A stretch of 64,000 nt of DNA from Obrimoposthia wandeli (Eukaryota), in the NCBI GenBank assembly GCA_977020255.1, contig CDROCS010000253.1, positions 2,790,001 to 2,854,000 on the forward strand, read 5' to 3'. The position numbers and the translations under genes were made by a program. This document shows positions 1 through 64,000 of the stretch, piece after piece; position 1 is the first letter of the stretch; every line of letters begins with the position of its first letter. Below the pieces are notes generated by a model, which saw nothing but the letters and a program-made list of their open reading frames with translations, made no database searches and was not told where the DNA came from.

Positions 1-146
1 AAAATATAACGACGTTTCTTAATTATAGGGTTAAGGCTATTTTTGTTTTTAGAGACTACTTTTAATAACACCGGATAAATAACATGGTGGTAAATAACTA
101 AAAATATTGCCATAGCGAACATCGTTATCATCATTATGTTTAACAT
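1..146 (-). CDS. Glycosyltransferase family 2 (SypQ-like), 5' fragment running off the window
   Basis: Manually translated: MLNIMMITMFAMAIFLVIYHHVIYPVLLKVV... The TM segment with YHH-x-x-YP is typical of SypQ-like GT2 N-termini. AAGGTGG RBS; overlaps the stop of the GT4 gene. Confidence 0.6.
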   Translation of the reverse strand, partial: MLNIMMITMFAMAIFLVIYHHVIYPVLLKVVSKNKNSLNPIIKKRRYI

Positions 147-1234
147 AGCTTCCACCTTAGATCAGATTGAGTTAATGAAACATATTGTTTAATCATTTTG
201 TCGATGGAACGTTCGCTTTCTATGAAATTTCTGGGTGAGTGATTACATTTCTGATTCAGCGAGCGTAGTAATGCTTGTGATAACAATACCGGGTTATTAG
301 GCTGCACAATAATCCCCGTTTTATTGCAAACGGCTTCTCTACAGCCGCCAACGTCAGTTAATACTGCTGGCACTCCACAGGCTTGAGCTTCCATAGGAGA
401 TAAAGGTAGGCCTTCGTTATTTGAGGAAAGGCAAAAAACATCAAGTAAAGGATAAAAGGTGGTCATATCATCTATGTGACCTAAAAAGAAAACCCGCTCT
501 TCTAAATTTAACTTAATAACCAGTGCTTTTAATTGTTGCTCTAAGCTGCCGGTTCCGGCGAGTAATAAACCAATATTACTCGGTAAATTGTGCAATGCTT
601 TGATTAATACATCATGCGCCTTTACTGACTCTAATCTAGCGGCACAACCAATAAACTTTAGCTCTGTCGGTAGGCTTGCTTGTTTGAGTAGCTTCTGTTT
701 GCTAACTGTCGAGGGTTTAAATTTATTGGTGTCAATACCATTAGGTATAACAATAGGATTCAAAGATGGCATTAAGCGGTTAACTTGTTCGGCAACAAAC
801 TTAGCGTCAGCGACATAGATAGGGCGAATCAAACCAATAAATAATTTTTGTAATAACCTTGGTTTAACATTAGCTAAGTGCCAGGCATCATGCTCGGTAT
901 GTATAATATTCGGAACGTTTGCCAGTCTTGCTGCGACACCACCATAAATTAATGGACCTATATGATGAGTATGTACATAGATAGGGTTCACTCTTTCGAA
1001 AAACTGTTTTAATTGAGTAAATATGTTGGCTTGCCATCCGGGCTTTTTGTCTAATACATGGATAAACGCTTTAAAACCATCAATATTATTCCAATAACAT
1101 TTAACATTATGCTTTTCTAAAGATATGATGTGTACATCAAAAAAGGGTTGTGCAGCACGTTGAAATTCTAATGCCAAACTTTCTATACCGCCTGGTTTTA
1201 AGTGTTGTACAACATGAACGATGACTGGTTTCAT
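140..1234 (-). CDS. Glycosyltransferase family 4 (SypH/SypI-like)
   Basis: GGIE N-terminal motif, HTEH, SSNNEGLPLSPMEAQACGVP (E-x7-E GT-B motif). Confidence 0.85.
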   Translation of the reverse strand: MKPVIVHVVQHLKPGGIESLALEFQRAAQPFFDVHIISLEKHNVKCYWNNIDGFKAFIHVLDKKPGWQANIFTQLKQFFERVNPIYVHTHHIGPLIYGGVAARLANVPNIIHTEHDAWHLANVKPRLLQKLFIGLIRPIYVADAKFVAEQVNRLMPSLNPIVIPNGIDTNKFKPSTVSKQKLLKQASLPTELKFIGCAARLESVKAHDVLIKALHNLPSNIGLLLAGTGSLEQQLKALVIKLNLEERVFFLGHIDDMTTFYPLLDVFCLSSNNEGLPLSPMEAQACGVPAVLTDVGGCREAVCNKTGIIVQPNNPVLLSQALLRSLNQKCNHSPRNFIESERSIDKMIKQYVSLTQSDLRWKLC

Positions 1235-2709
1235 AAGTGTTCTCCTGAGCTATTTATACTGTCAAAAGGCTTTGTGCCAATTTTGGGTAGACGTGTTATT
1301 ACTGGTGTTGAAGTGATTAATTCGAGCTGATATCTGGCGCGGATTGAGGTATCTGCTAACTCTGCAAATAAAGCTAAGCCACTGCCTAGTAATAGTCCGC
1401 CAATAATGCCAGCTAATAAAAATATCGAAAGTGGGGAGTTAGTCGGTGAACTAGGTTGGTATGGTTCGTCGATTATTTTGATTCTTTCCGGTTGTTCAAA
1501 TCGGCCAAGGGCTCCTGTTATTTTTGCTTTTTCATAACGATATAGTAAATCGCTATATAAACTGCGTTGCACTTTAAGATCTCTTTCTAGCGCTAGCAGC
1601 TGTCTTTCCATTTCACCTGTGCCAGCAAGTGAAGCTTTTAGTGTGGCCGTCTGTTTTTCTATGGAGTTAATTTCTTCTCTAATTTGTTCTACATGGCTGT
1701 CAGAAAGTTGTAATTCTTGTAATTGCGATACGAGTAATAAGTTTTGATTGTTATCAACTTCGCCATCTTGCATGCTACTGGCAATTTCCCATAAACGATT
1801 TAAGTCAACGTCGGTTATCTTGTATGATGTTTTGCTTTGTGATTCTCTTTCATCTTCAAGTTGTGATAATTTCCTAAGAGCTGTTTCTACTCTGCTATGT
1901 TGGTCAGTGTAGCGTGAGCGTAAAATCGCTAGTTCACTTTTGGTTTTCACTATGCTTTGCTCAATTTCACTCATTACGGGATCAACTTGAGCGAGCCGAG
2001 TACGAATTGTTCTTTTGGCTGCAATAGCACCTGACAATTCAATTTTTTTCTGTTCGATCAATATAGTTAGTTCACTGAAGCGATTACTGTTTGCACTGTA
2101 AAGTCTTGGTAATTGCTCAGCATTGTATTGTTTGAAATTAGCTAACCTCAGCTCTGCTTTTTGTAAATCGTCAGTTTTTAAGGATAATTGAGTGGTTAGA
2201 AATGATTCAGAGGCATCAATTGCTGATAATTCTGGCGCTAACAGTTTCTCTAAAAACCTTGCTCTAACCGCAACTAGGATGTCGACAATTTTTTCGGGTG
2301 AGTCGGTCTGATAAACAAGCTTTACCAGATCTTGACCGATTAACTTTACCTTAAGTGCTGCGGATAATTCCTTAACTAATTGATCCTTCTCAAAGTCGGT
2401 AGACTTGTCATCTATGAGCGCTAAATCTTGCGCGACATTAATGAGCGTATGTCGACTATGAAGTAAGGTATCTAAGGTGGTCATTCTATTTTCTAAATCA
2501 GTTGATACTGATAAGTCTTCAAGAAAAGGATTCATTTTGGCGCTTTCTTGTACCAATATCGTGGTGTGCGCTTGCCAAGTTCTTGGGGCAATAAAGCAAA
2601 CAATTACCGCAATAACGGGTAATGTTATTACTGGAAATAGTATTAAATAGCGATGACGCCATATCGCGGCCAAAATAAGATGGATATTTATAATTACTGA
2701 TGTGTTCAT
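1231..2709 (-). CDS. Polysaccharide chain-length determinant/export protein (GumC/Wzz-like, SypO-like)
   Basis: N-terminal TM, long coiled coil, IKIIDEP...P motif, C-terminal TM with AELADTSIR. Likely start MNTSV at 2709, just after the upstream stop. Confidence 0.8.
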   Translation of the reverse strand: MNTSVIINIHLILAAIWRHRYLILFPVITLPVIAVIVCFIAPRTWQAHTTILVQESAKMNPFLEDLSVSTDLENRMTTLDTLLHSRHTLINVAQDLALIDDKSTDFEKDQLVKELSAALKVKLIGQDLVKLVYQTDSPEKIVDILVAVRARFLEKLLAPELSAIDASESFLTTQLSLKTDDLQKAELRLANFKQYNAEQLPRLYSANSNRFSELTILIEQKKIELSGAIAAKRTIRTRLAQVDPVMSEIEQSIVKTKSELAILRSRYTDQHSRVETALRKLSQLEDERESQSKTSYKITDVDLNRLWEIASSMQDGEVDNNQNLLLVSQLQELQLSDSHVEQIREEINSIEKQTATLKASLAGTGEMERQLLALERDLKVQRSLYSDLLYRYEKAKITGALGRFEQPERIKIIDEPYQPSSPTNSPLSIFLLAGIIGGLLLGSGLALFAELADTSIRARYQLELITSTPVITRLPKIGTKPFDSINSSGEHL

Positions 2710-2710
2710 C

Positions 2711-3229
2711 TTAGGCACCAATAACTAAGTTGATAGTGTCAGTTGAGAGTTTAGGAGCAAACTTGATGGTGACTTGGTTATTAAAGTGACTTATATACAA
2801 ACGTAATGCTTCGGCCCGAGCTATCGAAAGCGCTAATTGGTCGAGACTATTTGTGCCTTTAGCAGGTGCAATGTTAATAATAAAGGTTCTATTTTTGTTC
2901 ACTACTAGACTGATAATTTTTATTTTATCATCGTAATTTAATTCTTTATTATGCAAATCATAGGCAAAGGTGTAACTTTGGCTGTTACTTTGCGTATTTA
3001 TTTGAGAGCCTTTTGGCGTGCTGTTATGTTCGACTACTTTTTGTGAGCTACGTAATGCTTGAATACTTGTTAAAACACTTTTATTAACTGCTCGGTAATT
3101 TTTTGCGCTATTTTCGGCGTTACCTTCTCGTTCGATTAATGCCACAGAGTCATTTATCGATGAAGAAACACAACCAGTACAGGTAAGTAGGGTAATGCCA
3201 AAAATGCAGTTTAACGGAAAAGTTTTCAT
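2711..3229 (-). CDS. Lipoprotein, possibly with a degenerate OmpA-like C-terminal domain (SypB-like position)
   Basis: Lipobox LTCTGC; LSIARAEAL resembles the OmpA-domain helix; first gene of the EPS operon. Confidence 0.5.
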   Translation of the reverse strand: MKTFPLNCIFGITLLTCTGCVSSSINDSVALIEREGNAENSAKNYRAVNKSVLTSIQALRSSQKVVEHNSTPKGSQINTQSNSQSYTFAYDLHNKELNYDDKIKIISLVVNKNRTFIINIAPAKGTNSLDQLALSIARAEALRLYISHFNNQVTIKFAPKLSTDTINLVIGA

Positions 3230-3267
3230 GTAATTTACCCTGATTTATTAATACTTACAGTAGTAAC

Positions 3268-3283
3268 TTCACATTACGTGCCA
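3268..3283 (-). promoter_or_regulatory. Possible sigma54 -24/-12 promoter of the EPS operon
   Basis: Minus strand TGGCACGTAATGTGAA: perfect -24 TGGCACG, but -12 reads GA instead of GC. Confidence 0.4.
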
Positions 3284-3354
3284 CAATTTTTGTTGTTGTT
3301 ATTTAAGGGGTTTTATTTATTTAAAAGGTATTAAAATAACTTTTATCTTACTTT

Positions 3355-3367
3355 TTGCGTTATGCAT
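3355..3367. promoter_or_regulatory. LuxO/SypG-like enhancer box candidate
   Basis: TTGCG-TTA-TGCAT, two mismatches to the LuxO consensus TTGCA-N3-TGCAA, about 70 bp upstream of the sigma54-like site. Confidence 0.3.
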
Positions 3368-3422
3368 TTTAAAATGCGACTAGGATATTGATTAGAAAGC
3401 TTTGATTTGCGGATAATGACAA

Positions 3423-3459
3423 GAGTACAAACTAACGATTAAGAAGTTAGTTTGTACTC
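3423..3459. repeat. Perfect 14-bp inverted repeat (terminator or stabilising hairpin)
   Basis: GAGTACAAACTAAC-9nt-GTTAGTTTGTACTC downstream of the 3524 lipoprotein gene. Confidence 0.6.
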
Positions 3460-3523
3460 GGGGTAAGATGAAAAAATACTATGTTTAGTTCTGCATTAGT
3501 TCTGTTTAGCTACGGCGATTTTA

Positions 3524-4003
3524 TTAAATGGCTATTTTCCAGTTATTGCCAGATTCAGCGATATTCCAATAAATAGTTATCGGTTGGGCACCATCTTCAA
3601 TCGGCCAAATTTGAGCAATAAGCACTAACTCTGCTGTACTTAAGGATAAAGTGAATGATTGTTCTTGAGGGGCGAGGGTTGCTCTTAATTTACAACTGTC
3701 ATAATTAATTTTAACCACATCATTTTCCTTGTCAAAATTGGTACATATATTAATAAAATAATTGATGGCTGTTGATGGGGAAGCCGGTAATATAACGTCT
3801 ACATCAGTGCCTGAGATAAAATTAAAACTAGCATCACTCCTTAAATCGCTTGTGCTACTGGTCTTTTTTGCCAAAATTACCACAGGAGAAGTCGTTTCAA
3901 CTGTTTCTTTTGGTGAGCTATCCTCTTCACCACCACCACAGCCAGTCAATGTTATCGCTATGATTAAATTTAATATGATGAGTGTCATTAAATTATTTTT
4001 CAT
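3524..4003 (-). CDS. Hypothetical lipoprotein, partner of the LruC-domain protein
   Basis: Lipobox LTGC followed by GGGEED; two further Cys; directly downstream of the LruC gene. Confidence 0.7.
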   Translation of the reverse strand: MKNNLMTLIILNLIIAITLTGCGGGEEDSSPKETVETTSPVVILAKKTSSTSDLRSDASFNFISGTDVDVILPASPSTAINYFINICTNFDKENDVVKINYDSCKLRATLAPQEQSFTLSLSTAELVLIAQIWPIEDGAQPITIYWNIAESGNNWKIAI

Positions 4004-4051
4004 TATGTGTACTCCTATTATTCGAATGTAGGTTTTATTAGCGTTTAGGTT

Positions 4052-6154
4052 TTAATAAAGTTTAGAATTAACCGCATTACTTTGAGAGAACCAACTGGTT
4101 TCTTTATTGCCATTACTTTCGACAAATATTTGAAAATTTGGATAGGCTTGTAATATATCAACCCTTTCAATGGGATGTCTCCACTCTTCTTGTGAACCAG
4201 GATTTATAGCCAATGCCCACGGTAAGCCGTTATGATTTTGATAGGTATTATCTTGATCGGTGTAAGTTGCTGATACCTGAGTTTTATCGTCAGCTACGCC
4301 GAACATACTAGAGTCTGCTTTAGATGTTGGTATTTTGTTTTTTAGATGAATTTCTAGCGCTCTACCAGGATGATAAAATAGATCGCCATGATAGGTTGCT
4401 GCTTGAGCAAATATAAACGGATTATAAGGAGCTTGTGGGAAATCATCTAGTGCAATAGGGGTGATAAAAGGTACGGTCACGCTAAAGGTCATTTGAGAAG
4501 TATTGCTACAATTAGCTTCAGTTTTATAGTAATTACACGTTTCAGTTAACTGAATGTGACGGCGTAAATCATCAGTTATGTTAATGACTAAGTATTGCGT
4601 ACCTTCTTCTATGGCACTTATTTCTTGCAACACACCATTAATTTCAAAGCGTACCAAGGTACTATCGACATTGCTGGGTAAAACATTATCTAATTGAATG
4701 GCAAACCCATTATGATAATCAGCGCCTAATGCTTTTAGTTCTCCCTGAAATTCAATTTGTTTTATCTCAAAAGCGTCAGTTAAGAGTAGTGATGAACGTT
4801 GTAACATAACGACGTCATTCATATCGTAGTCACCTTGCTCTGGCCAGCTATCTTCAAAAGCAATGTAGTAAGGTGTATCTTGAATTTGGCTATTGCCACT
4901 ATTCGTTACTAGCACTCTGTAATCTTCTACTTCGCCATCTGAAACACCACCACTAGCGACGATAGAAGGTATAGAGGTAAATCGTGCTCTAGTCCACGTA
5001 AAACCATTTAAAGCACTTATCGGAGTATTCACGAGAAACGTTTCAGTGGTGTTATCCATATATTTATCTGATATTAACTTTTCTTCCGGTGAAAATTGAC
5101 CGTCACGATTCCAGTCACCCCAGATATTTAGGTAGCCAGCCCCTGTTGCTTTGACTTCAATGAGACTATCACTGCCCGACAATAAAGGGGTGATGAAAGT
5201 GATGCCATCATCTTCATCTGTTTTGGGATAAACATTGGCATTATGCTCAGTGGTTATAGTGTTACCCAAGTAGATATTGCTAACACCGTGTCTTGCACCA
5301 TTATTAAATAGTGTCGTGCCATAACTGTCTGGGGCATCGCCGTAATCAGTTGTTGCAGCAATTGACTCATCAATAACAGGGGCAACGGCACAACGGGCGC
5401 CATCGTTTTGTGATGCACTAGGGCCATAGGCGAAAAATGTAGCTTGGGGAGTATTGTTTTCAACATCAATAATAAAGACAAAACCATCACTGTTACGGCT
5501 GATATAAAAGTTACCCTCAACATCAAAATAAACGGCGCCAAAAGTACCTTGCTCACCGACATTGCCTAAAATAGTGAAATCACCGTTTGAGACATTTATT
5601 TTATAGAGTTGACCATTCCTATCTACAGAGTAAGCAAAACCGTTATCAGGATGAAAAGCGAGGTCGAAAATTGTCAGTGATAAATTTTGACCATTAATTA
5701 CTTTAATAACTTTAAGATATTCGTTTGATTGCTCATCTAGGGAAACTTTATATAAGCCATAATCTAGCCCTTTTTTATAAAAGTAATAGTTGTTTTCGTT
5801 GAGCGCGATATCACCGACATAAAAATTTATTCCAGGGTTATCTATTAATGTCATTGGTGTCGCTTGATAGTCATTGCCAATACGTACTAGAGTGCCCCAT
5901 TCATATCCCCAACCATAAATGTAATTGTCATGAAAATTAAAACCAATAGCATTTATTTTATCATTAGTGCCTAAGGTATCTGATAATAATGAGTAATCAC
6001 CGGTAACTAGATTGACACCATAAAGTTGCGCTACTGCTTGTTGCATTAAAAATGCGTTTGAAGGACAGCTTTCGAAGGGCTCAGCATTTAAGGCCCCGTG
6101 AAAAATTATCAAACAAGCGAAAAAACAACCTTGTATATTTTTTGAAAGCAACAT
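4052..6154 (-). CDS. Secreted LruC/DUF4842-domain protein with GEVED domain
   Basis: Signal peptide, beta-propeller-like N-terminus, DYGDAPDSYGT, GEVEDY, and FEDSWPEQGDYDMNDVV (LruC motif). Confidence 0.8.
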   Translation of the reverse strand: MLLSKNIQGCFFACLIIFHGALNAEPFESCPSNAFLMQQAVAQLYGVNLVTGDYSLLSDTLGTNDKINAIGFNFHDNYIYGWGYEWGTLVRIGNDYQATPMTLIDNPGINFYVGDIALNENNYYFYKKGLDYGLYKVSLDEQSNEYLKVIKVINGQNLSLTIFDLAFHPDNGFAYSVDRNGQLYKINVSNGDFTILGNVGEQGTFGAVYFDVEGNFYISRNSDGFVFIIDVENNTPQATFFAYGPSASQNDGARCAVAPVIDESIAATTDYGDAPDSYGTTLFNNGARHGVSNIYLGNTITTEHNANVYPKTDEDDGITFITPLLSGSDSLIEVKATGAGYLNIWGDWNRDGQFSPEEKLISDKYMDNTTETFLVNTPISALNGFTWTRARFTSIPSIVASGGVSDGEVEDYRVLVTNSGNSQIQDTPYYIAFEDSWPEQGDYDMNDVVMLQRSSLLLTDAFEIKQIEFQGELKALGADYHNGFAIQLDNVLPSNVDSTLVRFEINGVLQEISAIEEGTQYLVINITDDLRRHIQLTETCNYYKTEANCSNTSQMTFSVTVPFITPIALDDFPQAPYNPFIFAQAATYHGDLFYHPGRALEIHLKNKIPTSKADSSMFGVADDKTQVSATYTDQDNTYQNHNGLPWALAINPGSQEEWRHPIERVDILQAYPNFQIFVESNGNKETSWFSQSNAVNSKLY

Positions 6155-6196
6155 AAAAACTCCTGACCATGTTTATTAATTATTTCTTAATAACAT

Positions 6197-6212
6197 TGCA
6201 AAGAGTGTTCCA
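6197..6212 (-). promoter_or_regulatory. sigma54 -24/-12 promoter of the LruC gene pair
   Basis: Minus strand TGGAACACTCTTTGCA (GG-N10-GC), about 40 bp upstream of the start codon. Confidence 0.7.
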
Positions 6213-6262
6213 GTTTATTTTGTTTTATTTATCAATTGGTTATTTTTTATGGATAGGTGCTA

Positions 6263-6275
6263 TCGCAAAATGCAA
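6263..6275. promoter_or_regulatory. LuxO/SypG-like enhancer box candidate
   Basis: TCGCA-AAA-TGCAA, one mismatch to TTGCA-N3-TGCAA, about 50 bp upstream of the sigma54 site. Confidence 0.4.
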
Positions 6276-6427
6276 AGCAATATACATAGTAGAAATAGAA
6301 TTAGCTTAATCGAATAGGGATATAAACAGAAAAGCATCTGCTTTTAGTGATTGTTGAGAGTACCCTGACAGCCAATCTCTTATAATCAAGCTCCGGTGAA
6401 CCAGAGCTATCAATTTTTAATGATTAT

Positions 6428-7885
6428 TTACCAATCGAGTTTTTTACGGTAGATAGTGGAAGGGCTCACTTCTAACATGGCTGCAGCTTTGGGAATATTA
6501 CCCTGACAATACAATATGGCGGCTTCAATGGCATCTTTTTCTACTTGCCAAAGTGGCTGGATCTCGGTGTTGATTTTTACATGGCTATTAGCGGTATTAT
6601 GAGGAGAACTAGCAATTGCAGTCGCTGGCAGAGTTGATATAGGTTGTATAGCGCTATAGTTTTTTACCGTAGTAGATAATGATTTTATGATCATTTTCGA
6701 TGTGATTTGCTCGCCATTATTTAAAATGACCATGCCATGAATTGTATTTTCTAATTGACGAATATTACCGGGCCAGTCATAAGCGCAAATTATTTGAATA
6801 GCGTTACGAGAGAACTTTTTAAACTGTTTTTTCTCTATTTTGCTATATTTTTTCAAAAAGAAACTAGCGATATGTACAAGATCCCCACCTCGCTCTCTTA
6901 ATGGGGGTAAAGCCATGGTAATAACATTAAGCCGATAATATAAATCTTCTCTAAACTCACCTTCAATTACTGCATTGCTAATAGAATTAGAAGACGCTGA
7001 AATAATTTGAGCATGAAATTTTAACACTTCATTTGTGCCTAAAGGGGAAAACTCTCGTTCTTGAACAACTCGTAATAGCTTGGCTTGCAATGGTTTGGAT
7101 AAGGTTGTTATTTCATCTAAAAACAAGCAACCTTGTTTCGCCGCAGAAAATAATCCTTCTTGATTTGATACGGCACCAGTGAATGCTCCCTTAGTGTGAC
7201 CAAAGAGCTGAGATTCGATTAAATTTTCAGTGAAATTAGCACAATTTACCGCGATAAATGGTTGATCTTTATGATAGCTTTCAGCGTGACAAGCTTTGGC
7301 CACTAACTCTTTACCTGTACCGGTTTCACCAGTAATGAAAATCGGTGCATTCGTACTTGAAGCTTGCTTGATACTGTCAAAAAGCTCATGCATGGCTTCA
7401 TCTTCAGCCACTATGCCGTGAAAGTTAATTAACCCGGTCAGTGGTATGTTGTCTTCATCACTTGGCACAACAGTAACAGCTACTTTTCTACTAAGTGCTT
7501 TATCGACAACAAACTTTAGCTCTTTATTTACCCAAGGTTTGCAAATGTACTTTTCGACAACGCCAGAGCTAAAAGCAGCTGAGACCAGGTCAAAGTCCTG
7601 ATAGGCAGATAATATGATTCGTTGAGAATTTGGCCAGCGTATTTTTATTTTCTCTAATAGTTCACAGCCATTCATGTCCGGCATCTGTTGATCAGAAATA
7701 ACGACATCAGGTTGATTAGTTTGACAATACTCGAGTGCCGCAATAGGGGACTGAAAATCAACAATATTAGCTTCAATACTATGTAAGGCTCTTTTTAACG
7801 CGTGTAATATATTGCTATCATCATCAACGAGTAATAAAGTCGGTAAAGACGAAGCGCTATTGTTATTTTCCATAATAAATGCCAA
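6428..7885 (-). CDS. sigma54-dependent response regulator (LuxO/SypG-like bacterial enhancer-binding protein)
   Basis: REC domain (VISDQQMP), Walker A GETGTGKE, intact GAFTGA, LuxO-like C-terminus PLWQVEKDAIE...EVSPSTIYRK. Confidence 0.9.
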   Translation of the reverse strand: MAFIMENNNSASSLPTLLLVDDDSNILHALKRALHSIEANIVDFQSPIAALEYCQTNQPDVVISDQQMPDMNGCELLEKIKIRWPNSQRIILSAYQDFDLVSAAFSSGVVEKYICKPWVNKELKFVVDKALSRKVAVTVVPSDEDNIPLTGLINFHGIVAEDEAMHELFDSIKQASSTNAPIFITGETGTGKELVAKACHAESYHKDQPFIAVNCANFTENLIESQLFGHTKGAFTGAVSNQEGLFSAAKQGCLFLDEITTLSKPLQAKLLRVVQEREFSPLGTNEVLKFHAQIISASSNSISNAVIEGEFREDLYYRLNVITMALPPLRERGGDLVHIASFFLKKYSKIEKKQFKKFSRNAIQIICAYDWPGNIRQLENTIHGMVILNNGEQITSKMIIKSLSTTVKNYSAIQPISTLPATAIASSPHNTANSHVKINTEIQPLWQVEKDAIEAAILYCQGNIPKAAAMLEVSPSTIYRKKLDW

Positions 7886-8024
7886 ATTGAAAATGTTTAT
7901 CTTTTAATCATACAAGATATTTACAATTTAATAGGAATTATTTGCACTTTACATACAAATACTTAGCTATAATTAACTGGATTAATTGTGTATATATTAA
8001 TGGCCGGTAACCAAGGAACAATAA

Positions 8025-9311
8025 ATGGACAAACCTTCATTACTAATACTTGATGATGAAAAGGAAGTACTCAACGCGTTAAACCGTGTTTTACGCAAAC
8101 ATTTTCACTTGTATTTATTTTCAGACGCGAATGAAGCCATTGGCTTTTACCAAGATAATCCTAATATACCTCTGATCCTTACTGATATGAGGATGCCTAT
8201 TATGGACGGGGCAACCTTCTTAGGAAAAATAGTTGGCATTAACTCTCATTGTAAACGGTTTTTATTGACGGGGCATGCAGATATTAATCTAACCGTGACA
8301 GCCGTTAATGAAGGGAGAATCACACACTATTTTTCAAAACCATGGGATAATGAGGAGCTAGTTTGTGAGCTTAAAAGTGCTTATGAACTGTATCTGAATG
8401 AACGAAAAACTAAGCAGTTATTGAAAGTTAATTTGGCTAAAAATGCAGAATTATCACTTGTTAATAGTTCACTTGAATTAGAAACCAATAAAAACCAACA
8501 AAAATTACAGCTTATTTCTACCCGAGAAGCAAATAGTTTTGGTCGTCTCAAAAAGACATTTTCAACCTTTATTGATATTTATGCAGAAACAATTTGTTTG
8601 CATACTCAAGATGTTTCTCGCCACAATTTCCGTGTTGCTGCCCATGCGAGGCTAATTGCAGAAAGGCATTCTTGCGATAAACTCACCACTTTTCAAATTT
8701 ATATTGCGGGCTTATTGTATGAAACAGGAAAGTTAGCACTTGAACAAACGTTGCTTAGCAAACCTTTTGAACTGTTGACGCAACATGAAAAAAACCTATA
8801 CAGTGGCTTTTATCAAAAAAGCTATGAGCTACTTAAGAGAATTGATGAACTTTCCTTTGTAGCCGAAATAATAAGAAATATTCCTGAAAATTATAATGGT
8901 AGTATTGCTCCTGAGCATCTAACGGCTGAAGAAATCCCACTAGGTTCAAGAATTATTGCCATCGTTTCAATGTATGATAATTTAGTCAATGGGCGTCAAT
9001 CGCAGATTCAAACAACAACGGTTGAAGCGAAACATCGTATTAAGGAATTAACTAAAACAGTGTTTGATCCGAGTTTAGTTAATCACTATTTAACCATATT
9101 AGAAGAACGGCCGAGTTCAAGTGAAGGTAAAGTAGATTATCTGCTAAATTGTCGTGATTTACGGGAAGGCATGGTGTTAATAAAAGATATTGTTAACACC
9201 GATAACAACTCAATGTTAACTAAAGGAACTAAGATAGAGCAGCATCATATTGATAGACTTCTTGAAATTGAAAAGGGCCAAAAAGAATACTTTCTTATTT
9301 ATGCGCGTTAA
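8025..9311 (+). CDS. Response regulator with a degenerate HD-GYP domain
   Basis: REC (LTDMRMP). HD-GYP-like fold with LLYETGK instead of LLHDIGK and IPENYNGSIAP instead of HHExxDGxGYP; EEIPLGSRII retained. Confidence 0.8.
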   Translation: MDKPSLLILDDEKEVLNALNRVLRKHFHLYLFSDANEAIGFYQDNPNIPLILTDMRMPIMDGATFLGKIVGINSHCKRFLLTGHADINLTVTAVNEGRITHYFSKPWDNEELVCELKSAYELYLNERKTKQLLKVNLAKNAELSLVNSSLELETNKNQQKLQLISTREANSFGRLKKTFSTFIDIYAETICLHTQDVSRHNFRVAAHARLIAERHSCDKLTTFQIYIAGLLYETGKLALEQTLLSKPFELLTQHEKNLYSGFYQKSYELLKRIDELSFVAEIIRNIPENYNGSIAPEHLTAEEIPLGSRIIAIVSMYDNLVNGRQSQIQTTTVEAKHRIKELTKTVFDPSLVNHYLTILEERPSSSEGKVDYLLNCRDLREGMVLIKDIVNTDNNSMLTKGTKIEQHHIDRLLEIEKGQKEYFLIYAR

Positions 9312-9402
9312 TGTTTGACGATGTATTAATGATTATCTTTTTCTTCATGGCATTCGAACACTAAGTATACGCATTGAGTGAAATAGCCGGATAACCATAT
9401 TT

Positions 9403-9471
9403 AATCCCAGTACCTTGAATTTTAATTACTCAAGCACTTTGAAAAATACATCTTGATTGGTAACGAGTATA
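9403..9471. repeat. Degenerate ERIC-like MITE remnant
   Basis: Right end ACATCTTGATTGGTAACGAGTATA resembles the GCATCTTCAAGTGGAACGGGTATA terminus of other copies. Confidence 0.35.
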
Positions 9472-9517
9472 TTAAGCAATATACTCTTATCTAACGCTAT
9501 TCTCCCCCGTAAACACT

Positions 9518-9526
9518 TGCTATAAT
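9518..9526 (+). promoter_or_regulatory. Extended -10 sigma70 promoter candidate for glnS
   Basis: TGCTATAAT matches TGnTATAAT, about 105 bp upstream of glnS. Confidence 0.5.
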
Positions 9527-9630
9527 ATTGCGTATCTTTGTGCGTAAAACGCACTTTATATCAAGCTTCATACCAAGCGGACCAATAAATTGATCCATTT
9601 GTATTAGGTTATTTTCAGAGGTTTATTTTC

Positions 9631-11301
9631 ATGTCGGATACCGAAAACCGCCCAACAAACTTTATTCGTAATATCATTGATGCCGATCTAGATAGTGGTA
9701 AACATACCAGTGTGCAGACACGTTTTCCACCAGAGCCAAATGGTTTTTTACATATTGGTCATGCAAAAGCAATTTGCTTAAACTTTGGCATTGCTCAAGA
9801 TTATAACGGTTTATGTAACTTACGTTTTGATGATACCAACCCTGAAAAAGAAGACATTGATTACGTTCATGCTATTCAAAAAGATGTGCAGTGGTTAGGT
9901 TTTGAGTGGGCAGGAGAGGTTAACTATTCTTCTAATTACTTTGACCAATTACATGGTTTTGCGGTTGAACTTATTGAAAAAGGTTTAGCGTATGTTTGTT
10001 TCTTAAATGCGGAAGAAACACGTGAATATCGTGGTACGTTGAATAAGCCGGGTAAAAATAGCCCTTATCGTGATACTTCAGTTGAAGAGAACTTAGCCTT
10101 ATTTGCCAAAATGAAAAATGGTGAGTTTGAAGAAGGTATTTGTGCTTTACGTGCGAAAATAGACATGAGCTCAAGCTTTATGTGTCTGCGCGATCCAATC
10201 ATTTATCGCGTACGTTTTGCTCATCATCACCAAACAGGTGATAAGTGGTGCATTTATCCAATGTATGACTTTACCCATTGCTTATCTGATGCATTAGAAG
10301 GCATCACCCATTCTATTTGTACCTTAGAGTTTCAAGATAATCGACGTTTATACGACTGGGTAATTGAAAACGTTTCAGTACCAAGTACGCCACATCAATA
10401 TGAATTTTCTCGCTTAAACCTTGAATATACCCTGATGAGTAAGCGCAAGCTAAATACGTTAGTGGAAGAAAAATTAGTTGATAGCTGGGACGATCCGCGT
10501 ATGCCAACGATTGCCGCTTTTCGTCGTCGAGGTTATACCCCCGCGTCAATGCGCGAGTTTGCCAAGCGAATCGGTGTCACTAAAATGGAAAACACTATTG
10601 AGATAAGTGTTTTAGAAGCCTGTATCCGTGAAGATTTAAATGATAATGCTCCTCGCGCAATGGCTGTTTTAGATCCTATTACATTAGTGATTGAAAACTA
10701 CCCTGAAGAAAAAACTGAAGATCTTGTTGTGAAAAATCATCCAAGTGATGACGAGCAAGGAACACGTATTGTGCCATTTTCTAAAGTGCTTTACATTGAA
10801 GCGGAAGATTTTAGAGAAGAAGCTAACAAAAAATATAAACGTTTAGTTATTGATAAAGCAGTACGTTTACGTGGCGCTTACGTGGTTACCGCAACACGTT
10901 GCGACAAAGATGAAGCAGGTAATGTCACCACTGTTTACTGTACTTACAATGAAGATACTTTAGGTAAAAATCCAACTGACGGCACTAAACCTAAAGGTGT
11001 AATTCATTGGGTTGATGCCACTAAATCACTTGATGCGACAGTACGTTTATATGACCGATTATTTACGGTGCCTAACCCAGCAGCAGAGGACGATTTTAAT
11101 TCAGTTATTAATCCTGAGTCTTTAATTACTATTACCGCTGCTAAAGTTGAACCGTCATTAGCAGAGGCAAAAGCTGAATGTGCCTATCAGTTTGAACGCC
11201 AAGGCTATTTCTGTTTAGATAATGATATAAAAGAACCAGGCGCATTAGTCTTCAATCGTACGGTTGGTCTAAGAGATACCTGGGCTAAAATCAGTCAGTA
11301 A
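9631..11301 (+). CDS. glnS: Glutamine--tRNA ligase
   Basis: [16 protein letters not shown] (HIGH), MSKRKL, FERQGYF motifs. Confidence 0.97.
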
Positions 11302-11378
11302 CGTCAACAAAAGCATAATGAAAAGCATCGTAAATTTGTTAACAGTCTTGATAAGGACTTAATTAACAGTGATTTATT

Positions 11379-11422
11379 AAAAAAGCCAGTGGCGAGTTAT
11401 AAAACTCAACACTGGCTTTTTT
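11379..11422. terminator. Bidirectional Rho-independent terminator between glnS and ilvH
   Basis: AAAAAAGCCAGTG...CACTGGCTTTTTT between convergent genes. Confidence 0.85.
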
Positions 11423-11439
11423 ATTGCTGGATTACTTGG

Positions 11440-11937
11440 TTAAATCCGTAAGGCTTTATCACCGCGAGCCATACCAACACAACCTGAGCGAGCTGATTCA
11501 ATAATCTCAGTCTCATTTTGTAGGGCATTAATAAAGGCATTGAGCTTTTCAGCGTCACCGGTGAGTTGAACCGTATACACTTGCTTGCCAATATCGATAA
11601 TATTACCGCGAAATATATCCGTTATGCGTTTTACTTCAGTTCGGGATTTATCCGTCATCGCAGCAACTTTCACTAATAATAGTTCACGCTCAATATGCTG
11701 TCTGTCGGTGATATCGATAATTTTAATCACGTCAATAAGCTTATTTACTTGTTTAACAATTTGCTCTAAAACCTTGTCGTCACCTTTAGTGGCAATGGTC
11801 ATACGGGACAAACTATTATCATCAGTTGGCGCAACCGTTAAGCTTTCAATATTAAAAGCACGTTGAGAGAATAAGCCAACGATTCGTGATAATGATCCAG
11901 GTTCGTTTTCCATCAAAATAGCTAAAATTCTACGCAT
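11440..11937 (-). CDS. ilvH: Acetolactate synthase small (regulatory) subunit
   Basis: MRRILAILMENEPGSLSRIVGLFSQRAFNIESL ACT domain; GGAG RBS upstream of the ATG at 11937. Confidence 0.95.
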   Translation of the reverse strand: MRRILAILMENEPGSLSRIVGLFSQRAFNIESLTVAPTDDNSLSRMTIATKGDDKVLEQIVKQVNKLIDVIKIIDITDRQHIERELLLVKVAAMTDKSRTEVKRITDIFRGNIIDIGKQVYTVQLTGDAEKLNAFINALQNETEIIESARSGCVGMARGDKALRI

Positions 11938-12058
11938 TATGGCTTTCTCCATTGCTCTGCAGGTTTTCTTTCATCAACAAGGAGTCGTTAAAAGTATGTG
12001 TGAACGAACTGAGTTCATTTTCCGTCAGCATAACTAACATAGCTAAAATTCTACGCAT
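11930..12058 (-). CDS. 42-aa ORF between ilvI and ilvH that starts with a duplicated ilvH N-terminus
   Basis: [45 protein letters not shown] overlaps the ilvI TAA and its TAG overlaps the ilvH start; a 24-bp direct repeat flanks it. Confidence 0.4.
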   Translation of the reverse strand: MRRILAMLVMLTENELSSFTHTFNDSLLMKENLQSNGESHNA

Positions 12059-13785
12059 TATGCTTTAACTCCCTTTTTCAGCCACATTTCATCAATTGCA
12101 CCCGTACGTATCTGCATAGGGTAAACATGCTCTTTCTCGTCAACCATAACGTCGACAAAAACTAAGCGGTCTTTGATATTAAAAGCTTGTGTCAGTTTTT
12201 CTTCTAGCTCATCTAAGTGATCAATCTTAATACCGACATGACCGTAAGCCTCTGCGACTTTAACAAAGTCAGGCAAGGATTCCATATAGGAAGAGGAGTG
12301 GCGACCACCATAAACCATATCCTGCCATTGGCGTACCATACCAAGGGAGCGGTTATTTAAGGTAACGATAACAACGGGTAATTTATATTGTGAGCAGGTA
12401 GAAAGCTCTTGGATGTTCATTTGAATAGAGCCATCGCCAGTTATACATACAACATGTTTGTCTGGGAAGGCTAATTTAACGCCCATCGCTGCTGGTAAGC
12501 CAAAGCCCATGGTGCCAGCTCCACCGGAGTTAATCCAGCGACGCGGTTTAGCAAAAGGGTAGTGTTGAGCGGCAAACATCTGATGCTGGCCAACATCAGA
12601 GCAAACATATGCGTCGCCTTGGGTTATTTTATATAAGGCTTCAACAACACGTTGAGGTTTTATCTTTTCATTTTCAGCTTGCTCATAGCTCATGCTTTTC
12701 ACATTGCGCCATAAGTTTATTTGTTGCCACCATTGACTCAATGCCGCTTCATCAGGGGAGAAATTAATGTCACTTAATTCATCTAATAATTGCTGCATAA
12801 CTACATCAACTAAGCCAACAACGGGAATGTGAGCATTAATCGTTTTTGATATTGATGTCGGGTCAATATCAACATGAATAATAGTGGCGTGAGGGCAAAA
12901 CTTATCAACATTATTTGTCACCCTATCATCAAAACGAGCACCAAGAGCTAAGATAACATCAGCATTGGCCATACTCTTATTCGCTTCTAAACTACCATGC
13001 ATTCCCAGCATGCCAATAAACTGTTTATGGGTTCCTGAAATACCACCAAGGCCCATTAACGTATTGGTAATAGGGGCTTTTAATGTTTCAACTAAAGTGG
13101 TTAGTAATTCAGATGCATCCGCTAAAACAACACCACCACCAGAATAAACTACAAGCTTTTTGGCGTTAGCAATGGCTTGTGCTGCTTTTTTTATTTGCTT
13201 CGTGTGACCCTTAATATTAGGGTTGTAAGAGCGAATTTTAACATCAGTTTCAATACTAAATGGCCCTTTGTTTTGTGGGATCAAGATATCTTTAGGAAGT
13301 TCGATCACTACTGGGCCAGGTCTACCTGTACTCGCTAAATAAAAGGCCTTAGAGATGGCATCAGGAATGTCGGCCAAGCTTCGACAGCTAAAACTGTGCT
13401 TGATAATAGGGCGAGTACAGCCAACTATATCGGTTTCTTGAAAAGCATCGTTACCGATAAGCGATGTTGCCACTTGACCGGCAAGCACTACCATCGGGAT
13501 TGAATCCATATAAGCCGTCGCTATACCGGTCACACAGTTAGTTGCGCCAGGACCAGAGGTTGCCAATACAACACCCACTTTTCCTGTTGCCCTAGCATAG
13601 CCATCCGCCATATGAGTAGCTGCTTGTTCATGACGTACTAAAATATGCTCAATTTCATCTTGTTGAAATATAGCATCATATATATCTAAAACGGACCCGC
13701 CAGGGTAACCGAAAATGTATTTAACCTTGAGTGCTGATAGTGATTTAACTACCATCTCTGCACCAGTAAAAAGCTCAGTTGTCAT
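12058..13785 (-). CDS. ilvI: Acetolactate synthase III large subunit
   Basis: [30 protein letters not shown] (TPP-binding) motifs. Confidence 0.95.
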
Positions 13786-13843
13786 GCCATCACCTTAATT
13801 CTTTGAAAATATAATGTTTTGAATAAATTAATCTTGAGATAAT

Positions 13844-13880
13844 AAAAAACCCTCGGTCTTAAAAAGAGCGAGGGTTTATT
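13844..13880 (-). terminator. Attenuator terminator of ilvIH
   Basis: Minus strand AAACCCTCG...CGAGGGTTT followed by a T run, between the leader peptide and ilvI. Confidence 0.85.
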
Positions 13881-13903
13881 GATATTCTGCTTAATTGTTT
13901 TTG

Positions 13904-13987
13904 CTAAGCACAAAGTATCCCCGCTAATGGTGAAAGTACCACTACGACTATGAGGACGACATTGAGGATAGTTGTTTTAAAAATCAT
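13904..13987 (-). CDS. ilv attenuator leader peptide (27 aa)
   Basis: MIFKTTILNVVLIVVVVLSPLAGILCA*, with an Ile/Leu/Val run, upstream of the terminator hairpin. Confidence 0.85.
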   Translation of the reverse strand: MIFKTTILNVVLIVVVVLSPLAGILCA

Positions 13988-14275
13988 ACAATCTTACAAA
14001 AACGTAAATATTTTAATTAGTACTATTTTTAAAGACTTTCACCACTTGTGTCAACCAATAAATACAAAACTATAGAAATAGTGCTATTTAGAGTTTTACT
14101 TGAGTTTTGACGATTACTTTATTTTTATATTTTTTACAACTTGTTATGACTGAAAACAATTTAAATCACTGTTTTTTCTGTATTACTAACCTATTATGAT
14201 TTATATTAAATGTAACATTATATCGCAGGCCTATAGAGTTATAACATTGGTCTTACAACAAAAAATGGAATAGAT

Positions 14276-14854
14276 ATGAACCCAATTAAATTATTAATAA
14301 TTACTGGCTTAATTGCTTTTACTGCTGGTTGTGCGACCAATTCAGCTAAAGTTGATTTTGATAAAAATACTGAAATTGAAACTATTAACTATAAAACCTT
14401 TGCTTGGTTAACGACAACGAAGATCATGGCGGCACCGGTAGATATTAATCCGGTAATGAAAGCAAGAGTTGATAGCAGTATTGAACAAGCTTTTATTGCT
14501 AAAGGCTACCAATTAGTTGATAACGCTGAAAATGCGGATTTTACTATTTCTTATACGGTAGGTAGTCGCGAAAAGATTAAAGTAAATAGTTATCCAGCAA
14601 CCTATAACAGCGGCTTTGGTTGGGGACGTGGTTATTATGGCGGCCGAGGCTACTACGGCACCATGTCTATGGGTACAGAAACTAGTGTTAGACAATACAC
14701 AGAAGGTAAGTTAGCTATTGATGTTTATGATGTTAAAAACCATCAACCAGTGTGGCATGGTTGGGCGACGAAGCGCTTAAGCTCAGAAGATAAAGAAACA
14801 CCATCAGCAACATTAAATGATATTGTAATCAAAGTAGTGAATCAGTTTTACTAA
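14276..14854 (+). CDS. DUF4136-like lipoprotein
   Basis: Lipobox TAGC, YKTFAW, Gly/Tyr-rich segment, YTEGKLAIDVYD...VWHGWA. Confidence 0.8.
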   Translation: MNPIKLLIITGLIAFTAGCATNSAKVDFDKNTEIETINYKTFAWLTTTKIMAAPVDINPVMKARVDSSIEQAFIAKGYQLVDNAENADFTISYTVGSREKIKVNSYPATYNSGFGWGRGYYGGRGYYGTMSMGTETSVRQYTEGKLAIDVYDVKNHQPVWHGWATKRLSSEDKETPSATLNDIVIKVVNQFY

Positions 14855-14879
14855 GAGATAACTTTACTTGATTATGTAC

Positions 14880-14907
14880 AAAAAAAACGGCTTAGCCGTT
14901 TTTTTTT
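14880..14907. terminator. Rho-independent terminator
   Basis: A8-CGGC-TTA-GCCG-T9. Confidence 0.85.
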
Positions 14908-14979
14908 GCGTAAAATAAAATCACTTACCAAGGACGTTGGCAGATTTTGATCAGAGTGCAATACCCTGACTTCTATCGA

Positions 14980-15355
14980 CTCCGAATTTTAACCTTTTGA
15001 TAGTTTATCTACGGTTGCTAAGCAAGCGGCCATAAAAGTATCAATAAAGTATGCTACTTCAGGCATGTTATCTTTTAGCTCTGATATTTTTATTGCTAAG
15101 CGTTGCTCAACATTCTTGTTCTGCTAATAATTCAATCTTCTTAAATTCTCTAGCTATTTCTTTATTCGCGTACTTTGTTGGATTAACAATATCACCGTAG
15201 CGGTATTTTTCAAGACAGTTGTCGCCTAAATTGTTAAGTAGCTTCTTTATGTTGCTCTGGATTTAACTCCACAGCGCCTATTGGCTGCCAATTTCACTGA
15301 GCCATTGCAAAACACTTCATTCAATTACTGCTTTGCGAATGTTTTCCTGTCGTTA
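14980..15355 (-). pseudogene. Decayed gene fragment of unknown family at the island's left edge
   Basis: Protein-like minus-strand text (RQENIRKAVIE*SVLQWL...KYANKEIAREFKKIELLAEQ / NVEQRLAIKISELKDNMPEVAYFIDTF) broken by three stops and a frameshift. Confidence 0.35.
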
Positions 15356-15546
15356 AGCAAGCATGTTATTAGATGAAATAATGGTTGAGAACAAAGTTAC
15401 AGTGGTTATAGGTACAACAAGAAATCATAGCGGGCTAGTCGTCAGCTACAGCCAAAGCCTTGTCTCATAGCATGAAAGGAAAATGTGCAAATAATTTATG
15501 TCAAAGGGGTTAAATACCGTGTTTTTTTTTAAGTATTGTTAGTGAT

Positions 15547-15564
15547 AACCAACTTTAGTTGGTT
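15547..15564. promoter_or_regulatory. CCAAC-N4-GTTGG operator, perfect palindromic copy
   Basis: AACCAAC-TTTA-GTTGGTT upstream of the acyl-CoA ligase operon. Confidence 0.6.
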
Positions 15565-15625
15565 CCTATGCGATTCTTGATTCGGCAAGCTATCTACTAT
15601 TACAAGCTTGTTGCGGTACGTCTTA

Positions 15626-15686
15626 TATACCCGTTATCCATCAAAGAAGCGCTCTGAAAACAGCATATTGAATGGTGACGGGTATA
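15626..15686. repeat. ERIC-like MITE, short copy
   Basis: TATACCCGTT...GACGGGTATA imperfect terminal inverted repeats. Confidence 0.7.
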
Positions 15687-15871
15687 TGCGGGATGTAATG
15701 AAATAAAAGGGTATCGATAGGTTAATCGATGCCTCTTTAAATAAGGTCATTACTATCACAGTCCAAGGTCTATGGCACGGGATGAATGTCGCACAGTATC
15801 CTTATCAGACTGAGTACAACCTGAGCGATGGTTAGCAGTTTTTAGTTAAAAATAAATAGGAGTTTATAATA

Positions 15872-17437
15872 ATGAATTTAACACAACTTTTACATCGCAA
15901 TGTACTGTTGCGTCCAGATCAAGACGCAGTATTTTATCGAGATAGATCTTTGACCTACCGCGAGTTGGCGAAACGGGTCGCATGCTTAGCAGGTGGACTG
16001 CGTAATATTGGTGTTAAAGAAGGCGAAAGCGTGCCTTTGTTGTCGATGAATTCCAGCCGCTATCTAGAATATCTGTTTGCCGTTCCTTGGGCTGGGGCAG
16101 CCTACAATTTGGTCAATGTGCGCTGGAGTGTTGCAGAAATAGCTTTCTCACTAGTTGATTCTAGTGCTCGCTTTCTTGTTGTGGATGACACCTTTGCTTC
16201 AATGGTGGCAGAGATAAAAGAAAAGACACCTCTACTGGAGTTTGTGATTTATGCCGGTGATGGCGAATGTCCTGAAGGCATGCTTAGCTATGAGCTATTG
16301 CTTGCAGAGGCGGAGCCGATTGAGGATGCTTATCGAAGCGGTGATGATCTTGCAGGTATCTTTTATACAGGCGGCACTACTGGTACGCCTAAAGGCGTTA
16401 TGTTGAGTCATACAAATTTAATGACGTTCGCATTGACAGGCGCTCAGATGAGTGGATTGTCTGCTCAGCCCCGTTGGTTGAATTGTGCCCCTTTGTTTCA
16501 TATCGCAGGTCTAGGTATGTTGTTGATGTCGTTTATGCTGGGGGGAACTCAAATTATATTACCTGCGTTTACTCCAGCTGAGGTGATAAAAACAATTCGT
16601 GAGCAGGACGTGACGGATATGTTGCTTGTTCCAACGATGATACAAATGCTGCTAGATTATCCCGATTTTGATGTGGATGACTTTGCGAGTATGCAACATA
16701 TTCTTTACGGTGCCTCTCCCATGCCTCAGGGAACGATGAATAAAGCGCTGAAGCAATTGCCTGATGTTGGTTTTATTCAAGGTTATGGCATGACCGAATG
16801 TGGTTTGATCTCTATTTCAGCTGCTAGCAACCACACTGCAGAAGGGAATGAGTCGGGACGGATCCGTAGTGCAGGTCTCCCTGGCCCTGTACAGCAAGTT
16901 CGTATTGTCGATGAGCTTGGTGTTCCAGTGCCTTCTGGTACTGTTGGTGAAATTACGCTTCGTGGGCCAAATATTATGCTGGGTTATTGGGGAAAACCTG
17001 AGTTAACTCAAAAAGCTGTTGTTGATGGTTGGTTGCACACAGGAGATGGTGGCTACATGGATGAGCAAGGCTATATCTTTGTGGTTGATCGAGTGAAGGA
17101 TATGATTATCTCAGGGGGAGAGAATATTTATTCTGCCGAAGTGGAGACAATTATTTCGCAACATCCGGCTGTCGCCCAGTGTGCGGTGATCGGTATTCCC
17201 TCTGAAGATTGGGGTGAGACAGTTCATGCAGTGATCGTACTTGCTCCAGGAGAAGAAAACTCAGATCGTCTGACCACCGAACAGCTTCGTGACTTCTGTA
17301 AAGTACATATTGCCAGTTACAAATGTCCTAAATCTATGGCCCTTATTGATTCTCTACCTATTTCTGGAGCGGGAAAAATACTCAAAAACGAATTACGTAA
17401 GCCTTATTGGGAAGGGCGTGAGGCACAGGTGTCCTAA
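15872..17437 (+). CDS. Long-chain acyl-CoA synthetase (AMP-binding)
   Basis: YTGGTTGTPKG, GYGMTE, HTGD, DRVKDMIISGGEN, GKILK motifs. Confidence 0.9.
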   Translation: MNLTQLLHRNVLLRPDQDAVFYRDRSLTYRELAKRVACLAGGLRNIGVKEGESVPLLSMNSSRYLEYLFAVPWAGAAYNLVNVRWSVAEIAFSLVDSSARFLVVDDTFASMVAEIKEKTPLLEFVIYAGDGECPEGMLSYELLLAEAEPIEDAYRSGDDLAGIFYTGGTTGTPKGVMLSHTNLMTFALTGAQMSGLSAQPRWLNCAPLFHIAGLGMLLMSFMLGGTQIILPAFTPAEVIKTIREQDVTDMLLVPTMIQMLLDYPDFDVDDFASMQHILYGASPMPQGTMNKALKQLPDVGFIQGYGMTECGLISISAASNHTAEGNESGRIRSAGLPGPVQQVRIVDELGVPVPSGTVGEITLRGPNIMLGYWGKPELTQKAVVDGWLHTGDGGYMDEQGYIFVVDRVKDMIISGGENIYSAEVETIISQHPAVAQCAVIGIPSEDWGETVHAVIVLAPGEENSDRLTTEQLRDFCKVHIASYKCPKSMALIDSLPISGAGKILKNELRKPYWEGREAQVS

Positions 17438-17460
17438 CAATACTGACTAAGTAAGTCAGC

Positions 17461-17525
17461 TATACCCAAACTACTTCAAGATTCAGCAGTCGGACCTTGT
17501 AGCATCTTCAAGTGGTACGGGTATA
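17461..17525. repeat. ERIC-like MITE, short copy inside the operon
   Basis: TATACCCAAACTACTTCAAGATTC...GCATCTTCAAGTGGTACGGGTATA (19/24 inverted match). Confidence 0.75.
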
Positions 17526-17558
17526 TATTCGTGAAATAACTTAAAGAGGGTATATCTA

Positions 17559-18329
17559 ATGAAAGAGATAACGAGTGTAGTTCATCTTGAACGTTATCCA
17601 GATGGTGTTGCCACACTAACTATGATGAAGGCAAAAACGCTTAACGCGCTTGACGAGGCGTTATTAGTCGAATTACTAGAAAAGCTTAAAGAAGCAGACG
17701 CTGACGATGATATTAAAGTTGTCATTCTCACCGGAAGCGGCCGCGGATTTTGCTCTGGGGTCGACCTTACGGGTGGTGTATTGCAAGAAAACGCAGATAC
17801 ACTGGATGACTGGATCAGACAATTCGCCAACCCGGTTGTAGAATACATACGATCCATGTCTACAGTGGTGATTGCGGCTGTAAATGGCGTTGCTGTCGGT
17901 GCTGGTGTTAGCCTTGCGCTTGCCTGTGACATTGTCATGTCTGCAGCATCAGCCCGATATTTTCTTAGCTTTGCCAAAGTTGGAGTGGCTATGGATATGG
18001 GAGCATCGTGGATTTTGAGCAGAAGAATCGGCTCGATGCGTACTGCTGCCTTAACTATGTCTGCTGAGTGTTTCAATGCAGAAATGGCGTTGCAGTGGGG
18101 GCTATGTTATGAAGTCGTGGATGATGCCGAACTGATGTTGCGAACTTGTGAATTTGCCAGCCGAATTGCCAGCCGACCGATCTTAACGCTGGGAGCTTTG
18201 AAGTCCCAGATAAATTACGCGAATAAAGCAACGCTATCTGAAACGTTGGACTATGAAGCACGGATGCAGGGAATGCTAATGAGAACGGATCAGACACAAC
18301 AACTCATCAAAGAGTTTTCAGAGCGGTAA
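17559..18329 (+). CDS. Enoyl-CoA hydratase/isomerase (crotonase family, PaaG-like)
   Basis: GRGFCSGVDL, AAVNGVAVGAGVSLALACD, D-x-G motif. Confidence 0.85.
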   Translation: MKEITSVVHLERYPDGVATLTMMKAKTLNALDEALLVELLEKLKEADADDDIKVVILTGSGRGFCSGVDLTGGVLQENADTLDDWIRQFANPVVEYIRSMSTVVIAAVNGVAVGAGVSLALACDIVMSAASARYFLSFAKVGVAMDMGASWILSRRIGSMRTAALTMSAECFNAEMALQWGLCYEVVDDAELMLRTCEFASRIASRPILTLGALKSQINYANKATLSETLDYEARMQGMLMRTDQTQQLIKEFSER

Positions 18330-18348
18330 TTTAGGTAAAGGGAAATTA

Positions 18349-18508
18349 ATACCAATGGCAATAAATATGTGATCATTCTAAATGGACTAAATATTCCAAT
18401 AACATCGTTGCTTTCAATCCCAATAGCCAGCTATTGCTCAATCAAGCGCCTTGTTCTTGAAAATTTATCCTCATTGATATTTGATCACTAACTTATTGCC
18501 ATTGGTAT
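18349..18508. repeat. 160-bp MITE with 16-bp perfect TIRs
   Basis: ATACCAATGGCAATAA...TTATTGCCATTGGTAT, plus internal GTGATCA/TGATCAC symmetry. Confidence 0.8.
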
Positions 18509-18795
18509 AAGCTTGTTTATGACGTTACTTGCTAAAATCCTTTATTTGTTTGGAAAGTCAGAATACGCCTCGCACATGCTCAAGTACTTCGCTCAATTCC
18601 CACTAACTAAACTGCGTTTAACGACATAATCGCGCTATCAGCTGGTTTGGAATAGCGCTGATAGGTTAAGGCTCCTAGAAAAAATTCAAACGTCATGGCT
18701 TTCTGACTCGATCTCTTTGATTTCGATAGGGTAACTTGCATGACAATGACCTAATGCTCCATAAAGGTCCAAATTATTGAGAGGAATTATAGTAA

Positions 18796-19740
18796 ATGAA
18801 TATGCCTATTAATGAACAGCATTTAACTGTTGGTCATTATTTTATCGACACATCAGAAATAACAATATCTGTTTTTGAATGGGGTTCGCAATACAAATCC
18901 CTCCTACCTACACTTGTGCTGATACATGCGACTGGCTTTCATGCCCGTTGCTGGGATAAAGTCGTAAAACATCTGGGTAATCGCCATATATTAGCAATTG
19001 ATTTACGAGGGCACGGTCAAAGCGATAATACCCCCATTGTAGACTGGAGAGCTTTTGGTCAGGATGTTGAAGAAGTACTCACTAGACTGGACATTGAGAA
19101 TGCGATCGGCATTGGCCATTCGATGGGTGGCTTCACAGTATGCTATACAGCTCATCTTAATCGGGATCTATTTTCTCAGATTATATTAATAGACCCTGCT
19201 ATTATGTCACCTGACTCTTATAGATGTGATAATAACCCAATCGCTGTAGCGGCAGGCGAACAACATCCCGTCGTAAAAAGACGTAATACTTTTTCTTCTG
19301 TTGATGAGATGTTCGCGCTGTACAAAAAACGCCCGCCATTCAATACCTTCGATCAGGGTGTATTGTTAGATTACTGCAAGTATGGACTGACTAAATCTGA
19401 AAGTGGACATAAATTTCAGCTGGCCAGTCCTCCAGTTTTTGAAGCTTCTGTTTATCAAAAAGCTACGACTTTTAAGGATATATATAAGATTGTTGAATCA
19501 ATATCACTACCCATTACGATCATAAGAGCCATGGAACCAGAGAGTTCGGAAGAGCAACGTAGCTTTATGTACTCACCGACTTGGCCCGATCTGGTAGCAA
19601 AACTACCTTCAGGTAAAGATATTCATTTACCGGATGCTAGCCACTTAGTACCTATGCAAAATCCGAAACGTATAGCGGATTTAATCCTTAGTGAAATTAC
19701 AAATCTAGGGGACTTAGACAATATAGAAAATGTAGCGTAG
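18796..19740 (+). CDS. Alpha/beta hydrolase
   Basis: HATGF, DLRGHG, GHSMGG nucleophile elbow, ASHLVPM catalytic His. Confidence 0.85.
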   Translation: MNMPINEQHLTVGHYFIDTSEITISVFEWGSQYKSLLPTLVLIHATGFHARCWDKVVKHLGNRHILAIDLRGHGQSDNTPIVDWRAFGQDVEEVLTRLDIENAIGIGHSMGGFTVCYTAHLNRDLFSQIILIDPAIMSPDSYRCDNNPIAVAAGEQHPVVKRRNTFSSVDEMFALYKKRPPFNTFDQGVLLDYCKYGLTKSESGHKFQLASPPVFEASVYQKATTFKDIYKIVESISLPITIIRAMEPESSEEQRSFMYSPTWPDLVAKLPSGKDIHLPDASHLVPMQNPKRIADLILSEITNLGDLDNIENVA

Positions 19741-19936
19741 GAGGCGATAAATTCACTTTTGTAGCAAGATAAATTCAGAGTATCTTCGACGGAAGCCTTA
19801 TCCCTGCCATATTCCATTAATAGCCCGACATCGGGAGTTGAATCCATAACCCTGAAATAGGTATATTCAAATCCCGATGTGTAAGCACTAATGTATAGTA
19901 GAGCACTACCCCCTAAGACCAGCTATCTACTAGATG

Positions 19937-20734
19937 TTAGCGAACTCGTTTAAGCGCATTTTTACTGAAATCACTGGGTTTTAGGCCAGTTTTAAATGCA
20001 AAGTTAGTCGACTTAAGTACAGTGCTTTTACCGTTTTGATGGTTAAATACTTTCGTTTCGTTTGGGCGCCAAAACTTACCAAGATACTGCTGATAATCCG
20101 TATAATTTAGGGTTTTAAGTAAAGTGCTTTTTCGATCATAAAAATCAATTTTTTGGGTCCTATATTCCTTTTTATCAATCCATACGATCCGCTTGGTATA
20201 ACCTGAATTTTTATCAACTGGAATTTGCTCTACCATGTAACTATCGAGTCCATTGAGTACGTCATCGCCTAAATATTTGTAGTTATATTTTTCTACTTCA
20301 AAGGAACTCAAATCTTCGAAAGCAAACTCGGAACCCATAAATGGGCCTGATTTATTGCTTGATGAAATTCGTTTTACACGTTTTAATGCGGGTAAATATA
20401 ACCATTGATCGTCTGCACCTACCGGGTGAGAAACACTTAAAAATGCGGTACCTTTGACATCTCTAGGCTTATTAAAAATAGTCAGACTCTTATCACCGTC
20501 GTCTAGTTGCTCTAGCGATTTCATTTTTATCTCCCGAATGCTTTCTTGTCCTTGCTTATTTCGTAGCAACATTCGCATCTCAGCGGTGCTATCATTCCAG
20601 CCTATATCACGTTGTTTAACTATTTTAGATATCTCTAGTCCCCGTTCTTCTGCCGTGATTGCAAAGCTTAGGTTACTAATAAAAATCAACGTGATAGCGC
20701 CAACAATATGAGTTATTATTTTTTTGGTTAACAT
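19937..20734 (-). CDS. Outer-membrane lipoprotein-sorting (LolA-fold) periplasmic protein
   Basis: Signal peptide; DDQWLYLPALKRVKRI and FMGSEFAFEDL motifs. Confidence 0.85.
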   Translation of the reverse strand: MLTKKIITHIVGAITLIFISNLSFAITAEERGLEISKIVKQRDIGWNDSTAEMRMLLRNKQGQESIREIKMKSLEQLDDGDKSLTIFNKPRDVKGTAFLSVSHPVGADDQWLYLPALKRVKRISSSNKSGPFMGSEFAFEDLSSFEVEKYNYKYLGDDVLNGLDSYMVEQIPVDKNSGYTKRIVWIDKKEYRTQKIDFYDRKSTLLKTLNYTDYQQYLGKFWRPNETKVFNHQNGKSTVLKSTNFAFKTGLKPSDFSKNALKRVR

Positions 20735-20777
20735 TTCATTATTCCTATTTTAGGTGTTTTATTTCGATGCTGAATTA

Positions 20778-23060
20778 TCAATTATCAATTGCCATTAACA
20801 ATGGCGGTAAAAACAGGAAATCGATAATCAATGCAGTAAATATGGTTATAGCGGTTAGTGCGCCCATGTCAGCATTCATCTGAAAGCTTGATTGCATCAA
20901 AACACTAAACCCTGCGATTAGCGCAAAGGAAGTCACCCATAATGCTCTCCCTACATTGTCAAAAGCATAATGAATAGCTTCAGCACTACTGGCTTGTCTC
21001 TCACGGCGGGCATGAAGGTATTTACTAAGAAAATGCACGGTATCATCAACAACAATCCCCAAAGTCATACCTATAACAACAGATAAGCCGAGACCCACTT
21101 GGCCGCTATAGAGTCCCCAAAATCCAAATGCCATTGATGCGGGCACTAAATTTGGCAGTAAACTAATAAGACCGTAACGCCAGCTCCGTAATGCTAGCCC
21201 TAATAATATTGAGATGAGCACTAACGCTAGCGAGGTGCCAATTAATAAACTCAATATATTGCGTTGACCGATATGGGCAAACATCAAGCTAGGACTGGCA
21301 ATATCAATCTCATACTCAGGAGAATGTTGGCTAAACCATAAATTTATTCTCTGTTCGAAGTCTATTATTTCATTGCTAGTCATATTATGAACAACCCCAG
21401 TGATTCGAGTTGACGACTTATCTATATCGAGTTGGTTATTTAAATCCAGACCGTAAGGTAATGACATCTCATATAACAACAAGTACTGTGCTGACATCTC
21501 CTTGTTTACCGGAAGCTTGTACCAGGTCTGATCGTCGCCATGCATGTTTTTATTTAAGCGTTTTAGGGTATCAGTGATAGTACTAACATGGTCTATTTCT
21601 GATTGTTGACGTAACCATTGGCTGAAATCTTCTATTTTTTGGAGATATTTAGGATCATTAATACCACTAGGAACACCTGTTTTTACAGATATTTCTAAGT
21701 ACATGACACCCGATAGATTTTCTTCCATATAATTAGTCGCCGTTCTAAACGGTATGCTTTCGTCAAAATACTTAATAAAGTTATCATTGAGCTGATTATT
21801 GGGGATAAATAAAGTCATCAGGATGATCAATGCGCTCATCAATGGCAGTAATAATTTACGTTTGCCCACGACAAAATCAGCAAATAAGGCCATTCTGTCT
21901 TTACTGCCACTTTGAGGAACGGTTACTTTGAATGGCAGTAGGATTAATAGTGCTGGAAATATTGTCATTGAAAGCACAAATGCTAACATTACCCCGATAG
22001 CAACCATATTACCCAAATCTCTAAATGGTGGAGAGTCAGAGAAGTTCATACTTAGGAAGCCTATAGCCGTAGTAATACTGGTTAAGAGAATGGGCTGAAA
22101 GTTGAGATTCAAGCTTTTAATAATAGCCTGCCGTTTATCTACCCCTTGGCGCATTTCATAAAACATTGAAGTTAATATATGCACACAGTCAGCAGTCGCC
22201 AGCGTCAGAATCATCGTTGGTGCAGAGGATGATGGACCCGTCAAATAAAACCCCAACCAGCCAACAATTCCCATTGTGGAAGCAATGCTCATTAAGGTAA
22301 CTAGTACTGTTGCAATGGTGCCACTTATAGTTCTCAATAAAAAACCAATACTTACAATAACTACGAGGAACATAAGAGGTATCAGAGTAATGCTATCCTT
22401 GCGAGAAACCTCACCAAATGAGGCATTGAGCATCACTCCGCCTGATAGGTAAACTTCATTCTCTGGGTTTTCTTCAAGAAATTTTCGCTTGATTTCTCGA
22501 ACACTGGCTGCTATTTCTGGAATCTCCTTAATAGGATTTATTCCGGGTAAATGTACTGTGACGTTAACAACTGAAACATGCCCCGACGGTGAAATTATTT
22601 TATGTACCAATAATGGGTCATTAAGTGCAATTCCCCTGATTTTTTCTAAATCAGACTGGGTAAGTTTACTGGGATCTCTCACCAAATTTTCAACTATTAA
22701 GTCATCTCCTGTTGAATAACTGTATTGATAGTTAGTGATAGAATCGACTCTGGTAGAGTAAGGTACTTGCCAGCTTTGATCGGTTAAACGTTTGATAGCA
22801 CTAAGATGTTCAGCATTGAAGGTATCACCTCCCTTAGGCGCGATAATAAAAGTAACGCTGTCACTTTTTGTGTAAACTTTCTGCATATTTTCAAAAGCAG
22901 TAAGTTGAGGATTTTCTTCACTAAAAAATATGTCGTATCCGTTTTTAAATACGAGGTTTTTTGCGCCTGTTGTGGCAATAGCAACCACTGTTATGCATGC
23001 CAAAATAACCCAAATAGGGTGCTTACATACAATACTGAAAACTTTATCTCTCATTACCAA
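20778..23060 (-). CDS. MMPL/RND-family (HAE3-like) transporter
   Basis: Two MMPL repeats, TLATADCVH, GIVVDDTVHF. Confidence 0.85.
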   Translation of the reverse strand: MVMRDKVFSIVCKHPIWVILACITVVAIATTGAKNLVFKNGYDIFFSEENPQLTAFENMQKVYTKSDSVTFIIAPKGGDTFNAEHLSAIKRLTDQSWQVPYSTRVDSITNYQYSYSTGDDLIVENLVRDPSKLTQSDLEKIRGIALNDPLLVHKIISPSGHVSVVNVTVHLPGINPIKEIPEIAASVREIKRKFLEENPENEVYLSGGVMLNASFGEVSRKDSITLIPLMFLVVIVSIGFLLRTISGTIATVLVTLMSIASTMGIVGWLGFYLTGPSSSAPTMILTLATADCVHILTSMFYEMRQGVDKRQAIIKSLNLNFQPILLTSITTAIGFLSMNFSDSPPFRDLGNMVAIGVMLAFVLSMTIFPALLILLPFKVTVPQSGSKDRMALFADFVVGKRKLLLPLMSALIILMTLFIPNNQLNDNFIKYFDESIPFRTATNYMEENLSGVMYLEISVKTGVPSGINDPKYLQKIEDFSQWLRQQSEIDHVSTITDTLKRLNKNMHGDDQTWYKLPVNKEMSAQYLLLYEMSLPYGLDLNNQLDIDKSSTRITGVVHNMTSNEIIDFEQRINLWFSQHSPEYEIDIASPSLMFAHIGQRNILSLLIGTSLALVLISILLGLALRSWRYGLISLLPNLVPASMAFGFWGLYSGQVGLGLSVVIGMTLGIVVDDTVHFLSKYLHARRERQASSAEAIHYAFDNVGRALWVTSFALIAGFSVLMQSSFQMNADMGALTAITIFTALIIDFLFLPPLLMAIDN

Positions 23061-23169
23061 ACTCCATAATGACGAATCATTATTTATTCATAGAATAACG
23101 GGCTATGCACCGCATAAGTATTTTTTAGTCACGTTGACTGGAAAATACTATAACTTGGGATTTTGAAAT

Positions 23170-23220
23170 TTAGTTAGGTAACTCAAACAGATGGCGTGTC
23201 TTAAATGCCAATTTGGGTTA
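23170..23220 (-). promoter_or_regulatory. Promoter/operator of the MMPL operon (copy A of a duplicated 51-bp element)
   Basis: 43/51 ungapped identity to 24402-24452; TATAGT -10 candidate downstream. Confidence 0.7.
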
Positions 23221-23253
23221 CTATAATAGAAATATTCAAAATACATTTACGTT

Positions 23254-24288
23254 ATGGACAATCTCACTTCAAACTCAAACATCATATTAAACATGTTGAT
23301 TCAATCAGCAAGAGAGCTTGGTTTTTCGGTCAATGAGCTGATAGATATGCTGCCTGATGGCACTTGTGAAGATGCGAATGAAGAAACAAGATATCCAGCA
23401 GATAAAGTGCCATTGATATGGCAATGGTTAGAACAACAGAGTTCAGAATCAAATGTTGGTTTCAGACTGGCCGGACAGTTGAGACTTAAGTCTCAAACTA
23501 TGCTGGCATTTTTATTTATGAGCAGTGAAACCTTAGGCGCAGGGTTAGATAAAGTTATCAAATTTCAGCACCTGATCAGTGAAGCCATCAAGTGCAGTAT
23601 CGAAGTCCAGGACAATGATTGTAGTTTTGTGTTCCAGAGTAACAGCGATCCAAATTTTGAAATACGACAACAAAATGAATATGCTGCATTGCTGTTTCAT
23701 CATTGGTTATCTGATCTATTGGGTAAATCGTGGCGTTTAAAAAGGGTAGACTTTGCTCACCCTAAGCCCTGCGATGTCAGTGAGCACAAAAAATTGTTCC
23801 AGTGTGAGCTATTGTTTTCCGCATCTGTTAATCGATTTATTTTCGAGGAATCCTTGCTGGAATTACCAATCCCTTATGCTAATGAGAGGATGAATCGGTT
23901 GCATGAACAGCATGCAGAGCAACTGGAGTTGCAAATAAAAAAAAGAAAATTGGTCAATCAAGTTATATCGTTAATTACTGAAAATTTAATGACGGGAGAT
24001 ACCCATATTCATGATGTTGCCAAAAAATGTCAGCTGTCAGAACGGCAATTAAAGTCACAGTTGGAGCATGAAGGGACTAGTTTTACTGAATTACTAGATA
24101 ACACAAGGAAAGAACGAGCGGTGATGTTACTCACCACCACAGATAAAAAAATCTCAGACATAGCCGACGCTTGTGGTTTTTCAGAGCCAAGCACGTTTAA
24201 CCGTGCGTTTAAGCGATGGTTTAATAGCCCTCCTAGTAAGTACCGTCGTTCTACGGGTAAAATCGCCATAAAAATCAAAGATAAATAA
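23254..24288 (+). CDS. AraC-family regulator (OruR-like N-terminal domain)
   Basis: C-terminal double HTH (SERQL...GFSEPSTFNRAFKRW); RVDFAHP motif. Confidence 0.9.
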   Translation: MDNLTSNSNIILNMLIQSARELGFSVNELIDMLPDGTCEDANEETRYPADKVPLIWQWLEQQSSESNVGFRLAGQLRLKSQTMLAFLFMSSETLGAGLDKVIKFQHLISEAIKCSIEVQDNDCSFVFQSNSDPNFEIRQQNEYAALLFHHWLSDLLGKSWRLKRVDFAHPKPCDVSEHKKLFQCELLFSASVNRFIFEESLLELPIPYANERMNRLHEQHAEQLELQIKKRKLVNQVISLITENLMTGDTHIHDVAKKCQLSERQLKSQLEHEGTSFTELLDNTRKERAVMLLTTTDKKISDIADACGFSEPSTFNRAFKRWFNSPPSKYRRSTGKIAIKIKDK

Positions 24289-24401
24289 TAAACGGCTAAA
24301 CATTGAGTCTTTTAAAAGAATTAAATAGCCTATAACTAAATGTACTCCAACTAGTCTCCCCACGATAAGCTTAATTTGGCACTATAGTGCTTTTGATTGG
24401 C

Positions 24402-24452
24402 TAACCAAAATTGACATTTCAGACATGCCGCCTGTTTGAACTACCTAACTAA
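24402..24452 (+). promoter_or_regulatory. Promoter/operator of the CxxCH membrane-protein gene (copy B)
   Basis: 43/51 identity to the reverse complement of 23170-23220; TATGAT -10 candidate at near-identical spacing. Confidence 0.7.
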
Positions 24453-24566
24453 TTATTTAAACCACAGTTATGATGCAGTCAAAAAACGAAACGTTCTTGC
24501 TGAGCATGTAGCGCTTCTTAAACGATAATATCCCTAATAATAAGTAACAAAAAGACAAATTTCATC

Positions 24567-25328
24567 ATGAAGATAACAAATAATAGAGGCTTCAACCTCG
24601 CTTCGTTAGGTATTACAGTGCGTGCTATGTTTAGCGGGTATTTAGTGGTCATTGGTCTTGGACTACTGGTTGCGGGAGGACAAATATTACTGACTCATGG
24701 TATGGCCGATGGTAAATTGGGTTTGTCGATAGATGATGTAGTTTACAGTTACTATGGCGACCGCCAAGGCAGCAAAATAGAAAATAAATTACAGGGTTCA
24801 ATGAAAGATAAGGCACCAAGGGTCGTCCGGCAAGATATTATCAAATGGGTAAGAAATGGTTCAAGTGAAAAGTTATGGGACCAAGGAATTAAAACCCATT
24901 TTGACAATCATTGTATCAAGTGCCACGGAGTGATCCCTGGCTTGCCAGACTTTACCAGCCTAGTAGGGGTTAAAAGTGTTGCTCAGATAGACAAAGGAGC
25001 AAGTGTTAGTAGTCTGACCCGTGTCTCGCATATTCACTTATTTGGAATAGCTTTTATTTTTCTGTTTGTCGGCTTAATTTTTAGTTTAACTGTCGGTATT
25101 CCTAACTGGTTAAAAACGCTAGTCATAGTGATGCCATTTATTTTTTTAGTTGTTGACGTATTGTCTTGGTGGCTGACTAAAATTGATCCTGCTTTTGCTT
25201 GGTTAACCATTATTGCGGGCATGGGATATACCTTAGCATCCGCTTATATGTGGTTTACTTCGATGTGGCAAATGTGGTGGTATCCTTATAAAGGAAAATA
25301 TTCTACAGAAAACACTTGGTTTGATTAA
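24567..25328 (+). CDS. Uncharacterised membrane protein with a single CxxCH (c-type haem) motif
   Basis: N-terminal TM, soluble segment with CIKCHG, then SHIHLFG and three C-terminal hydrophobic segments. Confidence 0.7.
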   Translation: MKITNNRGFNLASLGITVRAMFSGYLVVIGLGLLVAGGQILLTHGMADGKLGLSIDDVVYSYYGDRQGSKIENKLQGSMKDKAPRVVRQDIIKWVRNGSSEKLWDQGIKTHFDNHCIKCHGVIPGLPDFTSLVGVKSVAQIDKGASVSSLTRVSHIHLFGIAFIFLFVGLIFSLTVGIPNWLKTLVIVMPFIFLVVDVLSWWLTKIDPAFAWLTIIAGMGYTLASAYMWFTSMWQMWWYPYKGKYSTENTWFD

Positions 25329-25496
25329 TACAGACTTTGCCCTATAAAAATGAACAATTAGTTTAGTGTTGCTATTCTATGATTTGTTCCAAGGAACGGG
25401 TATAGGGTGAAATAGGTATAGTTTTATTAGCCCGTAATGCTTTTTTCTTGAAGCGCCTCAGTGGAGGCGCTGTAGTCTTTCATTTGATAATCAAGC

Positions 25497-26465
25497 TTAA
25501 AGCAGGCCCATTAATCTCTTTTGAATTAAGGTGTCTGCTTCTAACATTATGCTATCAATCAACTCCTTACATGTGGGAATATCATTGATCAAGCCAGCGA
25601 CCATACCGCAAGACCATGCGCCAGCATCCATCTCACCGTCCAGCATAACGCGCGGATAGATCCCAGCTACCTCAGCAGCGATATCGTCAAAAGTGATATC
25701 TTTACCCAGCTCAGCTTCTTTTTGGATAACTCTTTCTACAGCCACATTGTTAAGTACCCGTTCGGTGTTTCGTAAGGGGCGCATCACCAATCGGGTGTCG
25801 AGCTCACTTGCTTTCACGATGGCATCTTTCACATTTTGATGCACGGGCGCCTCTTTGGTAGCGATAAAACGGGTACCCATGTTCATACCTTCGGCACCCA
25901 TAGCAATCGCAGCAACCAGAGAGCGGGCATCTGCCATACCGCCAGAGGCAATGAATGGTATTTTCAGCTCATCGGCAGCGCGAGGCAGTAAAATCATGTT
26001 CGGAATATCATCCTCTCCAGGGTGACCACCGCATTCAAAACCATCGATAGAAAGTGCATCGACGCCCATTGCTTGTGCTTTCAATGCGTGGCGAATAGAC
26101 GTGCATTTGTGAATGACAATAATACCTGCGTCCTTCAATACAGGTAAATACTCAAGAGGATTACCTGCTGTTTCTACTATTTTCACCCCGCCTTTGATAA
26201 TAGCGTCGATATAACCAGGGTAATCCGGTGCATTAACGATTGGCAGAAAGGTCAGGTTGACGGCGAAAGGCTTATCCGTCATGTCGTTGCACTTAGCTAT
26301 TTCATTGGCTAAATCAGCTGCAGTTCTCTGGGTCAATCCTGTTATTGTACCGAGTCCCCCTGCGTTCGAAACAGCCGCCGCCATTTCGGCGAAACCAACG
26401 TAGTGCATTCCTCCCTGCATAATAGGGTGTTCAATGCCAAATAATTCAGTAATCTGTGTTCTCAT
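25497..26465 (-). CDS. Nitronate monooxygenase-family FMN enzyme, PA1024-like NADH:quinone reductase
   Basis: HPIMQGGM, DGFECGGHPGEDD, NMGTRF; closely resembles P. aeruginosa PA1024 as recalled. Confidence 0.8.
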   Translation of the reverse strand: MRTQITELFGIEHPIMQGGMHYVGFAEMAAAVSNAGGLGTITGLTQRTAADLANEIAKCNDMTDKPFAVNLTFLPIVNAPDYPGYIDAIIKGGVKIVETAGNPLEYLPVLKDAGIIVIHKCTSIRHALKAQAMGVDALSIDGFECGGHPGEDDIPNMILLPRAADELKIPFIASGGMADARSLVAAIAMGAEGMNMGTRFIATKEAPVHQNVKDAIVKASELDTRLVMRPLRNTERVLNNVAVERVIQKEAELGKDITFDDIAAEVAGIYPRVMLDGEMDAGAWSCGMVAGLINDIPTCKELIDSIMLEADTLIQKRLMGLL

Positions 26466-26615
26466 TTTATATCCTTAGTGGTGTAGTATTAGTTCCCTCT
26501 CTCTCGCTTGACAAACTATTTGGTGGTGGGGAAGTCGCTAATAGTGCCTACTCCCTGACCCGTGGACTAGCTGTATTCTCAGGGTGTAGCTCTGTCGAAG
26601 GAAGCTGACTTGGAT

Positions 26616-26649
26616 GCCTGAAACGAGCATCTTCAAGTGGAGCGGGTAT
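26616..26649. repeat. Right arm of an ERIC-like MITE
   Basis: CCTGAAACGAGCATCTTCAAGTGGAGCGGGTAT matches the reverse complement of the 28945 left end. Confidence 0.7.
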
Positions 26650-26726
26650 TATCAGCAGTGAAATTTTCCAAGGAACTTTGTACAGCGGATGGGATACTTA
26701 CCTTAATATACTGGCTCTAATTAGGC

Positions 26727-26744
26727 AGCCAACTAAAGTTGTAA
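26727..26744. promoter_or_regulatory. CCAAC-NAAA-GTT operator, degenerate copy
   Basis: AGCCAAC-TAAA-GTTGTAA upstream of the PA1024-like gene. Confidence 0.4.
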
Positions 26745-26837
26745 AATTCAATATAACGGGGGATAGCGCGAGAAAAGTATGATAGCAATCTCACTATCAT
26801 ACATGCACAAAAAATTATGCTGTAAATTAAGTAGAAG

Positions 26838-28853
26838 TTACAGCGTAAACGTTGCAATGATACCTTCCAGTTTTTCGGCCTGCTGAGTCATCTGTTGGCA
26901 GGCACCGACAGTAGCCTTAGCGCCTATTGCCGTCTGAATGCTTATTTCGCTGATCTGTTTCACATTACGCTCTACTTCTCCAACCACCATCGTTTGCTCT
27001 TCGCCTGCTGAAGCTATTTGGGTGTTAAAGTCGACAATTCTAGCGGTTGCTTTTGAAATATGCTCCAGCATGCGGCCAACTTCTGAAGAGTTACTGACAG
27101 TCTGAGTCGCCTTACTATGACTAACCTCCATCGCTTTAACAGCATCATTAACGCCAGACTGCAAACGAATAATCATTTGCTCAATTTCCGCGGTAGACTG
27201 TTGTGTTTTGTGCGCCAAGGTACGGACTTCATCCGCTACTACGGCAAAACCTCGTCCTTGCTCGCCCGCTCTAGCGGCTTCAATTGCTGCATTTAGTGCT
27301 AATAAATTGGTTTGTTCGGCAATGCCCTTAATTACATCCAATACTTGAGTGATACTGTCACTGTCTTTTACTAACCGATGGATAACTGTCACGGAATAAT
27401 CAATATCTCCTGACAATTGCTCAATATCTGTGAGTGTCGTTTTTACAAGATTTTGCCCCTTTACCGCTTTTTCATCAACTTCATTTGATTGTTGAGAAGC
27501 GGTTAGCGTATTTCTTGCAACCTCCTGCGTGCAACCCACCATCTGGATAATTGCAGTGGCGACTTGATCAGTTTCAAAGCGTTGCTTGTTTATCGCTTCG
27601 CTACTTTGTTGTGCGATGCCATCTACCTTTCCTGCCTGGGAAACGACTGATTGAACGGTGGAGCTGACCTGCGATAGAATTTTTCGCATCAGTTCCGCCA
27701 TTTGATTAAACTTTGTCGCTAACTCGCCCAGTTCATCGCGATTATTGATTGACACCATACAGGTCATATCACCCAGTGCAATACGATCTGCTGATTTTAT
27801 AAAGGCTTGAATGCTTTGCCTTACAGAGACGCTGAGTGCTAGCATCAGATAGTTACTGATCAATAAAACAACTAACAGTCCGAACAAAAGGGTATAAAAT
27901 CGGCGGCCTTGAGTCTCTTCACGTTGCTGCAAATTTTGCTTGAGCAATGCCTGAGAACTATTAATAAATTGGTAGATACCCTCACGTGTTACTGACTGTT
28001 GCTTAAAGTATTGCTGCCACTCACGGTCTAGTTGCTCATCCATCATAATGTCATTATCGAATCGTTCTGTTGTGATCTTAAGACCTTTAATAATAGCTTC
28101 TGTAGCACTGAGAATATCATTTCCATATATCTCTTCTGCTTCAAGTATAGGTCGTAGGGTATTATTCAGGCGATGCTGATCGTCAATGAGCTCATCAAGT
28201 AATCTATTGAGTACTACCATTACGCTCGAGTTGATAACACTAGCCTTCATTACCACGGCTGAAAAGCTGCGAAGTTGCCCTTGATGCTGTAATAAAGGCT
28301 CCATCGCATCGAGTACATTCATCAAAATAGCGTTGTTTGAGTCCTTATCTTGATATAGGCCTGCTTCGAAACTAATGATTTGAACGAGTATCCAACTTTC
28401 CAGCACCAGCTGGTTCTCTTTAGCAAAAAGGCTTGCTAAGTCCAAACCTGACCCCGCCGTGAGGGCATTTAACATACGAATCCTGGTCATCACGCTGGTT
28501 ATATTTTCACCTTTTATAAATTCTTTAGTCACTGCCTCTACAGTATCAAGCTGATCTGAAAAAGCGGCTTTTTTCAGCCTTATTTTTTCACTAAGTGAAA
28601 AATCATCACCTTGTACTACAATTAAATCGCGAATATCTGAAGCTATTTCAGTTAATAGAAACGCCTTTTTAAGCGCTATTATCCCTTTTACTTCTACTTG
28701 AGTAATACGCTGCTCAATTGATAATTCATTTAACTGTAGATAAGCAAAACCCAGTAAAGGCAGTAAAAAAATGACATAAATCAACGCAAACTTATAAAGA
28801 TATTTTAATCGATTCATCAGATAGATGGCAGGAGAGAGAAAAAGAGTAAACAT
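26838..28853 (-). CDS. Methyl-accepting chemotaxis protein
   Basis: TM-periplasmic-TM-HAMP layout; [34 protein letters not shown] signalling hairpin. Confidence 0.95.
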
Positions 28854-28944
28854 ATGAAGCCCGATTTTATTGTTGTAATGATTGGGAACAGTAATTTCTT
28901 GTGCTATTGCTCACACACTAGCGTAAATATCAACCAATCAGTCT

Positions 28945-29211
28945 TATACCCGTTCCACTTGAAGATGCTCGTTTCAGGAAGTCTGAGCGATTCATAATCA
29001 AGGCGCATTTTTTTATTAAGGGTTATTCCCTTAAAAATAAATGTAACGCTGAGTATGATTTGCTCAGCCTTCCCCAAGGGGCTGGTTTAGAAACGCTTTA
29101 TGCTGCGTTATTGATTTCGACAATAGAATGACTATTCTCTTCAATCAATGCCTTGCCTAAAGGCGTTTCTAATTCCAGCTGAATCATGCATCTTCAAGTG
29201 GAACGGGTATA
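28945..29211. mobile_element. 267-bp ERIC-like MITE with perfect 24-bp TIRs
   Basis: TATACCCGTTCCACTTGAAGATGC...GCATCTTCAAGTGGAACGGGTATA; TA at both ends; no ORF. Confidence 0.85.
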
Positions 29212-29242
29212 TACCAATCTCATCGTTAATGAGATTGGTATA
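29210..29242. repeat. 33-bp minimal MITE-like hairpin sharing a TA with the adjacent MITE
   Basis: TATACCAATCTCAT-CGTTA-ATGAGATTGGTATA. Confidence 0.75.
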
Positions 29243-29293
29243 AGAGAAAAGATTAACTTTTTCTGTCATGTAAGATAGCTGCAAAGGGTAGGG

Positions 29294-30151
29294 TTATTCA
29301 GGAGGCAGCACTAATATGTCTGTTTTCAGGCGAGATAAAATCTGCTCAGCTGTATTACCGAGTAAAATCCCCTGTAATCCTGAACGTGCGACGGTTCCTA
29401 ATACGACTAGTTTAGCTTGAATTTCCTCTGCTAGTTGAGGGATGAGTAATTCAGGAGGACCCTGATCGATATGGATCTGGTTGTCAGGGATCTCGTGCTT
29501 TGTTAGCATTTTTTTACAAGCCGCGCGATATTGTGCTTCCAGCAATCTAGGGACTTGCTCTTTATCTGAACCACCTTGCATTAGCGAGGGATAGGCACTC
29601 ACTAGATGGCGTTGACCATTACCAACTTTGCCAAGCAAAATGCCTACTTTAAGGACTCGCGCATTGAGTTCCTCATGTTTACTGGCTTTTGGATTAGCAT
29701 TCACACACAAGAGTAACGGACTACCATCTTCCCAGTGATTGTCAGCATGCACCATGAATACAGGGCAGCGACTGCTGCGTAACAGCTTCCAGTCATCGGA
29801 TAGAAAAATATGGTCACTTAAGCTGGGTGAATGGGGCTCCTTGACTAACCAGCCAAACCCTTTGTCATACTGAGAACGTACGATGGCTCGGAGTAAGCTG
29901 GTCTCCTCGCTGATTTCAACCGCAGCTGATATTCCTTGCTTTGTAGCAACACTCAGTTTCTTATTAAGCTGCGTCAGCAGCTTAGGAGTCGCATGTTTTT
30001 TTCGAACTAACACGGTAATGGTACTCCCCAACTGTTCGGCGAGACGAATCGCCTTGTTCAGAGCTACTTGTTCCTCTTTTTTTGGATTGATGACAACGAG
30101 GATATGTCTATTAAAGTGGATATCTTTATTAAATGGCATGACAATTATCAT
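29294..30151 (-). CDS. Universal stress protein, tandem USP domains (UspE-like)
   Basis: DWKLLRSSRCPVFMV; LVVLGTVARSGLQGILLGNTAEQIL. Confidence 0.85.
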   Translation of the reverse strand: MIIVMPFNKDIHFNRHILVVINPKKEEQVALNKAIRLAEQLGSTITVLVRKKHATPKLLTQLNKKLSVATKQGISAAVEISEETSLLRAIVRSQYDKGFGWLVKEPHSPSLSDHIFLSDDWKLLRSSRCPVFMVHADNHWEDGSPLLLCVNANPKASKHEELNARVLKVGILLGKVGNGQRHLVSAYPSLMQGGSDKEQVPRLLEAQYRAACKKMLTKHEIPDNQIHIDQGPPELLIPQLAEEIQAKLVVLGTVARSGLQGILLGNTAEQILSRLKTDILVLPPE

Positions 30152-32600
30152 CCTTTTTCGCGTTTGGGGTTGCGGTGTCTTGAACTACAGCAATTTTCGG
30201 GATTAATGGATCATTAGTCTGTGCTAGCTTCGGGCTATGTTTGTCTATACGTTTAAATAGAAGGCTAGCTATCGCAGGTAGGAAAACCAGCGCGCCGATC
30301 ATGTTCCAGACAAACATAAAGGTCAGTAATATTCCCATATCAGCTTGGAATTTTATTGGTGATAACACCCAAGTACCTACACCTACGCCTAACGTTAGGC
30401 CAGTAAATGCCACTGCCTTACCGGTAGTTTTCAGCGTATTGAAATAGGCATCTTTTAAGTTCATGCCAGCGTTTAGGTAAGTTTCAAGTTTGCTGTAGAT
30501 ATAGATACCATAATCCACCCCGATACCTACGCCTAAAGCAATAACAGGCAGAGTAGCTACTTTGACTCCGATACCTAATTTAGCCATTAATGCCTGACAC
30601 AATAGCGAGGTCAGTGCCAGTGGTAGCAGAATACAGGTAACCGTTCGGATGGAGCGGAAGGTGATCAGGCAGAGAATACCAACGACAGCGTATACCCAGA
30701 AAAGCATCTGGTACTGTGCTTTTTCGATCACCATATTTGTGGCCGCTTCAATACCGGCATTACCAGCGGCCAGTTTGAACGTCAATGTATCCAGATCCTT
30801 GAATTCATCAATAAAGGCTTCTGCTTCAGCGACCACGGCTTTTAATGTTTCCGCTTTATGATCGTTGAGGTAGATAAACACAGGGGTCAGACTGCAGTCT
30901 GCATTGTAGCTGCCAGGTGTGGCGGTGACTGAGGCTTGATCCAATAAAGGTTGATTGCGGTTCAGTGCCAGCCACTTGATGTTTCCCTCGTTATATCCTG
31001 TCATCATTTGTTTGGTGTGATTCACCAATGATCGACCCGATTGAACCCCCGGTAATTGTTGCATTCGCCATTGCAGCTGATCAATGGCATCCAGTGTTTG
31101 ATAGTCAGAACATTTGTCTTTGGCAGATTGCACCATTATCACAAAAATATCGGTACTGGTGGTGTAGTTCTCGGTGATGAAAGCGTTATCCAGATTGTAG
31201 CGGGAATCAGGTCGAAGTTCTGGTGCACCAGCGTCTAAATCACCAATCTTTAGTCCTTGACTCTGATGTACTCCAAAAGCGGCTATTAACAGAGCAACAA
31301 CAAGCAGTGACCACGCTTGACGTCGTTGGGTAAAGCTAGAGAGCAGCTGCCAGAACTGATGTTTGCCGTGTTCTTCTGAGTGAAGTTGTTTGTTGACTGA
31401 TGCTTGACTAATACCTGCATAAGACATCAATATCGACAGCAGGATCAGGTTGGTCAGAATAATGACGGCTACGCCCATACTCGCGGCAATCGCTAGATCT
31501 TGGATCACTGGAATTTCGATGACCATTAACGTGGCAAAGCCGACACCATCACTTACCAAGGCGATGCTGCCAGGAATATAGAGGGAACGGAAGGCTCTAC
31601 GAGCAGCAAGTTCTTTATTCGCTCCAATAGCACTTTCATGGGCGATCGCATTGATAATCTGTACGCCGTGGCTGATACCGATGGCGAACACGAGAAACGG
31701 CACTAGCATGGAATAAGGATCTAGGCTATACCCTAATGTTTTCAATAGGCCAAGTTGCCAAATTACCGCGGTCACAGAGCAAAATAGTGGCACGACTGCA
31801 CTGCGTAGGCAACGAGCGTAGCCATATAACATGACTAGAGTAATCACCAAGGCTACGGCGAAGAAAATGACCACTTGGTTGGCACCGTCGATCAGGTCGC
31901 CAACGACTTTGGCAAAGCCAGTGATATGGATTTTAACTGTCTCACTTTGGTACTTATTTCGCACCAGATTTTCTAATTTGTTGGAGAAGGCCTGGTAATC
32001 AATTGGCTCACCAGTTTCAGGATCCTTTTCCATCAGTGGCACATAGACCACCGCCGACTTAAAGTTATTGGCCACTAGTGCGCCTACTTGGCCAGATTTG
32101 AATATATTTGTCTTGAGTTTTTCCAGTTCTGAAGGGGAACCATCGTAGGTGTCTGCAATCACAGAGCCACCCGCAAGACCCTCTTCAGTTACCTCGTTCC
32201 AGCGCACGGATGAAGACCAAATTGATTGCAATGCTGTGCGATTAACACCTGAGATGTAGAATACTTCGTCGTGGACTTGCTTTAGTGTCTCTTGAAATGC
32301 TTTAGTGAAAATATCACCTTCGGTGGTTTCCACTGAAATACGGACTGCACTCCCTAAACCTTTGAGATCATCCTTATGCTCTAGATAGTTGGCAATGTAG
32401 GGATGGGAGGTAGGGATCATCTTCTCATAGCTGGCTTCTGGGCGGATCTGACTAGCCTGAAAAGCAAAAAAAAGCGTTAACAGTGCAAACAGTATCAGCC
32501 ATACAGGACGGTGATTAAAAAATATTCGTTCAATGATAGGTTCGCCAACGCTCGCTGGTTTGAGAAGCGTCTGCTCTAATTGGGTATTAATACTGCTCAT
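30129..32600 (-). CDS. MMPL/RND-family transporter of the DUF1302 cassette
   Basis: FAIGISHGVQ, GVGIGVDYGIY; two MMPL repeats. Confidence 0.9.
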   Translation of the reverse strand: MSSINTQLEQTLLKPASVGEPIIERIFFNHRPVWLILFALLTLFFAFQASQIRPEASYEKMIPTSHPYIANYLEHKDDLKGLGSAVRISVETTEGDIFTKAFQETLKQVHDEVFYISGVNRTALQSIWSSSVRWNEVTEEGLAGGSVIADTYDGSPSELEKLKTNIFKSGQVGALVANNFKSAVVYVPLMEKDPETGEPIDYQAFSNKLENLVRNKYQSETVKIHITGFAKVVGDLIDGANQVVIFFAVALVITLVMLYGYARCLRSAVVPLFCSVTAVIWQLGLLKTLGYSLDPYSMLVPFLVFAIGISHGVQIINAIAHESAIGANKELAARRAFRSLYIPGSIALVSDGVGFATLMVIEIPVIQDLAIAASMGVAVIILTNLILLSILMSYAGISQASVNKQLHSEEHGKHQFWQLLSSFTQRRQAWSLLVVALLIAAFGVHQSQGLKIGDLDAGAPELRPDSRYNLDNAFITENYTTSTDIFVIMVQSAKDKCSDYQTLDAIDQLQWRMQQLPGVQSGRSLVNHTKQMMTGYNEGNIKWLALNRNQPLLDQASVTATPGSYNADCSLTPVFIYLNDHKAETLKAVVAEAEAFIDEFKDLDTLTFKLAAGNAGIEAATNMVIEKAQYQMLFWVYAVVGILCLITFRSIRTVTCILLPLALTSLLCQALMAKLGIGVKVATLPVIALGVGIGVDYGIYIYSKLETYLNAGMNLKDAYFNTLKTTGKAVAFTGLTLGVGVGTWVLSPIKFQADMGILLTFMFVWNMIGALVFLPAIASLLFKRIDKHSPKLAQTNDPLIPKIAVVQDTATPNAKKDDNCHAI

Positions 32601-32612
32601 AGGTACGCTCTA

Positions 32613-33800
32613 TTATTTGTTATATTTTAGTGGGTTATGTTTTATTGGAATGGATTGCAGGCCAGCCAATCCGACAGTTAACAAGCCGGTATCACTATGA
32701 TTTATCACTGCACTGAGTGGCAGTTTATTGAGGGTCTGATTGAGATGAGACACTTGACCCTTAGGGTTGATCTGGAGTGTAAAGCCGCCATCTCCTACCA
32801 GCGCTACAGAGCCGTTGGACAAACGGGTGGCGCCAAATAGACTGGCATCGATTCCAGTATCAATGGGCTTCCATGTGTCACCCTGGTTAAAAGAGATGAA
32901 GACATTGCCGCGTAGACCGTAGGCCACTACTGCACTATCACCTAAACCAACATCACCGACACCGATCACGCCAAAAAATGTACCGTCATAGGGACTGTTT
33001 AATGAAATCCAACTCTTTCCGTTATCGTCTGAGCGGAATAAAGCGCCTGCTTCAGCGGCAATATAAAGGCTATCACCCACAGGGTGGATCGAGTTTAAGT
33101 GCAGTATATCGGGATTGTCGATGTACTTGGTCCAAGGTTGCCAGCTATCACCACTATCTGTGGTGTGAAGAAACAGCCCATAGGCACCGACAATAAAACC
33201 CTCAAGGTCATTGAGAAACCATACATCCAGAAATGGTCGGCTGGCGCCTTCGATGACAAAGCTCTCTGCATCTTCAGCGGCGATGGTTAGGCTCTCCAAT
33301 TGTCTCTCTAATTCGTCAAGTTGTTCTGGGCTTGCCGTTTGCATTGCCGTTTGGTTTTCCGCCAACAGTAACTGTGCATGTTTAAGCATCAGTTGGTTTG
33401 CTTGTTCACCGTCTAGCTGTTTGTGCCAGTGGCTACCACCATCTGAGGTATGTAACACCACGCCATCGTGGCCAACAACCCAGCCATGTTTTTCATCAAC
33501 AAAATAACTGGCCGTTAGGGTGACTCGAACAGGTACCTGCATTTGCTTCCAGTGGGTGGCATTGTCTTCGGAGATCAGAATATGACCTCGTTCACCAACA
33601 GCAATTAATCGGCTACCAATCTGATCCACATCCATTAAAAGACTACGTTGGGCCAAGGGACTGAGCATTGCGGGCTCTACCAGTGCATCGTTTTGAGCAA
33701 AGCCTGGTACTGAAGTAAGTCCCAAGCAAGCAGCGAAAGCCGAAGCCGCGTAATAGCGCCGAGGAAGTTGTGATGATAGCTGTCGACAGATACTAATCAT
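32613..33800 (-). CDS. YCF48/BNR-repeat periplasmic beta-propeller protein
   Basis: Repeated S/T-x-D-x-G-x-x-W Asp boxes; VGERGHIL, GWVVGHDG. Confidence 0.85.
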   Translation of the reverse strand: MISICRQLSSQLPRRYYAASAFAACLGLTSVPGFAQNDALVEPAMLSPLAQRSLLMDVDQIGSRLIAVGERGHILISEDNATHWKQMQVPVRVTLTASYFVDEKHGWVVGHDGVVLHTSDGGSHWHKQLDGEQANQLMLKHAQLLLAENQTAMQTASPEQLDELERQLESLTIAAEDAESFVIEGASRPFLDVWFLNDLEGFIVGAYGLFLHTTDSGDSWQPWTKYIDNPDILHLNSIHPVGDSLYIAAEAGALFRSDDNGKSWISLNSPYDGTFFGVIGVGDVGLGDSAVVAYGLRGNVFISFNQGDTWKPIDTGIDASLFGATRLSNGSVALVGDGGFTLQINPKGQVSHLNQTLNKLPLSAVINHSDTGLLTVGLAGLQSIPIKHNPLKYNK

Positions 33801-33878
33801 AAGTGATGCTCTTTGGTCATATAAATGGGAACGGGTATAAATACTGAGTTATCAGCAGTGTGCGAAGCATAAATTGAA

Positions 33879-33900
33879 CTGACCCTGTCCATAGGGTCAG
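33879..33900. terminator. Hairpin after the DUF1329 gene
   Basis: CTGACCCT-GTCCAT-AGGGTCAG. Confidence 0.5.
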
Positions 33901-33911
33901 TTCAGACTAAT

Positions 33912-35279
33912 CTAACGTCGGCTCATCTTTCTTACTTGAGCTGGGGTATAGAATTTGTCACCTTCACCCTTGTAAATCTTTATTGGTTTTAGGTCTACTA
34001 AGTTAACTGCATAGGATCCATTTTGAAGATCAATATGGTAGAACGATCGTAGGCGCGTTACGGGTACATCGTAGGCGTTTAATAGGTTGGCTAGGCCAAC
34101 ACGCCATAACTCGCCACGACCATCGTAGCTATCGGTAACTACTGCCGTCCAGCTATCTTCGTCTAGGTAGAAAGTTCGTTTGCCGTATACGTGGCGCTTA
34201 CCTTCGGCCAGTGTTGCTTCGACCACCCATACACGATGCAGCTCATAGCGGGCATAGGCAGGATTTAAATGATAGGGTGTTTGAATATCGTCGGTCTTGC
34301 CATTTTTGGTTTCGAAGGCAGCAATAATGCCGTTATTGTTGTAGGGAATATACATTTCCTTCTTACCGACCAACTTCCAGTCGTAACGTTCAGGCGAGCC
34401 ATTGTACATCCAGACTTCGTCGTAGACACTTTGTCCAGCGAACTGGGCATTGGGAGTATCAAAGGCAATAGTAGGAGCTCTACGCACTCGGCGTTGGCCA
34501 GGAATGTACTGCCATGCCTGACGCGGAGTCTCCGATGCATTAACCGCATCACGGAACATGATCACCTCACCCTTACGTCTAACCGGCGTATCGTATTGGA
34601 CGAGCAGTTGCAAGGCGTTACCGTTATAGCTGCTAACATCTTTGGTGGGATCGAAGTAGGGATAAGTTTCCCAAACGATGCCGCCACCGTTAGTTTTTTC
34701 ACCGTTGGGGTAAACTGTGTCACTTCGAAATTCATAGTAATCACCTTGGCCGTTCCAGCGCAATAGGTGGTTCCAGATCGCCTCGTGTCCATTTTGAGGC
34801 ATTGGGAAGGGGTAGCCGCCAAAAGCGTTAGCCACACCGTTTCCACCTTCTTTTAATTCGGCATTCAAGGCATTTTTTTTGGTGTTTTCGTATACCCATT
34901 TAGGCGCCGCGGCTGTGCGGTGCGTTGGATAGACGGGCATATTGAAGGTTTCAGGATACTTGGCGAATAGCGCTTTCTGGCCATCGCTCAACTTATCGGC
35001 ATATTGCGAGTAGTTGCTAGCATCAATGGTAAACAGTGGTTTCTCATCGGCAAACGGATCAATACGGGTGGTTCCTTCACCTTGGTATCCAGCGGGTGGT
35101 GTGGTCATGCCACCTGTCCACTCAGGGATAGAGCCGTCAGCGTTACCGGCACGTTCAGCACCAACCGGTGTTAGTGCCGCAGCCAGCTTAGCTGCTTCTT
35201 GTTCGGAAACCTTGGCCAGCACATTTGCTGAATTAAGGGTGAGTAATACGATTGAAGCTGTAAAAATTATATTTTTCAT
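33912..35279 (-). CDS. DUF1329-family periplasmic protein
   Basis: TPVGAERAGNADGSIPEWTGG, AWQYIPGQRRVRRAP, FYLDEDSW. Confidence 0.85.
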   Translation of the reverse strand: MKNIIFTASIVLLTLNSANVLAKVSEQEAAKLAAALTPVGAERAGNADGSIPEWTGGMTTPPAGYQGEGTTRIDPFADEKPLFTIDASNYSQYADKLSDGQKALFAKYPETFNMPVYPTHRTAAAPKWVYENTKKNALNAELKEGGNGVANAFGGYPFPMPQNGHEAIWNHLLRWNGQGDYYEFRSDTVYPNGEKTNGGGIVWETYPYFDPTKDVSSYNGNALQLLVQYDTPVRRKGEVIMFRDAVNASETPRQAWQYIPGQRRVRRAPTIAFDTPNAQFAGQSVYDEVWMYNGSPERYDWKLVGKKEMYIPYNNNGIIAAFETKNGKTDDIQTPYHLNPAYARYELHRVWVVEATLAEGKRHVYGKRTFYLDEDSWTAVVTDSYDGRGELWRVGLANLLNAYDVPVTRLRSFYHIDLQNGSYAVNLVDLKPIKIYKGEGDKFYTPAQVRKMSRR

Positions 35280-35325
35280 TATTTAGTTCCTTAAGACTTT
35301 AACGTCTTGTTTTTTGCTCTTTTCG

Positions 35326-36945
35326 TTAGAAACGATACTTGTAGAACACGGCAACGTAATCACGATCTGCGTTCAAATGTCCAAGTTCCAGTCTGCCTTC
35401 ATCAGCTAGGATCTCATCTGGATCGGCCATGAAAGTTACATAGCTAATACCAAAGTTGTGATTGTTGAGGTAACTGAAATCAGCGGTGAGTGATAGCTGC
35501 TCGACCCCCTCATTAAAGGTAAATGCTACCGAAGAAACGCCGCTGAAGTCGTTGCGATAGGTAGTAGTGACCGCTAGATCCAGACCACTGGCAATGTTGT
35601 AGTAGTCAGCTTTCACGCTCACGGTTGCACCTGCGGCATTACGATCATGGTCCAACGCGCCATGGATATCATTCACATCTATTCCTAATGCTTGAGCCGT
35701 GGGGTCAGCATCGATATCTAACACACGGTTGTAGCCGACCTCTCCAACTATAGTGAGGCTATCCGCCAAGACTGTGCCACTGATAAGATGGATAACAGAA
35801 ACCTGCGCCTGTAGGGTTTCAGCTTCAGTGAAGTAAAAGGCACCAGGAATTTTCAATTGTACGGGTTGGCCGTCACGATAGGTGATTTCGCCGCTAACAT
35901 TGGTATCACCAAAGACGGTACCGAAACTGGCACCGAGCAGATTGATATCCTCAAAATACTCTTGGGTAAGCTGTGGCCCTAATATCGGGGGTAGCAGTTG
36001 AGGGCTAGGGACGAAATCATTGTACGTTAGGTAATATAAACCGAACTCGGTGTTGTTGAGCGCTTCAGCCAGATAACGTATGGCGATACCCCACTGTCCT
36101 TTATCGGGTTTATCTTCTACTACAGGTAGCCCTAAAACATCAAACGTATCGCCAACAGAACCCTGGCCTAGCACATCAACTACATTAAAATATGAGCCAG
36201 GGGCATCGATGCGAATTTCTTCCCAACCATACTGGTAGTAGGCGCCCATGGAGAAGCTATCCGTTATATCCATCTCAGCGTATACTTGTCCGATTGGCAT
36301 AAAAATATCTTTTAACTCTACACCTGGGGCGTTGGCTTTGCTGGCATCAATCGGTCCTTGTGCAGCGGATATACCGCCGAATACATAAAGGCTCTCGCCC
36401 CAGTTAACCACCTGTTCACCGACACGCAGGCTCAAGCTTCTCTCGCCAATATCGAACGTATGGTAAATAAAGGCGTCAAGTAGCTCTATTTCGGATTTGT
36501 GCAGGTCGATACCGTTCTGCTGAAACGTTTTGGTACCTGCTAGACTTTTATCGTTGTAGATATCGTCGTACCAACCACGGGCACGTAAAAAAACACCACC
36601 GGAACCGTAGTTAATATCTAGATCGCTACTAAAGCTAATTCGGTTCTGGGTCATATCACCATCGTCGAAATTTTTATTACCATCATCGGTCAAAAAACCA
36701 GGAAGACCACCACCACCTGCCGTGATAATCGTATTATCACGGTCTTCCACACGCCATTGGGCATCATAGGTCAAGCTGGTATCCAGATCGACGGTTATCC
36801 CTTTTTCAAAATCCCAGCTCACAGCATGTGCCTGGTTGACTGTTAGCGCTAGTAAAGAGCTAACTAGTACTGACGGTCCTATCAATTGGCTTAGCGTTGT
36901 CTTTTTGAAATGTAATTTAGCGATTGCTCCATTGTAAATTTTCAT
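35326..36945 (-). CDS. DUF1302-family outer-membrane beta-barrel protein
   Basis: DDGNKNF, RVGEQVVNWGES, C-terminal DRDYVAVFYKYRF. Probable start MKIYN at 36945 (GGAG RBS); the ORF extends to 37002. Confidence 0.85.
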   Translation of the reverse strand: MKIYNGAIAKLHFKKTTLSQLIGPSVLVSSLLALTVNQAHAVSWDFEKGITVDLDTSLTYDAQWRVEDRDNTIITAGGGGLPGFLTDDGNKNFDDGDMTQNRISFSSDLDINYGSGGVFLRARGWYDDIYNDKSLAGTKTFQQNGIDLHKSEIELLDAFIYHTFDIGERSLSLRVGEQVVNWGESLYVFGGISAAQGPIDASKANAPGVELKDIFMPIGQVYAEMDITDSFSMGAYYQYGWEEIRIDAPGSYFNVVDVLGQGSVGDTFDVLGLPVVEDKPDKGQWGIAIRYLAEALNNTEFGLYYLTYNDFVPSPQLLPPILGPQLTQEYFEDINLLGASFGTVFGDTNVSGEITYRDGQPVQLKIPGAFYFTEAETLQAQVSVIHLISGTVLADSLTIVGEVGYNRVLDIDADPTAQALGIDVNDIHGALDHDRNAAGATVSVKADYYNIASGLDLAVTTTYRNDFSGVSSVAFTFNEGVEQLSLTADFSYLNNHNFGISYVTFMADPDEILADEGRLELGHLNADRDYVAVFYKYRF

Positions 36946-37205
36946 AATTATCTCCGCTTTTATTATATTTTTATTATTTCGTTTGATTGAACGACGAAAC
37001 ATTTTAGTGCGTTATTATTCCCGTTCAGACTATAAAAATTATTTATATGCCGCTTTAAAATCTGCTCATACATCGACTCACAGACAATTTTATTAACCTG
37101 TGATCCAGCAGAAATTTGTGTACGGGTTTATTTCCTTATTCATTACTCAGTAACAGTGTTCCCCTGCACTCCATATTCATCCTAGAAGATAAATCTGCAT
37201 TGCAT

Positions 37206-37223
37206 AGCCAACCAAAGTTGGGG
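37206..37223. promoter_or_regulatory. CCAAC-NAAA-GTTGG operator
   Basis: AGCCAAC-CAAA-GTTGGGG in the divergent DUF1302/SDR intergenic region. Confidence 0.55.
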
Positions 37224-37292
37224 AAATGAAAATGATTAGCTGTGCAATTTCGAGGAAGAATCCGTTTGAATATAAATGTCAGTGGATTCAGA

Positions 37293-37338
37293 AAACCAAC
37301 GAAAGTTTGTTGTTTGAAAGCTTCGGGTTGGGCAACAT
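37293..37338 (+). promoter_or_regulatory. Operator plus sigma70-like promoter of the SDR-thiolase-MaoC operon
   Basis: AAACCAACGAAAGTTTG immediately followed by TTGTTT-N17-CAACAT. Confidence 0.7.
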
Positions 37339-37530
37339 TTTGTCTAAAGCAATTTTGTCAGAGCTGTTTGCTCAATAGATGTTTTAGTGTTTTTAAAAGG
37401 TGAAATCCAATGACTTACCTTGATGAAAGTTTGGTTAAGGTTTGGGTAATATTAGAGTTTCAATGGAACTATTTAAATGGTATCGCTTTTAAAAACGAAT
37501 AACCCAGTTAGTTAGAAGAGGAAGATTAAA

Positions 37531-38451
37531 GTGAATGATATCCGTTTTGATGGAAAGGTCGTAATAATAACCGGTGCTGGCGGTGGCTTGGGCCGTGCTT
37601 ATGCGCTGGAATTTGCCAAGCGCGGCGCCCGTGTTGTAGTTAATGATTTAGGCAGTAGTGGCACAGGTGAGGGAACAAGCGCTTCAGCGGCAGAAAAAGT
37701 AGTTAATGAGATCAAAGCACTTGGTGGCGATGCCATCGCTAACTATGACTCAGTGGAAGATGGAGAAAAGATAGTACAAACAGCCATTGAACACTACGGT
37801 CGTGTAGATATCGTCATCAATAATGCCGGTATTTTACGCGATTCCAGCTTTGCTAAAATGCAGGATAAAGACTGGGAACTGATCTACAAGGTTCACGTAG
37901 ACGGCGCCTATAAAGTAACCCGCGCCGCCTGGCCGTATATGTTGAAACAAGGCTTTGGTCGCATCATATTTACCACTTCTGCAGCAGGTATTTATGGCAA
38001 CTTTGGGCAGGCGAACTACAGCTCCGCTAAATCTGCATTGATAGGGCTGGGTCGTACACTGGCGATTGAAGGTGGCCGTAAGAATATACTTTCCAACGTG
38101 ATCGCGCCTATTGCCGGTTCTAGGATGACGGAAACGATTTGGCCAGAAGAGATATTAAAGGCCACCAGCCCTGATTTTGTTGTGCCTCTGGTGGTAAAAC
38201 TGTGCGCAGAAGATAACACCGAAAACGGCTCTGTAATTGAAGTAGGGGCAAGCTGGTTTGCTAAAATCCGAATAGAGCGTACTGAAGGTTATGCTTTTGG
38301 CATTGATAACCCGGTAACCGCTGAAGATGTTGCGAGTAAATGGGACATCATTTGTGATTTTGGCAACTCAGGACCTGCAGAAAGTATTATTAGTACTTTT
38401 GATGCCGTGGGTAAAATGGTTGGTATAGATCTACTAAACGCTAAAAAATAA
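37531..38451 (+). CDS. SDR 3-hydroxyacyl-CoA dehydrogenase resembling the N-domain of peroxisomal MFE-2/HSD17B4
   Basis: TGAGGGLG, VVNDLG, NNAGILRD, NFGQANYSSAK. Confidence 0.85.
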   Translation: MNDIRFDGKVVIITGAGGGLGRAYALEFAKRGARVVVNDLGSSGTGEGTSASAAEKVVNEIKALGGDAIANYDSVEDGEKIVQTAIEHYGRVDIVINNAGILRDSSFAKMQDKDWELIYKVHVDGAYKVTRAAWPYMLKQGFGRIIFTTSAAGIYGNFGQANYSSAKSALIGLGRTLAIEGGRKNILSNVIAPIAGSRMTETIWPEEILKATSPDFVVPLVVKLCAEDNTENGSVIEVGASWFAKIRIERTEGYAFGIDNPVTAEDVASKWDIICDFGNSGPAESIISTFDAVGKMVGIDLLNAKK

Positions 38452-38486
38452 ACGTAAATCTTTCAATTTTTAATAGGAATACAATA

Positions 38487-39665
38487 ATGTCTACAGCACG
38501 TATCGCAGGCGTTGGAATGATTAAGTTCACCAAGCCAGGACAACAAGAACCTTATCGTGTAATGGCCTCTAAGGCCATTAAATTAGCATTAAGTGATGCT
38601 GGTATTAACTATAACCTGATACAACAAGCGTATGCTAGTTACATATACGGTGATAGTACCTGTGGTCAACATGCGCTTTATGATGTTGGCATGACAGGAA
38701 TTCCTGTAGTTAATGTTAACAATAACTGCGCATCAGGCTCAACTGCACTTTATTTGGTACGTCAGGCTGTTGCTTCTGGCGCCGTTGAATGTGCTCTGGC
38801 TTTTGGTTTTGAGGAAATGCAACCGGGCGCACTGGGCTCAGCTTGGGCAGACCGTGAAGACCCGTTTTCAGGTATGTTAAGTGCACTGGAGGCAGTGGCA
38901 CCAGAAACACCGCAAGGTCCAGTAGCGCTAAGAATGTTTGGTCAAGCAGGTACGGCTTATATTGATAAGTATGATGCTAATCCAAATATTTTCGCCAAGG
39001 TTTCATCGAAAACCCGTAGCCATGCGATTAAAAATCCGTATTCATTATTTACCAAGGCGCTTACCGTACAAGAAGTGATGGATTCGCCCTCAATTTTCCC
39101 TCCGTATTTAACCCGTTTTATGGCCTGTCCACCTACGTGTGGCGCAGCCGCAGTAGTCGTTTGTAGCGAAGCCTTTGCTAAAAAACACAATATTAATGCC
39201 GATGTTGAAATCATTGGCCAGTCAATGGCAACCGATTTAGCCAATACTTGGGACAATCCCATTGATTTGGTCGGTGCAAAAATGACCGCTAAAGCCGCAA
39301 ATGAGGTGTATGAACAAGCAGGTATTAGTCCACAGGATGTTGATGTTGTTGAACTACATGATTGTTTCACGCCAAATGAAGTTATCAGCTATGAAGGGCT
39401 AGGTTTATGTCCTGAAGGTGGTGCTGAAAAATTTATTTGTGATGGGGATAATACCCATGGAGGTCAAGTTGTGGTTAATCCATCAGGTGGTTTAATGTCT
39501 AAAGGACACCCTATTGGTGCGACTGGTTTAGCACAATGCACCGAGCTGGTTTGGCATCTTCGTGGTGATGCAGGTGACCGTCAGGTTCAGGGAGCGCGTG
39601 TGGCATTACAGCACAACATAGGACTGGGTGGTGCCGCTGTTGTGACCATGTATCGCAAGGTCTAA
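38487..39665 (+). CDS. SCP2/SCPx-type thiolase (lipid-transfer protein family)
   Basis: VNNNCASG catalytic Cys, HDCF, SKGHPIGATG, QHNIGLGG. Confidence 0.85.
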   Translation: MSTARIAGVGMIKFTKPGQQEPYRVMASKAIKLALSDAGINYNLIQQAYASYIYGDSTCGQHALYDVGMTGIPVVNVNNNCASGSTALYLVRQAVASGAVECALAFGFEEMQPGALGSAWADREDPFSGMLSALEAVAPETPQGPVALRMFGQAGTAYIDKYDANPNIFAKVSSKTRSHAIKNPYSLFTKALTVQEVMDSPSIFPPYLTRFMACPPTCGAAAVVVCSEAFAKKHNINADVEIIGQSMATDLANTWDNPIDLVGAKMTAKAANEVYEQAGISPQDVDVVELHDCFTPNEVISYEGLGLCPEGGAEKFICDGDNTHGGQVVVNPSGGLMSKGHPIGATGLAQCTELVWHLRGDAGDRQVQGARVALQHNIGLGGAAVVTMYRKV

Positions 39666-39753
39666 AGAGTTTTAGCAACCACTAAGTATGAGGCGAAGTG
39701 CAAAGTAATTGTTATGCCTTTGCCTCATATATATCATTAATAAGGATTATAAA

Positions 39754-40197
39754 ATGTTAGACCGTAGCAAAGTAGGTCATGAATTTGCTTCTTTTAGCGC
39801 AGATATTGAAAAAGGACGGCTGAAATTTTTCGCCAAAGCCATTGGTGAAAAAAACTCACTATATAGCGACGAACTGGTGGCACGTGCTGCTGGTTACAAA
39901 AACATTCCTGCACCACCAACGTTTCCTTTCGTGCTGGATTTGGAGGGACCTGAATTTTGGCCTGTGCTGGATTTGTTGGATATGGATATTGGTCGGGTTC
40001 TGCACGGCTCTCAGGAATTTGAATACCTAGGCATGATTTATGCTGGCGATACCATCACAGTAACCTCGATACTGAAAGATATGTTTGATAAAAAGGGTGG
40101 CGCCCTTGAGTTTATTGTGATGGAAAGCTCGTATACAAATCAACATGGTGAGCTGGTTTCTAAGGCTGTTAATACGTTAGTTTACCGTACCCCTTGA
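39754..40197 (+). CDS. MaoC-like hot-dog dehydratase, N-terminal-half type subunit
   Basis: FAKAIGE, APPTF, LHGSQEFEY; AAGGA RBS before MLDRSK. Confidence 0.8.
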   Translation: MLDRSKVGHEFASFSADIEKGRLKFFAKAIGEKNSLYSDELVARAAGYKNIPAPPTFPFVLDLEGPEFWPVLDLLDMDIGRVLHGSQEFEYLGMIYAGDTITVTSILKDMFDKKGGALEFIVMESSYTNQHGELVSKAVNTLVYRTP

Positions 40198-40214
40198 GTG
40201 AGAGGAATGTGAAA

Positions 40215-40616
40215 ATGTCTGATATTAAAATAGGGACTGAAATCCCATCATTGAATTTACCGCCGATCTCTCGTGCTACGCTAGCACTTTATGCGGGTGC
40301 TTCGGGAGATCATAACCCAATACATATAGACAGTGACTTTGCCAAAAAGGCGGGTATGCCAGATGTGTTCGCGCACGGTATGTTATCTATGGCTTATTTG
40401 GGACGTATGCTTACCGACTGGAAGCCTCAGTCACAGCTGCGCAAGTTCAGCAATCGTTTTGCGTCGATGACACAACTACAAGATGTGATTACCTGTAGTG
40501 GTAAGGTAGTTGAAATATTCGAAGAAAAGGGCGAGAGACGTGCCCGACTAGAAATTGTTGCAGCCAAGCGTGATGGTACTCAAACCTTAGTGGGCGAAGC
40601 TATAATTACCTTGTAA
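40215..40616 (+). CDS. MaoC (R)-specific enoyl-CoA hydratase, catalytic subunit
   Basis: YAGASGDHNPIHID...AHGMLSM hydratase-2 motif. Confidence 0.85.
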   Translation: MSDIKIGTEIPSLNLPPISRATLALYAGASGDHNPIHIDSDFAKKAGMPDVFAHGMLSMAYLGRMLTDWKPQSQLRKFSNRFASMTQLQDVITCSGKVVEIFEEKGERRARLEIVAAKRDGTQTLVGEAIITL

Positions 40617-40709
40617 GAGAAAAAGTCTGCCTTGTAAAAGAAAATGGCTGTCTCGTAAGAGAAAACTGCAAAGGCTGCATTGCCATTACACTGCAACCTT
40701 TTTTATTAG

Positions 40710-41011
40710 TCCGAGCGTAAGGTTAAAACCCTCATCTTTAGATGAGTAGCTTTAGCTAGCTGTTGCCTTTAGGGTGCAGTAGGAAAGAAACCTCATTATG
40801 TAAGTGGTAACTGAGTTAACTGAAAAGATATTGTATGATTGTTTTTGTCGAGGCAAGCATCGACCTACGTAATACAGCGGCTTAGCTTTTGTAGGTCGGC
40901 ACGAGCGTAGCGAGGCCCGACAATTTAACTTGGAGGATATGAGTACAGCGATCACTATAGGACTTTCAGTCCGCAAAAGAACCTACCGTATTTAGACGGT
41001 ATGTAGTTCAG
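40710..41011. mobile_element. Possible non-autonomous IS200/IS605-derived element (about 300 bp)
   Basis: Two TTTAG-loop hairpins (CTCATC-TTTA-GATGAG at 40731-40746; TACCGT-ATTTAG-ACGGTA at 40984-41001) ending GTAGTTCA; no transposase. Confidence 0.4.
40846..40922. repeat. Inverted doublet of GTAG-family REP sequences (REPIN-like)
   Basis: Minus strand GTAGGTCGATGCTTGCCTCGACA and plus strand GTAGGTCGGCACGAGCGTAGCGAGGCCCGACA, 22 bp apart. Confidence 0.6.
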
Positions 41012-41047
41012 TTGGTTTTTTACTCGTAACAAAACTGCTCTTAATCA

Positions 41048-41093
41048 AAACCAACGAAAGTTTGTTGTTTCAGTTTTTATGGTTGGGCATAGT
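41048..41093 (+). promoter_or_regulatory. Operator plus sigma70-like promoter of the ADH gene
   Basis: AAACCAACGAAAGTTTG + TTGTTT-N17-CATAGT. Confidence 0.75.
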
Positions 41094-41234
41094 TTTATTG
41101 TGAACGGTCGCTGTCAGGATGAACACTGATTTGCACAATCCCTAAAAGGACAAAGCAAAAAAGGTGACCTGATGATAGCCGCCCCCTCAATAAAAACTCA
41201 AGCCATTTTGAGTCAAACTATAGGTGTGATAACA

Positions 41235-42356
41235 ATGACTAATGATGATATAAGACATGAAGCGACAGCCGCAATTGCCAGGGGATCTTCTGACCCCTTA
41301 ACTTTTGAACAAGTCACGTTGCAATCACCCAGAGCAGATGAAGTACTGATTAAAATTGTTGCTTCTGGGATATGCCATACGGATCTGGTTTGCCTTCATC
41401 AGGAATTACCTGTGCCACTTCCTATGGTGCTAGGACACGAAGGCGCAGGAATTGTTGTTGAGATAGGCAGCGCAGTGCAAGATCTAGTGCCAGGTGACCA
41501 TGTTGTTTTATCGTTCAATTCTTGCGGTCAATGTCCTTCTTGTGATAGCGAATTGCCTTCCTACTGTTACCATTTTATGGAGAATAACTTCAGCGGAAGT
41601 CGTAGCGATGGTACCGGCACTATGGAACAAAATGGTGAAGCGGTTAACGCTAATTTCTTCGGACAATCTTCTTTTGCAACAATGGCTATTGCCAACGTTA
41701 GAAATACGGTGAAAGTTAGCAAAGATCTGCCGCTCGAAATGCTTGCTCCATTGGGCTGTGGCATACAGACCGGTGCAGGGACTGTTTTTAACTCGTTGCC
41801 AGTGACCGAAAAGCATTCGCTGGCTATATTCGGCGGAGGGGCTGTTGGTCTCAGTGCACTGATGGCTGCCAAGTTAATAGGCGCTGCTCCTCTTATTTTG
41901 GTCGAGCCTTTAGCAGACAGAAGAGCTTTGGCGCTAGAGCTTGGAGCCGATCATGTAATTGACCCATTTGCTGTGGAAAATGTTGTCGAAGAGATAAAAA
42001 AATTAGTCGGTGGAGTTGACTTTAGCCTAGAAATGACAGGCATTCCAGCAGTCGCCAAACAATGCATTGATGTCCTTAAGCCATTAGGAACTTGTGCACT
42101 CGTTGGTGCAGCACCCGCCGATGCTGAAATAAGCATTAATATCATGGAAATGCTCGTTACCGGAAGAAAGATCGTTGGCATAGTGGAAGGGGACGCGCAG
42201 CCGAGAACGTTTATTCCTCAGCTCATTAAATATTATGAAGAAGGGCGTTTCCCTTTTGACCGCCTCATTGACTTCTTCCCTTTCGAATCGCTAAACGAAG
42301 CGATAAAAGCGCAGGAGAGCGGACAAAGTATCAAACCTGTCGTTCGTATGGGTTAG
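41235..42356 (+). CDS. Zn-dependent alcohol dehydrogenase, aryl-alcohol/geraniol dehydrogenase type
   Basis: GICHTD, GHEGAG, CGQCPSC...C, FFGQSSFAT, LGCGIQTGAG; AGGTG RBS before the ATG at 41235. Confidence 0.85.
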   Translation: MTNDDIRHEATAAIARGSSDPLTFEQVTLQSPRADEVLIKIVASGICHTDLVCLHQELPVPLPMVLGHEGAGIVVEIGSAVQDLVPGDHVVLSFNSCGQCPSCDSELPSYCYHFMENNFSGSRSDGTGTMEQNGEAVNANFFGQSSFATMAIANVRNTVKVSKDLPLEMLAPLGCGIQTGAGTVFNSLPVTEKHSLAIFGGGAVGLSALMAAKLIGAAPLILVEPLADRRALALELGADHVIDPFAVENVVEEIKKLVGGVDFSLEMTGIPAVAKQCIDVLKPLGTCALVGAAPADAEISINIMEMLVTGRKIVGIVEGDAQPRTFIPQLIKYYEEGRFPFDRLIDFFPFESLNEAIKAQESGQSIKPVVRMG

Positions 42357-42436
42357 CCACAGCTAGCGTCATCGTTATTTATGGCGCTGTCTTCTATTTT
42401 TAGTTACTTATTTTTTTATGTTAGTAATCCCTTTTA

Positions 42437-42467
42437 GGGCTGTTTTAATCGACAGCCCATTTTTTTC
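42437..42467 (+). terminator. Rho-independent terminator after ADH
   Basis: GGGCTGT-loop-ACAGCCC followed by a T run. Confidence 0.75.
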
Positions 42468-42513
42468 TATAATTAGTTTGCTGAGAGCCCATCCAATAGT
42501 CTGTCTTTAGTTA

Positions 42514-42559
42514 AAACCAACGAAAGTTTGCTGTTAGATTTACTATAGTTGGTCATAAT
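42514..42559 (+). promoter_or_regulatory. Operator plus sigma70-like promoter of the rubredoxin fusion gene
   Basis: AAACCAACGAAAGTTTG + CTGTTA-N17-CATAAT. Confidence 0.75.
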
Positions 42560-42730
42560 TTTTTAATGAACAGTCGCTGGTAGAATTGAAAGGGGCTGTG
42601 AACTATTGAGTACATGCTTTAATGACTGGATAAGCGAAAAACGCAAATATTTTAAAGTCTAGGCTTTAAAATAACTAGGCCTTAAAGAAATGATGAATGT
42701 TATTCCTGAGTACTGTTGCAGAGGTGAAAT

Positions 42731-44152
42731 ATGAGTTACAAAATTTTAGAGTGTTTAGTCTGTGGATTTATCTACGATGAGGGCAAAGGTAATCCAAAAG
42801 AAGGCCTCCCTGCAGGAACTCGTTGGGAAGATGTGCCTGATGATTGGACATGTCCAGATTGTGGTGTAGGAAAGGCAGATTTTGAAATGGTGGCTATAAG
42901 CCGTATTGCTGTTGCTACTAAAGAAAAGGTTGCTGAGGTTGCTATTGAATCAGTACCTGCCATAGCGGCTATGTTGGCAGTTCCTACAATTGACTGGGAT
43001 CGTAAACCCGTTGTAATTATTGGTACTGGCTTGGCGGGTTACCATTTGGCGCGTGAGTTCAGAAAACAAGACAAAGAAACACCGCTGATAATGCTGACTG
43101 CTGATGATGGTCGTTTCTATTCTAAACCCATGATCTCGACAGCTTTTGCCAAAGCTAAACAACCCGATCAACTTGCCAATGCTACGGCGGCTGATATGGC
43201 TGAAGAGTTACAGGCAGATATACGAATATTTAGTAAAGTTACAGAAATAGATGCTGATTCACAGATTTTAAAGGTAGGTGAAGACAGCATTGAGTATGGA
43301 AAGCTTGTATTAGCTTCCGGTGCTAAATGTACTGAAGCACCACTGAAGGGAAATGGCTTGAGCCGAGTTTACAGTGTTAATGATTTATTAGATTACACTC
43401 GGTTCCGTACCTCATTGGTTGGCAAGAAAAAGATATTAATTATTGGGGCAGGTTTAATTGGCTCGGAGTATGCCAATGATATGATCCAGTCTGGCTTCAT
43501 GATTGAGGTTGTTGAGCCTATGCCTAGTGTACTCGGGACGTTATTGCCTGAACAGGCCTCACTTGCGGTTCAGAAAAGTCTTGAACAGGCAGGCGTAAAA
43601 TATCATTTTGGTACTGTGGTTGAGAAGGTGGATAAATTTGGAAATGGAATTCAGGCTACATTGGCTAATGGTACTGTTATTGAAGCCGATGCGGTGTTGT
43701 CTGCTATTGGCGTTCGCCCTGATTTAACACTCGCTAGTCTTACCAAATTGGATACTAATCGAGGCATCCTAACCGATCGTTCATTGCAAACCAGTGCTAA
43801 AAAAATCTATGCACTAGGCGATTGTGCAGAGGTCGATGGCAACTTGTTGTTTTATGTTGCTCCGTTAATGGAAAGTGCCAGAGTGTTGGGTAAAGTGCTC
43901 AGTGGTCAGCAAGCTGAAGTACATTATGGTGTGATGCCGGTGATGATAAAAACGACCCTGTGTCCGGTGGTGGTATCGCCGCCACCGAGGGACGCAGAAG
44001 GGGAGTGGCATGTTAAAGTTGACCGTTGTAATGTACTGGCAAGGTTTGTTTCACCAGAAGGCAAGTTACTGGGATTTGCGTTGACGGGTGATGCGACAAA
44101 AGAAAAGGATGGGTTAAGTGCCGAGACACAGCCACTTATGAGTTATGTCTAA
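42731..44152 (+). CDS. Rubredoxin--NAD(P)H:rubredoxin reductase fusion (RubA-RubB-like)
   Basis: CLVCG...CPDCG rubredoxin, linker, then IIGTGLAGY...YSKPMIS, GAGLIG, ALGDCAE. Confidence 0.9.
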   Translation: MSYKILECLVCGFIYDEGKGNPKEGLPAGTRWEDVPDDWTCPDCGVGKADFEMVAISRIAVATKEKVAEVAIESVPAIAAMLAVPTIDWDRKPVVIIGTGLAGYHLAREFRKQDKETPLIMLTADDGRFYSKPMISTAFAKAKQPDQLANATAADMAEELQADIRIFSKVTEIDADSQILKVGEDSIEYGKLVLASGAKCTEAPLKGNGLSRVYSVNDLLDYTRFRTSLVGKKKILIIGAGLIGSEYANDMIQSGFMIEVVEPMPSVLGTLLPEQASLAVQKSLEQAGVKYHFGTVVEKVDKFGNGIQATLANGTVIEADAVLSAIGVRPDLTLASLTKLDTNRGILTDRSLQTSAKKIYALGDCAEVDGNLLFYVAPLMESARVLGKVLSGQQAEVHYGVMPVMIKTTLCPVVVSPPPRDAEGEWHVKVDRCNVLARFVSPEGKLLGFALTGDATKEKDGLSAETQPLMSYV

Positions 44153-44282
44153 CCTTATGAAGTAAAAATAAGGGGTTGTGGTTTCTATTAGTCAAAAAGA
44201 CTGAGAGAGGCTGCAACCTTTATTGGTTTGAAATAAGCAATTTTAGCTACCCGTTACCTAGGTTATTGATCAAATAGGTTGT

Positions 44283-44370
44283 TATACCAATTACATTTAA
44301 TAACTGCCCATTTGTACTCGTTAATTTTTCTTAGCACAACAAGAACACATACTTAATGTGATTGGTATTA
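44283..44370. repeat. 88-bp MITE-like element
   Basis: TATACCAATTACATT...AATGTGATTGGTATT (13/15 inverted match). Confidence 0.6.
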
Positions 44371-44378
44371 GACTTTGA

Positions 44379-47240
44379 ATGGTCAAACGAAGCGAAAGTG
44401 AAGACGCCTTGTGCTGTCAGTTACTTTTACACTATAGTCTTAGATATGTTTTCAAAAATAATGAATTATTGTCGATGTTAAATAAAGAAGAAAAACAAAA
44501 CTCGCTGCATCAGACCACAGTTATACGCGGAAAACTCCTTAAACCTAAGGTATCTGAAAACCTTATTAATAGAGAGCTTGTTAACACATTTTCCGTTAAA
44601 ATTATGAAAGGCATAAAAGCAGCCCTAGTAGTTGCACCTGCTGGCTATGGCAAGTCTATATTACTAGCCCAGAGCTCAGATGTTTTAACAGATAAAGGTT
44701 ATAATTGTTATTGGCTAAGCATTGATAACAAAGACAACGATCCTCTGAGATTTCTATCCCTTTTAATCGCTTCAGTAGACACACAGGATCCGTTTGAACG
44801 TGACTCTAATACGAGCTACTTTGGTGCGGAACGTAAGATGGCGATCGATTATCTTATCTCAGAAATTGCTAATGTTCTGGAAAATGATTCTTGTCGGCAC
44901 GCATTTTTCATTGATGACTATCATACAATCAGCAATCCGGAAGTTCATAGTATTCTGGAACGGTTAATCAATTATTCACCACAGCAGACGGTTTTTGTCA
45001 TTTCAAGTCGCAATGAACCTGGCTTGGCGCTTAATGCGTTAAAAGTTCGCGAAGAGGTATTTCAGTTAACGAGGAAAGATTTGGCCTTTGCGCTGGATGA
45101 GACCGAGAAGTTTCTTAATGCCTCCAAGCAACTGGGACTTAACAGTAAGCTTGTATCCGCGCTTGCTAATCGAACTGAAGGTTGGGTTGCTGGGCTGCAA
45201 TTAGCATCTTTGGCGTTGGTTGGAAGTTCTAATTATGAAAAATTTATTAATGAGTTTACCGGCACTGATCGCGATGTCATGGATTATCTTGGTGAGGTAA
45301 TTCTCGCTAGACAAAATGACGAAGTTAGGCGATTTTTACTGTGGTCATCAGTGCTTGAACGTATGAGTGCTGATCTAGTTAATTATGTACTTAAAATAGA
45401 CTCAGCCCAAACTATGCTTGAACAGCTAGAGGATAAGAGTCTATTTATTATTCCACTTGATAGAAACCGTATCAGGTATCGTTATCATCATCTTTTTGGT
45501 GATTTTCTGAGGAATGTTTTAAATAAAGAATACCCAGGTAAAAGAGAAAAAATTTGTCGTCGGGCATATACATGGTATAAAGATCATGGTAATAATCATG
45601 AGGCTATAAACTATGCATTAATCGCCCAAGATTACAGTCAGGCGCTAGATCTGATTGCCCGTATCTCCAAAAAGCTCTTACTCGAATCGGGTGAAAACTG
45701 GACGTTACTAAACTGGATACAGCAGCTGCCTGATGGATATGTATTGAACAAACCGGTAATCAGTGTGGCATATTGCTGGTCGCTGGTTTTTTCTCGGCAA
45801 TATCCTCAAGCCCGAGAACAAATGGATCTGCTAGAGCGCCACTGTGGACAGAATTCGGACAAGCTCAAACAGGTAGAGCTTGATCAGCTGCGTAATACCA
45901 TCAAATTAATTCTATGTCTTATTGAAGCCGCCAGTGATAACTCGGTGTATGCCAGCGCTCTGCTCAAAGAGTGGGTTGCCGAAAATCCTTCTGGCAAATT
46001 TCAGGACTTGCTCACCGCCACTGTACTACAGGCCTATAATTCTTTGTCTACATTTGAGTTAGACTTAGGTGAAGTTGCTGCTAATAAAGCTATATCGATT
46101 GGCGCGCAAAGTTCTATTGGTTATCTGGAGGCTTGGGCACATGCGGTTGCGGGTTTAATAAAAGTACAGCGGGCCAACCTGAACGGAGCAGCAAAACATT
46201 ATATTAAAGGACTGAACTGTAATAAGGAAAACGCAAATGAGTTTTCGTATATGGGCTCATTAAACGCCGTATTACTTGCCGAGGTTTATTACGAGCAAAA
46301 TGAAGTAGCCAAGGCAGAAAAACTGCTGGACAATCGCTTTGAGTATATCGATAGCGAGGCTGTGGTGGAGGTGGCTTTTGCCGGTTACCGAGTGATGGCA
46401 AATATACAGTTATTGAAGTCTGGTCTTGATGCGGCCTTGAATGTTATTCATTTAGGCCAAGAGTCTGCCGATCGCATACGACTACCGAGACTTAAAGCAA
46501 TGCTCGCTGCGGAGGAAATTAGCCACCTGCTACAATTCGGCAAGCGTAAAGAAGCACAAGTGGTTGCCAAAGACCTCGGTTTCGACGAATCGCGAGCGCC
46601 AACATTAGATCAGGATTCTCGACAGGTTTTTCAGGAAATACGAGAGCTAGTTCGGGCAGAGCTTAATCTGCATAGTAACTTGCCGAAAAAGGCATTGGTT
46701 ATTTTAAATACACAAATTTTGCAGCGTGAAGAGACTGGGCGGCATCTTCGTTTAATGGAACTGTTGTTGCTACGTAGTAGGGCATTGCATGCGCTTAAAC
46801 TGACAGATGACGCGGTGGCTGATGTCTATCGAGCATTGGAACTTGCGGCGAAAGGCGGTTTTTACCGACTATTTCTTGATGCCGGTAGTGAAATCCACCA
46901 GCTCTTGCGAATTGTAATGAAAGGTGATGCCAGTAAGCAGACAGAAAGTACACTGATGTTTCTGGGTAAAATTAATGAATTATTACTTGCTGATCATGAA
47001 GATAAACAAAGTAAAAGTAAACATGACCTGACGCCTGATACTCTGCTTGAGCCAATGACCAAGCGAGAAAGACAAATGTTGGACTTTATTAAAACCGGAG
47101 AAACTAATAAGGATATTGCGGACAAGTTGTTTATTTCAGAACAGACTGTCAAATGGCATTTACATCAACTCTATAAAAAATTGGGTGTAAAAAATAGAAC
47201 CAGTGCTATTGCCAAAGCGAGTGCTCTCTTGTTGATATAG
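44379..47240 (+). CDS. MalT-like (STAND) LuxR-family transcriptional activator
   Basis: APAGYGKS Walker A, FIDDYH Walker B, TEGWVAGLQL, RYHHLF, C-terminal LuxR HTH. The true start may be ATG 44475. Confidence 0.9.
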   Translation: MVKRSESEDALCCQLLLHYSLRYVFKNNELLSMLNKEEKQNSLHQTTVIRGKLLKPKVSENLINRELVNTFSVKIMKGIKAALVVAPAGYGKSILLAQSSDVLTDKGYNCYWLSIDNKDNDPLRFLSLLIASVDTQDPFERDSNTSYFGAERKMAIDYLISEIANVLENDSCRHAFFIDDYHTISNPEVHSILERLINYSPQQTVFVISSRNEPGLALNALKVREEVFQLTRKDLAFALDETEKFLNASKQLGLNSKLVSALANRTEGWVAGLQLASLALVGSSNYEKFINEFTGTDRDVMDYLGEVILARQNDEVRRFLLWSSVLERMSADLVNYVLKIDSAQTMLEQLEDKSLFIIPLDRNRIRYRYHHLFGDFLRNVLNKEYPGKREKICRRAYTWYKDHGNNHEAINYALIAQDYSQALDLIARISKKLLLESGENWTLLNWIQQLPDGYVLNKPVISVAYCWSLVFSRQYPQAREQMDLLERHCGQNSDKLKQVELDQLRNTIKLILCLIEAASDNSVYASALLKEWVAENPSGKFQDLLTATVLQAYNSLSTFELDLGEVAANKAISIGAQSSIGYLEAWAHAVAGLIKVQRANLNGAAKHYIKGLNCNKENANEFSYMGSLNAVLLAEVYYEQNEVAKAEKLLDNRFEYIDSEAVVEVAFAGYRVMANIQLLKSGLDAALNVIHLGQESADRIRLPRLKAMLAAEEISHLLQFGKRKEAQVVAKDLGFDESRAPTLDQDSRQVFQEIRELVRAELNLHSNLPKKALVILNTQILQREETGRHLRLMELLLLRSRALHALKLTDDAVADVYRALELAAKGGFYRLFLDAGSEIHQLLRIVMKGDASKQTESTLMFLGKINELLLADHEDKQSKSKHDLTPDTLLEPMTKRERQMLDFIKTGETNKDIADKLFISEQTVKWHLHQLYKKLGVKNRTSAIAKASALLLI

Positions 47241-47427
47241 TTGAGAACTTATATCAAACGGATTCATTGAGGAGAGCGAGATACAGAAATAGAAAGTATC
47301 TCGTCGCCTTTCTTTTACCATTCATGGATTATACCGATGTGAGGTATTGCTCATGTTCCCCCCATTAGTAATAGTAGCGCACTCACATTATCGAATGAGT
47401 AATCTCTAAAGTGTTGGATTCACCCAT

Positions 47428-48099
47428 TTATTTTTTCAATTTTATAATCAGTTTTTCTTCATTTACCTGCAATAAATTTGCAAATAATGACTTTACCGAG
47501 GCTAGATAATGCCCGGTTGCTACTTCATGAGAAATTTTTTGATCGTAGTTAGCTATAAATAACTTGGGTTGCGCGGCAGGCATGCTCACCATGCCAATCA
47601 ACATGTTGATAATTTCGGATGAATTCATACCTTTTAATAATTTTTGCTCGCAACATTGTTCAATTAAAATGCGCAGGTCTTTATCAACCAATTGAAATTG
47701 ATTAAAAAAATAATCAAAATGTATCTGTTTACTCATACTAAATTGAATAACAAGTTTTAGAATTACCGGATTATCGACTAAGTTGTCTATAATTTTTGAG
47801 ATCATCAAAAAGGCTGCGTCATTGGCCGGTAAATCATCTCGAAAAGAATCCGTTAATTCTATTCGTTCATTCATCACTTCAGCCATTATCTGATCAGCCA
47901 CAGCATACCAAACTTGCTCTTTATTGCCAAAATGATGACGGATTAAGCCATGACTGACCTGTGCCGCAATAGCTAAATTTCGTATGCTAGTTTTATCATA
48001 GCCTTGTTCTGCGAAAAGTTGCTGGGCACATTTTAAAATCCGTAGTTTAGTGGCGTCTTGTTGCTTCATATTAAAGGGACTTCTTTGGTTATAGACCAT
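47428..48099 (-). CDS. TetR/AcrR-family regulator
   Basis: ILKCAQQLFAEQGYDKTSIRNLA...HHFGNKEQV HTH; divergent from the RND pump. Confidence 0.9.
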   Translation of the reverse strand: MVYNQRSPFNMKQQDATKLRILKCAQQLFAEQGYDKTSIRNLAIAAQVSHGLIRHHFGNKEQVWYAVADQIMAEVMNERIELTDSFRDDLPANDAAFLMISKIIDNLVDNPVILKLVIQFSMSKQIHFDYFFNQFQLVDKDLRILIEQCCEQKLLKGMNSSEIINMLIGMVSMPAAQPKLFIANYDQKISHEVATGHYLASVKSLFANLLQVNEEKLIIKLKK

Positions 48100-48246
48100 C
48101 GGGTTACATGCGATTCAAAAAAGAATTTTACAATTTTCATGGGTAATTTAAAAGAGACATAATAAGTTATTGTTATTACGTATCAATTTCCAATGATTAT
48201 TTCTTATTTTTTAGCTGTTCAACTCATCACTTTTTTAATTTGTTTT

Positions 48247-48301
48247 ACTATACGATTGTATAGTTTATTAATATGAGTATAATACTATACAGTTGTATAG
48301 C
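48247..48301. promoter_or_regulatory. Tandem palindromic TetR operator candidates
   Basis: ACTATAC-GATT-GTATAGT (48247-48264) and ACTATAC-AGTT-GTATAGC (48284-48301). Confidence 0.75.
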
Positions 48302-48363
48302 TTGTCGTTTTTTTAGACTGAATATACCTATTAATATACATGACTTGAAAAAAGAGGTTCTAT

Positions 48364-49482
48364 ATGTGGAAATCTAAATTGCTTGTTACGGCGCCCATTA
48401 TGTTGGTTGCCAGCATGTTCATACTCAGTGGCTGCTCTGAAGAAGCAGCTGAAATAAAAGCAACTAAGTTGGTGAAAGTTACCAAAATTAGTAACTTTAA
48501 GACGTTTGAGCGACGACAGTTTACGGGTCAAGTAAAAGGAGTCAATGAAGTTAATCTGACGTTCCGAGTTGGCGGGCCTTTGATTAAGTATCCGTCGAAT
48601 GTTGGTGATGAGGTGAGTGTTGGCGATGTAATCGCAACAGTTGATCCACATGACTTTAAAGTAAGAGCACATCAGTTTGAGGGGCAGTTGTCAACAGCAC
48701 GTGCTTCGCAAGTCTTAGCAGAAAAAGAGTATCTGCGAGCCAAAAAAGTTCATCAAGAGCGCAGTGGCCTGATCAGCGATACTGAGTTAGATCGTCGTAA
48801 AGCCGCCCTCGATACTTCCAATGGACAGGTAATAACCTTAGAGGCTAGCCTGCAAAGTGCCCAGGATGAACTGTCTTATACCGAACTGAAAGCACCATTC
48901 AGTGGTCGAATAGTCTCGACTTATGTTTATAATTTTGAATACGTCAAACCACAACAACCCATAGTTAAAATTGTTTCACTTGATGAACTAGAGGTTATTG
49001 TCGATGTACCTGAATCTTTAATTTCTATCATAAGCGATGTTAGAGACGTAAGAGTGACCTTCCCAAATTTAGACGGTTTGGTAGTTTCCGGCAGGATTAC
49101 AGAAATTGGCAGTGAGGCTTCTTTTCGTACTCGTACCTATCCAGTAACAGTGAATGTAACTAAGCCTGAAAATGTTGACATCCTTGCTGGTATGACAGTA
49201 TCGGTTAGTGGCCGCATAATCCGAAAAGAGAGTGATAAAGAACGCCCTTATACTTTGCCTCTGGCATCAGTATTTCGTCAGGGAGATAATAGTTATGTTT
49301 GGCGAGTGACAGAAGATTTTGTATTAGAAAAAGTTGCTGTATACAAAGAAAAGTTCTCCAAGTCAGGGGTTATGGTGACAGGAAAATTAAATCCTGGAGA
49401 TACCGTTGTGGTCGCAGGAACCAAATTTCTTAATCAAAACGATATCGTTGAAATATTAGCCACTGACAAGCTGATGCGCTAA
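48364..49482 (+). CDS. RND efflux periplasmic adaptor (MFP)
   Basis: Lipobox LSGC, FRVGG, LSYTELKAPFSG, TRTYPVTV. Confidence 0.9.
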   Translation: MWKSKLLVTAPIMLVASMFILSGCSEEAAEIKATKLVKVTKISNFKTFERRQFTGQVKGVNEVNLTFRVGGPLIKYPSNVGDEVSVGDVIATVDPHDFKVRAHQFEGQLSTARASQVLAEKEYLRAKKVHQERSGLISDTELDRRKAALDTSNGQVITLEASLQSAQDELSYTELKAPFSGRIVSTYVYNFEYVKPQQPIVKIVSLDELEVIVDVPESLISIISDVRDVRVTFPNLDGLVVSGRITEIGSEASFRTRTYPVTVNVTKPENVDILAGMTVSVSGRIIRKESDKERPYTLPLASVFRQGDNSYVWRVTEDFVLEKVAVYKEKFSKSGVMVTGKLNPGDTVVVAGTKFLNQNDIVEILATDKLMR

Positions 49483-49491
49483 GGAGGTACT

Positions 49492-52400
49492 ATGTCATTT
49501 ATTCATTTTTCATTAAAAAATAAAACAGTAACTCAGTTTTTTACTATGCTGATGATGGTGGTTGGTATTGGTGGTTTCATGCAAATGAGCAAACTGGAAG
49601 ATCCTGACTTTACCGTTAAAACAGGTCTGATTCTTACGCCTTATCCCGGGGCTTCACCTCAGGAAGTTGAAGACGAAGTAACCGATCCGCTTGAAAAAGC
49701 AATTGCTGAACTGCCTCAGGTCTATCATACCTATTCTATGTCTCGTGCCGGTTTATCGATTATCACTGTCGATATTTCCGAAGAGTATTGGGCCGATAGA
49801 ATAAGCCAAGTTTGGGATGATATTCGAAAAAAAGTTAACAACGCCCAAAGTAAAATGCCTAACGGCGTTAGAGGCTCAAAGGTGCTTGATGATTTTTCTT
49901 TTGTTTATGGCTTTGTATTATCGCTCACTGGTGACGGTTACAGTCAGAAAGAGTTGGAAGATTATGCTCATGCAGTTCGTCGGGAATTAGCGCTAGTTCA
50001 GGGCGTATCACGAGTAGAGTTATGGGGAGATCAACAAGAAGCCATTTATCTTAATGTTTCCCCTGAAAAGCTTGCCGAAATGAATATTTCCCCGATGACC
50101 TTTGCCCGCGCGGTTGGCTCACAAAATGAGGTAGTTGGTGGTGGTTCGGCAACAATACAGGGACAACGCCTGCGCATTTCACCGAGCGGAAGTTTTTCAT
50201 CCATTGATGATATAGCTGAGCTGATGATTTCACCTGGTTCGTTGGAAAGTACCGATGATCAAATGACAACTCAAGGCGAAAGGCCTAAGTCGCTATTACG
50301 GATCCGTGATGTTGCCGAAGTCGAGGAGGGGATCTTAACGCCAACAGATGCCTTGATGCGATTTAATAATGCCCCTGCGTTAGCATTGATGATAGCTAAT
50401 CAAACGGGTGCGAACGTGCTTGATACTGGCAGTAATCTCGATATAGCTTTAGCTAAACTTGAAAAACGTTTGCCCGCAGGAATAGAGCTCAATAAAATTG
50501 CTTGGCAATCTGATTTGGTCAATACCGCCACAGACAATTTTATGATCAGTCTTATGCAAGCAGTTTTCATTGTGGTTGCTGTTTTATTACTGAGCATGGG
50601 CTTGCGTATGGGGTTATTAATTGGTGCCAACCTAATGGTTGTTATCATGGGAACCTTCCTAGTGATGGCTGCTATGGGGATTGATCTGCATCGGGTATCG
50701 CTTGGTTCACTCATCATTGCTATGGGGATGATGGTCGACAATGCAATCGTTGTGGCAGAAGGCTATGTTATTCGTGTTCAGAAAGGCATGGACAAAATGA
50801 AGGCCGCGGTAGAGTCAGCTGCAAAACCTATGATCCCATTGCTTGGCGCTACAATAATCGGTTCTATGGCATTTTATCCTGTATTTTCTTCACCAACCAA
50901 TGCTGGAGAGTATGGTCGTTCTTTGTTTTTAGTCGTCGGTATTTCTCTCGTACTCAGTTGGATTATGTCTATCAGTGTGACACCACTGTGGTGTCAGCAG
51001 TTCTTAAAAGTTGAACCTCAGCCAAAGGGCGGGCTCTACCAAGGTCCTTTATATCAATTATTCCGCAAGTTATTAACCTACACAATAAAACATGCAGGGG
51101 TGTTTGTTGCTGTGATGACAATCGTACTGATCGGTTCAGGAATAACATTTCAGACTCAGGTTAAACAAATGTTTTTCCCAGAAGCACAGCGACCGCAATT
51201 GATGGTCGATTTTTGGTTCCCTATGGGCAAAGATATTGAGCAAACGGCAATCGCGTTAAAGGGGGCTGAGCAATTTTTACAGCAGCAAGCATCAGTTGAT
51301 TCTGTCAGCAGTTTTGTAGGAAGTGGTGCACCGAGGTTTTATTTACCCGTTAACCCTGAATTGCCCTATAGCAACTATGCGCAATTGATAGTGAACACTA
51401 AAACTGTTCAAGACCCCGATATGTTGGTAGCACCGTTGGAACAATATTTAGCTAAAAATTATCCTGACATAGTAACCAGAGTAAGAAAATATTCTGTTGG
51501 TCCTAGTGATACTTGGAAATTTGAATGGCGCATCACGGGTCCTGCGGATGCTGATAGAAAAACGTTACGCGATATTGCCCAACAATATATGCAGGTATTG
51601 GATAAATCACCATGGGCTAAGGAAGTTAGAACCGACATGATGTCACCTGTAAGGATGATTGAACCCCAATATGATATGGCACAAGGTCGTTGGTCTGGTC
51701 TGACGCGTGGAGACTTAGCAACAACATTGCAGTATATGACCGATGGGACAGTTGTCGGTCAATACCGCGAAGGAGACCGAAAGTATCCAATTCTGATGCG
51801 CGTAGATCAAAAAGATTATCAGCGTTATATCGAGTCCATGGATACATTAATGGTTGCAGCCAGCGATCCTATGTTGGGTACAACAACGATACCTTTAGGT
51901 CAAATTGCTCCAACTAAGAAATTTGTTTGGGAAGATCCCATTTTGGTAAGGTGGGATAGAAAGCCTGCTATTACCGTTCAGGCTACTCCGCATAATACTA
52001 CTTACCCTGATATGAAAAATAAGGTTTGGAACGAGTTGTCTCAGATCAAATTACCTCCAGGCTATAGCGTATTTTACGATGGTGAAGATTTAAGTACCAG
52101 CGATGCGCAGCAAAGCTTGATATCGGGCGGTATTGTATCAGGGATAATTGTTATTGCCCTGTTAGTCTTAATGTTTAACAGTATTCGTAAATCATTAATG
52201 CTACTCATGATAGTGCCTTTTGTTTTGATAGGTATCACATTGGGCTTACTCATTTCAGGACTGCCTTTCGGATTCATGGCGCTATTGGGGGCGATGAGCT
52301 TAATCGGAATGATGCTTAAAAATGGCATTGTACTGTTGGATGAAGTGAATCATTTACAATCTATGGGTTTTGGTCAATTTAACGCGATTGTTGATGCTAC

Positions 52401-52593
52401 CGTATCACGTATTCGACCTGTTCTGCTGGCAGCGGGAACCACAGTATTAGGTGTCATTCCTTTGTATAGCGATCCATTCTGGGCCTCAATGTCAGTCACT
52501 ATTATGGCCGGGCTGACTGTCGGTACCTTAGTGACATTATTACTACTTCCTGCATTATACGCATTGATGTACCGCATCAAAGTCCCCTCTTAA
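49492..52593 (+). CDS. RND efflux permease (AcrB/AcrD/AcrF family)
   Basis: LEDPDF, YPGASP, GMMVDNAIVV, KNGIVLLD, SRIRPVLL. Confidence 0.9.
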   Translation: MSFIHFSLKNKTVTQFFTMLMMVVGIGGFMQMSKLEDPDFTVKTGLILTPYPGASPQEVEDEVTDPLEKAIAELPQVYHTYSMSRAGLSIITVDISEEYWADRISQVWDDIRKKVNNAQSKMPNGVRGSKVLDDFSFVYGFVLSLTGDGYSQKELEDYAHAVRRELALVQGVSRVELWGDQQEAIYLNVSPEKLAEMNISPMTFARAVGSQNEVVGGGSATIQGQRLRISPSGSFSSIDDIAELMISPGSLESTDDQMTTQGERPKSLLRIRDVAEVEEGILTPTDALMRFNNAPALALMIANQTGANVLDTGSNLDIALAKLEKRLPAGIELNKIAWQSDLVNTATDNFMISLMQAVFIVVAVLLLSMGLRMGLLIGANLMVVIMGTFLVMAAMGIDLHRVSLGSLIIAMGMMVDNAIVVAEGYVIRVQKGMDKMKAAVESAAKPMIPLLGATIIGSMAFYPVFSSPTNAGEYGRSLFLVVGISLVLSWIMSISVTPLWCQQFLKVEPQPKGGLYQGPLYQLFRKLLTYTIKHAGVFVAVMTIVLIGSGITFQTQVKQMFFPEAQRPQLMVDFWFPMGKDIEQTAIALKGAEQFLQQQASVDSVSSFVGSGAPRFYLPVNPELPYSNYAQLIVNTKTVQDPDMLVAPLEQYLAKNYPDIVTRVRKYSVGPSDTWKFEWRITGPADADRKTLRDIAQQYMQVLDKSPWAKEVRTDMMSPVRMIEPQYDMAQGRWSGLTRGDLATTLQYMTDGTVVGQYREGDRKYPILMRVDQKDYQRYIESMDTLMVAASDPMLGTTTIPLGQIAPTKKFVWEDPILVRWDRKPAITVQATPHNTTYPDMKNKVWNELSQIKLPPGYSVFYDGEDLSTSDAQQSLISGGIVSGIIVIALLVLMFNSIRKSLMLLMIVPFVLIGITLGLLISGLPFGFMALLGAMSLIGMMLKNGIVLLDEVNHLQSMGFGQFNAIVDATVSRIRPVLLAAGTTVLGVIPLYSDPFWASMSVTIMAGLTVGTLVTLLLLPALYALMYRIKVPS

Positions 52594-52633
52594 ATAAACT
52601 GAAAACTGGGCAAATATTATTTTCATCTAATAG

Positions 52634-52667
52634 ACACACTAGTGACCTGTAAAGTTCACTAGTGTGT
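52634..52667. repeat. 12-bp inverted repeat with internal CACTAGTG palindromes
   Basis: ACACACTAGTGA-CCTGTAAAGT-TCACTAGTGTGT; repeated at 54339-54374. Confidence 0.8.
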
Positions 52668-52718
52668 ACCCCATAAATAAATTTACAAATCAAACAGACT
52701 TATTTGGAATAGGAAAAA

Positions 52719-53339
52719 ATGACTATTAATACTCAATTTAGAAAGTGTATCTTCTTTATTTTATTTACAATGACAGCAACTACGGTATATGCAACTAGTG
52801 AAGAAGTGTCACCTTATGTGGTGTTAGATAATATTGGAGGTCAACTTTTTTCTCGAATAGCGGCTAACCAACAAGAAATAAAAAAATTTCCACTGTACAT
52901 GAGGGTAATTGTTAAAGAAGAGTTAATGCCGTCTATCGATTATAAATATGTGGCCTACAAAATATTAGGCAAACATTTAAAGAAAACATCAAAAGAGCAA
53001 CGTGCTGAATTTGTTAAAGCGATGCGTCATTACTTGATAAGAACTTACTCTACTGCCTTGTCTAAGTATAAAAATCAACAAGTCGTTTTTGAAACGGAAA
53101 AGTCGACTAAAGGTAAAAGAATTATTGGCATTAAAACTAAAATCATTGAACAAGGATCACCAACCATTAATCTTGTTTTTAAAATGCGACAAAATAAAAG
53201 AACGAAACAATGGAAGGCGTTTGATATCACGGCAGAAGGCATTTCGTTATTAAGTGCTAAACAAGCTGAATTGAATAAAAAAATTGCTAATCAGGGTATA
53301 GATCACGTTACCTTAGAATTAGCCGCTTTAGCCAAGTAA
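52719..53339 (+). CDS. MlaC/Ttg2D-like periplasmic lipid-binding protein (stand-alone)
   Basis: Signal peptide, LIRTYSTAL, WKAFDITAEGISLL; no other mla genes nearby. Confidence 0.8.
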   Translation: MTINTQFRKCIFFILFTMTATTVYATSEEVSPYVVLDNIGGQLFSRIAANQQEIKKFPLYMRVIVKEELMPSIDYKYVAYKILGKHLKKTSKEQRAEFVKAMRHYLIRTYSTALSKYKNQQVVFETEKSTKGKRIIGIKTKIIEQGSPTINLVFKMRQNKRTKQWKAFDITAEGISLLSAKQAELNKKIANQGIDHVTLELAALAK

Positions 53340-53446
53340 TTTATCTTTACCTTTAAATTTCACATTTTCGAAAACGGAGTTAGTTTTGTTTCAATTATTC
53401 AAAGTATTAGTACTACCTTTTATTTTAATTTCACTGCTATTGGCAG

Positions 53447-53833
53447 GTGTTATTGCTAGCGAGTATTGCTATTTTTATGTGGTCAGCTAATAAAGTTGAA
53501 GAGTCCCGAACCTTGTTTGTCTTAGTTTCCGGCTTCTTTGGTTGTATGTTTTTGCGTGAACTTGATTATTATTTTGACATGATAGTGCACGGTTTTTGGT
53601 TCTACCCAACGATCGTACTCGCTAGCTTAGTGATCACTTATGCGGTAAAAAATAACGCTACTTTAGTGAGTTCCGTTCGTGAGTTTAGCAAAAGTAATGC
53701 TTATTTCAATATCTTAGTTGGCTTAGTTAGTATCATTATTTTTAGCAGGTTATTTATTTTTTCTTTTCATCAGTTTAGAGACGTACCAAACAAGCGAGAC
53801 GGTAAAATGCCAATGAAAGTTTTAACAGTATAA
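53447..53833 (+). pseudogene. Membrane-protein fragment
   Basis: Hydrophobic GFFGCMFLRELD...HGFWFYP core. An upstream RBS/TTG frame ends out of frame and the C-terminus turns hydrophilic after FSRLF. Confidence 0.45.
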
Positions 53834-53940
53834 TAGAAAAGTTTGTAGCCAAATTAACGTATTGTTTAAGTCGTTATGTAACTACTTAAACATTCTTCCC
53901 AGCGTTGTCTTATAACCGAATAAAACTTTCCGATAGCAAT

Positions 53941-54295
53941 ACATTGGCTTACTCGTTTCAGGACTGCCTTTCGGATTCATGGCGCTATTGGGGGCGATGA
54001 GCTTAATCGGAATGATGCTTAAAAATTGCATTGTACTGTGGAGGAAGTTAATCACTCACAATCTATGGATTTTGGTAAATTTAACGTAATTATTGATGCT
54101 ACCGTATCATGTATTCTACCTGTTCTGCTGGCAGCGGGAACCACAGTGTTAGGTGTAACTTCTTTGTATAGCGATTCATTTTTGGCATCAATGTCAGTCA
54201 CTATTATGACAGGGCTGAGCGTCGGTACCTTAGTAACCTTGTTACTACTTCCGGCATTATACGCATTGATGTGCCGCATCAAAATGCCGTCTTAA
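53941..54295 (+). pseudogene. Frameshifted duplicate of the 3' end of the RND permease gene
   Basis: High identity to 52237-52593, including a 71-bp exact run, with a 1-bp deletion near 54040. Confidence 0.85.
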
Positions 54296-54422
54296 ATAAA
54301 AAACCTGAAAACTGGGTAAATATTATTTTCATCTAATAGACACACTAGTGACCTGTAAAGTTCACTAGTGTGTCACCCATAAATAAACTTACAAATCAAA
54401 CATACTTATTTGGAATAGTAAA

Positions 54423-54773
54423 ATGACTATTAATACTAAATACATGAAATATATCACCTTTATTTTATTTATATTTTTAACAACGATAGTGTACGCAACT
54501 AACAAGGAAGAATTACCTTATATTGCGCGAGATAATGTTAATGTGCAGATTTTTTCTCGACTTGTTTTAAATCAACAAGAAATAAAAAAATCCCCACTGT
54601 ACATGAGGGTTCTTGTTGAAGCAGAGTTAGTATCTGCACTCGATAACAGATACGTGGCTTACAAAATGTCAAAAAAGCAAAGAAAAGAATTTGTTAATAC
54701 TATTCGTTATTATTTAATAAAAATTTATGATTTTTTACTCAAGCAGCAAAAAAATCAGTTGGTTGTCTTATAG
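54423..54773 (+). pseudogene. Truncated, diverged duplicate of the mlaC-like gene
   Basis: MTINT...LYMRV...RYYLI matches 52719 with an internal deletion and an early stop. Confidence 0.8.
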
Positions 54774-55018
54774 TAAACTGCTCTATTTAAAGCTTGTATA
54801 GTCTTTGAATAGGTAGGGGAAGTGTTCTCTATGGGGGGATAACCGCCTCATTGAGGCGTAGGGATCAGAAAGTAGGTTGGGTAGATCTAAAGTTTTAAAA
54901 TCAGTAGAAAAAAGGAGGACTAATAATTAGCCCTCAAAAATGCAAACTTTATTGAGGCTTCATTCTAATAACATCATCAAGTCGAATAATTTCGCCTTGA
55001 TAATGTTATTAGTAATGG

Positions 55019-56206
55019 TTAAAGTATTTCGATTGCAATAGCAGTCGCTTCACCGCCGCCAATACACATGGCTGCAACACCGCGTTTTTTACCTAAACGC
55101 TTAAGTGCATAGATTAAGCTAATGAGTATACGTGAACCCGATGAGCCAAGAGGGTGGCCAAGCGCACAGGCGCCACCATGAATGTTAACACGTTTAGGAT
55201 CGAGCTTAAGCTCTTGCGTTGCTAGCATAGTTACTGCCGCAAAGGCTTCATTAATTTCCCATAAATCCACATCGTTGATTGACCAATTGGCTTTATCTAA
55301 CACTTTATTGATGGCACCAAATGGTGCAATAACAAACTCATTGGTCGCTTGTGCATGAGTCGAGTGCCCTTTGATACGAGCTAATGGCGCTAAACCTTGC
55401 TCTGTTGCTTGGCTTTCGCGCATTAACACAACGGCTGATGCGCCATCTGAGATTGAACTGGCATTCGCCGCCGTCACCGTGCCGTCTTTCTTAAATGCAG
55501 GACGCAGGGTCGGAATTTTAGCAATATTGGCATTGCCTGGCTGCTCGTCGACGCTAATTACGGTTTCGCCTTTACGAGAGGTAATGGTGACAGGTGATAT
55601 TTCTGCTTCAAACCAACTTTCTTTTATAGCTTGGTTGGCACGACTTAATGATTCAATAGCAAATTCATCCATCGCCTCACGGGTTAGACCATAATCGTCG
55701 GCGCAATCTTGAGCGAAAACACCCATTAATTTACCGGTGTAGGCATCTTCGAGGCCATCGAAAAACATTGAGTCATAAACTTGACCATGCCCCATGCGCA
55801 AACCACCACGCCCTTTAGGCAATAGATAAGGCGAGGCGCTCATATTTTCCATGCCGCCGGCTACGATGATATCGCTTGTACCTGCTTTGATTTGGTCATG
55901 AGCGTCCATTACGGCTTTCATGCCAGAGCCACACATTTTATTAATAGTAACGCAACCAGCGGAAAGCGGCAGGCCAGCACCTAATGAGGCTTGACGAGCG
56001 GGTGCTTGTTTCATTGCACCGGGTAGTACACAGCCCATAATAACTTGTTCTACACTTTTCGGATCGATACCAGCGTTGGCAACCGCCGCTTTAATGGCTG
56101 TTGCGCCTAAGTCAGGTGCTGTAACTTCACTCAATGACCCCATCAAACCGCCCATTGGGGTGCGCGCGCCGCTAACGATAACGACTGAATCTTGATTAGT
56201 AGACAT
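55019..56206 (-). CDS. Acetyl-CoA C-acyltransferase (thiolase), branched-chain acyl-CoA type
   Basis: INKMCGSG, NEAF, GHPLGSSG, CIGGG. Confidence 0.9.
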   Translation of the reverse strand: MSTNQDSVVIVSGARTPMGGLMGSLSEVTAPDLGATAIKAAVANAGIDPKSVEQVIMGCVLPGAMKQAPARQASLGAGLPLSAGCVTINKMCGSGMKAVMDAHDQIKAGTSDIIVAGGMENMSASPYLLPKGRGGLRMGHGQVYDSMFFDGLEDAYTGKLMGVFAQDCADDYGLTREAMDEFAIESLSRANQAIKESWFEAEISPVTITSRKGETVISVDEQPGNANIAKIPTLRPAFKKDGTVTAANASSISDGASAVVLMRESQATEQGLAPLARIKGHSTHAQATNEFVIAPFGAINKVLDKANWSINDVDLWEINEAFAAVTMLATQELKLDPKRVNIHGGACALGHPLGSSGSRILISLIYALKRLGKKRGVAAMCIGGGEATAIAIEIL

Positions 56207-56239
56207 AATTATTTCTCTCCTTAAACTTGTTTAATAAAA

Positions 56240-57013
56240 TTAAATGTTTTTCCATTGGGGTTTACGCTTTTCTAGGAAGGCGCTAACACCTTCTTTTTGA
56301 TCTTGGGTATCAAATAAATCGGCAAAATATTCACGCTCTAATAACAGGCCTTTCTCCCATATAGAGCGTGATTCTTGAATCAGCGATTTGCATGCGGCAA
56401 CGCTCGATGGGCTTTGTTGGGCAGCTTGACTGGCTAAATCAAGTGCAGTGTTCTTGGCTTGACCTTTAGCGACAACTTCTTCAACTAGACCGATCTCTTT
56501 GGCTTTCGCTGCATTAATGCGTTCACCACATAAAATAATTCGTTTAGCCCAGCCTTCACCCGTTAGACTCAATAGACGCTGTGTGCCACCGCCACAAGGC
56601 AATAACCCAACCTTGGCTTCTGGTAGGGCGAGTAAAATTTGTTCTTCGGCGATTCGAATATCGCAAGCCAGAGCCGCTTCTAAGCCGCCACCCATGGTAT
56701 AGCCATTAAGTGCCGCTATAGTGACCCCTCTAAAGTTGCTCAATGCATCAAAAGCCTTACCGAATATGCTTGATATGTTTCGTGCTTTACCTTTGTCGCC
56801 ATCACTAAACATATTTAAGTCGGCGCCAGCACTAAAGAATTTATCGCCCTGACCTGTTAATACCAGCGCATATACATTTTTGTTATTGTTAAGTTCATCA
56901 ATCGTTTGCGTTAGTGCAGTAAGGCTTTCAGTATCCCAAGTATTTGCAGGTGGATTATTAATGGTAAGTAGCGCTGTGTGATCAATAATTTCAACGAGTA
57001 GCTTATCTGACAT
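56240..57013 (-). CDS. Enoyl-CoA hydratase (crotonase)
   Basis: FFSAGADL, MGGGLE, LPEAKVGL (both catalytic Glu), FLEKRKP. Confidence 0.9.
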   Translation of the reverse strand: MSDKLLVEIIDHTALLTINNPPANTWDTESLTALTQTIDELNNNKNVYALVLTGQGDKFFSAGADLNMFSDGDKGKARNISSIFGKAFDALSNFRGVTIAALNGYTMGGGLEAALACDIRIAEEQILLALPEAKVGLLPCGGGTQRLLSLTGEGWAKRIILCGERINAAKAKEIGLVEEVVAKGQAKNTALDLASQAAQQSPSSVAACKSLIQESRSIWEKGLLLEREYFADLFDTQDQKEGVSAFLEKRKPQWKNI

Positions 57014-57178
57014 AAAGAGATCTCTTTTGTAAAAATATATACCAATACTATAGACAGCTTTAAAGTCTATTTAAATGACAAAACACAACGATATAACTCA
57101 CTAAACATTACATATCCATGTGTGTAGATATGTAAAGTTAGCTATTGTCCCAACAGGAAGCTAACCAGACTGTTAATA

Positions 57179-57195
57179 CAAACTTTCGTTGGTTT
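57179..57195 (-). promoter_or_regulatory. Operator of the hydratase-thiolase operon
   Basis: Exact AAACCAACGAAAGTTTG on the minus strand, oriented towards the operon. Confidence 0.75.
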
Positions 57196-57259
57196 CTCTA
57201 CCATTTTTTATTCGCTAAGCTATTTATTATTGCAACAATAGTTAGTCGGAGAAAACATC

Positions 57260-57484
57260 ATGAATGCCTTCAGATTAAGTATAAAGTCGAACTCCCTTGA
57301 TAAAGTCTCTCGTGTTGATAAACGCGTTGGATTTTTGCGTATTAGAGCCGTGATCAAAACAACTATTACTTTGTTAATTGTTGTTGGTTTTATCAATACG
57401 GCAATGAATTCATCAGATATTTATTTTACACTGGCGTCTATGATATGGCTGTGGCAAGGCGCTCTAGAGAAAATAGAATTCTAG
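57260..57484 (+). CDS. Small hypothetical membrane protein
   Basis: GGAG RBS and hydrophobic C-terminal half; no family recognised. Confidence 0.35.
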   Translation: MNAFRLSIKSNSLDKVSRVDKRVGFLRIRAVIKTTITLLIVVGFINTAMNSSDIYFTLASMIWLWQGALEKIEF

Positions 57485-58181
57485 ATTTTTGATGGTGCGT
57501 TCAGAAGGGGAGTACATAGCAAGGTAAAATACTTTCCTGATATTAGACGCGCGTCGATAGCTTGGCGTTATGGCATTTTTCACGTCAATGGACAATCCAG
57601 CGTTCTTTCCTCCTCAATATCGGTTAAAAATCAGCAGATTCCCCCTTGAATTGATCATCTGTTTAAATGATCAATCATTTGTCTGAATCTTTATTCGCCA
57701 TCTCTCATAACAAAGAAAATAAAACTCTCCTTAGTTATGCTGAAAACATAAAAAATCTAGTGTAGAAGCTAAATAAAGTTCGAAACAAAAATTCCATGCA
57801 AGTCTACTTATGTCGTTGAGCATAAATGGACTTTTATGAATAAAGATAGAAACAAATTTGGCAGTATGTTTTATTTATTAACAAAGTATCAAATACATTC
57901 CAAATAAAGTTGGAACCTGACTTCTTGGTTCAATGTGCGCTAAGCGGAAGTTAGCTATCGGTTGTTCTTTAGGTCAACTGATAGCCAACTGCCGACATTA
58001 GCTTTTGAGTTAATAGCAGCAGATCAGAAATTTTAAAGCTTCCTTTTTCACTTAAAATTCACAACCATTCACAACTAAAGTTATGACTAAACTTTTATAT
58101 GGCGTTAGAACTCAAATCACCAAAGCAGACATTGAAATCATTTAAGTTTTGAATAAATATAGAGTGTTAACCCTATGACGC

Positions 58182-59235
58182 TAATGAGATGGTCCGCCTC
58201 CCCTAATCTACACTTAGGGCAGACTATTAAATGAGGATAACCATCATGTCTACTATTAACATTCTTGGAATTGATATAGGAAAATCTACCTTTCATCTCG
58301 TTGGCCATGATGCATCTGGCAGATAAGTTTTCCGTAAAAAGTTAAGCCGCACTAAGTTAATTCTGTTTTTGGCTAATACTGAACGAACAACTGTTGCTAT
58401 GGAGTCTTGTGGTGGCTCTCATTGGTTAGCAAGAAAGTGTCAAGAGTTTGGGCATAAAGCACTACTAATCCCACCACAGTATGTTAAACCTTATGTCAAA
58501 ACAAACAAAAATGATTTCATTGATGCTGATGCCATAGCCGAAGTAGCTACTCGACCTTCTATGCGCTTTGTAAGTTTTAAAACTGAATAATCTCAAGTGA
58601 TATCAGTTATTGAACGTATACGTTCAAGTTACCTAAAAGATAGAACAGCCTGCATGTCCCGTATAGGGTCAATTTTATTAGAGTTTGGTATGAGCTTTCC
58701 AAAGTCTCACGCCAAGATGAAAGCATTATTCCAATGGATAGCTGATAATGGTGAGCCAATACCACCAATGTTGCTTTTAGAATTAAGAGACCATCATGAC
58801 TATTACTTAATACTTAATCAGCTTATTTTGATTAAAGATAAAAAACTCAAAGAAATAGTCGACCATGACGAACGTGCTCAACTACTCAAAACGATCCCTG
58901 GAGTGGGAAACCTAACCGCTAGCCGTTGCTTATCAGATATTAGTAACGCCGCTGATTTCAAAAATGGAAGGCACTTAGCCGCTTGGATTGGCTTGGTTCC
59001 TCGTCAGTTTTCAACAGGAGGAAAGCCAAGGTTATTCGGTATAAGCAAACGAGGGAATAAGGGCTTACGAGAATTGTTCATTCACGGTGCTAGAGCTGTT
59101 CTTGTAAGACCAGAAAAAGCTGTCGCTATCTTCGGCAACTGGATATTAGAGTTACTCTCACGAAAACCATTTAACGTCGTAGTAGTCGCATTAGCGAACA
59201 AACTAGCACGTATCGCATGGTCGGTGCTGAGTTAA
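58182..59235 (+). mobile_element. Defective IS110-family (IS1111/IS4321-like) element
   Basis: Left end TAATGAGATGGTCCGCCTCCCC. Transposase from ATG 58246 (GIDIGK, MESCG, KNDFIDADAI, FSTGGK...ISKRG, ALANKLARIAW) has in-frame TAA at 58324 and 58588; no right end is visible. Confidence 0.85.
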
Positions 59236-59539
59236 TCGATTCACCTAAACGTATTTCATTCAAAATAGATTTTGCCAATGCGCTTGAATGCTCATAAGTA
59301 TTAGCTTCATTATTGACAGTGGTTGCTAAGCTTTTATTAACCGTGCCATCAACATAGACGTATTGACAGTGCTTAGCAATTTCATCGGTATCACTAGAAA
59401 ACAGCGATTTAACTATTTTGTTGTCAAATAAATATAAACGGCAATTTTTACTCATGCTACTGAGTTTTGATAAGAGTTGTTTAAAGTTTTTATTTTTGAA
59501 CATTTTTTTCTTATGCTCGCTTGACCAAACTACTGACAC
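59171..59539 (-). pseudogene. AT-rich gene fragment running into the IS remnant
   Basis: The open frame loses native-looking sequence where it overlaps the transposase 3' end; no family recognised. Confidence 0.35.
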
Positions 59540-59973
59540 TAGACTACTTGTTTGCAGTCTCTCTATGAGGTGTTTTAAGGCCGTTTAAGTGAAGCCGAAA
59601 TAGTATTGCTATTAGCGAATAACATGATTTTAGCTTGGGTATATATGTTATTCATTACTATAGCAGGGGTAAAATTGTTACGATTGGAGCTTATCCAAGC
59701 CTATTTTCTATTGGTAACTGTCCTTGGTACCTATTTATAATTTATTTAATAGGTTTAATTGACTCATCAGCTAGTTATTAGGGAAATTCAATGAATATAT
59801 TCTCGCATACATCAATCAACTTTAAATAATTATAAAAGTTATAATTATTTAAAGGGTAAAATTTAATCAACTAAAATATAGAATGAGTCTTTTTATATAG
59901 GGCCTAATTTAACAACCCAACCTGAAAATGTTGAATAGGTGTCAAACCAATACATACTGTATTTTGTCTTCAT

Positions 59974-61017
59974 TTATTGTTTAACTGTTATTTCTATTTT
60001 TGCAATAACTCTACGGTTCAATTTGTGATCAGCAGGAGTATTTCCTTGAGAAATCAACTGTGTTTCACCAAAACCTTTTGAAGATAAACGATTAGCATCT
60101 ATAGTAAATTTATTGATTAATATACTTTTAACCTTATCGGCACGCTTTTGAGAAAGTATTAGGTTATATTTTTCACTGCCTACCGCTGAACTATGACCTT
60201 CAATAACAACTTTTGTGTTTTTGTATTTCTTCATTGAATTAGCTAAACGTTGAATACCATTCACCATTGAAGGTTTCACCTGTGAGCGATTATTTTCAAA
60301 CGTAACATTTAAATTAATTACGACAACTTTTTCTGAGTATAACGAACAACCTTTCGAATCAACTTTTACGTTTACTGGTGTATTATCGCAATGGTCTTTT
60401 TCATCATTTATGCCAGCAGTATCAATAATAGTTACTTCTTTAACAACAGGAGTTGACGTCATTTTTTGTTGTACAACTTTATTAATAACCAGTGGTTTTT
60501 TAACGTCTCCAAACGCGTATTTCAAACCTATTTTTAAGGATTGATCGGTATATCCATAGTTAATGTCACGATAAACAACGACTTCGCTATACAACGAAAA
60601 ACGGTCATTTACTTTAACGTTATAACCAGCGCCTAAATTGACGGTATCGTAACTTTTTATATTATTAAAACGTTTTACACCCGAAAAAAGGTAAATATCG
60701 GTATCTTCAACCTTATAGATAGCGTCAATACCGAAGCGTGTACCATAATCAGCATCAAGGCCATTGTTCATGTTATAACGCGTTTTTTCCAATTCTAAAC
60801 GAGCACTCCATCGTTCATTAATTATTTTTTGTAAATCAATACCAACACCTCTTCCGGCTTCAACTTTCTGCCAGTCAGCTTTGTTTTCTTTGTTTGAGTT
60901 TGATTTTATGTACTCGCCAAAAACACCAAGATCCCACGTTTTATCAATATCTTTTGCTGCTAACGCAGAACTGATTAATGCGGCTAACAGAGTGGTTTTA
61001 AAAAATTTAATTATCAA
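59974..61017 (-). CDS. OmpA-family outer-membrane protein
   Basis: N-terminal beta-barrel-like strands, CDNTP...DSKGC linker, IEGHSSAVG...NLILSQKRA, GFGE, NRRV. Confidence 0.85.
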   Translation of the reverse strand: MIIKFFKTTLLAALISSALAAKDIDKTWDLGVFGEYIKSNSNKENKADWQKVEAGRGVGIDLQKIINERWSARLELEKTRYNMNNGLDADYGTRFGIDAIYKVEDTDIYLFSGVKRFNNIKSYDTVNLGAGYNVKVNDRFSLYSEVVVYRDINYGYTDQSLKIGLKYAFGDVKKPLVINKVVQQKMTSTPVVKEVTIIDTAGINDEKDHCDNTPVNVKVDSKGCSLYSEKVVVINLNVTFENNRSQVKPSMVNGIQRLANSMKKYKNTKVVIEGHSSAVGSEKYNLILSQKRADKVKSILINKFTIDANRLSSKGFGETQLISQGNTPADHKLNRRVIAKIEITVKQ

Positions 61018-61262
61018 ATCCTTATTGATTTTGATGTGATATTACTTAACGTTATGCTCTATAACGGGTTCGTCTGCTAAACGTGTATAGGTAAAAAAGA
61101 GGAATGAAACAAGGTTAATGTGATTTTGAATGGTTGAGGCAGATAACTAGCACAGACTCATCTCTGGCAAACCTGAAACTGAAGCAAAATCACACATTTT
61201 TCATAATTAATCTTTTATTAAAATTGCCCCACAAAAATAAAACACGATCATGATTGTTAGAC

Positions 61263-61298
61263 GTCAAGCTAATTGTTGGGAACCAGTCAAGCTAATTG
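61263..61298. repeat. 13-bp direct repeat pair upstream of the OmpA-family gene
   Basis: GTCAAGCTAATTG at 61263-61275 and 61286-61298. Confidence 0.6.
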
Positions 61299-61313
61299 CT
61301 ATTTTTAAAATAA

Positions 61314-61970
61314 CTAAGCACTATTAACCACAGTATTTATTATTGTATCATCCACGGTAACTGTCGCTGCATTACCATAACCATTAGTGCCACCGTTTTT
61401 TGATGTGTACCCCCCGTGATTTTCTACGGAAATTGCAGCAGGAATGGTCAGTACACCAGTAATGCGGAAAGATCCTTCTCCTTGGTCATTAATGAGTACC
61501 CCTTCGCCCCCCAACGTCAGATTAGCTGAGAGCGCAGCGCTCTGTTTAGGGCTAGTTAAGTTGTTGTGCATTGATGCACCAAACGTTAGGCTGCTGGCAG
61601 AAATTGCTGTTTTAATAGTTTGGCCTTGATGATTTGAGCCTTTTACAGTACAAACACCCGCGTATGGTTCAATGTAACCCGCAGATAACCCCACATTAGT
61701 GCTATTACCTATTATGGTAGCAAGGGTAGTCGCTGCAGCATTATTGGTCTGTACCTGCAAGGCAATGGTAGTTACGCCTTTTGAACCCGTTCGAACGGGT
61801 ATGCGCCAAACACCAAAGTTAACATCAGTGCAACGTATCGATAATATAGGCGTTATACCCGCCTTAGCATTCACTGCGGCACTAACTACATCATTCTCAC
61901 CTGCATTCGTTTGCAGCGAAAATACTGATAATGTTGTGGACAACATAACAGATAAAATTTTATTTTTCAC
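61314..61970 (-). CDS. Secreted pilin-like protein (DUF4402/Csu-like), paralog 2
   Basis: Signal peptide, CTDVNFGVWRIPVR, second Cys (GVCTV), Gly/Thr/Ala-rich. Probable GTG start at 61970 after a GGGGG RBS. Confidence 0.65.
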   Translation of the reverse strand: MKNKILSVMLSTTLSVFSLQTNAGENDVVSAAVNAKAGITPILSIRCTDVNFGVWRIPVRTGSKGVTTIALQVQTNNAAATTLATIIGNSTNVGLSAGYIEPYAGVCTVKGSNHQGQTIKTAISASSLTFGASMHNNLTSPKQSAALSANLTLGGEGVLINDQGEGSFRITGVLTIPAAISVENHGGYTSKNGGTNGYGNAATVTVDDTIINTVVNSA

Positions 61971-62160
61971 AAAACCCCCTTTTACATAACATGAGAAGTC
62001 GATATTTTCACTGAGTCTACGCAAGCTTATTAAACCATAGAGTTAAACGCGCTATAAAAATTTAAAACAGTATTATTTAAAGTAACGTATATATTAATTA
62101 TTTTAAATAATACTGTTTTAAAGAGGGTGTACCCCCCTTTAAAACAGTAAGCTATATTGC

Positions 62161-62793
62161 TTAGGTCACAGGGACAACGTCAGTCACTGTAATTGTCGCC
62201 GCATTACCATTGCCACCCGTACCACCCGTTGATGTTTTGTAACCACCATAATTGTCTTCAGCAATGATTTCAGGAATAGTCATTATTCCGGTAACACGGA
62301 AGGTTCCTGTACCTGTTCCATTAATCGCGACACCTACACCAGCCAAAGTCAAATTAGCCGCTATAGCCGCCGTCTGTGCAGGGTTAGTTAAGTTGTTGTG
62401 TGTCGAGGCACCAAACGATAAATCTGTATTGGCAGAAATTGCTGTTTGAATGGTTTGAGATGGGTTATTTGACCCATTTACAGTACAAACACCTGCTGTA
62501 GGTACTTCAAAACCAGAAGCTAACGCCACATCAGTCGTATTACCACTAGCGGCGGCTGTAGTATTACCTGTTGAGGTATTAGTAGATGTCGTCAATGTAA
62601 TAACAGAAGTTCCGCCGGTATTGCGAACGGGTACACGCCAAACACCAAAGTTTACATCAGTACAGGCTAATGATAATACAGGGCTTAAACCGGCAACAGC
62701 GTTAACCGTTGCTGATACTGTGTCGGCAGTAGCTTGTAACGCAACTGTTGATAAAGTTGCTGCTAGAGCAACAGATAAAATTTTATTTTTCAT
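62161..62793 (-). CDS. Secreted pilin-like protein (DUF4402/Csu-like), paralog 1, putative major subunit
   Basis: MKNKILSV signal peptide, CTDVNFGVWRVPVR, colinear with paralog 2. Confidence 0.65.
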   Translation of the reverse strand: MKNKILSVALAATLSTVALQATADTVSATVNAVAGLSPVLSLACTDVNFGVWRVPVRNTGGTSVITLTTSTNTSTGNTTAAASGNTTDVALASGFEVPTAGVCTVNGSNNPSQTIQTAISANTDLSFGASTHNNLTNPAQTAAIAANLTLAGVGVAINGTGTGTFRVTGIMTIPEIIAEDNYGGYKTSTGGTGGNGNAATITVTDVVPVT

Positions 62794-62805
62794 GATAATT
62801 ACCTA

Positions 62806-62826
62806 TGTTAATTGTTAATTGTTAAT
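62806..62826. repeat. 3 x 7-bp tandem repeat next to the pilin RBS
   Basis: TGTTAAT x3. Confidence 0.8.
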
Positions 62827-62883
62827 TTAATTACAGTGGATATTTCGTTTTTTAAAAAATAAATTTATACTTATAAATCCAAC

Positions 62884-62925
62884 TCATTAGCTTAAATTCA
62901 TTAGCTTAAATTTATTAGCTTAAAT
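62884..62925. repeat. 3 x 14-bp tandem repeat upstream of the pilin gene
   Basis: TCATTAGCTTAAAT, TCATTAGCTTAAAT, TTATTAGCTTAAAT. Confidence 0.85.
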
Positions 62926-63000
62926 TTTCCCATAGTTTTCCATAAAAAAAATAATATTAAAATTTATAATAATTGACGTGGGTACCACATATATTTGCTG

Positions 63001-63026
63001 GCATTAAGTGAATAAGCACTTAATGC
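63001..63026. repeat. 10-bp perfect hairpin
   Basis: GCATTAAGTG-AATAAG-CACTTAATGC downstream of the 63077 gene. Confidence 0.6.
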
Positions 63027-63076
63027 TTATATTGACAAATGATTAGCTAATTTTTTAGAGTTTAAAGGGAGGTTAT

Positions 63077-63601
63077 TCAGGTTGAATGAGTATAAATACA
63101 CCTGAACTCTACGTTTACATTTTGTTTTATAGGGGCTTGTTCAAAGTAACGGATCACCAAGTCAGCGCTGACTGAAAAAGTAAGGCTGACGGGCTTTAAA
63201 TTTCTGGAGTTTGGGAACTTTATTAAATATTCATTGTTATGAAGATATATCAACTCACGGGGTGCTTTGATGCGAATTCCATTTATATCAATTTTACTTT
63301 TAAATTTTACGCTAGAATCTGGCTCAATATGAGCCGAAAAGCGCATCGTTATTCCAGAAGGAGCTGTAATTTTGATTTTCCCTGGATGTGGAGACGAGCC
63401 ATTTGACAAGCTTAGTCCCTTGGACATATTAAAACGTCCATCTGGCCAAAGTGACAAGTGGCCGGATGTTACATTAGGGAGCAGTCTAATTAAAGAAAAA
63501 TTGATAGGCTGTAAAGACTCTACTTTAACATTATCGCAATTTGCAAACCCCCACTGGGGGGCACACAACAGCATAAACAAAGCTATTTTTGTAATTTTCA
63601 T
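63077..63601 (-). CDS. Secreted protein, putative minor pilin/adhesin (DUF4402-like)
   Basis: Signal peptide, LQPINFSLI motif, N- and C-terminal Cys. Confidence 0.55.
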   Translation of the reverse strand: MKITKIALFMLLCAPQWGFANCDNVKVESLQPINFSLIRLLPNVTSGHLSLWPDGRFNMSKGLSLSNGSSPHPGKIKITAPSGITMRFSAHIEPDSSVKFKSKIDINGIRIKAPRELIYLHNNEYLIKFPNSRNLKPVSLTFSVSADLVIRYFEQAPIKQNVNVEFRCIYTHST

Positions 63602-63641
63602 TCGTTCTCCTATGTAGCTACAATATTAAAAAACGTGCTAA

Positions 63642-64000
63642 CTACCTATTGCTCTCAAAAATAAAATCTACCCCTTTAAAATCAAGATCACCCGGTTTGA
63701 TTTCAATGTTTTTGGTTAAGGTAGTTTTTTTACCGTTTTGCTTCAAACGATTGGTGCTAACAACAATGGTCCATTTTCCTGGGTATAAATTTTCAAAGGT
63801 AAAAAAACCGTCAAATACCGTCTTAGTTTCCGCAATAACGTTTTGATTATTATCTAATACGCGAACAAGCGCACTAGAAAGGGCTCTTGTTATACCATCT
63901 CTATTCTTATAAAAAACAGACCCCGAAACAAAACTTGAGTCAACTAACGGTACCGGTATTAAGGTTACTTTTCCTGGCCTAGGTATAATTCTAATGCTAG
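63642..64000 (-). CDS. 3' end of an usher-like outer-membrane protein with a carboxypeptidase-regulatory-like C-terminal domain (partial)
   Basis: Manually translated: SIRIIPRPGKVTLIPVPLV...VIAETKTVFDGFFTFENLYPGKW...IFESNR*. It is absent from the ORF track because it runs off the window. Confidence 0.6.
   Translation of the reverse strand, partial: SIRIIPRPGKVTLIPVPLVDSSFVSGSVFYKNRDGITRALSSALVRVLDNNQNVIAETKTVFDGFFTFENLYPGKWTIVVSTNRLKQNGKKTTLTKNIEIKPGDLDFKGVDFIFESNR

What the first reader, a model, noticed from the sequence alone, without database searches (positions are those of the whole stretch)
15547..57195. Seven-site CCAAC-NAAA-GTT(G/T) operator defines an island-wide regulon
Seen in sequence: an exact 17-mer AAACCAACGAAAGTTTG occurs four times (37293, 41048, 42514 on +; 57179-57195 on -), each upstream of and oriented towards a catabolic unit. 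Related palindromic copies occur at 15547 (AACCAAC-TTTA-GTTGGTT), 26727 and 37206. In three copies the box abuts a -35-like hexamer with a -10-like hexamer 17 bp on (TTGTTT-N17-CATAGT, CTGTTA-N17-CATAAT, TTGTTT-N17-CAACAT), and GTTGG(G/T)CA sits exactly 17 nt after the box. The ADH and rubredoxin promoters also share TGAAC(G/A)GTCGCTG at the same offset. Knowledge: MalT/AlkS-type activators bind next to -35. Inference: the MalT-like regulator at 44379 activates seven sites, linking uptake, oxidation and beta-oxidation genes spread over 42 kb into one system. The alternative is PsrA (CAAAC-N4-GTTTG), which differs by one base in the left half.
Basis: partly seen in the sequence, partly recalled or inferred. 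Interest (0 to 1): 0.82.

Follow-up and report, generated by a model that had tools for sequence, protein, structure and literature searches.

The report
Operator of a MalT-like lipid-catabolism regulon
A conserved 18-bp palindrome marks about eight promoters for uptake, oxidation and beta-oxidation genes; it travels across marine bacteria with one MalT/AlkS-type regulator gene, so it is very probably that regulator's binding site, an ordinary mechanism but a binding site I found no description of.

Summary
The exact 17-mer occurs four times in the window and a fifth time 26 kb downstream. The three palindromic relatives are at the stated places.

The full site is an 18-bp palindrome, AACCAAC-NAAA-GTTGGTT. 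On the 4.68-Mb bacterial chromosome that holds the window, the core pattern occurs seven times. All seven lie within 75 kb.

Orthologues of the MalT-like regulator (51-93% identity) were examined in seven further loci, including the complete Thalassotalea fonticola genome. The same box always lies in intergenic DNA upstream of the same gene set, although gene order differs. That set is ALDH, ADH, rubredoxin-reductase, acyl-CoA synthetase, SDR/thiolase, DUF1302, a membrane hydroxylase and a FabK-like reductase. No other regulator gene is conserved there.

Relatives without the regulator lack the motif. PsrA and the adjacent TetR each have a different operator of their own. A conserved -10 element 22-27 nt downstream puts the box centre near -42.5, the class II activator position.

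This is a new member of a known kind. Binding and activation are inferred, not shown.

The parts
44475..47240 (+). MalT/AlkS-type (STAND NTPase - WHD - TPR - GerE/LuxR HTH) regulator. The likely true start is M33 of the 44379 ORF, since orthologues are 919-921 aa.
   Evidence: Pfam TPR_MalT and GerE; NCBIfam MalT model aligned end to end but below its cut-off. Walker A sequence APAGYGKS. Orthologue lengths. Start checked.
15547..15564 (+). Box 1, a perfect palindrome (28.9 bits). Predicted -10 CAAGCT at 15586-15591. Target: acyl-CoA synthetase 15872-17437 and ECH 17559-18329.
   Evidence: Orthologous boxes lie upstream of the 521-aa AMP-binding gene in L032, L033, L034 and T. fonticola.
26727..26744 (-). 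Box 2, the weakest (14.2 bits). Predicted -10 TAAGGT at 26700-26705 on the minus strand. Target: FabK/NMO-like reductase 25497-26465.
   Evidence: An orthologous box lies between NMO and Rd-reductase in L032.
37206..37223 (-). Box 3 (19.1 bits). Predicted -10 TAGGAT at 37179-37184 on the minus strand. Target: the DUF1302-DUF1329-BNR-MMPL operon, 37002 down to about 30129.
   Evidence: An identical box and a conserved TAGGAT occur in L028, L029 and L030. Pfam.
37294..37311 (+). Box 4 (contains the exact 17-mer at 37293-37309). -10 CAACAT at 37333-37338. Target: SDR / SCPx-type thiolase / two hydratase genes, 37531-40616.
41049..41066 (+). Box 5 (exact 17-mer at 41048-41064). -10 CATAGT at 41088-41093. 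Leader element TGAACGGTCGCTG at 41101-41113. Target: Zn-ADH 41172-42356.
   Evidence: Orthologous boxes in L028, L029 and L030.
42437..42458 (+). Intrinsic-terminator-like hairpin with a T-run. It separates the ADH unit from the Rd-reductase unit.
42515..42532 (+). Box 6 (exact 17-mer at 42514-42530). -10 CATAAT at 42554-42559. Leader element TGAACAGTCGCTG at 42567-42579. Target: rubredoxin/rubredoxin-reductase fusion 42731-44152, possibly reading through into the regulator gene.
   Evidence: No terminator-like site was found between 44152 and 44379.
57177..57194 (+). Box 7 (exact 17-mer at 57179-57195 on the minus strand). Canonical -10 TAAGCT at 57216-57221 on the plus strand. Best-supported target: conserved 74-aa membrane ORF 57260-57484 (+). 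ECH-thiolase 55019-57013 (-) on the other side lacks the canonical geometry.
   Evidence: The box-plus-ORF module is conserved in T. fonticola (L028 13087/13170). In G001:C15 the ECH-thiolase operon has an AraC gene upstream and no box.
47428..48099 (-). Neighbouring TetR gene, rejected as the binder. Its own two operators, ACTATAC-N4-GTATAG(T/C), lie at 48247-48264 and 48284-48301 before the RND pump genes.
   Evidence: This gene is not conserved next to the regulator in any of the seven other loci.

Best explanation
The 18-bp palindrome AACCAAC-NAAA-GTTGGTT is the operator of the MalT/AlkS-type regulator encoded at 44475-47240. This regulator has a STAND ATPase, a TPR sensor and a C-terminal LuxR/GerE helix-turn-helix. 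A dimer of the helix-turn-helix domains would bind the two CCAAC half-sites. The box ends where a -35 hexamer would begin, and its centre is about 42.5 bp upstream of the inferred transcription start. The promoters have no good -35 of their own. The regulator therefore most probably acts as a class II activator that recruits RNA polymerase once an unknown hydrophobic substrate, or a metabolite of it, has switched it on. In this chromosome the regulon has eight promoters. They serve an acyl-CoA synthetase with an enoyl-CoA hydratase; a FabK-like reductase; the DUF1302/DUF1329/BNR/MMPL envelope system; an SDR/SCPx-thiolase/R-hydratase module; an alcohol dehydrogenase; a rubredoxin-reductase fusion, perhaps with read-through into the regulator gene; a 74-aa membrane ORF; and, outside the window, an aldehyde dehydrogenase/NMO/membrane di-iron hydroxylase operon. 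Shown here: the sites, their confinement to the cluster, their co-occurrence with the regulator, and the fixed promoter geometry. Inferred: physical binding, activation, and the inducer.
For: (1) Five exact 17-mers whose similarity ends at the box edges.
(2) Every core match on the 4.68-Mb chromosome lies within 75 kb.
(3) Regulator orthologues of 51-93% identity form a distinct group, followed by a drop to 34%. In all seven of their loci the box recurs in intergenic DNA upstream of ALDH, ADH, SDR, DUF1302, Rd-reductase/NMO, AMP-binding, ECH or hydroxylase genes, whatever the gene order. One L028 hit overlaps the annotated 5' end of the DUF1302 gene. The regulator is the only DNA-binding gene common to these loci.
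(4) A matrix built only from this genome's eight sites finds 24 hits in those loci, against 2.1 in shuffles (maximum 6). It finds none near 14 regulators of 38% identity or less (L009-L021, L035), and one weak 14-bit hit in L036.
(5) In the complete T. fonticola genome, 6 of 8 core matches and 5 of 8 matches with at most one mismatch lie within 26 kb around the regulator. The other 18 Thalassotalea genomes lack the orthologue and have 0-2 matches, which is control level.
(6) Across 34 box-to-gene sequences, T+17, C+22, A+23 and T+27 are conserved at fixed distance. This is a -10 hexamer CAnnnT, and it puts the box centre at -42.5.
(7) A consensus sigma-70 scan finds no constitutive promoter at these sites.
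(8) Precedent: AlkS activates from a 20-bp inverted repeat next to -35 (PMC8784404). In P. putida the LuxR-type PP_0767 is inferred from fitness data to be a positive regulator of DUF1302/DUF1329 genes and a CoA ligase (bioRxiv 10.1101/2020.07.04.188060).
Against: No binding, expression or transcription-start data exist. The available public runs are kept only as assembled contigs. Co-occurrence cannot formally separate the regulator from the rest of the conserved cluster. The recognition helix (TVKWHLH) is almost the same in outgroup regulators that have no such box nearby, so what determines specificity is unexplained. In this genome the regulator's own upstream region has no box. One box (57179) has an ambiguous target. 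One 20.7-bit match lies inside an unrelated ORF 18 kb upstream of the window.
Confidence: 0.72

Rival explanations
1. The same MalT-like protein binds the box but acts mainly as a repressor or a dual regulator. For example, it might occlude the -35 region until an inducer releases it.
For: The box overlaps the position of the -35 hexamer. AlkS represses one of its own promoters (PMC8784404).
Against: The promoters lack a usable -35 and are missed by a consensus scan. The box centre at -42.5 is the classical activator position. Characterised family members (MalT, AlkS) are activators, and PP_0767 is inferred from fitness data to be one.
Confidence: 0.1
2. PsrA, the TetR-type fatty-acid regulator, binds the box because one half (GTTTG) matches its CAAAC-N4-GTTTG consensus.
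For: A psrA orthologue exists on the same chromosome, scoring 309.6 bits, above the family cut-off. The right half of the five exact copies is GTTTG.
Against: The psrA gene's own upstream palindrome is TTAAAC-AGGC-GTTTAA. Across 29 sites the half-site is CCAAC/GTTGG (C at position 4 in 76%), and GTTTG alternates with GTTGG at orthologous promoters. The box is confined to the island rather than spread over fad/etf genes. In the genus of the Oleispira-labelled bin G001, 13 of 15 genomes carry PsrA, yet the box stays at control level there.
Confidence: 0.04
3. A different regulator binds the box: the neighbouring TetR (47428), the AraC gene at 23254, or an unlinked factor.
For: TetR dimers typically bind short palindromes. 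AraC genes often accompany DUF1302 clusters (PMC13499233).
Against: The TetR has its own pair of different palindromes in front of the RND pump. Neither TetR nor AraC is present in the 20-kb neighbourhoods of the seven other regulator loci that carry the box. The one place where an AraC gene precedes ECH-thiolase (G001:C15) lacks the box.
Confidence: 0.08
4. The box is not a transcription-factor site. It could be a repeat element, a recombination site or a leftover of promoter duplication.
For: Five identical copies on one chromosome. An IS110-family fragment lies next to one of them.
Against: Similarity ends at the box edges. The box is kept at orthologous promoters across genera while the flanks diverge, and it keeps a fixed distance to the -10 element. 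No Rfam family matches.
Confidence: 0.02

Closest known systems
AlkS / PalkB of Pseudomonas putida GPo1 and Alcanivorax borkumensis (MalT/LuxR-type alkane regulator)
   Same: A large ATP-binding LuxR-family activator encoded in the catabolic cluster. Its operator is an inverted repeat abutting the -35 region of several promoters. Targets include a rubredoxin-dependent membrane hydroxylase system, an alcohol dehydrogenase, an aldehyde dehydrogenase and an acyl-CoA synthetase. Positive feedback is possible.
   Different: Sequence relatedness to AlkS could not be tested. The hydroxylase here is a 300-aa FA_desaturase-family protein with weak CrtR-like similarity, not an AlkB. The operator is 18 bp, and I found no description of it. 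The regulon also covers an envelope uptake system and R-specific beta-oxidation.
MalT of Escherichia coli
   Same: The same domain order (STAND NTPase, winged helix, TPR sensor, GerE helix-turn-helix). The MalT model aligns over residues 48-951.
   Different: The score of 322.9 is below the 537-bit equivalog cut-off. From my own knowledge of the family, MalT binds asymmetric MalT boxes in direct or inverted arrays, not an 18-bp palindrome. There are no maltodextrin genes here.
PP_0767 of Pseudomonas putida KT2440 (LuxR-type regulator next to DUF1302/DUF1329 PP_0765/6 and CoA ligase PP_0763)
   Same: A LuxR-type regulator linked to DUF1302/DUF1329 and an acyl-CoA ligase. Mutant fitness data point to positive regulation (bioRxiv 10.1101/2020.07.04.188060). 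The co-localisation is also noted in PMC13499233.
   Different: Homology to the protein here was not tested. No operator is given in the passages I read. Its phenotypes concern short and medium fatty acids and fatty esters.
LuxR/TraR lux-box promoters
   Same: A GerE-type helix-turn-helix dimer on a palindrome centred at -42.5 and overlapping -35 (class II activation). The lux-box position is from my own knowledge.
   Different: Those proteins are small acyl-homoserine-lactone receptors with 20-bp boxes of unrelated sequence.
PsrA operator (CAAAC-N2-4-GTTTG)
   Same: A short palindrome with a 4-nt spacer upstream of beta-oxidation genes. One half-site of the exact 17-mer is identical.
   Different: The consensus half-site here is CCAAC. 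The site is local to one island, and it co-varies in presence with a LuxR-type regulator rather than a TetR-type one.

Membership tests
MalT/LAL family (large ATP-binding LuxR-type regulators) | N-terminal STAND/AAA NTPase with a Walker A motif | tested here: met
   APAGYGKS near residue 85. The nSTAND_NTPase5 hit is weak, E 1e-6 and below the cut-off. Orthologues carry PF25199/PF13401 hits.
MalT/LAL family (large ATP-binding LuxR-type regulators) | MalT-type winged helix plus TPR sensor region | tested here: met
   PF17874 TPR_MalT scores 82.5 bits against a cut-off of 45. PF25873 WHD_MalT is precomputed for all orthologues.
MalT/LAL family (large ATP-binding LuxR-type regulators) | C-terminal GerE/LuxR helix-turn-helix | tested here: met
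   PF00196 scores 69.5 bits over residues 892-946. The recognition helix is invariant across the 29 orthologues.
MalT proper (maltose regulon activator, NF003420 equivalog) | Score above the curated equivalog cut-off | tested here: not met
   322.9 bits against a cut-off of 537. The gene context is lipid oxidation, not maltodextrin use.
AlkS-type alkane-responsive regulon | Inverted-repeat operator adjacent to -35 at several promoters of the cluster | tested here: met
   The 18-bp palindrome ends at about -34 relative to the inferred start, at eight promoters here and 22 in other loci. The AlkS description is from PMC8784404.
AlkS-type alkane-responsive regulon | Control of an AlkB alkane hydroxylase with rubredoxin and rubredoxin reductase | tested here: inconclusive
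   A rubredoxin/rubredoxin-reductase fusion is present. The membrane di-iron enzyme gives only a weak CrtR-like hit and no AlkB model.
AlkS-type alkane-responsive regulon | Sequence orthology to AlkS; induction by n-alkanes | not tested
   No AlkS sequence was reachable with the tools. The best plasmid-borne homologues are about 27% identical or less and are annotated only as LuxR-type. The inducer needs experiment.
PsrA regulon operator | CAAAC-N2-4-GTTTG sites spread genome-wide before fad/etf genes and before psrA itself | tested here: not met
   Core matches lie only in the 75-kb island. The psrA upstream palindrome is TTAAAC-N4-GTTTAA.
Class II activator-dependent sigma-70 promoter | Activator site centred near -41.5/-42.5, overlapping a poor -35 | tested here: inconclusive
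   The conserved A+23/T+27 imply a centre at -42.5, and there are no consensus promoters. No transcription start has been mapped.

The most novel reading that the evidence does not exclude
The box defines a complete, portable and still uncharacterised pathway for branched or isoprenoid lipids such as phytol, pristane or related alcohols. The pathway would run in order: a trans-envelope DUF1302/DUF1329/BNR/RND importer; a CrtR-like membrane di-iron hydroxylase fed by a rubredoxin-reductase fusion; ADH and ALDH; an acyl-CoA synthetase; a FabK-like enoyl reductase; and a peroxisome-like R-specific SCPx beta-oxidation module. In some genomes a CoA-transferase family III gene of the racemase-containing family is added. 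All of it would be switched on by one MalT-type sensor. If so, the regulon would give the first functional assignment for DUF1302/DUF1329 systems in substrate import and for the 74-aa membrane ORF.
Probability: 0.25. Interest if true: 0.7.

Novelty: new member of a known kind. Interest (0 to 1): 0.5.

Why it matters
This gives a precise, testable regulator-operator pair for a rare, patchily distributed (possibly transferred) catabolic island of cold-water marine gammaproteobacteria. The island is found in 1 of 19 Thalassotalea genomes and 1 of 201 sampled genomes of the family. Because the box marks each transcription unit, it delimits the regulon without experiments. It ties proteins of unknown function to an oxidation and beta-oxidation pathway: DUF1302, DUF1329, the BNR protein, a small membrane ORF and a CrtR-like hydroxylase. 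The 18-bp box with its activator could also serve as a compact inducible expression or biosensor module, as AlkS/PalkB does. The mechanism itself is conventional.

Tried and rejected
1. PsrA as the binder. Rejected on distribution, half-site consensus and psrA's own operator.

2. The neighbouring TetR as the binder. Rejected because it has its own distinct double palindrome and is not conserved with the box.

3. AraC as the binder. Not conserved with the box. The AraC-preceded ECH-thiolase operon in G001:C15 has no box.

4. A sigma-54 promoter reading of the downstream GG/GC element. The spacing fits in only one sequence, so I dropped it (reasoning).

5. Using 15 Oleispira genomes as within-genus controls. 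This turned out to be the wrong genus. GlnRS is 83% identical to T. fonticola but 55-56% to Oleispira. They still serve as regulator-free controls, and Thalassotalea was used as the proper control instead.

6. Distant regulators of 38% identity or less in 15 loci. No box nearby except one weak 14-bit hit in L036, taken as chance.

7. Transcription-start mapping from public RNA runs. Not possible, because the runs are held only as contigs with small shares.

8. Rfam scan of the window for leader RNAs. Nothing found.

9. Plasmid search for AlkS-annotated or close homologues. The best were about 27% identical or less, annotated only as LuxR-type.

10. Literature search for the motif. No paper describes it.

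11. A PWM scan of the whole chromosome was not possible, because the fetch limits cover only about a third of it. Genome-wide statements for weak sites are therefore lower bounds.

Full report
**Observation.** The exact 17-mer occurs at 37293, 41048 and 42514 (+) and at 57179-57195 (-). None is expected in dinucleotide shuffles. CCAAC-N4-GTTK gives nine strand-matches at seven places, against 0.73 expected. These include the palindromic sites at 15547, 26727 and 37206. The -35/N17/-10 arrangements, the GTTGG(G/T)CA element 17 nt after the box, and the shared TGAAC(G/A)GTCGCTG at 41101 and 42567 are all present as described. All sites are intergenic. An alignment of the exact copies shows that identity begins and ends with the 17-mer. 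They are therefore not remnants of a duplicated segment.

**Where the window lies.** The window is part of contig C253, 4,677,312 bp, inside a 1.35-Gb multi-contig assembly. C253 is a bacterial chromosome. Its GlnRS is 83% identical to that of Thalassotalea fonticola and 55-56% to Oleispira genomes. Its PsrA also scores like the Vibrio/Alteromonadales type. The best DNA match to the island is a 22-kb contig in an 'Oleispira' metagenome bin, 92% identical at the nucleotide level. That contig is therefore either misbinned or recently transferred.

**Extent and specificity in this genome.**
- A fifth exact 17-mer lies at contig position 2880241, window-equivalent 90241. It sits 72 bp upstream of an operon for aldehyde dehydrogenase, an NMO-like protein and a 305-aa FA_desaturase-family membrane hydroxylase.
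- On all of C253, CCAAC-NAAA-GTTKG occurs seven times, and the mirror variant adds nothing. All seven lie between 2805549 and 2880257. My composition-based expectation is about 0.3.
- The motif is therefore local to a 75-kb stretch, not genome-wide.
- The DNA between the sites includes evident insertions: a TetR-RND-MlaC block, an IS110-family fragment, and about 29 kb of signalling genes.

**Genes served**:
- a long-chain acyl-CoA synthetase with an enoyl-CoA hydratase (box 15547);
- a FabK-like reductase (26727);
- the DUF1302-DUF1329-BNR-MMPL envelope operon (37206);
- an SDR/SCPx-type thiolase/two-hydratase module (37293);
- a zinc alcohol dehydrogenase (41048);
- a rubredoxin/rubredoxin-reductase fusion (42514), followed in the same direction by the regulator gene;
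- the ALDH operon outside the window.

A terminator-like hairpin at 42437-42458 separates the ADH unit from the reductase unit.

**Who binds: comparative test.**
- The regulator (Pfam TPR_MalT and GerE; MalT model aligned end to end but below its cut-off; Walker A present) has a sharply bounded orthologous group. There are 29 proteins at 51-93% identity, then a drop to 34%.
- I fetched seven loci: T. fonticola CP136600 and six metagenomic contigs.
- In every one the box recurs, always in intergenic DNA. One L028 hit overlaps the annotated 5' end of the DUF1302 gene, probably a mis-called start.
- It lies upstream of ALDH (5 loci), ADH, SDR, DUF1302, Rd-reductase/NMO, the 521-aa acyl-CoA synthetase, ECH or the hydroxylase.
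- Gene order and orientation differ completely between loci.
- No box precedes any flanking unrelated gene.
- The regulator is the only DNA-binding gene common to these loci.
- A matrix built only from this genome's eight sites finds 24 hits of at least 12 bits in those 134 kb, against 2.1 (maximum 6) in shuffles. It finds none near 14 more distant MalT-like regulators (L009-L021, L035), and a single 14-bit hit in L036 that I take as chance.
- The pooled consensus is AACCAAC-NAAA-GTTGGTT, about 22 bits. A5, A6 and C7 (and their mirror positions) are invariant, C3 is near-invariant (94%), and the spacer is A/T-only at its two central positions.

**Presence and absence.**
- In the complete T. 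fonticola genome, six of eight core matches lie at 686-712 kb around the regulator at 705 kb. So do five of eight matches to the full palindrome with at most one mismatch. One outlier lies inside gspC and lacks the flanks.
- The site at 686.7 kb precedes the acyl-CoA synthetase-ECH pair, as box 15547 does here.
- The other 18 Thalassotalea genomes have no orthologue and 0-2 matches, which is control level.
- Only 1 of 201 sampled genomes of the family has the orthologue.
- In the genus of the Oleispira-labelled bin G001, the other 14 genomes lack the orthologue and show the pattern at control level. Thirteen of the 15 genomes of that genus carry PsrA.

**Rivals.**
- PsrA is encoded 310 kb away. 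Its own upstream palindrome is TTAAAC-AGGC-GTTTAA, overlapping a good promoter.
- The GTTTG half of the exact 17-mer alternates with GTTGG at orthologous promoters, so it is a tolerated variant rather than a PsrA signature.
- The adjacent TetR faces an RND pump and has two copies of a different palindrome, ACTATAC-N4-GTATAG(T/C), at 48247-48301. It is absent from the other loci.
- AraC genes are likewise not conserved there.

**Geometry and mechanism.**
- I aligned 34 box-to-gene sequences without gaps. Downstream positions +17 (T, 78%), +22 (C, 64%), +23 (A, 78%) and +27 (T, 84%) stand out.
- A+23 and T+27 have the spacing of the two most conserved bases of a sigma-70 -10 hexamer. The hexamer is then +22 to +27, the start near +34, and the box spans -51 to -34 with its centre at -42.5.
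- The -35 position is occupied by the end of the palindrome and is not otherwise conserved. A consensus scan finds no ordinary promoter at these sites.
- This is the layout of class II activation, as for lux-box promoters (own knowledge) and for AlkS, whose 20-bp inverted repeat abuts -35 (PMC8784404).
In distant orthologous promoters it reads GATTGGAGCA.

**Direction at each site**.
- The geometry fits the expected gene for 15547, 26727, 37206, 37294, 41049 and 42515.
- For the ALDH box it fits the minus strand, opposite to the 17-mer's orientation.
- For 57179 it fits the plus strand, not ECH-thiolase. There it precedes a 74-aa membrane ORF at 57260-57484. This ORF is conserved together with the box and its flank in T. 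fonticola, at 72% identity.
- In the G001 contig the ECH-thiolase operon has an AraC gene and no box.
- ECH-thiolase is therefore at best a secondary target.

**Comparison and novelty.**
- The system works like AlkS/PalkB and belongs to the MalT/LAL family by domain criteria. It is not MalT proper, since it falls below the equivalog cut-off.
- Orthology to AlkS or to P. putida PP_0767 was not testable.
- PP_0767 is reported to be a positive regulator of DUF1302/DUF1329 genes and a CoA ligase (bioRxiv 10.1101/2020.07.04.188060). DUF1302-LuxR co-localisation is noted in PMC13499233.
- No paper in the searchable library describes this operator.
- I class it as a new member of a known kind. It is a well-supported regulon prediction with a conventional mechanism. 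Its value lies mainly in assigning unknown envelope and hydroxylase genes to one inducible pathway.

Noticed in passing
whole contig C253 and assembly G000: The window lies on a complete-looking 4.68-Mb bacterial chromosome inside a 1.35-Gb assembly of 6912 contigs. GlnRS is 83% identical to Thalassotalea fonticola. Several other contigs (C506, C3840, C6803, C2866) also encode full PsrA-like proteins, so the assembly holds several bacteria.
   Followed up: partly
L022/L023 (G001:C15, 22 kb): A contig binned as Oleispira is 92% identical in DNA to parts of this island, in a compacted order. Housekeeping GlnRS of that bin is only 56% identical. The contig is either misbinned or a recent horizontal transfer.
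   Followed up: partly
window 48247-48301: Two copies of an 18-bp palindrome, ACTATAC-N4-GTATAG(T/C), spaced 37 bp start to start, lie between the TetR gene and the RND pump genes. This is probably the TetR's own operator pair.
   Followed up: partly
window 57260-57484 (+): A 74-aa ORF with hydrophobic segments and no Pfam match. It is 72% identical to an unannotated ORF in T. fonticola (L028 13170-13391), and in both genomes a box lies about 65 nt upstream.
   Followed up: partly
window 41101-41113 and 42567-42579: A shared leader element, TGAAC(G/A)GTCGCTG, lies just after the inferred start of the ADH and Rd-reductase transcripts. Its core AC(G/A)GTCG is kept in L028, L029 and L030. Its function is unknown and it has no Rfam match.
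   Followed up: partly
L003 6265-6271 (window-equivalent 90265); window 41011-41017: Extra half-sites lie beside full boxes. The ALDH box has an additional half-site (AACCAAC as read on the + strand, GTTGGTT on the strand of the ALDH gene) 5-6 nt from its promoter-distal edge; it is conserved in T. fonticola and partly in L033. A GTTGGTT lies 31 bp upstream of the ADH box. This could mean that more than a dimer binds.
   Followed up: no
window 28945-29152; L003 2287-2493 and 6760-6937; G001:C15 6537-6743: A repeat of about 200 bp is present in at least three intergenic copies in this region and once in the related contig, at 80-88% identity.
   Followed up: no
L006 1659-1676 (18.3 kb upstream of the window): A 20.7-bit match to the box lies inside a 906-aa NACHT/STAND NTPase ORF and has no promoter geometry. 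It is probably a chance match.
   Followed up: partly
non-bacterial contigs of G000: The 14-mer CAAACTAAAGTTGG accounts for most of about 600 matches across the large contigs, against about 40 for the reversed control. It looks like part of a host repeat family.
   Followed up: no
window 58369-59235: IS110/IS116-family transposase fragments lie directly beyond the small ORF. This is consistent with the island having been split by insertions, compared with the 26-kb arrangement in T. fonticola.
   Followed up: no

What the first reader, a model, noticed from the sequence alone, without database searches (positions are those of the whole stretch)
19937..25328. Duplicated 51-bp promoter couples an uncharacterised CxxCH membrane protein to an MMPL/LolA-like transporter around an AraC gene
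Seen in sequence: the reverse complement of 23170-23220 and 24402-24452 align without gaps at 43/51 (TAACCmAAATTGrCATTTmAGACAyGCCryCTGTTTGAryTACCTAACTAA). Each is followed by a -10-like hexamer (TATAGT/TATGAT) at almost the same offset. They point outward on either side of the AraC gene. Inference: a three-gene AraC regulon in which a haem-c-motif membrane protein works with an MMPL transporter and a LolA-fold periplasmic protein, for example in handling or redox-modifying a lipid-like substrate. I know of no described system with this composition.
Basis: partly seen in the sequence, partly recalled or inferred. Interest (0 to 1): 0.75.

Follow-up and report, generated by a model that had tools for sequence, protein, structure and literature searches.

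The report
Duplicated AraC-type promoter joins two operons
A marine Colwellia-like bacterium carries two copies of the DNA site that its AraC-type regulator probably binds, one before a lipid/hydrocarbon transporter operon and one before a haem-motif membrane protein; this looks like a local rewiring of gene control, not a new conserved molecular system.

Summary
Window 23170-23220(-) and 24402-24452(+) match 43/51 (65 nt at 78%). They are the only two copies in the 1.35-Gb assembly. Each is followed 19-20 nt later by a -10-like hexamer, about 86 nt before a start codon: one of an HAE3/MMPL-LolA-like operon, one of a CxxCH membrane protein (Pfam PF27139, Aq_1264_TM).

I read the element as the cognate operator and -35 region of the AraC-family gene lying between the copies. 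A related bipartite motif lies beside four independent orthologues of this rare regulator, in the same orientation and with the same -10 spacing. Their divergent partner is a methyltransferase or a small secreted protein, never MMPL/LolA or PF27139.

Elsewhere, MMPL-LolA-like modules usually carry a TetR gene and a ~400-aa third gene; here only a 34-codon remnant of that gene survives. The closest PF27139 genes follow a MarR gene, which is absent here.

So this is a lineage-specific rewiring, seen only in the window and one 97%-identical contig. It puts two units under one AraC-type activator inside an alkane-degradation island of a Colwelliaceae bacterium. It is not a conserved three-part system. 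Co-regulation is plausible but untested. A direct functional link between the haem protein and the transporter is not supported.

The parts
19788..19889 (-). Remnant (34 codons, profile positions 280-313 of 401) of the ~400-aa third gene that follows LolA-like in related modules
   Evidence: hmmsearch with a profile of six third-gene proteins against the six-frame translation of 18500-20100: E 3.9e-7, in the right strand and place. A tblastn hit covers the same spot.
19937..20734 (-). Periplasmic LolA-like protein (265 aa, signal peptide), second gene of the operon
   Evidence: Pfam PF17131 LolA_like, 218.6 bits. The N-terminal signal sequence ends ...SFA. Homologues occur in 92 of 301 sampled genomes.
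20778..23054 (-). HAE3/MMPL-type RND inner-membrane transporter (758 aa from ATG 23054; the ORF reaches TTG 23060)
   Evidence: Pfam MMPL, 96.8 bits. TIGR00921 HAE3 matches over the full length, E 2e-49. GGAG lies 7 nt before ATG 23054. MMPL lies directly upstream of LolA-like in 29 of the 30 best loci.
23147..23152 (-). -10-like hexamer TATAGT of the predicted MMPL promoter (TSS about 23140, leader about 86 nt)
   Evidence: Read from the sequence. A -10-like RTTAT block lies at the same distance from CTAAC in all six aligned operator regions.
23156..23220 (-). Copy A of the operator / -35-region element (51-bp core 23170-23220), about -80 to -33 of the predicted MMPL promoter
   Evidence: establish the repeat. 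Searches show the related motif next to AraC orthologues.
23222..23227 (+). TATAAT hexamer facing the AraC gene: candidate -10 of its own promoter, abutting copy A (possible autoregulation)
   Evidence: Read from the sequence. No counterpart exists beside copy B. This is inference only.
23254..24288 (+). AraC/XylS-family regulator (344 aa: Arabinose_bd PF12625 plus HTH_18)
   Evidence: Pfam. It lies below the cut-offs of NCBIfam QhpR, GliR and CypR. Only 6 relatives of 44% identity or more exist among 5.8 billion proteins. dN/dS against L014 is 0.18.
24402..24466 (+). Copy B of the element (51-bp core 24402-24452), upstream of the PF27139 gene
   Evidence: It is also present in L014 with one substitution.
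24469..24474 (+). -10-like hexamer TATGAT of the predicted PF27139 promoter (TSS about 24481, leader about 86 nt)
   Evidence: Read from the sequence.
24567..25328 (+). PF27139 (Aq_1264_TM) membrane protein, 253 aa: four TM helices and a small periplasmic helical domain with an invariant CxxCH
   Evidence: 2931 homologues, all listed ones carrying PF27139. C116, C119, H120, H44, M46, H155 and H157 are invariant in 43 sequences. AF2 model, pLDDT 75.8. dN/dS against L014 is 0.088.

Best explanation
The 51-65 bp repeat is the cognate operator, overlapping the -35 region, of the rare AraC/XylS-family regulator encoded between the two copies.

**Ancestral state (shown by comparison).** The regulator gene travels with one such operator-promoter that drives whatever gene lies divergently next to it.

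**State in this lineage.** In this Colwelliaceae lineage that promoter drives an HAE3 RND / LolA-like operon. That operon has lost the local TetR-type regulator gene and the third gene usual in its relatives. A second copy of the about 65-bp element sits in front of a PF27139 haem-motif membrane protein gene, whose closest relatives instead follow a MarR gene.

**Predicted mechanism (inferred).** A regulator dimer, loaded with an unknown and probably hydrophobic effector, occupies about -80 to -33. It recruits RNA polymerase to promoters that have a -10 but no usable -35. This switches on both outward units together and probably autoregulates the regulator's own gene through copy A.

**What is not implied.** The link between the transporter and the haem protein is shared control in one lineage. 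It is not a conserved physical or pathway partnership.
For: 1. **The repeat is real and unique.** 43/51 in the core and 65 nt at 78%; 0 expected by chance; the only two copies in the assembly.
2. **The motif goes with the regulator.**
   - The pattern GTTAGR-N17/18-RTGTCY-N5-GYC occurs in the AraC-upstream spacer, same orientation, in L110, L111 and L112 (L113-L115 are copies of the L112 locus). These regulators are 48-63% identical to the window's.
   - The pattern occurs twice in the window and twice in L014. It occurs in none of 104 other fetched loci.
   - L116 (44% identity) has a diverged version sharing GTTAGGT, TCAAACA and TGTTTGA.
   - Local alignment of the core is significant against L111 (p<=0.002 and 0.01) and L116 (p<=0.002).
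3. **Conserved architecture.** The six-way alignment keeps TTGRC, AGACAY, TGTTT and CTAAC blocks. It also keeps a -10-like RTTAT about 19-20 nt after CTAAC, pointing at the divergent gene. This is the layout of class II AraC-type promoters (established knowledge: araI1-I2, XylS-Pm, RhaS).
4. **The partner gene varies while the motif stays.** It is a methyltransferase in three loci, a secreted protein in L116, and MMPL here.
5. **Both target units lack their usual local regulators.**
   - Four upstream ~200-250-aa genes scanned are TetR, and three more loci have a gene of that size there; others have LysR or other genes. A ~400-aa third gene follows in 11/16 related modules. Here only a remnant of it survives.
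   - A MarR gene precedes PF27139 in 6/6 closest relatives. There is no MarR orthologue here.
6. **The genes are alive.** dN/dS against L014 is 0.035, 0.088 and 0.18, with dS about 0.1. The two cores show 1 change in 102 nt.
Against: - No expression or binding data exist.
- The promoters were read by eye. The sigma-70 consensus scan did not call them; that is expected for a promoter lacking a -35, but it is no support.
- Similarity of the core to L110 and L112 is limited to the short bipartite motif. It is not significant by local alignment. The motif pattern was also derived after seeing those sequences.
- No clear pair of direct-repeat half-sites typical of AraC dimers could be defined.
- Copy B is known from only two near-identical genomes. 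Its conservation there (1/102) is not significantly better than the rest of the spacers (12/375).
- Assignment of the site to this regulator rests on association, not on a test.
Confidence: 0.62

Rival explanations
1. One reading: the haem-c-motif protein, the MMPL transporter and the LolA-like protein form one dedicated functional system under AraC control, for example redox modification plus transport of a lipid-like substrate.
For: - The shared promoter element implies co-expression.
- At genome level, PF27139-type genes and LolA-like genes co-occur more often than chance in 301 sampled genomes: 23/33 against 69/268, odds ratio 6.6, p 1e-6, uncorrected for phylogeny.
- The locus lies in an alkane/lipid catabolic island.
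Against: - The arrangement is found only in the window and L014.
- None of the 16 extended MMPL-LolA loci showed a PF27139 or AraC homologue.
- None of 30 PF27139 loci with about 1.5-kb flanks showed MMPL or LolA nearby.
- Where both are in one genome they are far apart.
- The co-occurrence is confounded by phylogeny and genome size.
Confidence: 0.12
2. Copy B is a scar of a rearrangement, for example an inverted duplication of the regulator cassette followed by loss of one copy. It has no regulatory role, and the PF27139 gene is expressed from another promoter.
For: - The locus has been rearranged on several sides. The third gene is reduced to a remnant. Synteny with L014 ends right after the PF27139 stop. 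No MarR or TetR gene is present.
- Conservation of copy B between the window and L014 is not statistically distinguishable from the rest of the spacer.
Against: - The core stays 84% identical while everything around it is at background.
- The -10-like hexamer keeps its spacing.
- The 8 positions that differ between A and B include at least two (core positions 13 and 24) that also vary among the orthologous operators.
- No remnant of a second regulator gene lies beside copy B.
Confidence: 0.14
3. The element is bound by a different regulator encoded elsewhere, and its nearness to the AraC gene is incidental.
For: No binding data exist. The motif contains TTGAC-like and palindromic pieces that other regulator families could use.
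Against: - The motif follows the AraC orthologues across four other independent loci with different neighbouring genes.
- It has no other copy in the assembly. A site for a global regulator would be expected at many promoters.
Confidence: 0.07
4. The two arms are terminal inverted repeats of a mobile or invertible segment carrying the AraC gene, or a structured RNA element.
For: Inverted 65-nt arms flank a 1181-bp segment holding one gene.
Against: - There are no target-site duplications, no transposase or recombinase, and only one pair in 1.35 Gb.
- The orthologues have a single copy.
- There is no Rfam match.
- The short hairpin in copy A is not kept in copy B.
Confidence: 0.03

Closest known systems
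Class II AraC/XylS-type activation (AraC at araI1-I2/PBAD, XylS at Pm, RhaS at rhaBAD), from established knowledge
   Same: - The regulator has an N-terminal ligand domain and a C-terminal double helix-turn-helix.
- The operator of about 45-50 bp ends over the -35 position of a promoter that has a -10 but no good -35.
- The regulator gene is divergent from its target, and autoregulation is likely.
   Different: - The half-sites are not defined.
- The effector is unknown.
- The same operator is present twice in inverted orientation around the regulator gene, serving two unrelated units.
Alkane-responsive AraC/XylS regulators CypR, AlkR and APR1 (PMC8784404; PMC11784139)
   Same: - They are AraC/XylS activators next to hydrocarbon-metabolism genes, and APR1 also autoregulates.
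- The window is an alkane island: rubredoxin-reductase fusion, MalT/LuxR-type regulator, alcohol dehydrogenase, acyl-CoA synthetase.
- NCBIfam CypR gives a weak hit.
   Different: - The score is far below the CypR cut-off (82 against 500 bits).
- The targets here are a transporter and a haem-motif protein, not a monooxygenase.
- No effector is known.
TOL_3187/TOL_3188 of Thalassolituus oleivorans MIL-1 (PMC6304351)
   Same: - It is an MMPL plus LolA-like module followed by a domain-less, porin-like gene.
- In T. oleivorans it is induced 42-fold, or expressed exclusively, on n-C28.
- The same three-gene layout is common in sampled Gammaproteobacteria.
   Different: - There MMPL and LolA-like are fused in one protein; here they are two genes.
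- The third gene is reduced to a 34-codon remnant here.
- Orthology to TOL_3187 was not tested.
HAE3 RND systems HpnN (hopanoid export) and AmeABCD (monoterpene efflux) (PMC6394551)
   Same: - It is an HAE3-type RND pump moving hydrophobic molecules out of the inner membrane.
- It has a LolA-superfamily periplasmic partner, as AmeB does.
   Different: - The periplasmic partner belongs to a different family (PF17131, not DUF1329).
- There are no DUF1302 or COG4447 partners in this operon.
Pfam PF27139 (Aq_1264_TM), often mislabelled 'elongation factor-1 alpha' or 'cytochrome c'
   Same: - The match is full-length at 58-98% identity.
- The CxxCH and the membrane-surface His/Met residues are invariant.
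   Different: - The family has no known function.
- Here it has an AraC-type promoter in place of the MarR gene of its closest relatives.

Membership tests
AraC/XylS family transcription activator | C-terminal double helix-turn-helix DNA-binding domain | tested here: met
   HTH_18 73.7 bits and HTH_AraC 45.4 bits, residues 256-332
AraC/XylS family transcription activator | N-terminal effector/dimerisation domain | tested here: met
   Arabinose_bd PF12625, 113.9 bits, residues 43-205
AraC/XylS family transcription activator | Operator adjoining or overlapping the -35 of the target promoter | tested here: inconclusive
   Predicted from sequence only: the element ends 19-20 nt before a -10-like hexamer in both copies and in four orthologous loci. 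No TSS or footprint data.
AraC/XylS family transcription activator | Effector-dependent activation of the target | not testable with these tools
   Needs reporter or binding assays
NCBIfam equivalogs QhpR / GliR / CypR | Score above the curated cut-off | tested here: not met
   195.8 against 250, 132.2 against 570, and 82.3 against 500 bits
HAE3 family RND transporter | Full-length match to RND/MMPL models | tested here: met
   Pfam MMPL 96.8 bits (cut-off 20.5). TIGR00921 aligned 16-756 of the protein to 5-732 of the 733-position model, E 2e-49, though 168 bits is below its subfamily cut-off of 352.
LolA_like (PF17131) periplasmic protein | Domain match and export signal | tested here: met
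   218.6 bits over the whole model; N-terminal signal sequence
MMPL / LolA-like / porin-like three-gene module (as TOL_3187-3188) | MMPL gene directly upstream of the LolA-like gene | tested here: met
   43-nt gap in the window; the same order in 29 of the 30 best loci; fused open frames of 858-1108 aa exist
MMPL / LolA-like / porin-like three-gene module (as TOL_3187-3188) | Intact ~400-aa third gene downstream | tested here: not met
   Only 34 codons remain at 19788-19889; no other copy in the window
MMPL / LolA-like / porin-like three-gene module (as TOL_3187-3188) | Induction by long-chain alkanes | not testable with these tools
   Reported for T. oleivorans only (PMC6304351)
Pfam PF27139 Aq_1264_TM | Membership by homology to proteins carrying the family | tested here: met
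   All 120 listed homologues (58-98% identity, full length) carry PF27139. Atlas clusters are 97-100% PF27139. The model is not in the local Pfam copy.
c-type cytochrome | CxxCH haem-attachment motif, conserved | tested here: met
   C116, C119 and H120 are invariant in 43 sequences
c-type cytochrome | Recognisable cytochrome c fold or family, periplasmic location, covalent haem | tested here: inconclusive
   No Pfam cytochrome c hit. The best PDB sequence hit is a bc1 cytochrome c subunit at E 0.77. No specific fold match. Periplasmic location is inferred from topology. Haem attachment is untestable here.
Transposable element or MITE | Target-site duplications, a transposase, several copies | tested here: not met
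   No direct repeats outside the arms; the only gene inside is the AraC gene; one pair in 1.35 Gb

The most novel reading that the evidence does not exclude
This rare AraC regulator and its operator-promoter act as a portable control cassette. In one Colwelliaceae lineage the cassette replaced the local repressors of two units (a TetR gene in many related modules, MarR). In doing so it built a new hydrocarbon/lipid-responsive regulon. That regulon gives the first functional clue for PF27139, a family with thousands of members that is highly conserved and uncharacterised. The clue is that this haem-c membrane protein acts in the handling or oxidation of hydrophobic substrates at the periplasmic face, alongside HAE3 transport.
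Probability: 0.15. Interest if true: 0.55.

Novelty: new member of a known kind. Interest (0 to 1): 0.3.

Why it matters
The locus is a clean natural example of regulon growth by copying a complete activator-dependent operator-promoter. Two units lose their local repressor genes and come under one activator. This can be tested directly with two 65-bp fragments and one protein.

It also offers a lead, though a weak one, for the function of PF27139. That family is widespread and highly conserved (about 60% identity from a Colwelliaceae gammaproteobacterium to the betaproteobacterium Methylovorus). It is a haem-motif membrane protein family that is still mislabelled in databases.

The locus does not reveal a new kind of molecular system.

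Tried and rejected
- **Distant AraC paralogues.** 80 GTDB loci and 79 metagenome loci at 24-33% identity: none has MMPL or LolA within 6-7 kb. This is uninformative for the element.
- **Flank homology between the copies.** Upstream 110 nt gives p 0.036. The leaders are at background: identity 0.34 against 0.27 +/- 0.045. I could not decide whether the duplication was 65 nt long or longer.
- **Second inverted pair I2** (23305-23326 / 24482-24503). It is not collinear with the main repeat, so I treat it as chance.
- **Third motif hit at 44124-44153(-).** 0.26 expected per window, and it does not stand out in local alignment. I treat it as chance.
- **Remnants of MarR or TetR genes in the spacers.** None found.
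- **MarR, methyltransferase and TauE homologues in the window.** None found. The best MarR on contig C253 is 37% identical and lies 1.7 Mb away. The methyltransferase was found only on another contig.
- **Fold of the PF27139 protein.** Foldseek against the PDB gave nothing at E<=0.001. VIA-align gave only generic four-helix bundles, Z up to 9.2.
- **Rfam.** No credible match.
- **Sigma-70 consensus scan.** It does not call the two promoters.
- **Papers naming Aq_1264 or PF27139.** None found.

Full report
**1. The observation**

The two stretches are in the sequence as described. The reverse complement of 23170-23220 and 24402-24452 differ at 8 of 51 positions. The repeat finder extends the inverted repeat to 65 nt (23156-23220 / 24402-24466, 78%). 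A short-word BLAST gives 57.2 bits, against a maximum of 30.1 bits in 30 shuffled windows.

The window is part of contig C253 (at least 4.5 Mb) of a 1.35-Gb assembly with 6,912 contigs that holds many organisms. I searched the whole assembly with a 32-nt core (up to 3 mismatches) and with each half (up to 2 mismatches). These searches find no third copy on C253. Elsewhere they give only control-level hits.

Similarity ends at about 65 nt. Upstream flanks and the leaders are at background.

**2. Anatomy**

Reading towards the target genes, both copies end in CCTAAC. A -10-like hexamer follows 20 nt later in copy A (TATAGT, 23152-23147) and 19 nt later in copy B (TATGAT, 24469-24474). No usable -35 is present. 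The predicted starts are near 23140(-) and 24481(+), which leaves leaders of about 86 nt in both cases.

- **Copy A** faces a two-gene operon.
  - The first gene is an HAE3/MMPL RND transporter. Its start is best placed at ATG 23054, behind a GGAG.
  - The second gene, 43 nt downstream, is a signal-peptide-bearing LolA_like (PF17131) protein.
- **Copy B** faces a 253-aa protein with four predicted membrane helices and a small periplasmic helical domain that carries CxxCH.
- **Between the copies** lies a 344-aa AraC/XylS regulator (Arabinose_bd plus HTH_18). It falls below the curated cut-offs of its nearest named NCBIfam models, QhpR, GliR and CypR.
- **A TATAAT hexamer** at 23222-23227 faces the regulator gene and abuts copy A. 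Autoregulation is therefore possible, but this is inference.

**3. What the element is**

The regulator is rare. A search of 5.8 billion proteins gave only six relatives of 44% identity or more. A metagenome scan added one locus. I obtained DNA for four independent orthologous loci.

| Locus | Identity to window regulator | Divergent neighbour | Downstream |
|---|---|---|---|
| L111 | 63% | 223-aa SAM methyltransferase | contig ends |
| L110 | 50% | 221-aa SAM methyltransferase | TauE gene |
| L112 (L113-L115 are copies) | 48% | 223-aa SAM methyltransferase | TauE gene |
| L116 | 44% | small secreted protein, no Pfam family | 214-aa gene, no Pfam family |

None of the loci has MMPL, LolA-like or PF27139 genes.

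All of these loci carry a related bipartite motif in the spacer next to the regulator gene, in the same orientation relative to it.

- The pattern GTTAGR-N17/18-RTGTCY-N5-GYC matches L110, L111 and L112-115 once each. It matches the window-derived loci and L014 twice each. It matches none of 104 other loci.
- A shorter pattern gave two chance hits in 195 loci.
- L116 has a diverged version that shares GTTAGGT, TCAAACA and TGTTTGA with the window copies.
- Local alignment of the 51-bp cores is significant against L111 and L116, but not against L110 or L112. For those two loci the case rests on the short motif and on their clear similarity to L111.
- The six-way alignment keeps TTGRC, AGACAY, TGTTT and CTAAC blocks. 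It also keeps a -10-like RTTAT at a fixed distance, pointing at the divergent gene.

An operator of about 45-50 bp that ends over the -35 position of a promoter lacking a -35 is the classic layout of class II AraC/XylS activation (established knowledge). I therefore read the element as this regulator's own operator-promoter. Copy A is the ancestral divergent promoter. Copy B is an extra copy.

**4. The composition is not conserved**

*PF27139 gene.*
- The 253-aa protein belongs to Pfam PF27139 (Aq_1264_TM). It has 2931 homologues, and the best 120 are 58-98% identical. They are often mislabelled 'elongation factor-1 alpha' or 'cytochrome c'.
- In six independent loci of its closest relatives (69-76% identity), the gene directly follows a MarR-type gene on the same strand. 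Those MarR proteins are 70-78% identical to each other.
- The window has no MarR gene and no remnant of one. The best MarR on contig C253 is 37% identical and lies far away.
- In more distant genomes the gene stands alone in varied contexts. None of 30 sampled loci has a MarR, MMPL or LolA neighbour within about 1.5 kb.

*MMPL-LolA-like pair.*
- This pair is by itself a widespread module. LolA-like homologues occur in 92 of 301 sampled genomes of the class.
- The MMPL gene lies directly upstream in 29 of the 30 best loci. Fused open frames exist.
- I extended 16 loci. The four upstream ~200-250-aa genes that I scanned are TetR-family, and three further loci have a gene of that size in the same place. 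Others have LysR or other genes upstream. A mutually homologous ~400-aa protein with no Pfam family follows in 11 of 16.
- In the window there is no TetR gene. Of the third gene only 34 codons remain, at 19788-19889 (E 4e-7).

*The window's arrangement elsewhere.*
- Only L014, a 3.9-kb contig 96.8% identical in DNA, shares the arrangement, with both copies of the element.
- Its synteny with the window ends just after the PF27139 stop codon.
- Against L014 all three genes are under purifying selection: dN/dS 0.035, 0.088 and 0.18, with dS about 0.1.
- The two cores show one change in 102 nt. That is well below the synonymous rate, but not significantly below the rest of the spacers (12/375).

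**5. Context and likely role**

A GlnS gene in the window is 88-91% identical to Colwellia and Litorilituus proteins, so the contig is from a Colwelliaceae bacterium.

The window reads as an alkane/lipid catabolic island. It holds a rubredoxin-rubredoxin reductase fusion, a MalT/LuxR-type regulator, a zinc alcohol dehydrogenase, an acyl-CoA synthetase, an enoyl-CoA hydratase and a FabK/NMO-like reductase. Earlier notes of this scan also report a DUF1302-DUF1329-YCF48-RND cassette and a beta-oxidation module; I did not test those.

Published work bears on the module.
- In Thalassolituus oleivorans, a fused MMPL + LolA-like protein rose 42-fold on n-C28. The domain-less porin-like protein encoded next to it was made only on n-C28 (PMC6304351).
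- The characterised HAE3 pumps move hopanoids (HpnN) or export monoterpenes (AmeABCD) (PMC6394551).
- AraC/XylS regulators that sense alkanes are known: CypR, AlkR, and APR1 with n-C32 as ligand and autoregulation (PMC8784404, PMC11784139).

From this I infer that the effector is a hydrophobic compound and that the transporter moves a hydrophobic molecule across the periplasm. Neither point is shown.

**6. The haem-motif protein**

CxxCH (C116, C119, H120) is invariant in 43 diverse sequences. So are H44 and M46 at the outer end of helix 1, M79, and H155 and H157 at the outer end of helix 2.

The AF2 model (pLDDT 75.8) shows a four-helix membrane bundle. Neither Foldseek nor VIA-align finds a specific relative. 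No paper names the family.

My best guess is a mono-haem c protein with a second metal or haem site at the periplasmic membrane surface, acting in electron transfer. Confidence in this is low.

**7. Verdict**

- The repeat is real, unique, and most likely a duplicated AraC-type operator-promoter.
- Co-regulation of the transporter operon and the PF27139 gene is a fair prediction (about 0.6).
- The proposed three-part functional system is not supported. Each part has a different conserved context elsewhere, and the arrangement is confined to one lineage.
- A genome-level co-occurrence of PF27139-type and LolA-like genes exists (odds ratio 6.6). It is uncorrected for phylogeny and I give it little weight.
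- The kind of thing is known: an AraC-type regulon and a duplicated cis-element. The particular regulator, its operator and this rewiring are new members of that kind.

Noticed in passing
window 19788-19889 (-): A 34-codon remnant of the ~400-aa, C-terminal-Phe, probably outer-membrane protein that follows LolA-like in 11 of 16 related modules. The module here has lost its third component, while MMPL and LolA-like stay intact.
   Followed up: yes
window 41172-47240 and 15872-18329: Alkane-catabolism signature: Zn alcohol dehydrogenase (41172-42356), rubredoxin-rubredoxin reductase fusion (42731-44152), MalT/LuxR-type (AlkS-like) regulator (44379-47240), acyl-CoA synthetase (15872-17437), enoyl-CoA hydratase (17559-18329).
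   Followed up: partly
window 44124-44153 (-): A third match to the short operator pattern, overlapping the stop codon of the rubredoxin reductase gene and facing the MalT/LuxR regulator gene. It shares GCCA and TGAGTTA with copy A but lacks the distal TTGRC block and a well-placed -10. 0.26 such hits are expected per window.
   Followed up: partly
L014 2640-3931 against window 25371 onward: Synteny between the window and its 97%-identical relative breaks just after the PF27139 stop. The relative continues with a TonB-dependent receptor gene, the window with a FabK/NMO-like gene on the other strand.
   Followed up: partly
L016 10001-12197; L261, L266, L269: In one close relative and in several members of a 36-41%-identical paralogue group, the PF27139 gene overlaps or abuts a downstream gene of about 480 aa. 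In L016 that gene is a short-chain dehydrogenase. This is a recurrent pairing that might say more about the family's function than the window does.
   Followed up: no
L006/L007 7050-8750; L008 5876-8765; L010 4998-5531: Peroxiredoxin (AhpC/Redoxin) genes lie near PF27139 genes in three unrelated loci; in Methylovorus the arrangement is divergent. This may be chance.
   Followed up: no
G001:C48, G029:C191, G162:C5, G092:C373: Open frames of 858-1108 aa contain the LolA-like match. For G001:C48 (L198) an MMPL match is confirmed upstream on the same strand. This is consistent with MMPL + LolA-like fusions like T. oleivorans TOL_3187.
   Followed up: partly
assembly G000 as a whole: G000 has 1.35 Gb in 6,912 contigs and carries MarR and PF27139 homologues on many different contigs. 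It holds many organisms. Contig C253 (at least 4.5 Mb) looks like a near-complete Colwelliaceae chromosome.
   Followed up: partly
L110 9095-11468; L111 18-1853; L112 2175-4935: The orthologues of the AraC gene form a conserved trio: methyltransferase (divergent), AraC, TauE-family gene (convergent). In L112-L115 cytochrome o oxidase subunit III/IV genes lie beside it. The function of that methyltransferase unit is unknown.
   Followed up: no
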